DNA of 63,819 nucleotides, filler included, from Sluysia triapertura (lineage: Eukaryota): assembly GCA_046118255.1 (NCBI GenBank). It is 5 parts of 5 records of this genome, joined end to end, with 100 filler letters (N's around TTAATTAATTAA, not from the genome) between each part and the next. Parts side by side here need not be neighbours in the genome. Positions count along the whole stretch, not along the records: positions 1 to 13,765 come from JBJNIA010021403.1; positions 13,866 to 24,682 come from JBJNIA010193084.1; positions 24,783 to 40,596 come from JBJNIA010217807.1; positions 40,697 to 52,492 come from JBJNIA010170146.1; positions 52,593 to 63,819 come from JBJNIA010187157.1. One strand, 5' to 3'. How positions within the stretch are numbered: position 1 is the stretch's first letter; each line of letters starts with the position of its first letter. The position numbers and the translations under genes are program-made. The notes beneath the pieces are model-generated. The model saw nothing but the letters and a program-made list of their open reading frames with translations, was not told the DNA's origin and ran no database searches. Positions 1-63,819 of this stretch are shown here, in pieces.

Positions 1-486
1 ATAATTTTCAATGAAATTATTGTCAATCTTTCGGACTTGATGTAAACCAAGTGAAAAAATCTTAGCTGCTTTAGAAATTGCAGGGGAAACATTTGTTCAT
101 ATAAACAAAATAACACTTCTACATGTGTATAAATTGTGTCAAAGGTAAAATAAAACAATAATAATGATAATAAAAGGATAATAAGAAATTAGCGGTAAAA
201 CAAAATAATGATATTACGCAACACGAAAAATAAGAATCAAATTACCACGCCCACATACTGGTAACATGATATAACGCTAAATGTAATATAGCACAAGCAA
301 TAACGATCATATTATCTAAGTGAACGCTTATAGTACGAAACATGGCTAAATAGACACTCAAAAAGATATCGGTCATAGGAATTTGTCTATGCAGCAAACG
401 TAAAATTTAATATGGAAATTGTAGCATATGTAAGAAAGTAAAAAAAGCTGTATAACACACAAGTTTAATATTACTTTGGAGAATTC

Positions 487-735
487 AGTGACAGTTATTA
501 ATTAATTATTTATTCGGTAACTGATCAAGTTCCAGTTATTTATTCAGTCACAGTTTTTTTATTAAGTTGCAGTTATCCATATGGGTGCAGCTGTGTATTG
601 GTTATTTATTCAATTGTTGGTCAAGTTCTAGTTAGTTATTTAGTCGCAGTACCGATTAATTATTCATTCGGCCATTGCCCGAGCTCCAATTATTTATTCG
701 GTTGCAGTTACAGATTAGTGATTTATTTGATTGAA
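487..735. repeat. Degenerate minisatellite built on an AGTTATTTATTCRGT-like motif
   Basis: Variants of (c)agttatttattc(a/g)gt recur about every 20-45 bp across the interval. Confidence 0.6.
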
Positions 736-1429
736 ACTATAAATTGGACTCCGACGTTTCTGTAGTTAGACATTTATGTACATTGTAGCTGAGAAGACGA
801 AAATAATACTCAGACGTTACATTTGATTAGCTAAATACAAAAAATTAATTCACATCTATAAAGGTTAAAATACTTTTAGAAAATGTGGGTTGAAATATTG
901 ATCATAATTGTCGTATTTTACTCATATTTTGTAGATGAATTTTAATATTTGATACCTCAGAATATTAAGAGCAAATTTGAGGCTTTTTAATTATATATTA
1001 ATCCATTGAAACTCGAATCGCCAGCCTTTTAATTTGTACCAACGTATTTTAACTAATGCAAAAATTAAAAGTTGTGTTATAAGAATTTAATGTGCTTAAA
1101 TGAACTCTTGCTAAACTTTTCTCCTTTATAACTATTAAATATTAATGTATGTTTTAAAATTGTAAAGTTTGCAATGCAAATCAAGATTAGAAAGGATAAA
1201 TTATTAGTGTTGATGTAAACTTCTTTAATAATATCTGCACTCTATTAAAATATTAATTTTACTTTTACTGAAGGTGTGAATTAAGTACCCGCCTCAGTTG
1301 TTCGAGATGGAAGTGCTTAACAAAATTCTTATCACTCTAAATTTTATTTATTTGAATTCCTATATATGCTTTAACTATTTTGCAAAGAAATTAGTTCCAA
1401 CTCAATTTAAATGAAAGATCTATTAAAAA

Positions 1430-2814
1430 ACTCATTGAAAGCATTTTTAACATATAAATTCTGTTTTTGAAATGTATTTCCCACAAACATTTTTATTACA
1501 TTTATCACAAAGGTTTTTAAATCTATTTCTATTGCATGACTCTTGAACTTATAATTCTTCCGGGCCTCGGTTGTATGAATTTTTGTCGTTGGAATGGAAG
1601 TGTTGTCGATTTCTTTATAGTTACTACTTAGCTCTTCAGCCAATTGGAAAATAAAGTCATCTTGAAATATTTACTTGAGTGGTCTCTTTATACAGAATCC
1701 AAGCATTGATAGCTGCTCAATCTAAAATGTTATAGAAAATTTGTAGAGGCTATCTGCGTGAGCTTACTTTAACGTTATATTTTCGGACTATTTGGTCAAG
1801 TATATCCACGCTATACTTGGTGCTATTATAATATCTTACCGTTTTTGGAGTAAGTTTTTTATTTTGTTCAATTGTTATATTTTTATGTTTTGAACTTAGT
1901 AGTAAAACTTTTTGATTAGACTTACTTTTATAAATGGTCAGGGTATAATTTTCAGATTTATAAAGTTTTGTAGAAAACTGTGTTATTTTATCTTTCTTAG
2001 TTTTCGCAATTTTAGGTAATTCTTTTCGGTTTGCACGTATACTACCTACCAAAGTAGTTTTTTTGCAAGTGAAATGCTCGTAAAAATTATCTGCAGTAAT
2101 GTTTCGTCCACAACCTAAATATGGCTCTGCAAGCTTAGTACAAATAAGCTCAAGGGAATGTTTGATCCTCGGGTTTCACCTTTGCCTGTGTAAGGAAAAC
2201 CGTTTACAAGGTATTTGCTTCTGACATCTGATACCAGCCAAAATTTGATATCAAATTTATCAGGCTTATTCGGCATGTTTTGTATAAATCGGCATCTAGC
2301 TTTAGTATGGAACAGTTGCTCATCGATTGTTATGTTTGCATCAGGTTTGTAACAAGCCTAGCTATTCTCTATAAATTTATCCCATATTTTTGAAATCAAG
2401 GCAAATTTTTTTATCAAAACGTATTTCCATAAATTTATCTCTAGACATTGGGCGAAAAAAGCCGGACCCCACTTCGCAGACCACAAATACAAACATTTCA
2501 ATTTTTTTGGCTCATGTTATTTCACCAAAAACTACTCACACGCGATGTATAAATCGAAATGATGATAAAAGGCCTTATATGACCAATGAATATTATGTGG
2601 AATGCGATTAAATCACACTGAGTCAAATTGGCTCAACCGCAAAAATAGGTAAACTACATTCGATAATGCAAAATGAAGGGTTCTGCGGGGAAGAATAATC
2701 AACATTTACATATATTTTATTATTTCACTAAAAACCAACGTATGCTTTTAAAAACATCATGGTTATCAAATTTTTAATGAGTCAAATTGGCTCAGTCTGT
2801 AAATTTAGTGTTAA
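1430..2814 (-). mobile_element. Decayed piggyBac (PGBD4-like) transposon with its 5' terminus
   Basis: Minus-strand frames give ITIDEQLFHTKARCRF..NKPDKFDIKFW, GRNITADNFY, VGSIRANRKELP, YYNSTKYSVDILDQ, AAINAWILYKE and a Cys-rich tail (CNRNR..LCDKCNKNVCGK..IC), with stops and frameshifts. Terminus TTAA (2811-2814)|CACTAAATTTAC; a 17-bp subterminal repeat TGAGTCAAATTGGCTCA at 2619-2635 and 2778-2794. Confidence 0.9.
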
Positions 2815-3623
2815 ATTTTTTTATGTATTTGATATATTTTCTCATTATTTAAGAACAAAAAAGTTTCATTCTAAACATTTTATTTATACATAAACTGCAT
2901 TTTTTTGCTACATATACAATTAACATGCTAACTCGGTGTGCAATCTTCTAAGTGCAACGTATAGCGGGCTCGCGGTATTTTATCGAACGTGCACTAATAA
3001 CTCACAACAAAATACATGTCTCGTCCATTTCTGTACGCATATTTTAAATGTATTGATAATTCCTATCGATTGTGTGGTGTTTTGTATGTGACATGTATAA
3101 ATCCATCCCAGTTAAAAGGTTAATATATACATTTAAATATATAAATTTTAATCAATAAATCAGTATGCTGGGATTTTATTTGAAAAACTACCTTACAATA
3201 TACGATTTACCAATGGCATATCTGTACATAACGTGAAAGTATGTTTAAAGAATAACATAAAAATACTTTTTTGCTTCATCCTGCATTATAAAATTCCTAG
3301 TAAATGCTATTAGTAAATTATATGCTAAAACACAATAACAACGGTTACCAACGTGTTCTTTTATCGGGTAATATTGCAAAAAGATTTAGGTTGAAACGTT
3401 ATGTTATTTACTTTATCAAAGGGTGTAACTAATTATCTTTAAATGTATGTATATTTTAGTAAGATGATATTATAGCTAATTTTATATTGTAACCTTAACT
3501 AGAAAAATGGCCAGATATCAAATATATGTACAACGAACAGCTCCAAACTTAGTTTTATATCAAAACGACAAATGTTCTATAAAGTGTATTAAAACTTAAA
3601 AACGTTAAATTCACAAATGTAAT

Positions 3624-4200
3624 TTATAGCAAAATAATGATATGAACAATAATAATAATTAATTTTTTAAATAAATGGCCTAGCCGAAAGACTCGGTCAG
3701 ATTGATTATATTTTGTAATTGGTCTTATTGACCAACGAAAATAAGGTGATTTTCTATAACGACTAAAATTTACCATTAAAACTATTACAAATTTTTTAAT
3801 TGTCAAACTAGGCTTAAGGCCTTTAAAAATTAAGTATTTTAAATAAACAACAAAATTTAACAGTTTATTCATACAATAAAATATAGCGAAAAAACACATA
3901 AATGTACTTAGAATACTATAATGAAGTTTAATTGATGTTTGTTTTCTATAAGTACCATCAAGAAAATCATATTCCGTTAAAAATGTATCTGCATTTAAAA
4001 GTTTTATATTTTCTATAATTTTTGAATATCGGTTTTCAGAAAATTTTTCTGTAGTTATAGTATCAGGCATAATCATTGTATTTCTTAGTTCTTTAGGAGC
4101 AATTCGGCACGTCAAATGAGCATAAGTCATACAATCATTGAAATCATCATCAAAACCTTTATCATGTGCCTCAAACCACTTTTTGCTAAATGAAAATTAA
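3624..4200 (-). other. Unassigned ORF or gene fragment with a hydrophobic segment
   Basis: 168-aa ORF, long for this composition. The frame stays open upstream (FSKKWFEAHDKGFDDDFNDC). No family recognised. Confidence 0.25.
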
Positions 4201-4573
4201 CATATCATTAATAGGTCATCTGGTGGTATTTTCATTAGTATTTTCACCAGATTTTTTTCAATTCGAAAATTTCTGGATGTAAATAAGAGTTTATATCTTG
4301 TATACATCCAATATGAATAATTTGCCATAAAAACTCTAAAATAGCTGTCAGAGAACCGCTGTAGACTTGATTTAAATCATTCGGTCCTAGATTAACACAA
4401 ATAATACAAATTTCGGAATACAATAACAGTATTTGCCGTTTTCATAACATAATACAAGTAAATTATTGATTTTTAATTTTATAATTTTAATTTTTTAAAA
4501 GCTATACTTAATATATACTTGGTATAATATAATAATTGTAATAATAGAATAAAACTACATTATTTACAATTAG

Positions 4574-5495
4574 TCACGCTAAGGTCGCTTTTTGTTTTAA
4601 ATTCGATTTTGATCCAGGAACTTCAAAAACGTAATTATATTGCTTAATTTGAACCGATGTCAATGACGCTCTTGAACATTGAATAGCAGTTTCCAAATCA
4701 TCCAGAGTTAAACAGACTTGGCTATCTGCTTTGTTATTATCTACTCTCAGTAATGAATATTTCACTGCCTCATCTGTAATTACTTTAAAATCTGCATACG
4801 GATAGTACTGTAATCAATTATCTCGGTGACTTTGTGCTTTTAGAAAACCAACTAATCCAGACTGATCTATTGTTATGCAGTAGCCGCAATACAGCAGGAT
4901 CAATTAATTTTGGTCTATTGATAGCAGCAAGAATAAAGACCGAGGTTCTCGTATTATTAGAGTTATTTGATTGATTAAAACTAATTCCATCTAGCTCAGT
5001 TAACAATTGATTTACAACTCGATCTGTAACACCTTTACTGTCATGACCGCGTCTGGGAGCTAAGGCATCGAATTTTTCAAAGAAAACAAGACTAGGTTGA
5101 TTTTTGTACAATTCTGTAAATAATTTTCGAATACTAGCTTCACTAGAACCGATGTACTTGTTTAGTAATTCAGGTCCTTTAATATATCGAAAATTAATTC
5201 CTAATTCGTTTGCTAATGCCATCGCCAAATAACTTTTCCCAGAACTTGGTAGTCCGTATAATAAAAAACCACGCTGCAACCGTAGGGGACACTTTGCAAA
5301 TAATTTTGGATATTTAAATGGACAAATAAAAGTTTCTGTTAAATTTTGCTTCGCATAATCTAAACCAACTACATCTTGATATGTACAGTTAACTTTAGGT
5401 TGATCTATTTGTGAATTGCTCATTAGGCATTTAATGAATAAAGATTGATACTTATTTAAGTCTAGAATAGAAGAATTTCTAACATATCCTGATAA
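4574..5495 (-). pseudogene. PEX1: Intronless, 5'-truncated peroxin 1 (AAA ATPase D2 domain plus C-terminus)
   Basis: KYPKLFAKCPLRLQRGFLLYG..GK, IKGPELLNKYIGSSE and APRRGHDSKGVTDRVVNQLLTELDG are PEX1-type, and the 4574-4765 ORF ends KQKATLA (PEX1 ends ~QKVTLA). Walker B is altered (FFEKFD vs FFDEFD), the GRLD segment is lost and the frame shifts near 4880-4800. Confidence 0.88.
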
Positions 5496-5660
5496 TGTAG
5501 GGAAATCACACAAAGTTCATCACATAAAAACATTTCACATGTACACAGATTATTAAACAAACTACTAAACTCATTCAAAAAACAAAAATAATCATCACAC
5601 ATAATTATCATGAACATAATTTAATATCCACACCATCATTCTAAATTATATAATAACCAC
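5496..5660 (+). repeat. TGTAG-initiated G-depleted repeat head that truncates the PEX1 copy
   Basis: Begins TGTAGGGAAATCAC, followed by ~160 bp of C/A-rich, almost G-free sequence resembling the other TGT-initiated heads. Confidence 0.4.
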
Positions 5661-6839
5661 GTTATTGTTATCATTATTATTTCTTTATCCTTATTATAAA
5701 CCTTTCTTCTTATTCTTGTGTTTTTTCTTCAGTTTATATATTTATATATATTCGTGTATATGTGTACATATATTTACTTACCGATTCTATTAGTGCTGTA
5801 TCGTATATTCAATCATATATTAATCTAAAGTTTATCAATACGTACCATTTACCCACAGTTGTCACGGAAAATGTACCGTGTTGGAAAATAACTACTTTCA
5901 CCAAAAATAGATAAAAATACTGAGATCCAAAACATACAGAAATCATATTTACTACAAATCAAATATGTACAAACTATTATATCAGTACCTTGTCTGCTCT
6001 TCTGAAAAATAACTGAAAATAAAACAAAAAATAATAAAAATTATAATTATGAAGCAAAAACTTTATGTTAAAAAAATCGATAATAATGAATTTGATATTT
6101 TAATTTTTAACAAAGACACACGATTAACTCGATTAAAATAATTTTACAAATCTCACAAAAAACTGATTTTTTGGTTGGAATTTCATTTGTGTAAGGAGTG
6201 TAAACCAAAATTCGTCAGAGTATCACTACGGATAATTTTATTATACGGAGATTTTGCTGAGGAACCTATTTGCGAACATAATATTTAAATATTAAATCCG
6301 TTAGTTATTGTTATAAGTTGACACTACTTTAATTGTTTTAACATTTTTGTTTTTGAAACTCCTTTTTTAAGAAGGTGTAACAACTAAAATACGAAGATTA
6401 TATTATAATCTATTAAAACTTTTATAATTATATATATTTTGTTATCTTTTGTATTCTAACTTCATGTATTTTGTTAATAAACATCTTCATCTGGATTTTA
6501 ATTTTAATTCCTGATTTTAATCGGAGGTAATTTTCACGTTAAAATATTGAAACAGTTGGATAAAAGAAACTAAGGTACGCCGTTTTTATACGGTCGAAAA
6601 ATACAGGCTAAATATTTTTGAAGTTTTTGATAATTTTTGATAATTTGAGTTGATTAACCTTTATTTACTACCTAAATAACAGACAAGAAGGATCTACTAA
6701 ATTTTTCAAGGAACTAACAAAAGTATAATTGACTTCTGCATCAAGCATAAACCATCTCATTTAAAACTCAGTCGTTAAGTTTGTTTTACGTTATCTTGTC
6801 ATTAAGTTTATCAAGTTTTATTAAGAAGAATCTGATTGA

Positions 6840-6919
6840 GTACCTCCATAATTTCTTCTAAGATACTGCCTGCAACTTAGCCCTTAAGTGTGTAAGTCTA
6901 AGATTGTAAGGAACTCACA
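6840..6919 (-). repeat. Terminus of a dispersed TGTGAGTTCC... repeat (LTR- or Ginger-like end)
   Basis: Reverse complement aligns with 13908-13990; more diverged copies at ~10615-10660 and 23376-23462. Homology stops at TGTGAG/CTCACA. Confidence 0.65.
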
Positions 6920-7014
6920 GTTAAGAATAAATAAATCTTTTACACTACTTTTTCACATTGCACTTTTAACATATATATTTGATTTCTCTAAATTTTGATC
7001 TTAATGATAAGCTA

Positions 7015-7400
7015 TTATTTGGTGAGTTGAAAGTTAAAATATTGGTAGGTACAGATTTTCAAGTAACTAATTATGCATTTTAGAAAAATGTGATTTTATC
7101 ATTTAATAGTACTCAAGTTGAAGGTGGAAACAGTCAAGCACAAAAAACAATATTAGAAAATATTCTAAATTATAGTCATGATATTGAAAGCTGTAACATT
7201 AAATGTCATTGCATATGCTTCAAAAAGTCACTAAGTACAATGGATTGAAAAATCAAAGCAGTTTGCAATGCGTGGTTCATTATTGTTTGATTTTTTCAAT
7301 CAACCGAAATATTTGATTGCAATTGCAAAGAAATAAATTGCCTTCTACCTGATGCAAAAATATCTGTAGGACGAGTTAAAATTGGATATCAATTAGGTCA
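7015..7400 (+). mobile_element. Maverick/Polinton major capsid protein remnant
   Basis: Translations KNVILSFNSTQV..ILENILNYSHD, WIEKSKQFAMRGSLLFDFFNQPKYLI and LPDAKISVGRVKI follow the order of Polinton MCP motifs (IETLLNY, G.L..D.FNQ.KYL, DA.LFV.KVKI); stops and deletions present. Confidence 0.7.
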
Positions 7401-7609
7401 ACAAAAATCAAATGTAACATAATTTTTATAAGTACTGTATTAATAAATATTTGTATTTAATTTGTCTTTTTAATCATTATCAAAATTTATATTACTAAAG
7501 TTTATAAACTTTAATAATCATCAAAATTGTTTTAAAATCAATCGTTATAAAGAATATACTATTTAGAACATTACATTATTGATAGAATTTAAATATATAA
7601 AGACGTTAC

Positions 7610-7880
7610 TGTCGTGACCAAACTCATTACTCAAAATTTTAAATCTTTATAGCACAACTATGCAACCAGACAACACCTATACCATTTAAAATATTTAATA
7701 TAAATTCAAATTTAAAATTAATCTACAAAAAGAAAATGAAATTTCTATAATTCAATTCTAATTCTTCTCAATTCTCCCTTATAACTCTTTTCCTACTCAC
7801 TCACTCCTTCTTAACCTTCTAATTTACACTTTATAACCCCTTCTCTCCCGCTACCATCAATCTACGAACTATATCAAGCA
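7610..7880 (+). repeat. TGTCGTGACCAA-initiated G-poor repeat (subfamily B)
   Basis: Shares AACTCATTA and GAAA.TGAAATTTCTATAATTCAA...ATTCT..CAATT blocks with the copy at 15342-15540. Confidence 0.7.
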
Positions 7881-9304
7881 GTTTTTGAAAACAAATAATA
7901 CGGATTGTTATCGAGATAACGAAAATATTAAAACAGATAACATGGGAATATTTTAGCAATATGATGTGGCTTTGAAGCGCCACATGTTAACAAAAAAAGA
8001 AAGAATTTGAATTACTTCATTAATCAATTAGATAAAGGAGACTCCAGCAGATCGGTTATATTATTTACAGCTGATAACGAAGTAATACTTACAGAAGATA
8101 GTCTAGAAAGTGTATTATGTTACCTTAATTCATCTATTATTTCGTTTATGCAGAAACGCGATATTGTATTACAATATACTTTTTATCTATCACTTTCTGG
8201 TACTAATGAAACTTCGAAAAATCAAGTCACTTCACAAAGAGTCAAAATCTTATTCGAGAATAGTTCGAAAATACCTTTGGATAAATATGAAATATCTGTT
8301 TTTGGGATTTGTATAATATAAAAAAATAGCTTGATACTTAAAGCACGCTAATATCATACGTCAATGCGTATCATAAACAGAAAATTGAAATATTTACATC
8401 TGGGAATTCACAGATCATTTCGCTATGTAATCGAAATCATTCATAGTGTCATGAATTTACTAAGATAATTGTAGAAAGATTCTTTCGGAGAAGAAATTTT
8501 GAACGACTTATTGAAATCAATAACAAAACTATTTAAAATCGAAGTTAAAACGTCATCGAAACCTGATTTACGAAAATAAACATAAAATCGGTCACTGGAT
8601 TATATAAATACAACATACACAAATAAAAGATAACCTTATCAAGTTTTTAATATCAGTGTCAGACATGCAGAAATTATCAAATTCAATTTCATCAGATTTA
8701 ACAAAACACTTTGAATTTTCCAGGAAAAATGTTAGATAAAAGATTTTTGAATTATTTAGCGTATATTCAGTTTCTCCAAAAATTGATTTATCAGGTAATA
8801 ACATCACTGATATGATTATTAAAAAGAAGAAAACTACAGAATATGAAGAATTTTCTGTAAAAATGTTTTTAGAAGATAGTTCAGATGTCGAAAAATTGAT
8901 ATCAAAACAAAATATGATTTCTGGTAGTGCTTCCATACACATTATTAAAGCAGTCAAACTAACTAACAACCGATCGGTACTGGTGAATTTCGATTGTTTT
9001 CTATTTTATTAGAATTGATATCTTAGTGATAAATTGTGTGTATTAAACGAAATAATTTTATACAACACAATAATAATAATTTCTATCATAATAAAATCCT
9101 TTAATATGTAAAATACCGCTACGCAATATGTTGCTAATTATTTCTATGTTTATTTGCTACTAAGTTTAGTAGTAGGCACAATTTCAATTTATACTTTGCA
9201 CGTCAATTTTGTTGACCACAACTGGTAATTACACACTTTAGTCCGGTTATATTTCATATGAAGCGAATAGTTTATAAAGTCATTGTCGACAAAGTTATAA
9301 AGTA

Positions 9305-9660
9305 TAAAGTGGCTATATCTACGAACTATGTTTGGATCAACTATGAATGAATATATTATGATTATTTTTGTACTTTTAGATAATGAAATTAAGTTATTCA
9401 TTGGAGACAATATGAACAAATTTAATTTTAAATCAATGGAAACATTGTACGATCCATACAAAGTGGCTATATCTACAGACTATATGTTTATTTTAGTACC
9501 GACGAAATTTAATACTATTTGGAGCACAGATACGTTTGGATCAACTATGAATTAATATATTATGTTTATTTTTGTACTCTTAGATAATATCAAGTTATTG
9601 TTGAAAACAACCTGAATAAAATTAATGTTAATCAAATCCAGACTATGTTTGATCCATCTA
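9305..9660 (+). repeat. Local tandem duplication (~165-205 bp units) of a coding-like segment
   Basis: AAAGTGGCTATATCTAC, TTTGGATCAACTATGAAT.AATATATTATG.TTATTTTTGTACT and GATCCAT each occur twice. Confidence 0.75.
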
Positions 9661-10869
9661 AGATCATTGTTTAAAAGTAATATACTCTACTGTTAATACA
9701 TTCTTTTCTTTTATCAAGGAAATCTTTATCCAAAAATTTTATGTTCTTAATAAATTTTCTTAAAGTAATATCACGGCTTTTATCATTTTTAATGAATTTA
9801 AATTAAATGTATCTTTGTAATAATAAATATAACACCGAAGTTACTTTATTTTTTTTACTAGACGTTGAATATTCTAGACATTCAACAAACAAGATATGAC
9901 TCATTATTTATCACAAGTAAATTTTTTCTTTATTATTCATTTATACAGCATATAATTTTTCTGACACAATAATTTTATATATTCTGAGGTAAGTTTTTAT
10001 CATATAGTTACTGTTTTTAGTGTGAAATAACAGAAGAAATACATGCAGATAAACACATGTGGCATATTTAATTTTTAGAAATCAAAAATTTATAAAGGTT
10101 TTTATTTTTTATTTAATTAATTTTTACATTATTTGCAAATGGCGAACAAGGCCGAAAATGGAAATAAAAACAATATGTAGAAATGTAACGGTTATTTTTA
10201 CAAATCACGAATGAAGACACAATTAATGTATAAAATAGAAATGCAGATGAAAAGATACTTTTTAAGAAGCTTTTCTAAAAATAACAATTTAGAAAGTGAA
10301 AATCACCAAGTTTTATGTTATCATTAAAGTGATAAAAATATAAAATCAGTACTTTTTTCAACGAAATAATAAATTTAAGAAATTAAAAATCAATAAGGAA
10401 ATAATAAAATACAGGCAGGAACTAAGATCAAGGATGGTGAAATTAAAGTATGGTACGATAATGATTTCGAAACAGATTCACTATATGAAAACACAATACA
10501 CACAAAGTTACACATTGTTTTTTATATAGAAAGTATAAACCTTAGTAATCACCACTGTGCTGATGATATTATTTAAACGAAACCTCAATTTTTTAAAAGT
10601 TGTCATAATTTTACAACTAAGCCCTCATCGAGTGTAAGTCGTAGATTGTAAAGGGACCCGTAAGAATATAAATTATTTTGCTTAGTTAGGAAATAAAAGA
10701 AGAAACCGAGCATATTCCAAGAATTTCTAGTTGGTCGGAACCTTCAAAAAATCTAGCATTTACAAAATACCTTCCAGTAATTTCAATTTACATGTTAAAT
10801 AATTATGATTTTAATTTTAAAGGTTGTTTTGCAAACATTGTTTTGAACACATTGATTCTAATAGTGATA

Positions 10870-11210
10870 AGGTTCCAGTCAGAAGATGAACAGCAGCATT
10901 GAAGAATGTTCATTATAAAAAATAAAACCATACTATCTTATCATGCTACAAGTTCATCGCATGTTTATTACCAATACTTATTTAGTAACAGTTAATTTTG
11001 ATCAAAAGCAATAATTCGAGACTCAAATCTTATTTCCACAAAAATCCTTATCAAAATAAACAAGTATATATCAACAGTTGATAAAATGGATTCGTGGATT
11101 TTATAATTCTTAAGGCCACGGAACTCTTGTTTCACAACCTCTACATACATACAATCAGAAAATTTTTTTAATGCAAATTTTATTATTGCGAATTGTTTTA
11201 ATATAGAGTA
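10870..11210 (+). mobile_element. Possible C-terminal part of a Maverick major capsid remnant
   Basis: SYFHKNPYQNK and ENFFNANFIIA loosely resemble the MCP KNPFNF and Y..GYTL.AF motifs; heavily degraded. Confidence 0.35.
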
Positions 11211-12229
11211 TCATGTTTGAACACAATTGAATATTTAAACATTTAAGCATTTTATTTTTAATAAGAACAAAAAATTGTAAAACAAAAATTATTAAGCATT
11301 ATCAATATTAATTAAGAAAATATATATGAAAATAGAAAATGAACTTAAAAAGCATCGTTGTACTTCAAAAACAATTAAGAATCATATATAAAAATCATAT
11401 TCATGTGAGAACTTTTTATTTATTATTTCGAATTACTTTTCTTTTGTAATTGTTGTATTGTTTAATTTCTATTTACGTTTAGAATACTTAATTATTTTAT
11501 TAAATAAGCAGTTTATATAAGCAGTTTATATCTCGTTATGGGTACTTGACCATTATTGTTAAATATTAAAGCATATTTTTCAATTCTTATGATAAAAATA
11601 ACTTTTATAAAAATCTTACAAGCATAATACTGCCTGAATTATACTCGGAAGTGCCTATTCTAAAGTCATCTTTAACCCAATCAATTTGTACAGAATGCAT
11701 AATTTAAACTTTTCAACTTGAAGTAGCCATAGAAACATGTAAAAAATAATGAGCCAGGGTAAACATTTCTTGTTAATCAGAAAATTCAAGACGTCTTGTA
11801 TTCAATATTCTAATTGCAGAAATTCCGATTTCTTTTAATAACATTCTTGATAATTTTTGATCTAGGTACTGAATTGAGATTTTTTTTCTTTCCACTGTAA
11901 TTATATTATCTAAAAGCATAGAAATTTTATCTACTTTATTAACAATGTTATTAGACATTTTAATTTCTTAAATTCAATAAACATGTGCTTAAAATTCGTG
12001 CAAAATAACTTTAATAGAGAATTCCACTAAAATATATCACAATATATCTAAATAAAAAATAACATTTGCTAAATATTTATAATAACATGTTGCGTTAGAA
12101 CAACAAAGTAATAAAATGCCAATAAGAACAATAAATTGATTTTATTAGAATAATAATAATAAGACTAGTTTTATGAATTAGGATTATTGTATGAAATTTG
12201 TTAAATTTTTAATTGTTGTGTTAGACTGA

Positions 12230-12430
12230 GTTGAAGTTAATATGTTTGGGCTTGCGATCAACACACAAATATGTATAAGGGTACCATCACAACCCTTTAA
12301 ATGTAATTTAGTATCAATGCTAATCGCATGTTCTCTGTCGAAAGACATTTTAATTATTCGCCATATTGGATTTTTTAACTTAAAGAATTTGTACATTTTA
12401 ATAATTATAAGGAAGGTTACGCTCATAAGA
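12230..12430 (-). mobile_element. Second Maverick/Polinton packaging ATPase remnant
   Basis: SVTFLII, FFKLKNP and, in another frame, YPYTYLCVDRKP match the order of A32-like ATPase motifs (SVI.ITQN, LFKNP, PYGYLLIDLKP). Confidence 0.5.
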
Positions 12431-13443
12431 ATATAAAACCTAAAATATACGTAAAATCTTTGTAATAATTATTTTAATCGCGATTACCGAAAGTCAAAAT
12501 CAATTACTATAATTATTAAGGTTAAAAAATTAAAGGCCAAAAAAAGCTTTAATTTTAAAATATACGTGATTATTTTTATCATCTTCCATTTGTGATTCTC
12601 GCTTAAAGTTTTTTATAAATTTGTTAATTGTTTTTTTAATAAAACAATTTATACAATAAAATTGTTTTGTATAAATTGTGAAATAAACTATTTTCTTGTA
12701 TTATGTAAGATGTCTCGTGTTTAATATGTAGTTATTCATTGTTTGATTCATCATGAACTAAAATGCGATATTTCATTATAACATCATACATTTCCTTTTT
12801 ATTGTAACTTATTCTAATATTTAAACTACATTTATGCTATGGTTTTTTACTGACTATAACTTTTAGCAAAATATCAAATTATGGGTTCGCTTATACTACA
12901 CGATTTATTTCTGGATGAAGATGTGTGTATAAGAATATAAAGAAGACTTTAATTCGAGAGGTTCTTTTTATTGCTAAATTCAATACATGTATATTTATCA
13001 AAAAAACACTTAAGACGCTAAGGTTTATTAATCAAAAAACTATATACAAAAAACTTTAGATAAACTAAATAATAATAACAAAATTAAAACAATAAAAAAA
13101 TATTGCTTATTTATAAGATTGTGGATAGTGAAAAACTAGCCGCTTAATTTATTGATTTTAAGTATAAAATTATCTCTACCATAAAATGGAGAAAATCCTA
13201 ACAATTAAAAACTTACGAATTCTCTTGTGCAATAAAATATATCAATCCGATAAATGATTCCTGTAATAGCTGTTATAACACTGTGTAATCACGTAAACTG
13301 ATTCAAACACACTGAATGGCTTTTATTGTGTAATTTTATGTGAATAAATCCTCTTTTTTAAAGTAGAAAAAATTGAAAATGAATGGCATCAATCAATTAA
13401 ATTTTATTTTATTTTAATCAATTGTATTTTATCTCGTGCTAAA

Positions 13444-13765
13444 TGTAGTGGTCAACACTCACAACTTAAAATTTATTAAAACATAACATTCAACATCCAT
13501 AACTCAAAGTCCACTAAAACAATTTCTAAATCAACCACATTTCATACTATCGAACTCCACCAACTCAATCATCATAAACAACACTCGACATTTATAACAT
13601 CACATCAATTCATATATCAACAATTCGAATAACATTCTCAACCATCCATTTCACAACATACTCCGCTAATTAATCCCAAATAATCTATAACATTCACTCA
13701 AAAGCTATTTCATCAAACAAACCACAACCATAATATACAATACACAAATCATAAATACAATAACA
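13444..13765 (+). repeat. TGTAGTGGTCAAC-initiated G-depleted repeat head, cut by a gap
   Basis: 13-bp start motif followed by ~320 bp almost without G, up to the N gap. Confidence 0.75.
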
Positions 13766-13865
13766 NNNNNNNNNNNNNNNNNNNNNNNNNNNNNNNNNNN
13801 NNNNNNNNNTTAATTAATTAANNNNNNNNNNNNNNNNNNNNNNNNNNNNNNNNNNNNNNNNNNNN
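13766..13865. other. Artificial assembly gap/linker
   Basis: 44 N + TTAATTAATTAA + 44 N; the 12-mer has stop codons in all six frames. Confidence 0.98.
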
Positions 13866-13907
13866 AGAGTGAACAAAAAACGAAAGTTAATTTAACTTAT
13901 GCTTTGC

Positions 13908-13990
13908 TGTGAGTTCCTTACAATCTTAGGCTTACGCACTTAAGAGCTAAGTTGTAAGCAGTATTTTAAAAAAACTTATGTGGAGGTATA
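13908..13990 (+). repeat. Terminus of the dispersed TGTGAGTTCC... repeat
   Basis: TGTGAGTTCCTTACAATCTTAGGCTTACGCACTTAAGAGCTAAGTTG matches the reverse complement of 6840-6919. Confidence 0.65.
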
Positions 13991-15341
13991 GCAAGTTGAG
14001 ATTAAGTGGTTTATACTTTTTCAGTTAAGGTTACTCTATTTTACGTAAAGCTAGTGTCGGCTCTTTAAATTAAAGATTAGAATCGGCTCTTTATAGTTAC
14101 AAAAATTAGTCAACAATCTTTTGGGCAAGGCTGGTTAATTTTGTTGAATGTCAATTTAGGTTTTTTGTAACAAAATGTTCTAAAGGATTTTAAATAATAA
14201 AATTCAAATAATTTAAGTTGATTTTACAACCATATTTCAAAAACGGTTTGTCTAAATTTTTTAATCTTTTCTTTATAGGATTTTGAGTAGAGTTTTCGAC
14301 TGAATAAAATCGGCGGCCTTATGTTAACTAATAAATAAAAGTCAATTACAAAAATGAAATGTATATTAATTAAAGAAAAATTATACAATAAGGGTATTAT
14401 AAAAATATATATGTATAGTTTAATAAGATTATGATATAATCTTTTACCGTAAGTTTAATTAATTAATTACCTCCCTCTTAAAAAGGGGGTCGTGAGAAAG
14501 AACTAAAATGAATATTAAGTATGTAATTTACCATCATTTAAAAAAGAATTAAACTTATAAAAAACAAATTAACGGTTAACAAATATGTTTAATAAATCAA
14601 TGTGATTGAATAATTTCCAATATACTTCGAAGAAAATCAGAGAGTTGAATCAATATGTCGAATAATCCGTTAACTTTCAAGCTAGAAACTTCCAAGAGAA
14701 ATTTGAAAATTTTTTGTCTCAATGTGATTTTTGCGAAGTATTTATATTATTTAATTATCGGCCTTGACCGATATATTTTAAAAACAGAATTAATTTATTT
14801 AAAGAACATTAAAGAATTAAAGAGTAATATAATATTAATAATAATTTAATAATAATAAATAACAAAATAATAAATAATAATAATAATCCTAATAATAATA
14901 ATACCAACAATAAAAATTAAGTATTTTTAGAATTAATCAATACATATAATATTTACATATTAAGTATTTTTAGAATAATCAATTTTATACATATAATATT
15001 TACATAAATTAATCGATATACATTACTTTATTACACATCAATTTATTTATTTTTAGAATTTGTACTAATTTTTTGACTTTATTGACAATATAATCGTCCA
15101 TATTTTTGTTCATATTAAAAGTAGTAAAACAATATTTGAAAATTAAAATAAATTTTATGACGATATTTTTATTAGACTTTTATCTATATAACCGTTATCA
15201 TCTCTTCTACCGAGCATCACTTCAGATTATACTTGTAATAATGGACCATGTGGACACAACAAAATTTTTCAATTTGCTCCTAGAAAGTAAAATAATCCTT
15301 TGAGCTTTTAATCTTCGATTAAATTGAACGTTCTAAGTTGC

Positions 15342-15540
15342 CGTGGTGACCCAACTCATTATTCGAAATTCGAGTTTAAAATTGATCAATGAAAAGAAAG
15401 TGAAATTTCTATAATTCAACCGCAATTCTCTCAATTTTCTGCCATAATTCTCTTCTTTATTCACAACTTTCTATCACTTTTAGTACTTGACAGCTTCAAC
15501 TTCATTTAATACACTTTCTCTCACTCTTATTCCTCCATTA
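15342..15540 (+). repeat. (C)GTGGTGACCCAAC-initiated G-poor repeat (subfamily B)
   Basis: Colinear with 7610-7880. Confidence 0.65.
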
Positions 15541-17607
15541 GAAACAGGTTCTACTTCGAAAATGCTGTTCAATGTACAGAAAACAGAGTTCTTATAATAA
15601 TTGGTATTCCATCAAATCAGAATTCCTCATCTGTTACATCAACTTTGGTAATTCTTCTACTAATGAAATTTTTACAATGCGAAAATTTTCGACAAAGGAA
15701 TAATAAGTCTGTGTGAAAGTGTAGCGAAAAGAATAAAATAAAAGAAAAAGAAATACATGAAAACTACGAAACGTTTAAAGAAGAAAATACAAAACTTAAG
15801 AATGATTCTGAAATGAAATCAAATGAATTAATAACTAAATGGAAAGATGAAAACGATGAAGAGACTGTTTCATGGGAAATGTTAAATACAGTGTCAGTTG
15901 TCAAACAAATTAAAACTAATCCAATCAAAAGTTTTTTTATCGGTTATCAGTAAGCGAACTTTGTCGAACATGTACACAAAAGTTTTCAGAAGACAAAGAA
16001 AACGAAAGAATCGAAGACAATCAATTAAATCATAATCTGTGTTGTCATTCAATCAAAATAAATAATGTGCAGATTATGTTATGGGCCATTTGTTTATTGC
16101 CATTTCAAAGTTTGCTACCGATGACGAACAACTGATTCTACAGCTTGTCACACCAGTGTGTTATACTGACGTCTACTAAATGTTTTCGTAATAACATTGG
16201 ACTAATGAAGTAAGAAATCTTACCAATCTTTTGTTTATCTATTTTTCTGATGATTCTGGAAATTCATTCTTTCAATTATTTTATTCCCTTTATGTCCATA
16301 TAATAAATATTCGTTGAAATTTTATTTTGAATTTCGTTTTATAATATTCAAAATGTTAAATTTTATTATCAATTTAAATATTCATGAATTTTCATTAAGT
16401 TTAATAATATCCAAACAAACTAGCGAATTTTTACGAATATTTGCATGTATAATCGCTTTAAATGACTTCACCAATAACACATTTCTTAAGAGTAGACCAT
16501 CTAACTAAGATTATCAATCACTTTTCGTACCTTTCTAGTGATAGAGACGTATCGCATGTTCTGAACAATTATTTATCTTAACCAAACTATTTCTCTTAAT
16601 AAATTGATTTCTTTAATACTAGTTTCTTATGCTAGTAAAAACATTACCAAAGATTTTCAGTGAATATTAACCCTAAACTTATTTAAAGGAAAAACCTATT
16701 AAAATATGACTTATTATTACAAATGATTGGATACAATATTATAAACTAACACGAATCAGTAAAATCGAATTATTAAAATCAATATAGCAATATTACCACC
16801 AATTTACGAGATCGAATAATTTACCAAGAAATCATAAGTTATATCATTTTTGTCCTTTGTAGTATATCTAATTTGTAGTCACTAAGCATTATTTCTTTAT
16901 TTGAAAAATAAAATTTATTTTGTTGCTAGGCATTTCTCCTTTTCTTTATAAATTATTAATTTAGTTACTGGGTGTTATGTCCTAATTAAAATAAAAATTT
17001 ATTATTATTTTTATCACAATTATTATCAATATTATTATTATAATTATTACTGTTATTATTATTCTCTTTATTATTATTATCATTATTATTATTACTATTA
17101 TTACTGTTACTATTATACTATTACTACTATTATTATAATAGTATTATAATTATTATCATAATTATCGTTATTATTATTCTTTTGTATGTGTAAATTTAAA
17201 CATATATTCCAGTTCTTTACAGATATCCATTCATCGAGCATCCTTGCGACCTTACTTTGACAACTCTTATGCACTTTTTTTCTAGATAGATTTACCCTAT
17301 TTTAAAAACCTGTCAGAAATACTTGTTGAAGATTTAGTACTTGAAAACCTCGAGCTAAAAGAGATTTTAAGAATATTCCATCAACCGCTCTAAATATTTT
17401 TATAAAAAGATTCGTCATATTGATTTTAGAAGTAACTTGTTACATTCGATTTTTCATTATTTTGTGTCATATTAGATGGCAAACAATGGATTGTGGTTGG
17501 ATACTAATTAAACCACCTAGGGTTTTAATGTATTTTACATATTTCTTAATTATACCACATTATCTTGATTCTTGATTAAAATTATAGCCAGACTGAGTTT
17601 CCCTTTA

Positions 17608-17962
17608 TGTCCTAAAGTGGCATAAAGTGCTACAAAATAATGACAGTGTAATTGACTATAATAAAACAAAAATGTTAAACGGGGCTGATAGCTCAGTGGT
17701 TAGAGAATCGAACTGCACAGCTGTGAAAGGATTTCTGGCTAGATTCCCGGTCAGTCAGTTTGATGAAGTCTAACATTTGGTGAGCCCACATATCGAATAC
17801 TATTCTGATGTTGAATTAAATATTAAACATAATTAAATTAGGTGAGATATGTTGGGGTGCAGCCTAGCGTGCCAAAGATTAATAATAGTATAATTGACTG
17901 TAACTCAGTGGTCGGAGCTCAATGGTTCGATTCCCGGTCAGTCCATTTTATGAAGTCTAACA
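17608..17962 (+). mobile_element. Miniature non-autonomous LTR retrotransposon (TRIM) with tRNA-containing LTRs
   Basis: LTR1 ~17608-17775 (ends GAAGTCTAACA), PBS-like TGGTGAGCCC.. at 17778, 74-bp internal region, purine-rich AGGTGAGA at 17840-17847, LTR2 17850-17962 (TGTTGGGG..GAAGTCTAACA). Both LTRs keep A-box/B-box tRNA remnants. Confidence 0.75.
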
Positions 17963-18497
17963 TATATAAGAATCGATAAACCGACATTTCTAAAAAGGAT
18001 TCTAAAAAATAATTACTCATATCTCTATACTGGAGTTAATATGAAATATTATGACTAAGCGCAATTAATTGTTTATGAATAAATCTAATTAAAATTAAAT
18101 AAAATAATTATTTAAAATTAATTATTTAAAATTAATAAAATTAATTATTTATGAATAAATCTAATTAAAATTAAATAAAATGACTCTTTATTTGAAATGA
18201 AAAAACACTAATTTTAACACTATTTGTAAAATAATTCAAAATTTGTACTAAGAGCCTTTCAAATACAAAACATAAATTTATTGTTTATTTATTAATTTTT
18301 CTTAAAGTTTTTGTGTTTCTATTTAAAATAAATAAAATTTAAAATGCCGGAAAAAGCGTCATCGATAGTTTGAGTGGGGATTTATACTTATCTTAAAATA
18401 AGTTCTAAATGTAGAATCGAAATACTCATTTTACATAGCGTTCTCTAAAATTTTCCCGTTCACTCTCACAATTATTGAATCATATACCAATTATTGA

Positions 18498-18589
18498 TTA
18501 ACACTTCCCTGTCGCCAATTTTTTTAGATCAACCCTTTCGGGACGAGCTATTTTTATTCATCTAGAAGCTTTTTTTCGTATGATCCATG
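18498..18589 (-). mobile_element. 3' end (last codons, stop, terminus) of a piggyBac element whose body lies at 23030-23330
   Basis: TTAA (18498-18501)|CACTTCCCTGTCGCC terminus; the minus strand from 18587 supplies MDHTKKSF* when joined to 23030. Confidence 0.8.
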
Positions 18590-18686
18590 CCGTGTTTCCC
18601 CGAAAGTAAGACAGGGATTATATTTATTTTCACTACAAAATATGACACTAGGGTTTATTTGTTGGTGGGTGTCCTATTTTCATTTA

Positions 18687-19820
18687 TGTGGTGACCAACC
18701 TGTAACTGTTACACATTTTATTCTACCATCACACAAACCCACATTCACTATCAGAATCTACAATGTACATTTTAAAAACTCATTAAAAACATTTTTACAT
18801 ATTGTTTAATATCAACATAATCAAAATCATATTTTTCAACATTGCACAACTACCTTTTTAGAATGTACCAAAATCTAGGTTATAACTAATCTCCTTCAGA
18901 TCCACTAAAATATTCTATTTTCAATACAATCTTCTAACATCAAAACATTACTTTTATTCAAAAACATCAAAATATATTTAAAAATTCATTTAAAACATAT
19001 CATCTATTATCTTATAACGTTAAAATTACATTCAAATTCAGACCATCAATGCACATTAAAACCTAGTTAAAACATTTCATTCATCATTTCACAACATCAG
19101 AATTACAATTACACCTTCAAAATAATTGAAAACATCTCAAATTCATAGTATAATCACATCGGAGTCACATTCACTTTCAGAATTAAGAGCTTATAATTAA
19201 AAACTTCATAAAAACATTTTATTCATAACTCATAACCTTATAAGTATAATATGTACCGTGAAGGTAATCTAAAACTATACAAGTCCACAGTTCTTTAATA
19301 CTCAACCATTCTAAGAACTTCAAATATGTTCAGAACTAGCATTACGGTAAATAAAGATAATTCAAATATGTCGAGAAAAAGAAAGTTAAATATTAGAAAG
19401 ATTGTGTTATTATTATTAGAAAATTTAAAAGGTTTATCATTTTAGAATAATAGTAATAGTAATAACATTGTTATTATTATTATTACTATCATCATTTTAA
19501 TGTTACATTATTTTTATTAACAATTTCATTAATTATTAATTGTGTACCTACCACTATCAGTGGTGATATTATTGATTCGTATTTGCAGTTTATTGTCACT
19601 ACTGATAGTGGTTATGTTTCTAACAAATGTAAAAATTCAGTATTATTCAACCTGCTATCAGTCGACATGCATTTAAAATCATTTGCAGTTGCTTTATTAA
19701 CTGTCGACTGATGACAGTTCATTACGCATATCCTATATCAGTCTTAATAAGTATTTTGATGACTGCCCAATCAAAATTATTAATGTCGTTTGTTTCTCTT
19801 GTTTTGATTGGGCAGCCACT
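18687..19820 (+). repeat. TGTGGTGACCAAC family: ~1.1-kb head ending in a CCAAT inverted repeat
   Basis: Start motif, ~600 bp G-poor tract, then AAATATGTC.AGAA, CTATCAGTGG, TCAGTCGACAT and an inverted repeat at 19763-19776/19802-19815, colinear with 34381-35385. Confidence 0.75.
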
Positions 19821-19939
19821 TGCAATATCCAGAAGATTTATCAGCAACTGACAAAAATATTTACTAGATTATTTTTTTCTCAACCAGTTTCTGATTGTCA
19901 TTTTTCGCTAAAAACATTGAATGACAATTAATAGTAAAG

Positions 19940-20808
19940 AAGACATGGAACTTAGATTGAAAGCTCATACTGAATTAATAAATGTTAGAGATCCTTTTTC
20001 AAAATTAAGATTTCAATGTATGTCAAATGGTGAACCACACACGACAATAACTCCAAGAATTAATTATAAAGAAAATTTTGAAATAACTACTCTACGATTT
20101 GATGGTGCAACAGATGGCCACAAAGTATAAGTTAAATTTACAAAAGATTGGAAAATAGATGCCGAAAAACGTGATTTAACTATTAATTCTTTATATTTAG
20201 ATGATGATGTTCTTGTTTATTATTACTTCGGTAGCATTAAAGATTTAGATCTTAATATTATCCGTTTTGTTGGAAACAGTGTTAATCGAATCCAAGAAGA
20301 TTATTTAAGAATTTTACTATGTTTTAGATCTTTTGGAAGAATTTCGGAACAATCACATTCACACGTTTAAGGAATTTTACCTGATATTAAACAAAATTAA
20401 AAAATATTCGTGGTGAATGTATTTGGGCAGAAGTGAGTAAAGTTATTAAAGATATATTGAAGCGAATGTTTGAAGTAAATTTATTTCCTTATATTGGTTT
20501 AGTAAAAAATAATTTTGAAACTAAGAAAAAACGATTTCGTGAGTTTTATGAAAACTTGCAGAAAATGATGCCGCAATTTTTTAGGATTAATTATTGATAA
20601 TGTCAACGAATTAGATATTTTTCACAAATGGTTGAAGTTAAGTAATAATGAATTATTTATTATGCTTTATTTATTGGATAAACGTAATTTGAATGTGACA
20701 TTAAAAAATTTACAAGATAACTTCATTATGTTGGAAAATAAAAAACGAATTCAACATAATCGATTGAAAATAAGTCAATTTGAATCGTTGAAATTATTAG
20801 AAATATAG
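19940..20808 (+). pseudogene. TRNT1: Intronless disabled CCA tRNA nucleotidyltransferase (class II)
   Basis: GEPHTTITPRINYKENFEITTLRFD..TDGH, FTKDWKIDAEKRDLTINSL, IRFVGNSVNRIQEDYLRIL, IRGECIWAEV, FPYIGL and LKLSNNEL follow TRNT1. In-frame stops (e.g. 20128-20130), frameshifts, and no catalytic GG..RD/DxD segment. Confidence 0.92.
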
Positions 20809-21929
20809 GAAATAATTAATTATTATTATAATTACTATATGATTATTGATTTTGTTATAATAATTACTATACAAATGATCTTTTGGTAAACAACATTTAT
20901 TGAAATTGAAAATTTTATTGGAATTTTATTTAAAAAATGTAAGTATTAAAATATTTTATTTAAGAAAAATGATAATTAATTAAACCGAGTTAAAATAAAA
21001 ATTAATTAATTAACTAACTTGAATTAAAATAAATATAAACGTTTTAATTGTTTAATCAAAATCAGTTAGTTTTACAAGGTTATTTAAAACATTCTTACAG
21101 AGTTTTTCGCATTTTATACTTACTTTAATCAGTTCACAGGATTGCATTTTAACTTGGATTTCAAATTGTTAAATATCCTTAGTTTTATTTTATAGGTAAC
21201 GCGACAATTTAGTTCGCAAGGTAATATTTACTCAAAATCATTGTAAATTCTTTTCGGTTAACGTTTAAATTTGTTAACCAAGTAAAATGTCATTTATTAA
21301 ATTGAATTTAAATAAGGTTATAATATAAATAATTTTTGTAAAATCTCTATTATTATAAATTTTATTTTTGACTTTGTAATAATAACATTATTCATGTAAC
21401 ATTTTTATTATAATATACCTTAGTGTCATTTGATTTAGTTTTGATTTAAGAAGGTTCAGTTTAATTAAACCTGAGAAAATTTTATTAAGATATTTTACAA
21501 TTTCTTTCTGGTTCATTTTAAGAACCAAAGTAAAATACTAAATTTTGTAAACAGTTTTATTTAAAACCGAAATAAAATTTAATCATATTCGAAATCCCTT
21601 CTAGAAGTTAATACATATTTTCATTGAACATTAAGGATGAATTTCACTCTTATAATCTTTACTTGATGAACTAACGTTATTTATACATTTAACAATTAAA
21701 TTTAAACTAATTATCTCAATAGATATTACTGAAAGAATAAAACTAAACAATAAAAACATGTATTACACGAAATTTGACAAAAAATTTAAATTTTTATTAT
21801 ATTCATAAAATTCTTTAATTTTGTTTGAGTATGCCACAGGACCAGACGTACGTAATTTTCTAAATAAAATTAAATATATAAAATTATGATCACAAAGAAG
21901 AATCAAAACAAAGTCATTTTTTACCTTAA

Positions 21930-22600
21930 ACTTGCAATGGTTTTGAGGGATGGAAGCATTGCGAATCTGGTAATCATTGGTGAATGTCGAACACTTCATG
22001 GTTGGTTTCTCGAAGTGCGGCGTAATCTTTAAACTTTTAACACGTTCATGATGATTATCAATATCAATATCAATGAATTCGCTTCTTCTCTTAAAAGTCT
22101 TGTTGCCAGAGCAAAAGTCCCTGAAGATAATAAATAATATACATTATTAAATAAATCTAAAAGTGGTCTTCGTCCGGAGTGAAGGACATATTTTACTTTA
22201 ACCTTTTAATGTAAACCTTTTAGGGAAATAATTAAAAAATTAAGAAGTAGAAAGATCTTATAGCGGTGACCAAAAAAATATTAATTATGTAAGTGATAAT
22301 GATGATAAATATAAGAGAAATAAAAGCCCAAAATTTATAAGAAATAAAAATATTTCAGATAATTATAATGGTAATTCCTCAATTATGATGGATATAATAA
22401 TAATTGAAATAATAATTATAATAGATTTAATAGCATTTCAAATAGTTATAAGGATAATTCATATAAGTATAATTCTAATAATTATAGAGGAAATAACAAT
22501 AATAGAAGTAGAGGATGTTAGAATAATAGAGCAAGTAATTATGGTGCATCTAACTATGAAAAAAGACCACTTAGTTCTAATTTCAATAATTTAGCATAAA
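21930..22600 (+). mobile_element. Ty3/Gypsy gag-like remnant
   Basis: INEFASSLKSLVARAKVPE..LLNKSKSGLRPE resembles the retrotransposon gag F...L..L...A..GL.P pattern, followed by an N/Y/R/G low-complexity tail (NNYRGNNNNRSRG). Confidence 0.45.
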
Positions 22601-23029
22601 AATCAATAAATTATAATGCACACATAATGTATTTTTATTTCCATTGTCTTCACACAATGAACATTCTTAATTTAACTGATTTTCATTATTTTAAGTCATT
22701 CTCATGGATATTGTGCGACAAAGAAGAAATGCTTTGATAATTGCTAATAAAATCTTACTTGGAGGAGCATTGTCTGAAAGTGAATCACAATCAGAATCTT
22801 GTTATTGTCAGTCATAATCAGAATACTTTGACAATAAAAGCATCTCAGATAATTGTGCTTTAAACACAGAAGTATATGCTAAAGAATGTATTTAACGTCG
22901 TCTCAAGCAATTCATTAACTTTTAATAGGCATTCTAATCGGCTATCAACAAGGGCTTATTTTAGGAGTAGGTCTTAAATTAAAATCATCCTGAAGCTTAA
23001 CGCTAGATCTTATTTTCGAGGAAACACAA

Positions 23030-23330
23030 TAATGAAACCGTCGGACAAATATAACCCCACATTATAATCATTAAACACATATCTGGTCTTCTTTTTTTCC
23101 TTCCACTGCATACAATGCAAACTTTTTGAGAGTTTAAGGCAGTGGTGTCAAACCTTTTTGCTTTACGGGCCGCATGATTTGCCTCCGCGGGCCGCCACTT
23201 TGACACGACTGGTTTAAGGTAAGGAGAGATACGATAGTGAATGATGGAAAATGATTTTCAGAAGGTGTTCTTCTCTCAATATTGAGAATTCCAAATGCTA
23301 TCCGTTACAACTCTGAAAGATACAAGTTGA
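23030..23330 (-). mobile_element. piggyBac (PGBD4-like) transposase C-terminal remnant
   Basis: HFPS, QKVCIVCSGRKK and TRYVFNDYNVGLYLSDGFI; the missing cysteines are each one substitution from TGT. Confidence 0.75.
23140..23211. mobile_element. 72-bp hAT (Charlie-like) MITE
   Basis: TIRs CAGTGGTGTCAAA..TTTGACACGACTG, internal GGGCCGC motifs and a perfect 8-bp TSD GTTTAAGG (23132-23139, 23212-23219). Confidence 0.92.
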
Positions 23331-24359
23331 ATAAGTAACTCAGCATTGACGCAGGAGTTAAAATAATACTTTAGGTAAACCTCCATTAGCTATAAATTAC
23401 TTTTCTAAAAATCCTACGAACTAGCCGTAACTCGTAAGACTAGGATCGTAGGTGGACTCACATTATATTAAGCATTTTATTGTAAACGTTACACAACGCA
23501 TTCCTGCATTAATAATTTTCCTTATATTTTCAAAAAATTTAAAAAGTTGAAGCATTTTATTATTTTCTAAATAATAATTATAATCATAATAGTAGCATAA
23601 TGTTTTATATGCAAAATAAGAACTGTAGAAGCGGTTCTTTAATTTGAATATATTTAGTAATTCGACAAATATTTCTATTTTTATTACATTCTTCATTTAT
23701 TTTATTACAAAATCATAAAAGATAATATCCAAATAATCATAAAATTCATCTAAAATATCTCTGATTGAATTACTTGGTGGTCTAATTACTACTACTACTA
23801 CTTATAAATACTTATTCGTATCAGTAGTGTTTAAATGATTGATAGTCAACTAATTTAACACTTATTCGATTTTTTATAATAACTCCAATACCGCTACCAT
23901 TTGATCTTTCTCGACATTTTCAAAAAATTTAATATCTATTTAGAGGTCTATTTAGAGGAAATAATGAATTAAATATTTTGACATTATTGATCCAATTTTC
24001 TTATAAACAAATAATACATAATTTTATTTTGAACAGACCTAATATTGTGAAATTTAATGTAGTCATTTTATAGAGCTGTTTTTATTTATAGTCATAATTT
24101 TTATTGTTTTTTAAAATTTCCCATATATTATGGATATTTACCTGAATTAGCTGCATTATTATAGTAATTGGTGAACTTGTAGAACTGTTCAGTTTCTTTA
24201 TTCGGGCAAGTTTTTCTTCTACTATTATTATTATAAAAGTATAAATAGATTTGTCTATTTGATTTATGAACAAATTATTGAATGCGATAACATTAATGAA
24301 TATTATGATGATTCTTGTCTCCATACCTTTGAAGAGGAATCTATATTTTACATTCAAAT

Positions 24360-24682
24360 TGTGGTGGCCAACCACACACCTTGAGAATTTTATTCCAGTA
24401 ATCCACAATAAAAACCATTTTTGCGAACATTCACAATTGTCATTATCACAAAGCTTTTCAAACATAGAATTTCACATCACTCTATACGCTTTTACATTTA
24501 AATCTTTTCATATTTTATCTCTTTACTTTCAATAAAATCCTATCACAAATTTTTCAAAACATTTCCATTTCATATTTCATAACATTAAAATTTCATACAT
24601 GGTAGACTTTTAACGCACATAAAATTTTACCTAAAATATTTTAACCTATAATTCATACCATTCAAACCACAACTTACATCTC
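24360..24682 (+). repeat. TGTGGTGGCCAAC-initiated G-depleted repeat head, cut by a gap
   Basis: Start motif followed by a G-poor tract running into the N gap. Confidence 0.75.
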
Positions 24683-24782
24683 NNNNNNNNNNNNNNNNNN
24701 NNNNNNNNNNNNNNNNNNNNNNNNNNTTAATTAATTAANNNNNNNNNNNNNNNNNNNNNNNNNNNNNNNNNNNNNNNNNNNN
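24683..24782. other. Artificial assembly gap/linker
   Basis: 44 N + TTAATTAATTAA + 44 N. Confidence 0.98.
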
Positions 24783-24788
24783 TGTAAT

Positions 24789-24875
24789 GCTATTTGTCAA
24801 AAATTCAATAACATAGTTAATTAAATTAATTTTTTGAAAATCAGTTTGTAAACAGTTTACAGTATTAAAATAATT
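24789..24875 (+). repeat. ~90-bp dispersed repeat, second copy at ~47007-47093
   Basis: GCTATTTGTCAAAAATTCAATAACA.AGTTAATTAAATTAATTTTTT..AAAATCAGTTTGTAAACAGTTTACA.TATTAAAATAAT is nearly identical at both sites. Confidence 0.85.
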
Positions 24876-26151
24876 ATCGCATTGTGACCTTTATTTGGTA
24901 TTATTAAAGAAAACAATTTATTGCTTGCTAAAAAATCGATGTTTCATGAAAAATGATCGATTTTAATTTATAAAATCTTTAAAAAATAATGAATGTAAAA
25001 AATATTTTATTTTTATATCGCCGCCAGGGCTAGTCACCTGGTTTGTCAAACCCTTTATCCGGTGTTGATTATCACCTCTGAGAATGATACTGTTGCAATT
25101 AGTTTTTAATTTAACTAACAATCTGGTACAAACAAGTATCATAAACTGATATTGACTCTTCACGAAAGGGTTGGAATACTCTTAACAGTTAAATAAATAA
25201 TTGTTATTGTAGAGTCGACACTTAAAAATTATTTATAATTATATATATTATTATTAATATATTTATTATGCATAATTAATCAGAAAACATTGTATATATT
25301 GTGAAATCTGCATTCATACTTGCATTCATCTGCATTCATATTACATGCAACAATTTTTCTAATATATACACAAAGGCTTCCAAAAGCCTAATTATAAGTG
25401 TCATTAACTGTGAATAAAATCTTACTTTAGGTCTTACCCATTTCTCCAAGTTATTAAATACATGACATTAAAATAGAACGATGATGCGAAATCACGTTGT
25501 GTGGGATGCCAAGCAACATCGCATAAAAACTGCAATTATGAGTAAATGAAGCATTACAAACATAAACAAATACATGATGAATGTGTGTATGTGTTAAATT
25601 ATATAGTTGATTAATAAATTATCACTTTTGATTAATACAATTTCAACAAAATATGCGAGAGAATTCAGGTTACATGTTTTTCATCACACACCGTCTTCAG
25701 TTTGTTAACATATTAAATTTTTAATTAATATTTAATTTCATATTAATATTATTCAGTAATTTATTTATATTATTCATTTATTTATTTATTTTCGACTACT
25801 ATCTTTAGAATTTGTTTACACATTATTTGCCCCAGCAACACACGAACCCAAACAGTTGTCGACTAAACACACTTTCTTCATCACTATCAATTTACAACGT
25901 GAACCACATTTTTAATGGTACTGCTGGTAAATCATTGCAAATCAAATTTATAGACTCCGAAACAGTTTTATGTTTATGTGCTTTTTCTGACTCTAACAAA
26001 ATACATAATTCTGAAAAAAGTTAATTTCTCGCAATAATTTTACGGAAAGTAATTTATGACAATATTTCATTTTATTTTTATATAATGTCCATATAATTAT
26101 GCTTATTTAGTATTATTTTATATTTTCCGTAGATATATTAATTATAGATTC

Positions 26152-26257
26152 GTTGAAGTACTGCATTCTACTTCTACATTTGTTGAAGTACTGCATTCTA
26201 CTTCTACATTTGTTGAAGTACTGCATTCTACTTCTACATTTGTTGAAGTACTGCATT
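26152..26257. repeat. Perfect 30-bp tandem repeat (~3.5 copies)
   Basis: Unit GTTGAAGTACTGCATTCTACTTCTACATTT; the minus strand reads NVEVECSTST. Confidence 0.95.
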
Positions 26258-26289
26258 TATCAATAAGTTTATTTTTCTCAGAGAAATTT

Positions 26290-28113
26290 TATAAATATTA
26301 TATGTACATTTGCCAAGTGATTCTACTGAATTTTGGTAATTCACAATGAACATGCTAGCAGTATTGTCTGGTTGACTGAGTGGACAACTAATGCTTGATA
26401 ATATTAAATGAAAACTTTCATTACTTATTTGATGATAATAAATAACTTAGGATGATATTTATACCATAAATTGAGATTCAAATATCCATTCGAGTTTCTT
26501 ATATCCAACCCATTTAAGAAGTAACTTTTTTGCTTCTAAAATTGATTCAGTACAATAAATAATCGGTTTTCTAGGTAAAACTTGTAATTCTTCTTGATAC
26601 AATTTTCCTCACCATCGTCAATTTTTGAAAAATATATTACAGAATTTTCTCGCATTATTGTTAAAGTCTTTTGAATGGAGTCATCAACTTTACATTTGGG
26701 TTTCTTTTTTGTTTGTTTTAGATTACGTTTTTCTATAAAGTTAGTTGAATTAATATTTATAGGTTTTTTGTCCATAAAATACATACATCAATAATATTAG
26801 GTAATACATTAATCCATTTTTTGTCTCTCTCATAGTATGACTAAATCGTTCAATTAGTGCTGCCTCATACTAACTAAAGATTGAATAATGATTAATTCCA
26901 ACTTTTTCTGGTACTTTTTTCACATATTTATTGTAAAATTATTTACCTAAATCAGTTTAAAAATTTATAGGTTTGTCGTTTTTAATTAATGTCGATAGTG
27001 CTTCGCTCAATCTTTGATTTGAAATCATTATTAATTTTTGAATATATAATCATTTCCATTCAATCAGCTTGTTTTATATTCATTCATTTGTTTTATATTT
27101 ACGTTTTGGAAATTGTCGTCTCTTTGATTTGCAGAGGAGTACACCAACTCATTTCTCAACCATTTTATTGTTTCACGCTTCGTCTTTCTCAACTCTTTTT
27201 GATTGTTTTCCTACTTCTGCATAACAAACCTTCTTTACATCAATCTGATTTTATACTGAAATTTATATTAGGTAAACTAGATAATTCTGAACCCATATTT
27301 ACCATTAATATTTAACTATTTCGTTTATCCCAATCTGCCAAGCATTAATCCAATAGCACAATTAGTATTAGAATCACCATTTTGTTTGCAAATTACTGTT
27401 TTTGCAAGTTACACTGTTTGCATTTTTTAAACCAATAAGTGGATTTTTATATTTTTTAGATTCATTAACACTTATTTTACTAACACTATTATTTGTATCA
27501 ATGTATCAACTAAATCATCAATTTCAAATGAAGAAAATGATACTAGAATTGTGAGTCTACGAGGTATTTGTGCTTTCAATAATGCATTAAAGTATGATAA
27601 ACTACTTTCAAATTTCATCTTTTATTTTGTTTTAACAGTCGGAATTATATGTTTAAAATGTTTGACTTTATTATCTTTAACTGCAACTTATTTAAAATTA
27701 GTCATGATTAATTAATATCTTATTGTTCATAATAAGTTGTATATTTGAGATTAAAAATATCGGTATGTGTACGCAGATCTTCAGGAGGTAATTGTGGGTT
27801 ATATTTGTTGCATCATGAAAGAATTTATTAGAAATAATTTGTAATATTTAAATGTTTGATCTCGATGATTTTTAAATTTTACTATACAATAAACTTAAAT
27901 TTCGAGTAAAATAATTACCACCCGCAAGAAACAGATTTTAGTTATAACAATCACAGTAACATCTCTATGTCCGGCAATTTTAGTGAATAAATTATTAAAA
28001 TGATCTTGTTTATTAGCTTCTTGGCACATATCATCAATATTTTTGTAGTTGGCTTGACCAATTTTCGTCAAAATCATTAAGTACTTAACCCCTTGACGTT
28101 CAATTTTTTTCAA
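26290..28113 (-). mobile_element. Maverick/Polinton relic: packaging ATPase, small conserved ORF, integrase with chromodomain, start of minor capsid gene
   Basis: ATPase (~27750-28113): IDDMCQEA..LFTKIAGHRDVTVIVIT, NLF, KFKNHRDQ, HDAT, PEDLRTHTDIF. Integrase (~26480-26980): KPINF*TDLGK*FYNK..GINHYS..AALIERFSHTM, WINVLP, KPKCKVDD, LLLKWVGYKKLEWI. Minor capsid (~26290-26420): SFHLILSS..PDNTASMF. Confidence 0.85.
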
Positions 28114-29239
28114 AAAAACTCATTTTTTTATTGCTGCATTATTTACTAAACTATATTTTAGTGTGATATTTAAAAAAAAATTCAAAAACAAAAAAAACAA
28201 TGAAAAATATGATATTTATTTATTATATCAGTATATGTTGGTTAATTCGAGTGTGCGGGTTAATGACATTTTGTAATCTACAAAATTCGGTTTCAGTTAA
28301 TCCTACTTCTCCATCTTGATGCCAATGTATTTTATTAAAGTTATTTTTAAATTTATTACTTTGTAATAATTTAAATACATGGGCCTACAATTTGGTACGT
28401 TGCATTATAATTTAAATCCATGTTTAAACTTAACTTAAAAAAACGTTTATAATAAAACAAAATAAACGCATTTTTTCTTTAAATTTTTCTTTGATAATTC
28501 TTTGATAACTTTCTTCACAATTTCCTTGATTTTCAAACGCTTGTACCACAATATTAATTCAGGAGCAGTGTATGGAGATTTTCTATGCATTATTAAATAA
28601 AAATGAATAATACTAATTTGGCTTCAATTAATTAAAATTGTTCCTTCATGTTTTGTGTACAATTTTTATTGCGCATCTTGTAGTAAGTATTCTTCTGTAA
28701 CACTAATACTAATGCATATATTTTGCTTCGCTTCACTTATTATTGGTTTCTTACATTAACTAATGCACCTTCTGCAATTCTACCTAAAATGTGCAACATG
28801 CTCCCTATTTTAACTGACTACATGTGTCTGAATAATATCGGCATTCGTGGCATTTTTGACGAGTAAACAAATAAACAAATACATGAAAAATAAATATGTT
28901 CTTCGATATCATCACGAATACGAACTCTTACATTGTTTGTAGTTGATGATATATAAGTAAATAAATTGAAAATTTTCATAGTTACAGTAATTATAGCACG
29001 AGTTTCACTTGACATCTAGATTAAACACATCTATATTCAAATCTTGGACAGTCCATTTTCTTAGGTCTAACATTATATATTCCACATTGCAACATATCTC
29101 TAACTCTGTCGAAATAACAATCTCTTTGTGGCACATCTTTCTATAAGTTATTTCGTCAAATATTTGAATATTTTTCTAATTTCATCTATTTTCATTCGAG
29201 TAAACATTGATTTAATTAAAGTGCTAAAAATATTGAATA

Positions 29240-29400
29240 GCATAAAGTAAAGAGATGCTTGATACATGATGTGCTTGAAATCGAAAGTGATCTTTGTGTG
29301 ATATGATTAGTTGTGAACATTATAAATGAATTGATTGAACACAATGCTCTACCCAGTAACACAGTACGTCAAAATGCTTAATAAGGCTTACACAAAGAAT
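29240..29400 (-). mobile_element. Possible hAT transposase dimerisation-domain remnant
   Basis: FDVLCYWVEH followed by RSLSISSTS resembles hATC D.L.WW...LSIPATS. Confidence 0.35.
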
Positions 29401-29521
29401 GTACAAATATTTAGAAAAGATGTGCAGTCCCAAATTGATATTTAAAATGATCGTGATTGAAGATTTGTGAGTTTCGTCTTTATTTTGGGATAAAGCAGCA
29501 TTTCTGTTGATCGTCAATTTA

Positions 29522-30242
29522 GTGGGTTGCTGCATAAATTCGTGCAGTTTTATTTGTTACAAAGAAAACACACCAACTTCTTGTTTTAACTATTTGAGTT
29601 ATATATTCATTCAGCTGAATTATCTATTTAAATCATTTTAGACTAACTTTCATTTTCATTACACTCATTAAAATGGATTGTCAGGTAAATAAAAATGAAC
29701 TCTGTTTCTATTTTAATCAACATTTAAACGTTGAGATTAAGGAGAAAAGTCAGTCAGTGAATGAACAGTAAAAAAAGTGGTTTTCGAAATTTAACAGTGG
29801 AAATTTTGATTTAAACGATGCACCTCGGTCAGGCGGGTCTTTGATGATTAATGATGATCCCGTCAATCATGAGCGCTTGGACAATCCATGGATTGTGATC
29901 ACACCACTATTTCTCGACATCTCAAGAAAATAAGAAAAGCTCAAATGCTTGGATCATGGGTACCTTACCTTCTGAAAGAAAGTCACAAAAATCAAAGTGT
30001 TTCGATTTCTGCATATCTACTCGTTCGCATCAATCTGCTGTGTAGCAACATCAATCTTTCATTTCCAGGATCACAAAGCTTCTTCATATTGCCAGAATGG
30101 TAGAAGGAAGTGATATTTGCTTCTTTCTAATGATTTAATAAATTCATTTTGTTATCTGGAATTTTTTGCTTGGTTTCATTTTTGATCAGTACGCATTTTT
30201 CATAACTGTAAAATAACCGCACGAACTTATGCACCAACCCAA
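29522..30242 (+). mobile_element. Internally deleted mariner element with both TIRs
   Basis: Left GTGGGTTGCTGCATAAATTCGTGCAGTT, right AACCGCACGAACTTATGCACCAACCCAA followed by TA. Transposase pieces KFNSGNFDLNDAPRSG and HTTISRHLKKI..LGSWVPYLL (WVPHEL motif). Confidence 0.9.
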
Positions 30243-30316
30243 TATTTTATTTAAATTCTCAAAAAATATGTTGAATTAAACTTAGACATTTCGTTAATAT
30301 AGTCTATTTCTTTTAG

Positions 30317-30560
30317 TTTCGGCAGCTTGGTGCTGGGTTCAAAAACTGGTATTATTTATAACAACAACATGGACGACTTTTCGAGTCCTAATCAAACAAA
30401 CTCCTACGACTTGCCGCCATCTCCATCGAATTACATATTTCCTGGAAAACGACCAATGTCGTCCATGAGCCCTGTCATAATAGTAAATAAAGACTCTGGT
30501 GATGTGGACATTGTTGCTGGTGCTTCTGGAGGCTCGAGAATAATATCTGGGGTTTCTCAG
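30317..30560 (+). CDS. GGT: Gamma-glutamyltranspeptidase / glutathione hydrolase, internal exon
   Basis: ttttag acceptor and CAG|gtaat donor; FGSLVLGSKTGIIYNNNMDDFS..NYIFPGKRPMSSMSPVII..AGASGGSRIISGVSQ is the GGT small-subunit signature. Confidence 0.93.
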
Positions 30561-30779
30561 GTAATACTTTTAAACAAAATGTGTTATTTATTTGCAGTAA
30601 TATTACTATCTTAAATATGTTTCATTTCTGACGACAAAGTAGTCGTGTTGGTCTTTTCTTTACTCTACAATCGTTGTTCAGCAGAATACTATCAGGCCGA
30701 AGTCAGTGCTCTACTATTTTGTACTCATTTGATGCTGAGTTTACTCAACATTTATAAATATTCTGCCGAATAAAAAACT

Positions 30780-31030
30780 GTTCCACTTTCTTAATCATTG
30801 CGAACTTAACACAAATTGTTTGAGTGGGCTATAAATTAATCAATTAATTATAATACCACTTCGCAACTACTCTGAAGTAATAAATGAATTGCGAAGCCTT
30901 TTGACTGTTTAATTTTCTACGTCGAGTTCTGAATCGATTCTACAATCTGGAACCAAGTAAGTCATTTTTTCTTCCGCATTACGCAGTCTACAATAAATTT
31001 TCATTCCATAGAAACACAACATCGATTATT
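30780..31030 (-). mobile_element. Possible CR1-like LINE ORF2 3' remnant in the GGT intron
   Basis: YYFRVVAKWY resembles the CR1-clade FFSNRVV..WN.L motif; very degraded. Confidence 0.3.
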
Positions 31031-31177
31031 TTCCTCAGAGAATGTGTTGGGCTAAAGTCATTCATTAAATATTAATAATTTTTGAACAATGAATTAAACG
31101 TAATGTCAAATATTTTTCTAAAAATTGGTGTTAATTTTTATTATTATTATTTTTATTTTTATTTTTATTATTTTTAG

Positions 31178-31291
31178 GTCTGTTCATTATTGAAATTTCC
31201 GAAGTTTTCAATCAAACAAGCCATTGATTACCCTCGGATCCATAATCAATTGTTTCCGAATGTGCTCTATGCAGAAAAAGAATTACCTCAA
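31178..31291 (+). CDS. GGT: GGT penultimate exon
   Basis: tttttag acceptor and gtatgt donor; 114 nt, phase 0; VCSLLKFPKFSIKQAIDYPRIHNQLFPNVLYAEKELPQ contains the AI..PR.H.QL.P motif. Confidence 0.92.
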
Positions 31292-32336
31292 GTATGTATG
31301 TTTTGAAATAGATTATAAATAATGAATATAGAACCAAATAACACTACTTATCGATCTTTGATTTCACAATTATAGCAATTTGAGTGAAGGATTGAATAAG
31401 TTTCAAATGATTAAAATTTTATAATTTTCGAGAATATTTAGATTCCCGAATATCTCTTCTTTATATCCGAGTTATTTTGATTTATTCATCATTGTCTTTT
31501 CATCATTGCAAAAGTAAAAGTTTACATACTTTGTCGCGTTGCATAAATTGTATAATTTACTGACATTTCCACTTGACCTTGCCACAAATTACTAGACGAC
31601 GATGCGTAAAGTAGAACGATATTGATACCTACATTGGTGGCCGAATTATTCGGTTTTCTTAATATTTGCTATCCTGGACTGGAAACTCTCCAGACACGAT
31701 TCTACCCATGACGGAACTTATTGAAACCCTGATAAAAGTATGACATCACGATGACGAGACTTGTGTCCCAAGTTCATCCGTGGATAACAAAGGAGAGCAA
31801 ACAAAGTACTGATACAACAGTTTGTATACATTTGATTTGTAGTAAATTGAGTTATCACATTATACATGAATAAAATTTCTGTATGTTTTGGATCTCAGTA
31901 TTTTTATCTATTATTTTACTTTCAGAGAAAGTAGTTATTTTACAAAATTTTACATTTTCTGTGACAATGTTTTTGTGCACACTTTTGATTAATTATTTCA
32001 TAGTACCCTTGAAAAATGTTGGATTTTATCAAAACAAAATGGTCTTTAGTTTAATAATTTGGCCATCAATGTAAGTGCATTAAAGATGATAAAACATACC
32101 TAGGTGAAATGATAAAGGACCGGAACATGAAAATTGCAATGTTGGGCTGCCGTGGTTAATTATAATTTCATAATTTGTGGAAGTTTATCAATTATTTTAC
32201 TGTTATTTTAACCAATCAATTAATAATAATAAACAAAACTCCAAAAGGGATTATATATTGGCCAAAACTCTTAATTTAAATTATAGTTTGAGAATTATTA
32301 TCACAACTATTACAAATATATTTGTTTTGTGTCTAG

Positions 32337-32528
32337 GGAATAGTTGATGAACTGAAGAAGCGTGGTCACCAAATTAAACAAAATAAACCTTCATCCGTCG
32401 TCCAGGGTATACAGAAAAGTCAAGTGGTTGTTCGAAAAGAAGTACAAGGCTTGATATCGACCTTGAACTACCCAGTTCTGCGTTGCAATGCAGATTTCAG
32501 GAAAATGGGACTTTGTAGTGGCTCTTAA
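32337..32528 (+). CDS. GGT: GGT last coding exon
   Basis: ctag acceptor; GIVDELKKRGHQI..SVVQGI..NADFRKMGLCSGS* matches the GGT C-terminal L..RGH, VVQAI and DxRK motifs; TAA at 32526-32528. Confidence 0.9.
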   Translation, partial: GIVDELKKRGHQIKQNKPSSVVQGIQKSQVVVRKEVQGLISTLNYPVLRCNADFRKMGLCSGS

Positions 32529-33186
32529 AGCAAATACAGTCTAATTTTTAAATTTTGATTATTTTGCACTTAATTTATTACTTTTTTAATATTTATGTTA
32601 TTTTATTCACCTTTGAAAATATTTTTAAACCTTTATTTATCGACAGATTTTCTGGATTTGCATGTTGTAACTCATGAACGAATTTGGAGTAATGAATAAT
32701 GAGTACTTATTAATAATGAATAACACATAATATGCAATTTATAACTGCCTATTTAAGTAATTTAAGCCTAGTTATGTAAAACTTCATAATGTACAAATGA
32801 ATAAAACATTGGGCAAATACACAATCACAGATGGACTTAGCCATCAACATAAAAAACTTAAAAAATTAAAATTAAGCATTGTCATAATAAGATAACAATG
32901 ACATTTCTGTAAATGTAACCTATCAATTCTCCGTAACGTTCTACCACAACTCTTCTCCCTCTAAACTTAAGAACAAAAAAGTGCAAGTCAATATGGGGAA
33001 CTTGTGACAAAAAAGTAGATATAAAAATAGAATTTAATCTCAATAGTTATGAAGCGATCCGAAACCAAATAGTTTGATCGTGCGCTTATTCCAGAAGTAC
33101 ATAATTGTGTAAAGAAAAATCATTTAAAAGCATTATCATCAATCGATCCGCTGAAATTATCTATAACAAATAATGGCATAAGTTGC

Positions 33187-33326
33187 AATGGGATAAGCGC
33201 CAAAAGTCCATTTAGTATAATTGACTGTAATAATCTAAAATTGTCAGTCATGGCTGACAGCTCACTGGGTGGAGAATCGAATTTCACAGCGAGAGGTCCC
33301 GGTCAGTCCATTTATGAAGTCTAACA
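33187..33326 (+). mobile_element. Diverged copy of the tRNA-containing LTR
   Basis: GTATAATTGACTGTAATAATCTAAAATTGT..GGCTGACAGCTCA..GAGAGGTCCCGGTCAGTCCATTTATGAAGTCTAACA. Confidence 0.8.
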
Positions 33327-33764
33327 GTAGCAATAGTGTCAGTCTCTCTTTAGCCCTAGCTCATCAGTTTCAATATAACATTATATAGATCAGAATATGT
33401 ACACATGCAGTCATTGTGAGACATTTAAGATATTTCTTTCAAACCAATCACCAAGTGTAAATATTTGCATATCGGAATTACCTCACCGAACTACATTTAT
33501 AATGACGATATTAAAGCAGAAGAAAGTCTTCATCCATTACCATTAACCACAGACCCAAAGAAATATTCTTATTCTAATTTGAATTGTTTGCCAATAAATT
33601 TATGAAATTGCATTATTAAATCGTAAGAGAAGAATCACCAATCAAATTCAAAGAAACTAATCCAAAAACTAATCTCAAAGAAATTAATCTCTCCCGCATG
33701 TTAGGTTGTGTAATTATGTGTATATGTGTCAATACTTCTGTATTTACTTTACATTTTACAGATT

Positions 33765-33765
<1 letters not shown>

Positions 33766-33830
<65 letters not shown>
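33766..33830. repeat. (AAT)n microsatellite
   Basis: Perfect AAT run. Confidence 0.95.
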
Positions 33831-34380
33831 TGACACAATAATTGATAAAATAAATTCATTGACTAATGAATATTTGTAAACCAATTGAAATATTTATAAG
33901 TTAATGGAATTTTGATAATTGTTCGTAATGGATTTTTAATAGAATCTTTATTGCTAATGAATTTTGTTTCTATCAAGTAATTAATCTTATAGCATAAAAG
34001 AAGAAATAATTCTTCAATTTTAGACAATAATTGTATACAAGCAGTATTTTTATACTGTCAAGAGTAATTGAAGAAGAACACTTAAAAAACTAAGTATTTT
34101 AATTTTGAACTGTTGCATCTTTATTTAAAATTATTAACAACAACGAAATAATTAAATTGGCGCAGATTCTAGATATATTTTCAGTAATCGCAAAATTATT
34201 GATTATTCTTTATTTGCAATAACTCTCAATGTTCGCAGAATGAATACAAATTCTAATTATAAATTAAAGTCTTTACAAATACAATTAACAAATACAATAC
34301 TATTGCGTCTTATATCAAAAAGTCATAAAAATATTAATTATTATTATTATTATTACTATTATAATTATTACTATTATTAC

Positions 34381-35385
34381 TGTGGTGGCCAACATTTAAC
34401 CTTCATAAATTTTATTAAAATTCACATTTCATATTTCTCAAAACTCACAAAATATTCCTTTTACATAAGCTTTTGTTAACACAACATATACCCTCAAAAT
34501 CTACAAATTACATTCAAAAATTAACATAAAACAAAAATAAACTAAATCAACACATTGTACATAAAACCATACCCTTAAACATTTTAAACATATTTATCCC
34601 TTTTATATCCACTAAAAACATCTTCATCCGTTAAAATCAATTAAACCCACAATCTCATAACATTCAAACCACTATTACACTCTAAACCATTAAATTACAA
34701 TAAAAAAATTCATCTAAAATATTTTATTCTCCATTTCGCAACAATACAATCAAAATCACATTCGAGACTAGCTAACAAACATTCTAAATTCATGATATGA
34801 ATCATTTAATTCTCAACAGCACATAGAGACATCACTATTCATAAATTATCTTCAGTCAAAGACATTAATCGACATCTAAAAATTCATTTTAAACATCCCA
34901 CATATTACGGCATAACATCATAAACTATAATTCTTTAAAACTTTCCTTTTTTAATAAATTTAAATATGTCAAGAAGTTTAAGATGTAAAAGAAAGATCGC
35001 GTTAATTTCGGAAAGAGTTTATGCAGTTTAATAATAATAATAATAATAACATTGTGTTATTATTATTATTATTTTTATTATTATCATCAATTTTTATTGT
35101 AAAACATTTAACTTTGTATTCAACTCTATCAGTGGATATAATTTTAATTTGTAGTTATAAGCAAATTATGATAGTAACCAAATATATCATTCACAAAATT
35201 TAATTACTATTAGCTGTCATCAGTCGACATATATTTCAAATTAATTGTTATTCTCTTACTAGCTGTGGACTAATAACAGCTCAGTACATGACCATCTGCT
35301 TCATTTCTTGCTCTTGCTGACTGTCCAATCAAAATTCGTATTTATGTCACTGGTTAAATCCACTTTGATTGGGCAGTCGATTACA
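34381..35385 (+). repeat. TGTGGTGGCCAAC family: ~1-kb head ending in a CCAAT inverted repeat
   Basis: Colinear with 18687-19820; inverted repeat at 35319-35333/35364-35378. Confidence 0.75.
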
Positions 35386-35399
35386 ATTATTTCCTACAA

Positions 35400-36860
35400 A
35401 AAAACAAAAATTAAAAATTTTGTACCAACGATTATAAAAAGATTTTTGATTAATAACAAAAGGAGTGAAAAATTACAAAATATAGTGCAGTTGAAAATGC
35501 AATCAAGAAATCTAACAATAACGAAAGTGATGATTATAAAGTTAACAATAACAAAACTGAAATAACCGTTGATTGTTCTGATGAAGTAATTAAAATGTCG
35601 AATTAGTTAAAGAAGTTAAAGTTGAAGATGTTACTCTAATGACGAAGTAAGGTTTAGTTTTCATCATATAATATCATCCAAACAAGAATGCTCGTATGAT
35701 CAAATTCGTTATTTTATGTACCAAATATCTTGTGGCCTTAATTACATTTATTCGTCTACATTAACGCACGGATACGTGAGACTTGTTAATGTTTTCATAA
35801 ATAATAATTATCTGAAGAAGATAACTTATTTTGGAAAGACAGGGTCAATTGAACAAATAAATCCAACACAGATTCTGATCCAGATTTTAATTGTACGCTC
35901 CAATATGTCGTGAAGATGATAGATGAATTTCAACAATTAAAAAGGTTATTACATAATAATCCTATTTATAATGTTACTGTACAAATTAAGGAACATATGT
36001 TTTTAGTAAGCTTGAAAGACTTCCAAGAGTTAGCTACATGTTAACTGATACAATCAGAAAAAGATATAACGTATGCAGAATCAAATTCATAATGTCTTCC
36101 CTTTATGAACGATCCGAGAACGATGATCAGAACAATGCCTGAATCGAGAATGTTATTAATAATGCGTTTATTTAATGTGACTCTTTATTCATTAAATAAA
36201 TTTAACTGCTGTACAACAATAAAGAGTAACATTCTGAAAATACATACTCCATCCAATGTAGATTTGTCTCTTAAACGTAATACTACTATTAGAGCTTTTA
36301 AATTCAAAATACGAATGATTTGTTTATATTATTTACTCTCTGTGAAGTGTCTAAAGATGTTGATTGTGAACCTAACGATTATAAAAAAGTCGATTACGAA
36401 CTTAATGACTATAAAAGTTTTTATTACTAACTTAACGATTATACAAATGTTGATTACGAACTTAATGCTTATAAAATTAATGATTACGAAATTAACGATT
36501 CTAAACATTTTGATTAGAAAGCTAAAGATTATAAAGATGATGATTTATAACAATTATAAAGAAGATGAATTCCATTGCGATCTATGCCAAACTCGTTGGA
36601 CTAATGTGGATCCTGGTAATGGCATCAAAAGAGCAATTGTGTTAAATATGGGAACAGCTGTATATGCCCATACCTCAGAAGAACTGATGAATTCATACAC
36701 CAATTCTTTACAGAACATTAATCATCTTAATCGAAGCGGAAATATATTAAGATCCTTTGAAATTTCTAATCTGATCACGAGCAATAACGATACGATTGAC
36801 AACGAACTTAAAGTAATTAAATTATACACCGATAATAATAGTATTATAATTTTTGTTTAG
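35400..36860 (+). pseudogene. Decayed unknown gene with 30-nt (decapeptide) repeats
   Basis: 36354-36560 holds ~7 degenerate 30-nt units reading KDVDCEPNDY/KKVDYELNDY/TNVDYELNAY, followed by DEFHCDLCQTRW; stops present. Confidence 0.4.
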
Positions 36861-39228
36861 ATAACGGAACGGTAGAATCTCGTGGCGCATCCTTCAGGAC
36901 AGCATATTTAACTTTTATCTATGTAATAAATAAAGTTTTATGTATTATTTGTTATTTGTTAACTTTCATTTTTAATTTAAAAAATAAATCTCAAAAATGT
37001 GTCTCTTTTTATCACAATGAAAAATTGAATTTTAACACAAAATCAAATTTATATATAACAATATTAAGTAACACTTCCAGTTGATATATATTTAAACATT
37101 AAAAAAGAAATGTAAGGAAATGGCGGTTCTTGCAATAAAACAATATGGCTGGGTACGTGAATATAAAGATGATAAAGCTGGTCATCCCGCATAATTCTAA
37201 TTGAGAACGATTAATAAATATTTCAAGAGAATTTTAAAAATAGTAGTTATGAACATGTGACAAATTAAAGGTTAAAAAAGGCTGAAACGAATGAAATTAG
37301 TTGTGGAAAACTTAGCTTAGCTCTCTCGACTTGTATTCTTGTTTATTCAAATAGGAACTATTAGATTTAGCATGCCATAGATGCAAGTATATCGAATTAT
37401 ATTGTAAAAATAAATTTGTAGGTGTGTTATTCCTTTGTTTCCTATTCGATTGTAAGGATTTTTAATGTAGTTTTAGCCTAATAAGTTTTGCTTAATGATA
37501 TGATAACAGTAAAAATAATATGGAAAGAGAAGATAGATCATTTTGTGTAATAAAAATGTGCAGTTAATTAACTAATTTTTTGCAATAATGATGATAATAA
37601 AATAATAATTGTTCGAATTTATAACTCCCAAACAAATATCAGAGAACATAACATTAGTAAATCAATCAGTAACAACAATGCAACAATAATAATATTATTA
37701 TTAACAACAATTTTGGTACAAAGGTAAATTTTGATTGTAAGTCAATGTGATTGTATTATGAAAATTGTGTGTGTGTGCGTATTATGTATACTTGTTATTT
37801 TTCTGTTAAATTGTGTTGATGTTTGTTTAGCACTTTATTGATAAATTGTTAGATTATATTGATGTTTGCTTGTGATTAGAGTATTTAGATTTAGAAATTT
37901 AAATTCAGCTTATAATACTGTTCTATCATCTCTATCAAATGATCCAAGTCAACATTTTAATGCAGGATGCGTGAATCAGACAAGTTCTAGAACAAGAAGA
38001 GATGCCAATATCGGCAGTAAAACACCGACATGCTAAACAAAGAGATTGAGGCGGTACGAGTGGGAGAAATGTACGTGAAAAATGGAACAATTATTAATTT
38101 TTGAAATAATGTTAGTTAATTCTTTCAAATTTGTCGAATGTGTAACTCATGATCCATTCGACATGTTAACGAATGTTTCACCTAAAACGTTCAGACAAAA
38201 CTTATCTATCGTTAGTTATCATTCTGTATCCAAAGTTTACTTTTTGTTCATATAAAAATGATTGTCTCTTTAGTTTTATATATAAATATGTGAATTTCGA
38301 TTTAGACAACTTTTTTATTTATGAAAATATTTTATTACAAATTATATTTTATTACATATCTCGTAATACATTACAAGCAGTTTCAATTGCTTCCAAATTG
38401 CATGCTACTGTTTCTGGATGTTTATCCTTTCTTTCCCAATTATTATTGAATCCTCCGGCTACCATTGAACTTTCGAACGCTTTTTGAAGAATCAAGAATT
38501 CTCCTATTTCGACAGCATGATCCTCCCAAGCACATTGCTAGTGCTAAAATTTTGTTTTGAAGTTCTTGTCGACACACCTTCTTGCGACCAGAATTTCCTT
38601 TAATTCTGGAAATGACTTTCATGCCGACTTTTTAAATTCTCCAACAACATCTTTAATTGTTCATTTTGGCAATTTCCTATTGTTAGTTCGCAGAACTTTT
38701 AATTTCCGTGATTTAAAGTGAGTTGGACTGAAAAGAAAATAACAGCGAGTTACTTTGGTACAGAGCCAAAAATTACAAATTTCAGAAATTGCTAGTTATT
38801 TATAAAATTATTATAAACTGAACAATTACTTCCCAAAAACTATTTTGTGATTTTAGATTCTCTATTGTTCTTAAACAAATCACATTGTTAAGTTAGCAAC
38901 AAATGTCAAATGAAACAATCATTTTTTGAACAGAGGTAGTATTAAAAAATAAAGATATTCAGAACTGGACAAGTATGTAATCAGTGGATCCAGAATAAGA
39001 CTTTCGAATAGATGATAGTTATTAATCGAGAAACGGTAATAAGACCGTTTTAAGTTATATTGAGCAACCACAGTAGTAACAATACAGATAGTGGAAATTG
39101 TAGATTATGCTTTAGCTTAGGTTGAAAAGTATTGGCATTATGAAGATATGAAGATTGTGTAAAGGTGATTATTGATTATACGAATATGCGAGAATATAAA
39201 AATGTATTGATAAATGGTTGAGTATGTA

Positions 39229-40040
39229 CAGAGTGTCCCAAAAGTAACCAAACAGCAAACTTAAATAAAAATTAATTATTAAAAACGACAAATTTAATAG
39301 GTATATTTAGTATTTCCAAATCTTCAAAATGTCCACCTTGAACTTCAATACAAGCACGATATCTTTTGACAACACTGCGACACACTTTCTGGATAGGTGT
39401 CCTCTGAAATTTGGTTCCATTCGTGATGAATACTTTGTTTTATTTGATCAACTGTTCATGGAAAACATCAGACTGTATCAGATCCGTGGATCTGTAAGAC
39501 CATTCGATTGGTCCAATCCAACATCCATTGTCGAACATCTTTGGTCTATTGCGCAGGTGCTCCATAATATTGAAAATGAAGATCACCGAAATGGGAAATT
39601 CGTTATCAATAGGAAACACTTTAGTCTTCAGTATATCAAGGTAACGTTCACCATTAACAGTTCCTTCAAAGAAGAATAGGCCAACTAGACCAGTGCTGCC
39701 GATTGTGACTGCAGGAAGATTAACTTTCTTTTCAGTAATATTACGGGAATTCTTATTGTCATAATAAACAGAATTTCGTCTGTTAACATCAAGCTTCATC
39801 ACTTCATAAGATGCAATCTGGAAAATCTGGTGATTCTTCACAAAATTCGAATCGTTTACCGGGTATTCGAAAGACTGCTATTCGCAGAAGGAAATGAATA
39901 GTAGCGAAGATAACATAAAATGACTTAAAAGAAGAAATTACATCTGAAAATATGAGTTTGAAAATGTGGTACTGTTTTTGAATACATGACTCAACACAGA
40001 GCACATCTGCAGAAAATCTTAATTTATAATCCACTGGATA
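39229..40040 (-). mobile_element. Decayed Tc1/mariner-superfamily element (maT/rosa-like DDxD)
   Basis: GLFFFEGTVNGERYLDIL, WIGPIEWSYRSTDL (WPPRSPDL motif) and CIEVQGGHFE; terminus TA|CAGAGTGTCCCAAAAGT. Confidence 0.85.
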
Positions 40041-40326
40041 ACTTTATTTCCATTCGAAAATATATTTTTTTATTATCGAAAATATATATCTTATTATAGA
40101 GAATTTTAGAGTTATTTTTTAAAACAAATTTAATAATGATTTTAGTTTATCAATACAACATTAAAACTACATTTTACTATTTCTATTTCCGTTTTACTAC
40201 TAATGGATACATAGTTTTGATTTAATTTTACTTAATTTTTTGATTTATAAACAATAATAACAATACTAATTTCTGTAGCACTAATATCTATTATGAAATA
40301 AGTATTCAAAAGTGTTTGGAATGTGC

Positions 40327-40463
40327 CATTAGTCATATTAATCATTAGTCATATTAATCATTAGTCATAATATTAGTCATTAGTCATAATATTAGTCATT
40401 AGTCATAATATTAATCATTAGTCATAATATTAGTCATTAGTCATAATACTAATCATTAGTCAC
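40327..40463. repeat. ATTAGTCAT-based minisatellite (16-19 bp period)
   Basis: CATTAGTCATAATATTA(G/A)T repeated in tandem. Confidence 0.9.
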
Positions 40464-40478
40464 AATATAATAAATAAT

Positions 40479-40596
40479 TGTAGTGGTCAACCTCTTAATT
40501 TAAAAATAAAATAAAATTTATCACATAAAACAACATCACTCATCACACCCTTCAAACATAAAACACCACTCAACTCATTTCATATAACAATAAAAT
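40479..40596 (+). repeat. TGTAGTGGTCAAC-initiated G-depleted repeat head, cut by a gap
   Basis: Start motif followed by a G-free tract up to the N gap. Confidence 0.7.
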
Positions 40597-40696
40597 NNNN
40601 NNNNNNNNNNNNNNNNNNNNNNNNNNNNNNNNNNNNNNNNTTAATTAATTAANNNNNNNNNNNNNNNNNNNNNNNNNNNNNNNNNNNNNNNNNNNN
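40597..40696. other. Artificial assembly gap/linker
   Basis: 44 N + TTAATTAATTAA + 44 N. Confidence 0.98.
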
Positions 40697-41176
40697 TTAG
40701 AAATTTATTGTAAATATTCTAGAATTTTATTTCAAAAAACACTCAAGAAGGATAATGAAAATTCATGATTTTTCAGACCACTATATTGTCATTTATTTAT
40801 CGATCATGCACCAATGCACCAGGAACAGCCCTATTAATTTATATTGCAATAATATCTACTATAAAATAAATAAATAAAATCTGCTGTCGTTTTTCTAACT
40901 CTTAATCTACGGCAAAATATTTTTTGAGCAGGCCCCGGTAACAATAAACATCTTATGTCGTGAAGAAGGTGTTCTTATAACTAAATAAGCTAATATTTTA
41001 CCTGAATATAGGTGTTCTGTTGTTAGGCTCTTTAACAAATACTCAAATGATATAAAATTTTAATATTTTTAATAAAAACAAAAATATCAACTTTATTTAC
41101 ACAAATATCAAAAGATATTAGAGTAATAATAAAAACAGAAGATAGCAATAAAAAGATATTTTAAGGATTAAAGATC

Positions 41177-41890
41177 TGTGGTGGCCAACCTTTTCATTGA
41201 AAATTTAAAATCATTTTTTATCACATTTAATAACATTTTACATTTGCTAAAACATTTCAACATATTTAAACTCCTCAAATTCACAATCTTACAACACCAA
41301 ACTTACATTTTCATTCAAACCATCAATGTAGATTTCAAATTTAATTCAAATCAATTTTAACTCACAATTTCACAACATTCTAATCACAATCTACATCTAA
41401 AATTATCACTGAATAAGTTGAAATTAATCTAACACATTTCAAGGTCACAATCCTTAACACCTTTGAAAAACCTTAGCCTCACAATTCTTAATTATTTTTT
41501 AATATTTACGTCAACAAAACGCTACTTAAGTTAAATTCATTTTTGTAATATGTTAAGAAATAAGAGAAAGGAAAGAATCTTAGAGAGTTTATGCACTTTA
41601 AACTTAATCTTATTTGTACTAGTTTTAATTTATCATTGGTTTGATTTATTCAGCCATTAATATTATCAGTGTCATTCTCATTATCTTAGTTGCCGTGTAG
41701 GTTTAATCAAAATGACTGTCAATTTGACATTTTAATTTATTATAATTTTCATCAATGGTTACAACACGGAATCACTGATCGTAACATGCCTCATATATTT
41801 GTTGCAATTTTTGATTTTGTTTCAAATGGCCAATCAGAGGATTCAGTGACACATATAGCTGGAAATGAATATTGATAATTGGTGGATTAA
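41177..41890 (+). repeat. TGTGGTGGCCAAC family head, shorter diverged copy
   Basis: Start motif, G-poor tract, AATATGTTAAGAA..GAGTTTATGCA, TATCAGTG, and a CCAATCA..ATTGG pair in the same order as 34381-35385. Confidence 0.7.
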
Positions 41891-42714
41891 AAATTTCTAA
41901 ATTTAAATTTACCTATTAATAATGTAATATATTTGTTAAAAAAAGTCACACTATTAATTTTCTGCATTAATTCTGATTTGTATATGCATTTATAGTCTTC
42001 ATCCAGTAACGTTCCAAGAAATTGCAACTTCAAAAACAATCAACATTTTTTGTTACGGTACGTAATAGGAATCGATAGAATGTTCTAGAAGCTTCTATTC
42101 TGTTTTTAGAAGCTAATTTTCTTTTTTTGAAAAATAATTTCGTTCTTAGAAAATAAATTACTTTTTAGAAAATAAATATTTTTGAAGTGATTTTTAAAGG
42201 TTTTAAAAGGCTTTTAAAGCATTTTAAACGATTTTAGAGGGTTTTATTTAAATCATTCATTATAATATTTCTGAAGCAAAGAACTTTGCCTTTTCTTAAA
42301 TATTTCATAATTTAACATTCTCTAGTAGCTGGTTGTTTATTTTTGAAGTATTCACGATTTATTTCTTATTATCTCTGTGAATTCTATAAAAATTATTATA
42401 CATTTTGATTTCAGAATTTTTACTGAATGTGTTTTATTTTAATTTTAATTTCAAGAATTAATTTTTAATTTTAAAATATTAAAATAGAAACTAAATGATA
42501 AAGATAAGGCTAAAACAAATCTAATTTTGGAAACTATGAAGATTAATATTCAAAAGTTTTGGCATTTGAAAATTAAATCTTGCTAGATCTAGATTTATTT
42601 ACCATGAAATTATAAACCATTTATTTATTTAATTTTGTACAATTTTATTATTATTTATTATTATTACTTATTACTATTAATATTATTATTTATTATTAGT
42701 AATTATTATTATCA

Positions 42715-43070
42715 TGCGGTTTTAATAGTTGCAAAGAAAACACACCAACTTCTTGTTTTAACTGATTTGAGTTCGATTTAAGTCTGGTATCTAAAAATGA
42801 GCATATCCGGCATTTACTCCTTTTCTATTTCCGCTCCATATCGAACCATCTTTCTGGTCTCACATTTGAAAACGAAGAAGCAATAACAAGGTGGATTTAA
42901 GAATTTTTCGACCAAAAATCACCAAACTTCTTCAAACGTGGAAATGACAAAGTGCCTGATCGATTGAGACTGAGATATTTGTTTTTTTCTAATGATTTAA
43001 TAAATTCATTTTGTTATCTGGAATTTTTTGTATGGTTTTTATTATTGATCAGTATACATTTTTCATAATT
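42715..43070 (+). mobile_element. Second deleted copy of the mariner family at 29522-30242
   Basis: Shares CAAAGAAAACACACCAACTTCTTGTTTTAACT and TTCTAATGATTTAATAAATTCATTTTGTTATCTGGAATTTTTTG with that element. Confidence 0.88.
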
Positions 43071-44966
43071 GTATTATTATTATATTAATTATTATTATTA
43101 TATTAATTATTATTACATTTCTTGATTAAATTTGAATAAATAATTGTAAAATAAAATTATAAATTCATAATTCCAATGATTTAAGTCAAATTAATTAAAT
43201 CAGTTTTTTCAATAAAGTAATTTTACGCATTAATAAACACACGTCTTTGAAATTAATAAATTTAATTCGTTTTAATTTATTAAATAATTGTATTTAATTG
43301 ATTTTCTATTTTCTATTTTAGTTCTACTTTTATAATGCTTTTTTTATATCATTTGTGTTACATAATTTATAATGAAGAAAATTTTAATTTTTTCTTCAAG
43401 GAATTCCAGCCATATTGAATAAAACCTATTAAGAATTATTTTTAAAATATTAATTAAATTTTAAAACACTACACTAAGTTTCTTGAGAAAGTTTTTATCC
43501 AGAAAAAACAAAAGGTTTTAGAAAAAATTATTAAATTAAAAGAAACAAACAACTATTATCATTATTATTATTATTAAATTAAATAAATAATAAAATGAAT
43601 TTTTAAATAAATAATTAATATTTAAAGAAATATTCACCGAAATTAATCTTAGTATCAATTTTAGAAATATTAAAAGATTAAACATATTTAAATAGGCAGA
43701 TTAATATTTCTTAACTTACATAATGAGTTTTTGACCAAATAATAATACAAATAATATTATAATTACGATAAAAATAATAGTTTTATTATTTATTATTATT
43801 GTTATTAAATTTGATTGTATAGAAACATTCGCTTCATCACATCCTTTAGAGGGGTTCCTTAAGTAAAATTCAATAATTAAAAGGTTATATTTGTCAAATA
43901 AAAGTATCTTTAAAAACCTCAATAAAAAGAAACATTATTTTTATAATTATAAGTACAAAATTTATTAATAGAGGTCTCATGAAAAACTTTATCTTAAAAA
44001 ATTACATTGATTACCATTAAAAGTAAAAATAGTAACTGAAAGAATACCACAGCTTGAAGATAAATGGATCAATATTTTATAAAGTTTTACAAATAATTAA
44101 TTAATTAATTTAATTAGAATTGTTTGAATGAATTAATTTAATTAGATGTTTGCAATGAAACACATCAACATAGATAATGTAAAATCATCATTTTTAATTA
44201 ATTTTCTTTATTATAAAGTTAAATTTCTATGTATTATAATGAGCATACATAATAAAAGTTTTTATCAAATTAAGTGATCATTCTAAATATTTTATTGTAT
44301 CAAATGTTGTTATTGAAAACAAGTTTTATATTTGATTAGATTTATATTCAATTTAAGTTAATCTATTGTTGTATTGATAAGTATTATTCTGTTATCTTAA
44401 ATTTTAATTTTATTATTTTCAAAAGATAAGAGTTTGTTTGCCACAAAATATAAAGACATAAATTTATGTTCAAATTTGATTAATAAAACCGACTCTAAGA
44501 AGTAAGGATGTCATGTCGACATGCACAATAATTATCCAAACACTATATAAATAACCACATTTTTCTATCATTAGGTACAAAAAACAGATTAGGAGAAAAT
44601 TATCTACTTTTGCTGTAAGAAAGCTGATTGAATACAGTAGTAGAAAACACTGATTGAATCTTAAAATTCTTTAGAAACCGAACTTATTTGTGGTCAGTTG
44701 AGTCCTGAATTTTTATTATTTATGCATTGTATTTTGGGTACTAACATTTATTTGTGTTGTGTAACCCCTGAGATTGAGTATTATAATTGAATTTTATTTT
44801 ACTGAATAATTAATTATCTTAAAGGACTATGTTATATTAACTTTACCATTATTTGATTTTTATTGTGATATAATTGTAATATATGGAGATTGAGACTCAT
44901 TTAATTGTCTTTTATAATTTAAAGAATATTAAAAAGATAAAAACACATTAATTTATAAATACATAC

Positions 44967-45125
44967 TGTTGGGGTAAAAGGCCTATTAAGTGCCAAGTAG
45001 TATAAATGAATATAATGAAAATGAAATTGTTAGACGGGGCTGATAGCTCAGTGGTATAGCATTCGAACTGCGCAGCGATGGTCCGGGGTTCGATCCCCGG
45101 TCAGTCCATTTTACGAAATCTAACA
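44967..45125 (+). mobile_element. Solo tRNA-containing LTR (159 bp) with 4-bp TSD ATAC
   Basis: ATAC|TGTTGGGG...AATCTAACA|ATAC; contains the tRNA-like unit at 45037-45108. Confidence 0.85.
45037..45108 (+). ncRNA. tRNA-like Pol III unit (repeat-borne; Cys/Ala-like, anticodon arm disrupted)
   Basis: Acceptor stem GGGCTGA/TCAGTCC, A box TAGCTCAGTGG, T arm CCGGGGTTCGATCCCCGG (B box), TTTT terminator at 45109-45112. The anticodon arm pairs poorly, so it is not called a functional tRNA. Confidence 0.75.
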
Positions 45126-45391
45126 ATACTTTATGTAAGTCCTGGAATAAATCTTAGAAATAATATAAAACAAACTGAGTACTTATTTTACCGTAGATAT
45201 TAGTTTGATATAAATTAACATATTATTATTACAGGATGTCCATCCTTATTTCAATTATTAAAGTTTACTAATCCTTATTTCATTTATTGCCAATTTAGAA
45301 CTTAAATTTAAATTTTATAAAACTTAATTATTCTTGCTATATTAAAATAAGTGAAATAAGGGCAAAACGGAAAAATGTTTTACATCCAAAT

Positions 45392-45485
45392 ATCCATTTG
45401 GTATAATTGAATAGAATAATATAAAATTGTTAGACGTGGTCAGAACATCGAATTGCACAACTGTAAAGCGAGAGGTGCCAGGTTC
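45392..45485 (+). repeat. Fragment of the tRNA-containing LTR
   Basis: CCATTTGGTATAATTGA..AAAATTGTTAGACG..CATCGAATTGCACA..GCGAGAGGT..GGTTC. Confidence 0.6.
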
Positions 45486-46807
45486 TGGAAGATTATGAAA
45501 TATTTAAGACAAAGGCAGTATTATAGTGAATGATTTATTTTACGCGCTTTTGAATACTAACTCAGTAGATATAAGCGCAATATAAATTAATATATTATTG
45601 TACTACAAATATTATTGTTAATTTTATTAATACCAACTTATTATTTATTTAGTGTTAATATTACCATTATATATAATCATTATTATAATTTATTATTATT
45701 ACTTTATTCAAATTAAATGCATTTATTAAATTCCATTGTTTTGTCGACTTACAGTCGCAGACGCAATTAAATATTGATAAAATATTTCCCAAATTTTTAA
45801 TTGTTTATTTTTTTAATTGTAATTAAATAATTCTTTAATATTTTATTTGAAAAGTTTAGTGAAAATAAATTTATTAAAAGTCAGAAATTATAAATCAAAA
45901 ATTGTTACAGAATTTTAACATTATTTGATAATTTCCTGATTGTTTCACAAAGATTAAAGAAGATGTGCGAACATCCGACATAATTATTATCGATCGAAGT
46001 TTATTATAATTATAATTATTAATAGTAATAATAATAATAATAATAATTATTATTAATTTTATGAAAATTAAACAATTAATTATTAATTATTAAAATTAAA
46101 ATTGATTATTAAATCATAATATATTTAATAATCGAATATTAAAATAAGTTCTAACGTACTGAATTATATATTTAAAAATGGAGCTTTTTAAATATCACCA
46201 TATAAATTTTATGTACCTTAAATTTTCAAATTAGTGATTTCGTCCACGAAATTTTATGAACTCGTTAAATGATTCTATTTCTCCTCATAACGATGGTTTA
46301 ATTATGACTGATTTGGAAATTGACTATACAAACCGTTTTTAAACCAGCCGGAAAAATAATCTCAATGGATCAATCTCATAATTGTAGATCCTTAATTAAA
46401 AAATCATTGAAAATTGGCATAATTAATTTTAATAATTGTTTGTGTGTACGAATGGTTTTAAGTAAGACAAAAATTACACAAATATAAATAATATATTTTA
46501 TATAGAAGTTTACTTGAATTAATTTGAATGAATTATAATTCAATTATGACAATAATTTAATACCTTTTTTAAATTAGATAGAATTTAAGTTGATTTTAGA
46601 ATAAGTAAAAGTTCTCACCTGTCAATTGTGGGCAGTTAGTTCCAAGATTTCAGACATTTCTCAAGTTTTGTTAAGAATTTCTGAGCAATACAATTCAGAT
46701 GGTTGAAAATTGAACACTTTTTGTATAAAATTATTATTTATAATATTTAATGCAGGGTCGGATCTAGGGTTATGAAAGCTCCGGGCAAAACAAAATTTCA
46801 TACAAGA

Positions 46808-46915
46808 TGTTAGACTTCGTAAAATGGACTGACCGGGGACCGAACCCGGGACCATCGTCTGCGCAGTCGATGCTCTACCACTGAGCTATCAGTCCCGTCT
46901 AACAATTTCATTTTT
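46808..46915 (-). mobile_element. 5'-truncated tRNA-containing LTR
   Basis: Perfect inner inverted repeat TGTTAGAC (46808)/GTCTAACA (46897-46904) around a well-preserved tRNA-like unit. Confidence 0.85.
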
Positions 46916-47130
46916 TTAATACAAACATATAGAATAACATAACGAGCTCATTTGAAGTTTGAGCGAGAACTTTGAAAAGTAAGTTATGCTATTCCTATTG
47001 TATATTGCTATTTGTCAAAAATTCAATAACACAGTTAATTAAATTAATTTTTTTCAAAATCAGTTTGTAAACAGTTTACAATATTAAAATAATCAGTTAA
47101 AATAATAATAATTATTATTATTATTTTTAT

Positions 47131-47273
47131 TGTTAGACTTCGTAAAATGGACTGACCGAGGATCGAACCCGAAACCTCTTGCTGCGCATTTCGGTACTTT
47201 ACCATTGAGGTATCAATTTTATTTTATTATAGTCAATTTCACCAAATGGCACTTTAGGTCTTTTACCCCAACA
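47131..47273 (-). mobile_element. Solo tRNA-containing LTR (143 bp) with 4-bp TSD TTAT
   Basis: TTAT|TGTTAGACTTCG...TTTTACCCCAACA|TTAT; the TSD lies in AT-rich sequence, so it is weaker evidence. Confidence 0.8.
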
Positions 47274-47719
47274 TTATTATTATTAGAATTAGTATTAGTA
47301 TTATTATTATGTCAAAATTATCAATTTTAGTGCTATTACTATTTAAACAAAATTGTATGCTCCTTTCTTAGATTAAAAATTGAAAATGTTATTTAAATAT
47401 TTATTTGCGAGACACATATTTTACAAAATATGAATTATGTAGTTAAATATAAATGAAACTAACCTGTTCTGGTCAACTGTCCAGTACTTTCAGACAGTTG
47501 TTAGACGGTTCACTTGTTTTCGCCAGTAGCACTCTATTTAATACTTTTTAAATTTCTTATAATACAAACATTGTAATTTCGATTTATATTTACGAATTCA
47601 ACACAAAAAAATTATAAACGATTCAAAGTTTTATTAAATGACAAGTTAAATAATAAACATTTCTAAAACAACACAATAAAAATTTATAAAGGTCTAGCCG
47701 GGAGACTCGACCTTATGAT

Positions 47720-48351
47720 ACGGATTTTGTAATTGACCTTATGGGCCAACTAAAAGGCAATGATTTTAGATTTTAAAATTATTTTATGAATGATCTTAAT
47801 GACCAATCAAAACAAACTTACTGATTCAATTAATAAATTAATGTTCAAGCTCAGAAAGCGTTTTCGAGGTAACTTGAATGATTAGTTTGCTGAGAATTTG
47901 AAGTTGCAATCCCTCTTATCGTATACGCAAAATATAATGCTGCTGGATGATTGATTGATTTAATAACCAAAAAACGGTGGATGGGATTGATAATTTTCGA
48001 ATTAATGGCGTCTATGATTTCTTCAATAATGATGACGTTTTTCTTTATCTGTGTTTCTTTTTATATGCATAAAGCCATATTTTAAAAATTACTTTAATAA
48101 AACAATTTTCTATTCTCGAACATTCTTTTTAATTCTTTTTAGGTTACTCTTAATATAATTAATTATTAATTTTAATTTAAGTATTATGAGGATTTTTTAA
48201 ATAATAATAATTTTTACAATATTTTAGAATTTTTTAAAATATAAAATATAAAAATTTTTACACCTTTACATTAATTTAAAACTTATATTTAAATTTTGTA
48301 TTTACAGTTTGTATTTGTAAATAGAAGTAGTGTTAAAACGTGGTCACAACA
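47720..48351 (-). repeat. Dispersed ~600-bp repeat, inverted relative to a copy at ~51080-51660
   Basis: TTGACCTTATGGGCCAAC vs GTTGGCCCTTAAGGTCAA, plus a shared AAAAAGAATGTTC block; this copy begins TGTTGTGACCA on the minus strand. Confidence 0.55.
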
Positions 48352-50022
48352 TAGTTTTCTATCACAAACAATGTGACACATATTTTTATCATTTGAATTA
48401 ATGGAACTTTTGATTTTTGAATTGTTATCCTAATTGGAGACACTTGCAACCATAGTGTTAACACTGTGTTCTTTTCTCATTGTTATTTGTTAAAACATAA
48501 GCTTAAAATATGTGCAATTTTCAAAGTATTTTAACGAAACTTTAAATTCTTATCGAAATTTCATTTATTCATAAATAGTACAACCGATTTATTTAAACTA
48601 AGTTGTGTGTTTTCAAGAAGTATCCAAAGGGAGAGGCAGGTGAACCAGGGCGCAGCGTCATGGTTGCTACTAGAAAAATAGAAAAAGAAATAAATGTATA
48701 GTGTTTTTGACCATTGGTGGTGGTGTTTGGGGGCTCCAGGTCGAGGTCTTTACTCTCCCTCGGAATTTAAGTTCTCTAAACTTTACGTTCTTTATGTGTG
48801 TGAAGTTCTTAATCTGTTATTACAAATAGTAATATGTTATTGAATCTATAAAAATCCCTTAAATCCACATTTTAAGTAGGTGAATAAAATTACAAGGATA
48901 TTTTTATAATATATTATTGTTTGAAACCCTCATTTTAAATAGAGAAGTAAAATCATTTTTCAATTGGTTCTAAAAAAAAGGTTAATGTTAAAAAAATTGC
49001 TGTTGGGTAGCATGTTTACTTGCATTTTTGAAAATAATTATATTTGACCTCCAATTTCTTTGCGAATATTATCTTATAAAATCTTTTCCATTTATGAAAT
49101 ATTTGATAATAATGAGAAACAGAATTCAGATCGATTCCAAATGGTTTTGAAATATGAATAGGAAATAGTTTGGGAAATGAGAGTCTGGCGATGTTACATT
49201 GGAACGAAGAAGAGATCCATTGGCAAATCGATTCAAAAAATAAAGTATAATATAAATTTTCGGGGAGAATGGATACATTAAGCGGTGTCGTGATAGTATG
49301 TTTTTGGGAATAGTGCCGACGAATTTTATTTATATGTTTCATTGTCGAGAAATGAAACTGAAGTTCCGTCATAATGAAACTGAAGAAACGATATGAAATA
49401 CGATAATCAGTCTCTCAGTGATGGTGACATAATCGTAAACATGAAATGGATGTAAATATTTTGTGAAAATATACAAAGTGAAAATTTATTATTATTTGGA
49501 ATTTTATTAGTTTTGTGTATCATAAATATTACCTTGATTTTATTGAATATATTTAAATGGTGTCAAATAAAATAAATCACAACACAATAACAGCTACTAA
49601 AAGTTTATCAGACTTTGGTCACGAGTAATAATTCAAGAAATCTGTTAACAAATGTTTTAACGGATAAATTATCGAATATCATTATGATAACCGTAAGTTT
49701 TTTGTGTTAAGATTTATTTCACATATGTGAAACTCAAAATCTACTTAAACTTTATTTAAAATTGTGTTAAGACAATCTAAAAATCACTCTAAAATAAAGT
49801 TCTTTAATCAATTATTGTAATTTGTGTATATTTCTTAGTTGTATTGAAAATCTTCTTAATTACTATTTTATACATTTGATAAAATAAAATTTAAAAATTT
49901 AAATTTTTTGATGTCGTAGAATGTAAGCGGACTGATAATATTAAAAAATTAATTTGCTTTAAGATAAAAAAAAGAAAAAATTCGAGCAGAATAATGTTGC
50001 TATGTAAATCAACGGTAGTTGG

Positions 50023-50564
50023 TGTTGGACTGACCGGGATCGAACCCGGGACCTCTCGCTGCGCACCTCGATGAATTGAATTGAAAACTTTTATTTTACA
50101 ACAAAAACAAGTACGTACATAATCAAATAATATGGTACAATAAATATAAATAAATGGATCATATTTATATAAAAATTTGTTAATGTAATAAGGCTGTTAC
50201 TGATTGTCTATTTAAGAAATTGATATTCGTTCTGCTGGTGATGATTAGAAACTATGGGGCCATTGGTAAGTCAGAAAGAACAGATATTAAATCACAATCA
50301 CACAAATGATAAATCACAGTCATACAATTAAGTGGATGAAATAAAGAAATGAGAATATAGGAAAATAAATAAGGGGAAAAATAAATAAATAAAAATAAAA
50401 AACCATTGAATGCAAAATGAAAATGTGAAAGAGAATATTGATTATTCCCAAAAAAACCCAAAAGATTAAAGATTAAAAGCCCACTGAGCTATCAGTCCGT
50501 GTAACAATTTTTAGATTATTATTGTCAACCATACCAAATGACACATTAGGCCCATATCCCAACA
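50023..50564 (-). mobile_element. tRNA-containing LTR split by a ~405-bp insertion
   Basis: 50023-50073 (GGACTGACCGGGATCGAACCCGGGACCTCTCGCTGCGCA) and 50481-50564 (CCACTGAGCTATCAGTCC..CCCAACA) are the two halves. Confidence 0.8.
50074..50480 (-). mobile_element. Probable LINE (CR1/L2-type) 3' end inserted into the tRNA-like unit
   Basis: The minus strand ends AATAAAAGTTTTCAATTCAATTCA (polyA signal plus short tandem-repeat tail). Confidence 0.5.
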
Positions 50565-52359
50565 ATACTAATAATACTAATAATATTAATAATAAAATAA
50601 TGAAAATAATAATAATTGCCGTGAATTCAACTATAAAACATAATTTTTACAAAAGCAATTCAATCCAATAATACTAATAATACTGTTTAATTTAAAAATT
50701 TAAGCTTAAAATTTATAATTATTCTTTGAAAAACTTAGTTTAATTCTGGATACTTTCTCGTATGAATGAATTTAAATATAGTTCTACATTTCAACTCTTC
50801 CATGCGAACTTTATAAAACGTCTTAACAAATCCTCACTATATTAATATGTATTCTCACTTCTTCGATAGTAATTTAAACTTCTTTAGTTATGTAAAAATA
50901 TTTCTCGTTAAAAGTGAGTTATAACCTCTTAGTAGTTATTTTATCTTATAAACTGTCGTCTTGTTATAAATTTATTTTATATAGAATTGTGAGCTCGGAT
51001 ACTCATGACCTGGAATGGAAACACAGATGTAAAGGTGTAAACTTATATTTTTATTTATGCTTTATGTTTTATTTTATTATTTATATTTATATTTAAAATT
51101 TTAAATTTGTAAATAATCATCAAAATTACAAAAATTTATAAATATTAAAATTGCAAAAAATTTTTATTATTATTATTCTTTAAAAAATTATAATTAATTA
51201 TATTAAAAAACTGTAAATAAAGTTTAATTATTAAAACTTAATTACCAAAAAAGAATGTTCTGGATCAAAATGTTTTAATAAATCAAATTTATAAATATGA
51301 ATCTTTGTAGTCACAAGAGTATATAAAGACAAACAAAGAATAACAGACGACCATTTTTGATTTGATAATTTAATGATTTATTGATGCTTAAATTTTTGGT
51401 TTTCAAGCAGTGCCATCAATTCAGACATTCGTAATAAGAAAATTTTGATCTCTAGCATTCGATTAGAGAGATCGCAATTTTTAAATTATTTCCTACATTA
51501 AGTAGTAAATTTATTTTAAATAATTTGTAGACTCGCAAGAGTTAAAATATCAACTTAAACTACTTAATTTTCAGTTGGTTATTAAGGCCAGTTATAAAAT
51601 AATACTAAAATATAAAATTATTATCTTTTCGTTGGCCCTTAAGGTCAAAAGGTCTTTTGTAATATAAAAATTTTTTATTTATATTAACAATTTTCTTTTA
51701 TATTATTATTGTTTTTTGATATTAATTATATTGTAAAATTAATATTTTTTTATTTTTTATAATACATTTTTTATAATATTTGTTAATTTTAATATAAATA
51801 TTTGACGTAGTTAATGATAATTAAAGTAATTAAGTAAGACTGCAATAAAATTTATTTTTGACATTATTTTACTAAAACATTCGCATATTCTAGGATTTTT
51901 AAACCAAACGACATACGACTTACTCTTAAATCTTGTTTATAAACAAATACGTTAAACTTACAACTTAAGCATAATAAATACATCTATTTAATAGTATTTT
52001 ATCACGAAATTCTCGTAACGCACATTGAATTATAATGCATCTTTTGCATCGCTATTCTTTAGGTTTATTTTCATGCTATTTACAGGTACGCCATTAGTAA
52101 GCCGTATAGTGTATACTGTAAACGGACTCTGAATATTAATCTATTTTGCTGTTAGGTGAGTTTTTAGAGTTAAAAGAAAACAGAAACGCAGCACAAAAGT
52201 AGATGAAGTTCAATTTATTTTACAAAGATTGTTAATTTTAATTTTAGTTACAACTATTACTCTTTGATTGTAATTTTGTGTTAATTCTTCCTTTGGGTAC
52301 TACTCTCAGAACCAAAAAAAATTCAAATGCAAAAATTTATTAAAATAGCGACAATACCA

Positions 52360-52492
52360 AAATAAATGAAGAAAAGTTAATTGTAGGTGGTAAGGCACTA
52401 GATGCGAAGCAAAATGTACGAAATATAGGTTGTTATATGGATTCAAAAATGAACATGGAAGAAAATATTAATTGCATTGTTAAAAAGTGTAA
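52360..52492 (+). mobile_element. L2/CR1 LINE reverse transcriptase C-terminal fragment, cut by a gap
   Basis: LIVGGKALDAKQNVRNIGCYMDSKMNMEENINCIVKKC matches the VRNLGV..DS.L.M..HI..V.K.C motif. Confidence 0.75.
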
Positions 52493-52592
52493 NNNNNNNN
52501 NNNNNNNNNNNNNNNNNNNNNNNNNNNNNNNNNNNNTTAATTAATTAANNNNNNNNNNNNNNNNNNNNNNNNNNNNNNNNNNNNNNNNNNNN
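52493..52592. other. Artificial assembly gap/linker
   Basis: 44 N + TTAATTAATTAA + 44 N. Confidence 0.98.
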
Positions 52593-55500
52593 GATCTACC
52601 TTAAGATGAAAAATTGTGTACATTTTTGAAAATAATATGTACTCACTTGAATTATATAACTATAATGTATATAATTGTTCTTATTTGGATTATGATAAGG
52701 CAAATATTAACTATAAAATTATATTATAAGTTTATATCATAGAGGTGGATAACTATTATATAGACAGAAATGAATAAGATTTAAAAAATGTGTATTTTAT
52801 AATATAATGATTGACCAGATGGTGAAAATTGAGAAATGAAAAGATTATACTATACAAAATATATTAACACAATATCTGGCCACTATAACATACACAAAAA
52901 CGCACTATAATAAGAAATAAGTAAACAAGATAATTCAAGACAATAAGGAAGACGAAAATAATGCAATTTTTAACAAGCAATTAGTTCTCACATATTACAA
53001 ACGGATAATACTTTGACTCAGATCAATCATTTGTTCGACTGTGATCTGATTTCAGTTCTTATTAATTGATTGGCTGATTTTAATTAATTATTTATTCGAT
53101 TTTAGTTAATCATTTCTTGGGGAAGGATTGACTACTTGTATTCAATAGTATATAAAGTTGAAATTTATAAATAATTAAAGATAGTCTAATTATATAAAAA
53201 AATTTATATTAAGTGTGGTTTTTCTTTTGCAACTTTACTGAAATGTATCACGATTCCGTTTTTTAATTATTCATTTGACTTCATTATTGTTAGAGTTTTT
53301 CCATTGAGTTGTGTTGTTAATAAATTATCTCTATCGTTAAAACTTACTTATTTCCGATTTGAGAACGTATTATAATAATTAAATTAAGGGAATTTGTGAA
53401 GTTATTAATTAATTTACTATAACCTATAAAGGTGCTTAAAATATTTATATGTTGACTTTTTAAATTCGTCTGTTTGATTAGTGAAATCATAAACAACAAA
53501 AACATACGAAAGTTTTATTTAAAATTATAAAAAACTAAGTTCATAATATTTTTCTTCAGAAAAGCGAATGGATGTGGAATAAAACGTTCTAAAACAACAA
53601 TAATAATAATAATTTCACACTTAATTTGTACACTAAATTGTCCAGTGTGTTTTAATAACAAAGCTTTACTCTCGTAACTTAACATAAACGATGCATATCT
53701 TTATCTTCAAGATTTAAAATTGATAATATATATCATTATCTTTAAAATGTAACACTACTGACATATTTTATCTTACATATTTTATCTAAAATGTAACATT
53801 ATTTAATAAGTGTATGATAAAAATATTTAAATTAAATCAATATAAACCGTCATTATAAGAGGAACATATTGAAGAAAATGTGTTGACTTTTAAATAGTGT
53901 TAAATTCTATATTATTTATTTCTATACAACGATAGCTTGTTAGCTCTGTATAATTTTGTAGATGGTAATTTTAAATTCAAAGTATCACATTAAAAAAGCA
54001 AAAGTTGTTAAGAACAATGTTCTTTAATTCGTATCTAAAAAGAAATTGAATTTAAAAGTTAATTTAATAAAGATGTAAATAATCGATTATAATTTTTACT
54101 ATAATTAAAATAGAATAAAAATAAATTTATTTATTATGGATAAAAAAATTAGATACACTCTAGTACGGGTTGTCCAACGAAATATCTACTTCTAAAGCGT
54201 ATTATAATTCAAAAAAGTAATCGCAAAAATTATTTTTTTCTATTGCTTCTTATTCCTATTATTTGAAATTCTTAAATCAAAATGAACACGCTATTAAAAA
54301 TACGCATTATAATGGAGTGTTTTTATTTTAAAACAAAGAATATAAAAATTAATTATATGAAAAATCAAAATATTCTTTATTCAGTACATTTCCCAGATTT
54401 ATCTTTTATCGATCATTATCAATGTAAATAAATGTCAATATTCTTAGCTGATAAAACATTAAGGATAATAAAGACGTAGTAAAATCATTTGTTTTACTAA
54501 AGTGTATAATAATTATAATAATAATAATTATTATTAACAATAATGCTTAATTTTATTACACACAATTAATAACTTATTTATTAAATAACTTTTAAATTGT
54601 GTTAACTTTTTCATTATTGTAATAGTAAAAAATCTTCTTGAAAAAGAAAATTGCAATGAAATTACGTAAAGTAAGTGAAATTTGAAATTTATCAATACGG
54701 AATGAAGACTAATTTGTGAAGTATAGATTTTTATGAATTTTAATTGACTGAATGGAATGTTTAAATTACATGAATGAAAATTTCTTTTTAAAATGCTTGT
54801 TTATTAGTGTCAAAATATTGTTATCATCTCAAACCATCAAATGTCTTAACAAAAATCATTTAAATCATTAAATTCTAAAAAAGAAATAAGAAATTCTAGA
54901 ACATTCCAGTATTCACAATTTAATTTATCAGATAATTCATTATTGATTATTTGATTGTCACGCCCAATTTTTATTGATACCATATTGTGGTTTATTCAGT
55001 CAACAATCAAATTCAGTGCTATTTGATTTTAATTCTTAGCTGGCAAAAATTTGGTAGGTCAATTTAGCTTATCGACTAATGTTCAGTTTTACTTTCTTTT
55101 AATTGTTATTTTTTATAAGGTAGTTTCAATCCTTTGGAGTGAAATAATAAAATCTTATTTATTTTATTTATTCCAACCCGATTTAATAAGGCGAAAAATC
55201 TATAATTAAAAGTACAATTTTTAAAGTTACAAATCTGAAAAATATCAATTTTATCATTATTTTTGTCTCTCTATTTTATTTTCGACTATATATAATATTT
55301 AATAGAATTTTGAAATTTTGTTTTTTATTATTAAATGTATTTAGTTAAAACTGAAGTTACCAGTAAAGTATTTAATATACTTCAATAAACTATTTAAATT
55401 ATAATTAAAATAGTTTAGAGTTAAGTTTAAAGTAACAGAATTGAAGTAGATTTGAGATAAATTTGTGGATTTGATTATTTGAAACTGTAGATTAAGCTTT

Positions 55501-56140
55501 CAAACATAAGATCTTCTAAGGGTTGCAAAAGACCAAGAATATTTATTAAAGTGTTACACATTAAATTAAATTTTTCATAATAAACTTAACTTTAAGATTG
55601 TCAATTTATAGTTGCATGAATGCCTACTCGAACCATGCTCAATTTTATTTTGTTGTAGATTAAGTGTTACAAAAACAACAACAATATAAATTTATTTAAA
55701 TAAATTGAACGTCTTTAAGAGTTTTTTATGAATAAAAAGAAATCGAAGTAATAAAGTTTCAAAAATTAAGTTTAATTTAATTTTTAATTTAAGTTTAATT
55801 TAATTTTTAATTTAAGTTTAATTAATAATAAATAATTAATTTTATTTAAAAATTAAGAAAACAAAGATTACTTTTAGTTTTAACACAAAATGTTTTCAAT
55901 ATTTAAAGAATAAGTTTAATTTAAAAACTTTATATTTTGTGGTTTTAGCTTTAAAAAAATTGAAGTATATAAAACAGATGGCAAATGTAAATATTAAATT
56001 TGTTTTATACTTCACAGCTAAAATTTAAAAGAATCGATCATGACAAAATCAGCGGAATTTTGTTTCATAACAAGGAAATATAGTATAAAAATATATATAA
56101 TGTAAACTATTGATTATTATTTGAATTTTTAGGATCTATT

Positions 56141-56141
<1 letters not shown>

Positions 56142-56218
<77 letters not shown>
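56142..56218. repeat. (AAT)n microsatellite
   Basis: Perfect AAT run. Confidence 0.95.
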
Positions 56219-56219
<1 letters not shown>

Positions 56220-57824
56220 GGTACTTCTTACAATGTAATTAATACTTCATATTTTCAGACTCAAGAACTGTTTTAATGTTAGTGAGAAAATAAAACTAGA
56301 ATTTTTCACACAGCATCAAATCTTCATTTTAGTCAAAATTAAGCTTCTTCATTTTTCAACAATTTAATGAATAACATTTAAAATCTAAAATTTCATGTAG
56401 ATATTAACTTTATCTTAGCTTTATCTTCGATCAATAAAAATGAGTACTTAAAATAATGATTATATCTAATTTAATGTTAATATAACATTTTATTGATTTA
56501 TTTCTGCACGATTGTCAATTTAATATATTAACAATTTATTATTTGTTATTCTAAATAAAAATTAATAAATATAAGTTATTTTTTTAGTTTTTTTATTAAT
56601 AACAGCAATTAATTATGTGTTATATCTATTGTATTTTCTTTTAATAGTAAACATGAAGCATTAATGTCTACGTACGTTGCTACTTTAATTACAATTTTCA
56701 ATTTTATTTTGACATTTTTTATGTAATTATTAATCCATTATTTGCCAATATGCCATTTTTGGGTACATTTTCAAATTTGTTGCATTTAATAACTGCAAAT
56801 TCTAAATAAAATAAAGTGATCACATCATCTGTTTCGTAAAATTATTAAAAACAATAATATTTGTTGCAAAAATAGTTCTGATTTGTTAGTATGAATGTCA
56901 TTAAAGTGTTAATTTAATTTTGTTGCGCTCGGCAAATATGTTTGTTTAGGATGTTTGTTTATGTCAACACCTTTGATATGTGTAATCCTTACACTTTCGC
57001 TTAGTTTCAAAATTCCTTGCAGCTTTGGAAAAGAACTTTGATGTCTCATAACTTTATAAATTTTAGCCTCAAACTTTTACCTAAAATGGTAATAAATAAT
57101 CAAAATCGGATTCACTTTCCGCGATTTTGTCAAACTTTTTGGCATGTAAAGAAGGTGAATGCAATATATTTTCCGAATAATTAGGTTCCATCAGTTTGTT
57201 GTGAGACAAACCTTCCAATTCTTTAAATTTAATGTTTTTAATAAAGTTATCAATCTTAATCTTTATATTACCAATAAAAACAGAAGAATTATCTCTATTT
57301 GGTTTTAGGTTAATGACATATTGATTTTTCAAAACTTTAATAAGTAATGGAATGGAAGCAGAATGAATATTTTCAGTTTAACTGTGGACATTGACATAAT
57401 TTTATGCTATCATAAAGTCTTTCTTCATTACAAGACCTTTTAGATACTTTTATTAAATTTGGACTCTTTGATATCCATAAACGTAAACAAAAATATAAAA
57501 ATAAAATTATAATATGAAAATAAAATTAATAAAATGAATAATAATCTACATTATGAAAATAATTATGATAACGAAACAAATAAATGTTAAAATGAATAAA
57601 AATATTATTTAATATTCAATATACTATTAAAAACAAATGGAAAATTTTGTATGATTGCCATAATTAGCTCATAATATAATTAACAAAATTCCCAGTAACA
57701 ATCACTTGATCATAACCTTCATAATTAGACAACTTTACTTAATGTGTGTATGTGTTACATTTACTTGAATATTAATAAATTTATTAGTTTAAGATTAGTG
57801 ATTGCATAATACGAATACGAAGGC

Positions 57825-57825
<1 letters not shown>

Positions 57826-57891
<66 letters not shown>
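57826..57891. repeat. (ATT)n microsatellite
   Basis: Perfect ATT run. Confidence 0.95.
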
Positions 57892-60800
57892 TTATTGTTT
57901 AAAAATTGCATAATTATTGAAATAATTATACACATTAATTATTTAACACTACTAAAAATAATGAAGAATAACTAAAATTTTAAAACTTAAACATTTAAAT
58001 ATATTTATTAAAAACTTGAATCAAAAATAAGACGATTTATAATCTATTTGATCTTATTTTGCTCAATTAAAAAGTTGGAGATCAATGTTTTAAATAGGTG
58101 TTAAAAATGTCTTGCATTTAAAAGAAAAGAAAAGGAAAGAAATTATTAATAACGTAGCGTAAAAGTCTAATCTAAATAAATTACAAATAGCAATAATAAA
58201 AACAATTAATAAATTATCTATATGTTTAAAAATTAAAAATTTAAATTTTATAAATTATTATAATTGAATTATTTTGTTATTTGAAATTATAATTGAAATG
58301 CATGGCTAATGATTAACACTAGTGATACACCTGGCAACATATATTAATAGTATTAAAATTTCGTAATCGCTTTAAATTTGATGGGCTTCAACAATAATAA
58401 CAATAATAATTAAAATAATTATTATTATATGTTAGCGAATCCGCTCTAAGACCTTCGAGCTTTTATACGAATAACAATTATCACTGAATTATCTGTAGCT
58501 TATACTTAAACTTCAAACAAATTAAAAAGCTTTATTGAACATTTACATCAATTATCCATAATTTCACTTAACAATTTACAAGTTTCTTTGAATTTGGACT
58601 AAATCTTATTTCAATAAAATTAAGATATTGAATAAATCACAAAATACCAATTATGAAAAATAGTAAATTCATCGTAAAAGAATAATCTATCTTTTAAATA
58701 GAACTTATCACCTAGAACCTAGTTACACAATCGATAAGGTTACATAAATTATTACAGTTATGCAAAGTAAGCAATTTGACTATAACAAAACAATCGCGAT
58801 AACTAATTCAATTTTTAGTCGAATCCTTTGTGCGCAAGACTAGAAAAATAAAATAAACCCAATTAACAATAATTATTTTAAGAGAACAATACAAAGTTTA
58901 TCATTAATATTTCTATTTTTATTATTTTACAGCGATTTTTAAATATTTCAATATTTTATGTTTTAAATAAAATAAATAAATTTCGAATATTATGTTTTGT
59001 AAAATATTACGAAGTTATAATTTAAAAAAAATGATTTGCTAATTTATACGTTAGATAAACATAATTATATTAATTGTGAATTTACCACCCACGCATACAC
59101 AGCACAAATGTTTGTTTGTTTTGTGAATAAATTACAGAATATTTATTTTGAAATTTGTTAACATGTTTTCTGTTTTAGTATCTATTTTTAGTGTTTTAAT
59201 ATCTATCAATGAACACTTTGTAATTTAACTGGAATGAGACTAGTAATATTGTTTATATTTATAACTTTTTACAAGGAACAATTTAAATGAATTAATTGAT
59301 GATTAAATACTAAAGATTTACATTGATTTAAGTGGAAATTGTTTTATTGGCATCAAAAGTTATTTGAAGAAATGTCAGTTCGTCTCTTTCGACCTAATTA
59401 GTTATACACGGATGTTATCATTGGATATACCAAATATATCAACATATCTTTTTTGGTTTCAGAAAATTTATAACTAGATTTAATAGAAAAGTTCATTACA
59501 AAATTGTAATAAAACATCTTTTGCATACTTATATGAGAGTTCTCGTAGAATTAATTATAATTATCAAATATATCAGAAAATCTAACTTTAGATCTTATTA
59601 TTAGTGTTATCTAAAGAACTATCAAAGCGTTTTAGAAATTAACTAAAGAATTTATGGAAATAATTTTTGGTAATTCATACTAGCATATTTATTTTATTAT
59701 AACTTTTAAAAGTATTGTAAAGATACTTTTTTGTTTGAATTTTTGGGACCTGCCGCACGTAATGTAAATAAAACAATTCGTGTTAAAAATTCATGTGAAG
59801 AAATATATTTTGAAATAATATTCTAGTGAACTTAATCCTAAAACAACAATTATAAACGAATCAACCGAATTTAATGCAACAATTAAAAACTTAACAAATT
59901 ATCTACAACAATCAAAATACCAGTAGCAGTTTATCATAAGTGTCACTTTCTGTAATTTTCTAACTAAATAACTCTTCTCACATTACTTCTATTTCTTCAA
60001 ACACATCAACAACTAGCTACAATAATCTACACTCAATATAGAGCATCATTACCAATAACCATAACAATGATAATGTAAATTAAATACTTCTGATAAATCT
60101 TTAAAATTTATGTGTTATGTTTTTGCCTTTTAAATTACTTTATTGAACTTTCGTAAAATTTAAATGTGTCTGAATGTATTATATTTTATAAATTTTGTAC
60201 GTACTTGTAATGAACTCTTGTCTTTACTAATAATCTAAGTTTCTTTATGGATTCTTATTCTTGAATAATATTCTAAACTTCTCTATTAATATTATTAATA
60301 TTAGATTTAACTGGAGGTATAATCCTTTGTCAACATAAGTCTTTTCTATAAGCTTGATCTGTCAATATTACTGGTACTTTCTATTATGTTAACTTTATAT
60401 AAAAGGGTGAATTCGAATACTCGTTTCGACTGTATGAAATGGGAGTACTTAATAAAATTCTCAATTTAAATTTCTATCTGTATTCTGCATTTAAAGTTTC
60501 AACTGATCCTAATCTTTATTATCTCTTTCAGTAGTTATCTTTCCTTATTTAATTGATTTAATTGTTCGGGCTCTATTTCAAACCCCTCTTATTGAATATT
60601 TTTAAAATAAAAGCACTAACAAACTATTATAAAAATATTAATTAAATTTTTAAATCAAAATAATTAGTATTACAAATATATATTGTTATCTTGTTTATCA
60701 TACAAACAAAATAATTCTTTATCATACCTAAAATCAAAATAATTCTTACGAATATCAAGAGTTAGTCAAAAATAAAATTTCCTTTGACGCTTTCATAAAT

Positions 60801-62027
60801 GATAAATATTTTCACAAATGTTTCATAATCATGTAAAAATTTGAAATGTCCAATGTCGCCATATTTCACTCCGGTATCCTTGAAATTAATTTTTTTGTGG
60901 TTTCTAAATTTTGTCGTCGTAATGGTATTAAATTTCCAATCGTACAATAATTGTACAAATAAATTTAATCACAATGTATAGTTAATAAATCAATACTAAA
61001 TTTCCAGTCACACAATAATTGTATACATGTTAATAAATTAAATCGGGGTTTTACAAATCTTAATAAATGTCAATAATTACAGAAATATTAACAAATAAAT
61101 ATTGTTAATAAATTCCAATAAATAAATTAACAAATCAATACCAATTAGTATCAACAAAATATTATTCGCTAAATTATTTCATAAAATTATTTTCGGTTTA
61201 CTAAACATTATTAATTGTTACTAATACTACAATGTTTCTTATTTTATAATTTTAAATTTTGATTACATGTTAATTTTAGTAAGATTTTATTCGATTTTAA
61301 TTTGTCATTTATATTCTAAATCATGTTTTTAAGATAATTTTGACCGAATTTATGATCTTAAAATTTGATTTAATATTACTGTTATTGATTCTTAATTTAA
61401 GATGACTTATTGACTACAATAACAAGGTTTAATGTTTATATATTTTAATTTCATAACCTCACTTTAAAATAATTATTTCTACATTTTAACTTTCTATTAA
61501 ATTTTATTTTATATTAAATTTTGAATTTATATTAGCTATATGCAATCTCATTTTAAATTGATACTAAAGCATTATAATCTTAATAATTTTTAACCATTAT
61601 TTTACTAAAGAAGAGTTTATTTTAAAATGAGAAATGAGCATTAGTTATAATTACAATTTCGTATCCTTTAATAATAATCTAAAATGTAAAAAATTAAAGT
61701 GTTATTATTGCTATTTTTCTTGTCACTACTTTATTGTTGCTGTTTGGCTTTTACTGTTATTATCATTTCTTATTGTCATTTCACTGACAAAACTGTTACT
61801 TATGCGGAATAAAGGGAGCAGTTTGTTTAGTATAATACATTTGTTCATTGTAGGAGTAAGTCGTTACATTTTTATAGTTCAATTTCAGTTATATTACAAA
61901 TAGGAAACATTTATTATATGTTCTGTTTCATTTCTTTGTGAATTAGATAATATAACAGATTAAGGTAAAAATACAAAATATCGTAAACACTCAGATTTCT
62001 TTGCTGGTTTTTAATACTGATTATGCC

Positions 62028-62120
62028 ATATTATATTTTAATAAATTATATTATATTTAATAAATTATATTTATATATTATATTTAAATAAATTATATTT
62101 AATAAATTATATTTATATAT
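62028..62120. repeat. AT-only minisatellite
   Basis: ATATTATATTT(T)AATAAATT units in tandem. Confidence 0.7.
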
Positions 62121-63819
62121 ATTGGTTTTATCAATACACAATTTTTATAGAACTTATTTTTATATTACTTGTAATCTATAAATATGTTGATAAAATTAAA
62201 GATTTAGTTGAAATCAAAAATCACTAACAATATGAACAATTACATAATTGTTGTCACTATTTATTGTTACTTTGATATGTAGTCAATTCTAACTTGTATT
62301 TAATTTATTAATGAAAATGTTTGACAAATTAGCTAGTACTATATTTTTCTAATTATTTTAGTGAAAATAAATATATGTTAACAAAATTAAATAAATCAAT
62401 ATAATCAATATAAATAAATATAATCAATTTTTGAATAAATCGTGTTAATGCTGTAAAGTCAAAAAGCTGTAACAAGTTTAACACATTTGATGAAGTTATA
62501 CTTAATGCTTTAAAATATCTAAACATTTTAATGAATCGCTTATTAAATCTCATACTTGATCAGTTTTAGATCATCTACCATGCAGTAATGGAAGTAAGGA
62601 ATTAAAATTTACAAAAATATTTTTCGATGTATTTGATCGGCTAAGATGTTGTTATTATGCAGTTATGTTATCTCGATTTCGAAAGTGTACATTCGCGACG
62701 AGTTCAATTCAGACAGTTTGTGAAATGCAGTGTATTTTACATTACTTTAAAGCATTGTTTTGTTACCAGAATGTGATTTAAGACAATAAACTAGATTACA
62801 TATGGCAAAATAATAATAATAAGACATTGTTAACATTCATCTTCGTATCGAAATTTGTTCCTGAGTCATTTAGATTAAGCATCTTTTGTTGTGTTAATTT
62901 GTTATAATAGAGTTAGTTGCTCATTACAATCCCACCGAGTTTCGCCATGCTAACAGCAAATTTAAACAAAAAAATTATTTAAAAAATGTAAATCTTTTAA
63001 AAAATAATTTATGATAAGTTGGTCTCTAATTCTATATAAAAACATAAGATTAAATCATTACAAGGGTAAGAGTACTCATGAAATGTTTAAGTTAATTATC
63101 GAACCTGTTAATTTCTGTAAAATAATAAGGATATTAATTTTAAGTTTTTTATATTTTATGTTAAGATACGTAAACAATTTTCAGTTAAAAGTTTAGGAAT
63201 TATACCTATTTACATAAAGGAATATATAAAGTTATACTATAAATTTATAAGCTTTCCATATTTATAAGCATTTTTGAATGACACAAAATTGCTTTTTATT
63301 GTTTTATTTTATTTTTGATTTATGAAACAATGTCTCGTTGATTTACATGTTCCTAATTGCTTCTAAAAGAATCACACACTTAACGATTATTATTTTATTT
63401 TTATTATTTTACGAAATTTCTTTTAATAATTGTTAATTTATTTAAAAAAATTAAATTACAAGTGGTTAAACATTTCTTATTTATTTAAAACAATTTATTA
63501 ATTTACTGTCAGAAAAAAGAATTTTAGCAACATATAATTAATCAGAATGTAAATAAAATAAAACAAAATTTTATCATTTTAAAATAAATAAAAATCAAAT
63601 TATTATTACTATTTTTATTTAAAAAATAAAATCTGATTATAATTTACATGAAATTTATCTTTTAAAATAAACATGATTAAAACGAAACATTTTATTTTGT
63701 TCTTAAAAATATTTTTACAAATTTCGAAATGTAATTTGTTATTAAATTTGTTTACTTTTAATTGGTTAAATCAGCAAGAAAAATATTATATTAAAATTAA
63801 TTTGAAAATAAATTTGTAC

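Follow-up and report, generated by a model that had tools for sequence, protein, structure and literature searches.

Which element begins with TGTRGTGRYCAAC, a motif that recurs in the window (the whole stretch of 63,819 nucleotides of Sluysia triapertura DNA analyzed here), and what lies behind it? The motif is probably the left LTR end of a CsRn1-like Gypsy element whose LTRs bear host-gene pieces, likely captured from mRNA, and whose copies are likely mostly solo. The host-gene cargo inside the LTR is the main feature of the family and was missed by a preliminary description of this DNA.

That description listed eight plus-strand starts. The exact motif stands at six of them (13444, 18687, 24360, 34381, 40479, and 41177, all on the plus strand), against a chance expectation of 0.002 per strand from base composition, with none on the minus strand of the window; the starts at 7610 and 15342 are degenerate. 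The G-less tracts reported behind the heads are borne out for seven (0–5% G downstream; window average 12.2%) and not for 15342 (9.7%), and the divergence ascribed to the tracts holds between subfamilies, while copies within subfamilies are 77–94% identical. The proposed reverse-complement ends fared worse: those at 40776-40785 and 52877-52890 show no homology to the genome loci compared, the repeat near 48341-48351 ends before reaching the motif, and the C-poor tract seen behind the fourth joint belongs to a different stretch (7.4% C vs. 13% G). The matches to the 13444 head are 87–94% identical and nearly all begin at query base 1. In the 34381 LTR (Table 1), the order is G-poor U3, hairpins, cargo, AATAAA, and shared end, and no target duplication is recognizable around that copy; for the 41177 LTR, neither cargo nor end was identified.

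Table 1. Features of the window, with the evidence for each
Position	Strand	Feature	Evidence
7610..7880	+	Sister-family head and short G-poor leader (TGTGGTGACCAAAC type), then variable sequence	Genome matches
13444..13765	+	LTR start, U3 end, G-poor, young TGTAGTG subfamily; contig stops within	40 matches
13766..13865, 24683-24782, 40597-40696, 52493-52592	.	Artificial joints, not genome sequence	Window build
15342..15545	+	Degenerate head; belongs with 7610 in the sister family	79% over 91 bp to 7610
18687..20820	+	LTR; cargo from a CCA-adding enzyme	Homology; 3′ end not found
19450..19817	+	Hairpin cluster, four hairpins, the last an inverted CCAAT/CCAAC pair	z -7.1, 0/100 shuffles
19921..20817	+	Broken ORF, element-derived N-terminal leader and spliced TRNT1 mRNA piece	Pfam, homology
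24360..24682	+	LTR start; contig stops within	Exact motif, weak homology to other heads
34381..37062	+	Complete ~2.7-kb solo-type LTR	Homology starts at TG, stops ~37,060 in many copies
35030..35380	+	Hairpin cluster	z -7.6, 0/100 shuffles
35500..36860	+	Decayed cargo: kinase-like scrap, 30-bp acidic repeats, CCCH finger	Relatives, tandem repeat
40479..40596	+	LTR start; contig stops within	Exact motif
41177..41890	+	LTR start, shortened G-poor tract, part of hairpin module	Homology

Genome-wide, the exact motif occurs 16,816 times against 63 control matches. Because it stands on both strands in near-equal numbers across the whole genome (7,940 forward and 8,876 reverse; control 29 and 34), there is no one-strand bias, and the plus-only orientation that had been claimed does not extend beyond the window. 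In the first 20 genome loci, the DNA downstream of exact heads is below 5% G in 21/21 cases; the strand skew belongs to the whole element and is strongest in U3, with an internal region of about 12% G and 22% C. The gaps once said to start inside heads are artificial joints, but three contigs do end within heads: parts 1–3 of the window are whole contigs of 13,765, 10,817, and 15,814 bp that terminate inside a head, 322, 323, and 118 bp from its start. In the first 100 motif matches listed, 35/50 heads aimed at the contig start are no more than 500 bp away from it, compared with 5/50 inward-pointing heads (P = 7e-10, Fisher’s exact test). The heads therefore do break the assembly, as had been proposed, and many contig breaks arise because of this LTR-head family.

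The assignment to a high-copy Gypsy-like element, also made previously, is upheld by a purine tract and head behind an integrase, a primer site, a linked gag-pol, and 5-bp target duplications. At 23/30 loci, read by eye, the integrase C-terminus is followed by CTTC(R)AGGGGGCTGA and then by a head, a junction present with both TGTGGTG and TGTAGTG head types. The tract, which ends in GCTGA, was located via the integrase end; a first purine-tract pattern had found only 15 heads and missed it. In locus L159, protease, RT, RNase H, and integrase (Pfam E 1.6e-5, 1.3e-23, 4.8e-13, and 2.4e-12) are found immediately before a head with homology to the one at window position 34381, and the same PR-RT-RH-IN order is linked to the repeat in L228. 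A search for RT homologues returned two proteins, at 47% and 33%. The primer site is TGGTGTCAGRAG (506 motif matches vs. 0 in the control), presumably of tRNA-Leu type, and lies about 2.0–2.4 kb upstream of the gag core. There are 20 junctions of primer site and leader, and the known leader follows in only 5/30 primer-site loci. A tRNA-Trp primer site was rejected (0 matches to the LTR end joined to TGGTGACCCC), and no primer tRNA gene was found by ARAGORN in 14 loci, by Rfam in 8 loci, or by a gene pattern. The gag carries a DUF7041 domain (Pfam E 1.7e-6), which we take to be tied to CsRn1, and a CYYH/N-x9-C-x3-C knuckle in L159 and L228 that is degenerate in each copy; about 2 kb of G-poor leader or N-terminal extension precedes the gag core. 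A ubiquitin-like domain ending in GG, noticed by eye upstream of that core, drew no Pfam or PDB support.

These features bear on the earlier suggestion of a large, Burro-like element. Burro, as described in PMC6431247, has an internal region of up to 25 kb, a 4,873-aa ORF, CCHC knuckles, and env. A giant element of this type (Burro/GYPSM1 of planarians) would share with the present family membership in the Gypsy group, long LTRs, host-like domains, and difficult assembly, here together with strand skew and an AT-rich animal genome. However, the internal region measures only 5,440–5,989 bp in L228, L270, and L272, the knuckle is CHCC in a DUF7041 gag, and the 25-kb internal region, 4,873-aa polyprotein, CCHC knuckles, and env of Burro are absent. 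Pfam found no MATH, BIR, BCL2, ankyrin, or env domain among the internal ORFs scanned, and the host domains sit in the LTR, outside the polyprotein, making a Burro-type origin exceedingly improbable.

The closer comparison is with the CsRn1 clade of Ty3/Gypsy (CsRn1, PwRn1, and AgCR), for which PMC2582038 and PMC3601003 give a CX2HX9CX3C gag knuckle, a tRNA-Trp primer site, and a 4-bp duplication. The present family shares with it the CHCC gag knuckle, the PR-RT-RH-IN order with no env seen, a 5′ TGTGGYG, a 3′ LTR preceded by a purine tract, and a 3′ ..CCAAA (in the matched LTR pair). The TGTGGTG/TGTAGTG heads and the end of L386 likewise fit the CsRN1 end motifs TGTGGYG / MSYYAMA (PMC3601003 Table 3). 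In contrast to the clade as so described, the present family has TGGTGTCAGRAG where the clade has a tRNA-Trp primer site, a 5-bp instead of a 4-bp duplication, LTRs mostly of 2–3 kb instead of about 330 bp on average, a ~2 kb G-poor leader or N-terminal extension before the gag core, and host cargo inside the LTR. A literature search brought up no host-gene capture in CsRn1-clade LTRs, with Repbase and Grohme et al. 2018 outside its scope, and no CCA-adding enzyme in a retrotransposon, among mostly title-level results; the family may already stand under another name in either of those two sources.

Within the LTR, a conserved hairpin cluster is followed by variable sense-strand pieces of host genes. 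The cluster at 19450..19817 is common to other subfamilies, and the hairpin module is present in 11/20 LTRs located behind a purine tract; CCCH cargo lies behind such a tract in L160, L261, and L264. Identified cargos, all sense-oriented, include a GPCR (7tm_1, E 2e-12), a nuclear receptor (zf-C4, E 3e-6), and a neuronal calcium sensor (hippocalcin/NCS, E 2e-13). The window copy of the cargo at 35500..36860 has no Pfam match; its relatives match zf-CCCH_UNK (E 2.6e-5, L057) and, weakly, a kinase (E 0.012–0.033). Many cargo ORFs have no Pfam match, and one orphan cargo (L124) has no homologue among 450 candidates. Sixteen clusters were found among 39 units; some may be flanking DNA, and the pattern placing those units also matches 57/273 random windows.

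The cargo of the 18687 LTR derives from TRNT1, the CCA-adding enzyme. Host homology spans 20026-20817, with an exon junction at 20070/20071, and the broken ORF matches Pfam PolyA_pol (E 2e-12) and human TRNT1 (E 1.5e-32); the exon part with the catalytic GGAVRD..DID is missing, as is the CCCH tail found in relatives. The cargo matches the host gene (L338) at 86% identity and lacks the 103-bp GT-AG intron of that gene; judged by this missing intron, it is a piece of spliced mRNA, splicing being demonstrated for this cargo type only. A second GT-AG intron of ~70 bp lies in the tail of most TRNT1-type copies and is precisely absent in L368 and L370. The genome holds at least 150 TRNT1-like matches, with LTR-module homology upstream in 19/24 of those with enough flank. 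These observations weigh against a DNA-transposon origin of the units, as Pack-type or Ginger-like elements that have short, imperfect inverted ends and capture genomic DNA: Although the TGT..ACA ends give an 8–9-bp imperfect inverted match and the cargo is variable, long inverted repeats are absent, the TRNT1 cargo is spliced, and a purine tract, a primer site, and an RT-bearing pol are attached. Spliced junction and pol linkage largely refute such an origin, which we regard as highly unlikely.

TRNT1 cargo copies are 78–93% identical to the host gene, too eroded for the switch points to be placed cleanly, and decay near-neutrally: 70.5% of changes are nonsynonymous (71.4% expected), 1/29 copies keeps 200 open codons, and purifying selection was not found in the substitution counts. 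Changes common to 4–9 copies include 3/110 stops, a weak deficit (P = 0.036). The closest TRNT1 relatives are only 45–55% identical over most of the exon.

Target duplications bound the long units. Eight TRNT1-type LTRs, with their ends placed by a tail motif common to them, include four with an exact 5-bp duplication (0 in 5,000 shuffles), and in none of these four does it extend to 6 bp. Among 27 pairs of head and end, four have an exact 5-bp duplication against 0.16 by shuffling, three of the four ends having been chosen with the flank in view; the 23 others have no exact duplication, in a set that includes 5′ LTRs and misassigned ends. Duplication-flanked units measure 2.1–2.9 kb. Long solo units end in CACAACA, a partial fit to MSYYAMA, and long TGTAGTG-type LTRs yielded neither right end nor duplication. 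A full-length, internally deleted element (L386) has 105-bp LTRs identical at 97/104 positions, an exact duplication, and the end CCCCAAA.

LTR pairs are less regular. Among five elements spanning primer site to purine tract, one has a matching pair (short LTRs, 93%). The two LTRs of L228 are ~70% alike in the head and carry different cargo, comparison gave no match in L270, L271, and L272 (the last with only 110 bp), and the same cargo-bearing long LTR was nowhere seen twice around one internal region. The true LTR could be just the short G-poor head (60–350 bp), with the hairpins and cargo as an internal portion of non-autonomous elements, of the known LTR-flanked retrocopy type, or as later-added DNA. 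Such LTRs exist, at 62, 80, and 105 bp from head to primer site (L230, L393, and L386), the sole matched pair is short, and long pairs are not seen. However, head and cargo have no primer site between them, the shared end is not preceded by a second head, duplications enclose the whole 2.1–2.9-kb unit, the hairpin module follows the head in the 11 LTRs noted above, and long units run straight into primer site and leader (L228), so we consider a head-only LTR improbable.

A long LTR with two integrase ends of its own might also have been integrated directly, as a one-LTR DNA spreading via the family’s enzymes. Heads outnumber primer sites by about 33:1, cargo types are far more numerous than the few internal regions show, and many right ends bear relic and tandem primer-site units. 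High solo ratios are nevertheless ordinary for long LTRs, direct integration and recombination leave the same sequence, and no RNA template able to prime such a product was identified; direct integration as the source of the single units is very doubtful.

For the preferred CsRn1-like element with cargo-bearing LTRs, template switching in reverse transcription is the likely route by which the host pieces were taken from mRNA. Capture would occur at the first (minus-strand) strand transfer: Nascent DNA would leave a short right-hand end, jump onto a co-packaged mRNA, and then return to the element’s 3′ end, so that the captured piece would land inside the repeat. The 60–105-bp LTR variants may come from jumps made too early, into the G-poor tract with its low complexity, and chimeras such as TRNT1+CCCH from repeated rounds of capture. 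The hairpin region is a putative promoter or intron, the cargo is putatively transcribed, and recombination likely left most copies as solo LTRs. Because the host pieces would be carried in high-copy LTRs, many chimeric gene copies, mostly broken, would be scattered.

LTR-mediated capture is known in another form, which yields a few copies. In the retrocopies of Tan et al. 2016 (PMC5131818; maize Bs1 is cited there), some of the internal ORF sequence between the two LTRs gives way to mRNA. The two forms share spliced mRNA fused to an LTR element, multigene chimeras, and further amplification; unlike those retrocopies, the cargo here lies within one repeat bounded by a duplication, survives in solo units, and reaches, for one cargo, at least 150 copies. 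If capture indeed takes place inside the LTR, the cargo would be copied twice per insertion and outlast solo-LTR formation, which fits the presence of a normally single-copy CCA-adding enzyme as at least 150 fragments. Genes inside or overlapping an LTR are familiar from retroviruses (MMTV sag and HIV nef), as single fixed viral genes; the likeness is an ORF inside the repeat, whereas the slot in the present family is filled by many different host fragments, unrelated to one another and mostly in decay. The family may thus supply chimeric pseudogenes on a large scale, along with possible small RNAs that match essential genes, and is a trap for counts of gene families in this genome, among them GPCRs, nuclear receptors, and CCCH fingers. 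Its roughly 17,000 homologous heads are a supply for ectopic recombination.

A more speculative reading, which we think rather unlikely, treats the LTR as an exchangeable mRNA-sampling gene cassette with promoter, hairpins or intron, cargo slot, and poly(A) signal, host mRNAs being sampled at first strand transfer. Thousands of expressible solo LTRs would then be dispersed chimeric genes or sources of small RNAs against essential host genes, single LTRs might integrate alone, and some cargos would be retained because they help the element. One putative example is a catalytically dead CCA-adding body joined to a CCCH finger, binding or shielding the primer tRNA.

The two degenerate starts, at 7610 and 15342, are on sequence homology members of a sister family, which has a sharp TG start of its own and a G-poor leader of ~250 bp. 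No homology to the hairpin module was found in this family. Many of 40 genome matches begin at base 7610 or a few bases away, and the 15342 copy is 72% identical to L412 over 812 bp.

The TG-starting motif that opens each head (motif plus the G-poor DNA after it) has 7,940 and 8,876 matches on the two strands of the 619-Mb genome, compared with 29 and 34 for the reversed control and ~17 per strand expected from composition, so that the heads represent a real, high-copy family without one-strand bias. The preliminary description listed starts on the plus strand only, and the window holds no exact minus-strand motif. Six of the eight heads first listed carry the exact motif, while those at 7610 and 15342 are degenerate and belong to a sister family, whose heads open sharply at the TG and run through ~250 bp of G-poor leader into variable DNA. 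G depletion behind the heads was borne out (0–5%, except 9.7% at 15342; window mean 12.2%), whereas the three supposed reverse ends coincide with no boundary of any repeat found. The four N runs, first read as gaps, are artificial joints, but of the five stretches that make up the window, 1–3 are entire contigs that break off inside a head, 322, 323 and 118 bp after its start. Among the first 100 genome matches listed, heads lie ≤500 bp from a contig start in 35/50 outward-pointing versus 5/50 inward-pointing cases. Heads therefore do break the assembly.

The heads are LTRs of a Gypsy-like element, as first suggested, linked to pol, a purine tract, a primer site and target duplications. A purine-run pattern search found 15 heads, including one (L159) with decayed gag, protease, RT, RNase H and integrase directly upstream; with its integrase end as query, 23/30 loci, read by eye, have CTTC(R)AGGGGGCTGA followed by a head. 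The primer-site motif AA(A/T)TGGTGTCAG(G/A)AG lies upstream of gag (506 matches vs. 0 for the control) and, in three copies, 5,440–5,989 bp before the 3′ head. Among the first 30 primer-site loci only 5 lead into the known leader; many of the rest belong to other families or are relic or tandem units located at the ends of LTRs. Tandem 25–41-bp relics of LTR end plus primer site occur at many right ends (L302, L313, L315, L287, L127, L136, L295, L336), which suggests repeated duplication of the priming region. At L309/L424, L314, L328, L421, L423 and L426 the motif extends into 30–45 bases complementary to the 3′ half of a mature tRNA, CCA included (53 pattern matches genome-wide); a copied primer tRNA or a different family may account for them.

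Homology to the head at 34381 starts at the TG and stops sharply near 37,060, and in most of 30 tail loci the similarity runs up to a common terminus, ..AACATCACAACA, past which the sequences differ. Units span 2.0–3.1 kb, in the order G-poor tract, four hairpins (clusters at z −7.1 and −7.6), ORF-like middle, AATAAA and end. Exact 5-bp duplications surround 4/27 head-and-end pairs (shuffled mean 0.16, maximum 2), a set that includes non-solo copies and in which three of the duplicated ends were picked with the flank in view. They also surround 4/8 units carrying a piece of the CCA-adding enzyme gene TRNT1 (0 in 5,000 shuffles), anchored on a common tail motif, with four further head-bearing copies lacking the anchor left out. 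Among long units of the TGTAGTG head subfamily, an end with a duplication was sought and not found.

Matching LTR pairs were found in one of five spanning copies. L386, full-length and internally deleted, has 105-bp LTRs (97/104 identical) within an exact 5-bp duplication, but the other four are unmatched: L228 pairs a 2.83-kb 5′ LTR with a 3′ LTR that is just ~70% similar across the head and holds a different cargo (the host-gene piece), and comparison of LTR ends gave no match in L270, L271 or L272. Such pairs, the main gap in the LTR account, likely arise by interelement recombination or misassembly. Across 20 primer-site/leader junctions there is little common upstream sequence beyond ..CC(C)CA(T)AAA, and where a head is in reach it lies between 62 bp and 2.8 kb from the primer site. 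Of 20 LTRs situated behind a purine tract, 11 hold the four-hairpin module. Heads outnumber primer sites ~33:1, so solo units dominate.

An inverted CCAAT/CCAAC pair, a loose pattern also matching 57/273 random windows, occurs at 0.7–1.7 kb in 39/70 heads with ≥1.9 kb downstream, a sample biased toward two query subfamilies. The DNA behind it forms 16 clusters, whose singletons may include flank. All identified cargos, which include five distinct families, lie in sense; most other cargo frames had no match. The TRNT1 cargo inside the unit is spliced: in the host gene (L338) a 103-bp GT-AG intron comes after the exon with the catalytic GGAVRD..DID motif, and the window copy and most of 28 others start downstream of the catalytic motif with exons joined. 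From 448 candidates genome-wide, at least 150 TRNT1-like matches were counted, with LTR-module homology upstream of 19/24 having enough flank. TRNT1-type LTRs also carry an extra CCCH module. Most copies have a ~70-bp GT-AG intron as well, and its clean absence from L368 and L370 again points to an RNA intermediate. The window copy is 86% identical to the host gene, and the differences from the host among the copies are near-neutral (70.5% nonsynonymous vs. 71.4% expected), with 200 open codons kept in 1/29 copies and a weak deficit of stops among shared changes. At L361 (C195344), a TRNT1 piece is fused in frame within an open frame of 519 codons that has a different origin, without an LTR module upstream.

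Identified cargos and other features, in window coordinates unless a locus is named
Feature	Position	Strand	Match
CCA-adding enzyme cargo	19843-20742	sense	Pfam E 2e-12; human TRNT1 E 1.5e-32
Rhodopsin-type GPCR cargo		sense	E 2e-12
Nuclear-receptor C4 finger cargo		sense	E 3e-6
Hippocalcin/NCS cargo		sense	E 2e-13
Unkempt-like CCCH finger cargo		sense	E 2.6e-5
Kinase scraps as cargo		sense	weak
~70-aa segment ending GG, just upstream of gag core	L228:5610-6080; L270:2378-2704		ubiquitin-like by eye; no database support
AAA ATPase frame, 232 aa, stop-free	4818-5516	-	E 1e-29
G-poor stretch	5511-5710
piggyBac-type transposase scrap	1750-2175	-	DDE_Tnp_1_7, E 2e-10
Mariner-like scrap	39440-39877	-	by eye; no Pfam match
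Gamma-glutamyl transpeptidase exon	30303-30614	+	E 4e-30
tRNA-derived SINE-like repeat (D19, D20)	17663-17963; 33232-33290; 45018-45126
Separate high-copy ~230-bp repeat	48030-48300		834 candidates, 82-91% identity
19-bp tandem array, 7 copies	40335-40468

We infer a capture route via minus-strand template jumps. Synthesis primed at the primer site would depart from the short right-hand end, copy part of a co-packaged mRNA and rejoin the element's 3′ end, which would build the piece into the repeat in sense. Jumping too early, into the A/C-rich tract, would yield mini-LTRs, repeated capture would yield chimeras, and LTR–LTR recombination would leave solo cassettes. In the known LTR-mediated route, as given in PMC5131818, the mRNA takes the place of internal ORFs, with an LTR on either side, whereas here the piece lies within the repeat.

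PMC2582038 defines the CsRn1 clade by a CX2HX9CX3C knuckle, a primer site for tRNA-Trp and duplications of 4 bp; according to PMC3601003, its LTRs average 330 bp and its end motifs are TGTGGYG and MSYYAMA. Our family shares the gag knuckle and end motifs but differs in primer site and duplication length. It works like CsRn1 elements and probably derives from them, a placement by these features, and we do not file it as a plain CsRn1 member. The preliminary comparison with Burro, the giant planarian Gypsy elements, does not hold: PMC6431247 describes internal sequence up to 25 kb, CCHC knuckles and env, none of them seen here, where the knuckle is CX2HX9CX3C and the internal region that of the three measured copies. 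We conclude that this is a CsRn1-like Gypsy family whose long LTRs appear to capture and multiply host mRNA pieces. Our literature search found nothing on cargo inside such LTRs, and the family is not described in the available portions of PMC11410931, PMC8532177, PMC13238120 and 10.64898/2025.12.11.693146; it may already have a Repbase name.

Elsewhere in the window, the AAA ATPase frame, presumably PEX1-like, has altered conserved residues and may be another captured mRNA piece; the tabulated G-poor stretch adjoins it. The SINE-like repeat is dispersed and also occurs within LTRs (L032/L048, L238). A gap of 10 bp separates the end of the 19-bp array from the 40479 head.
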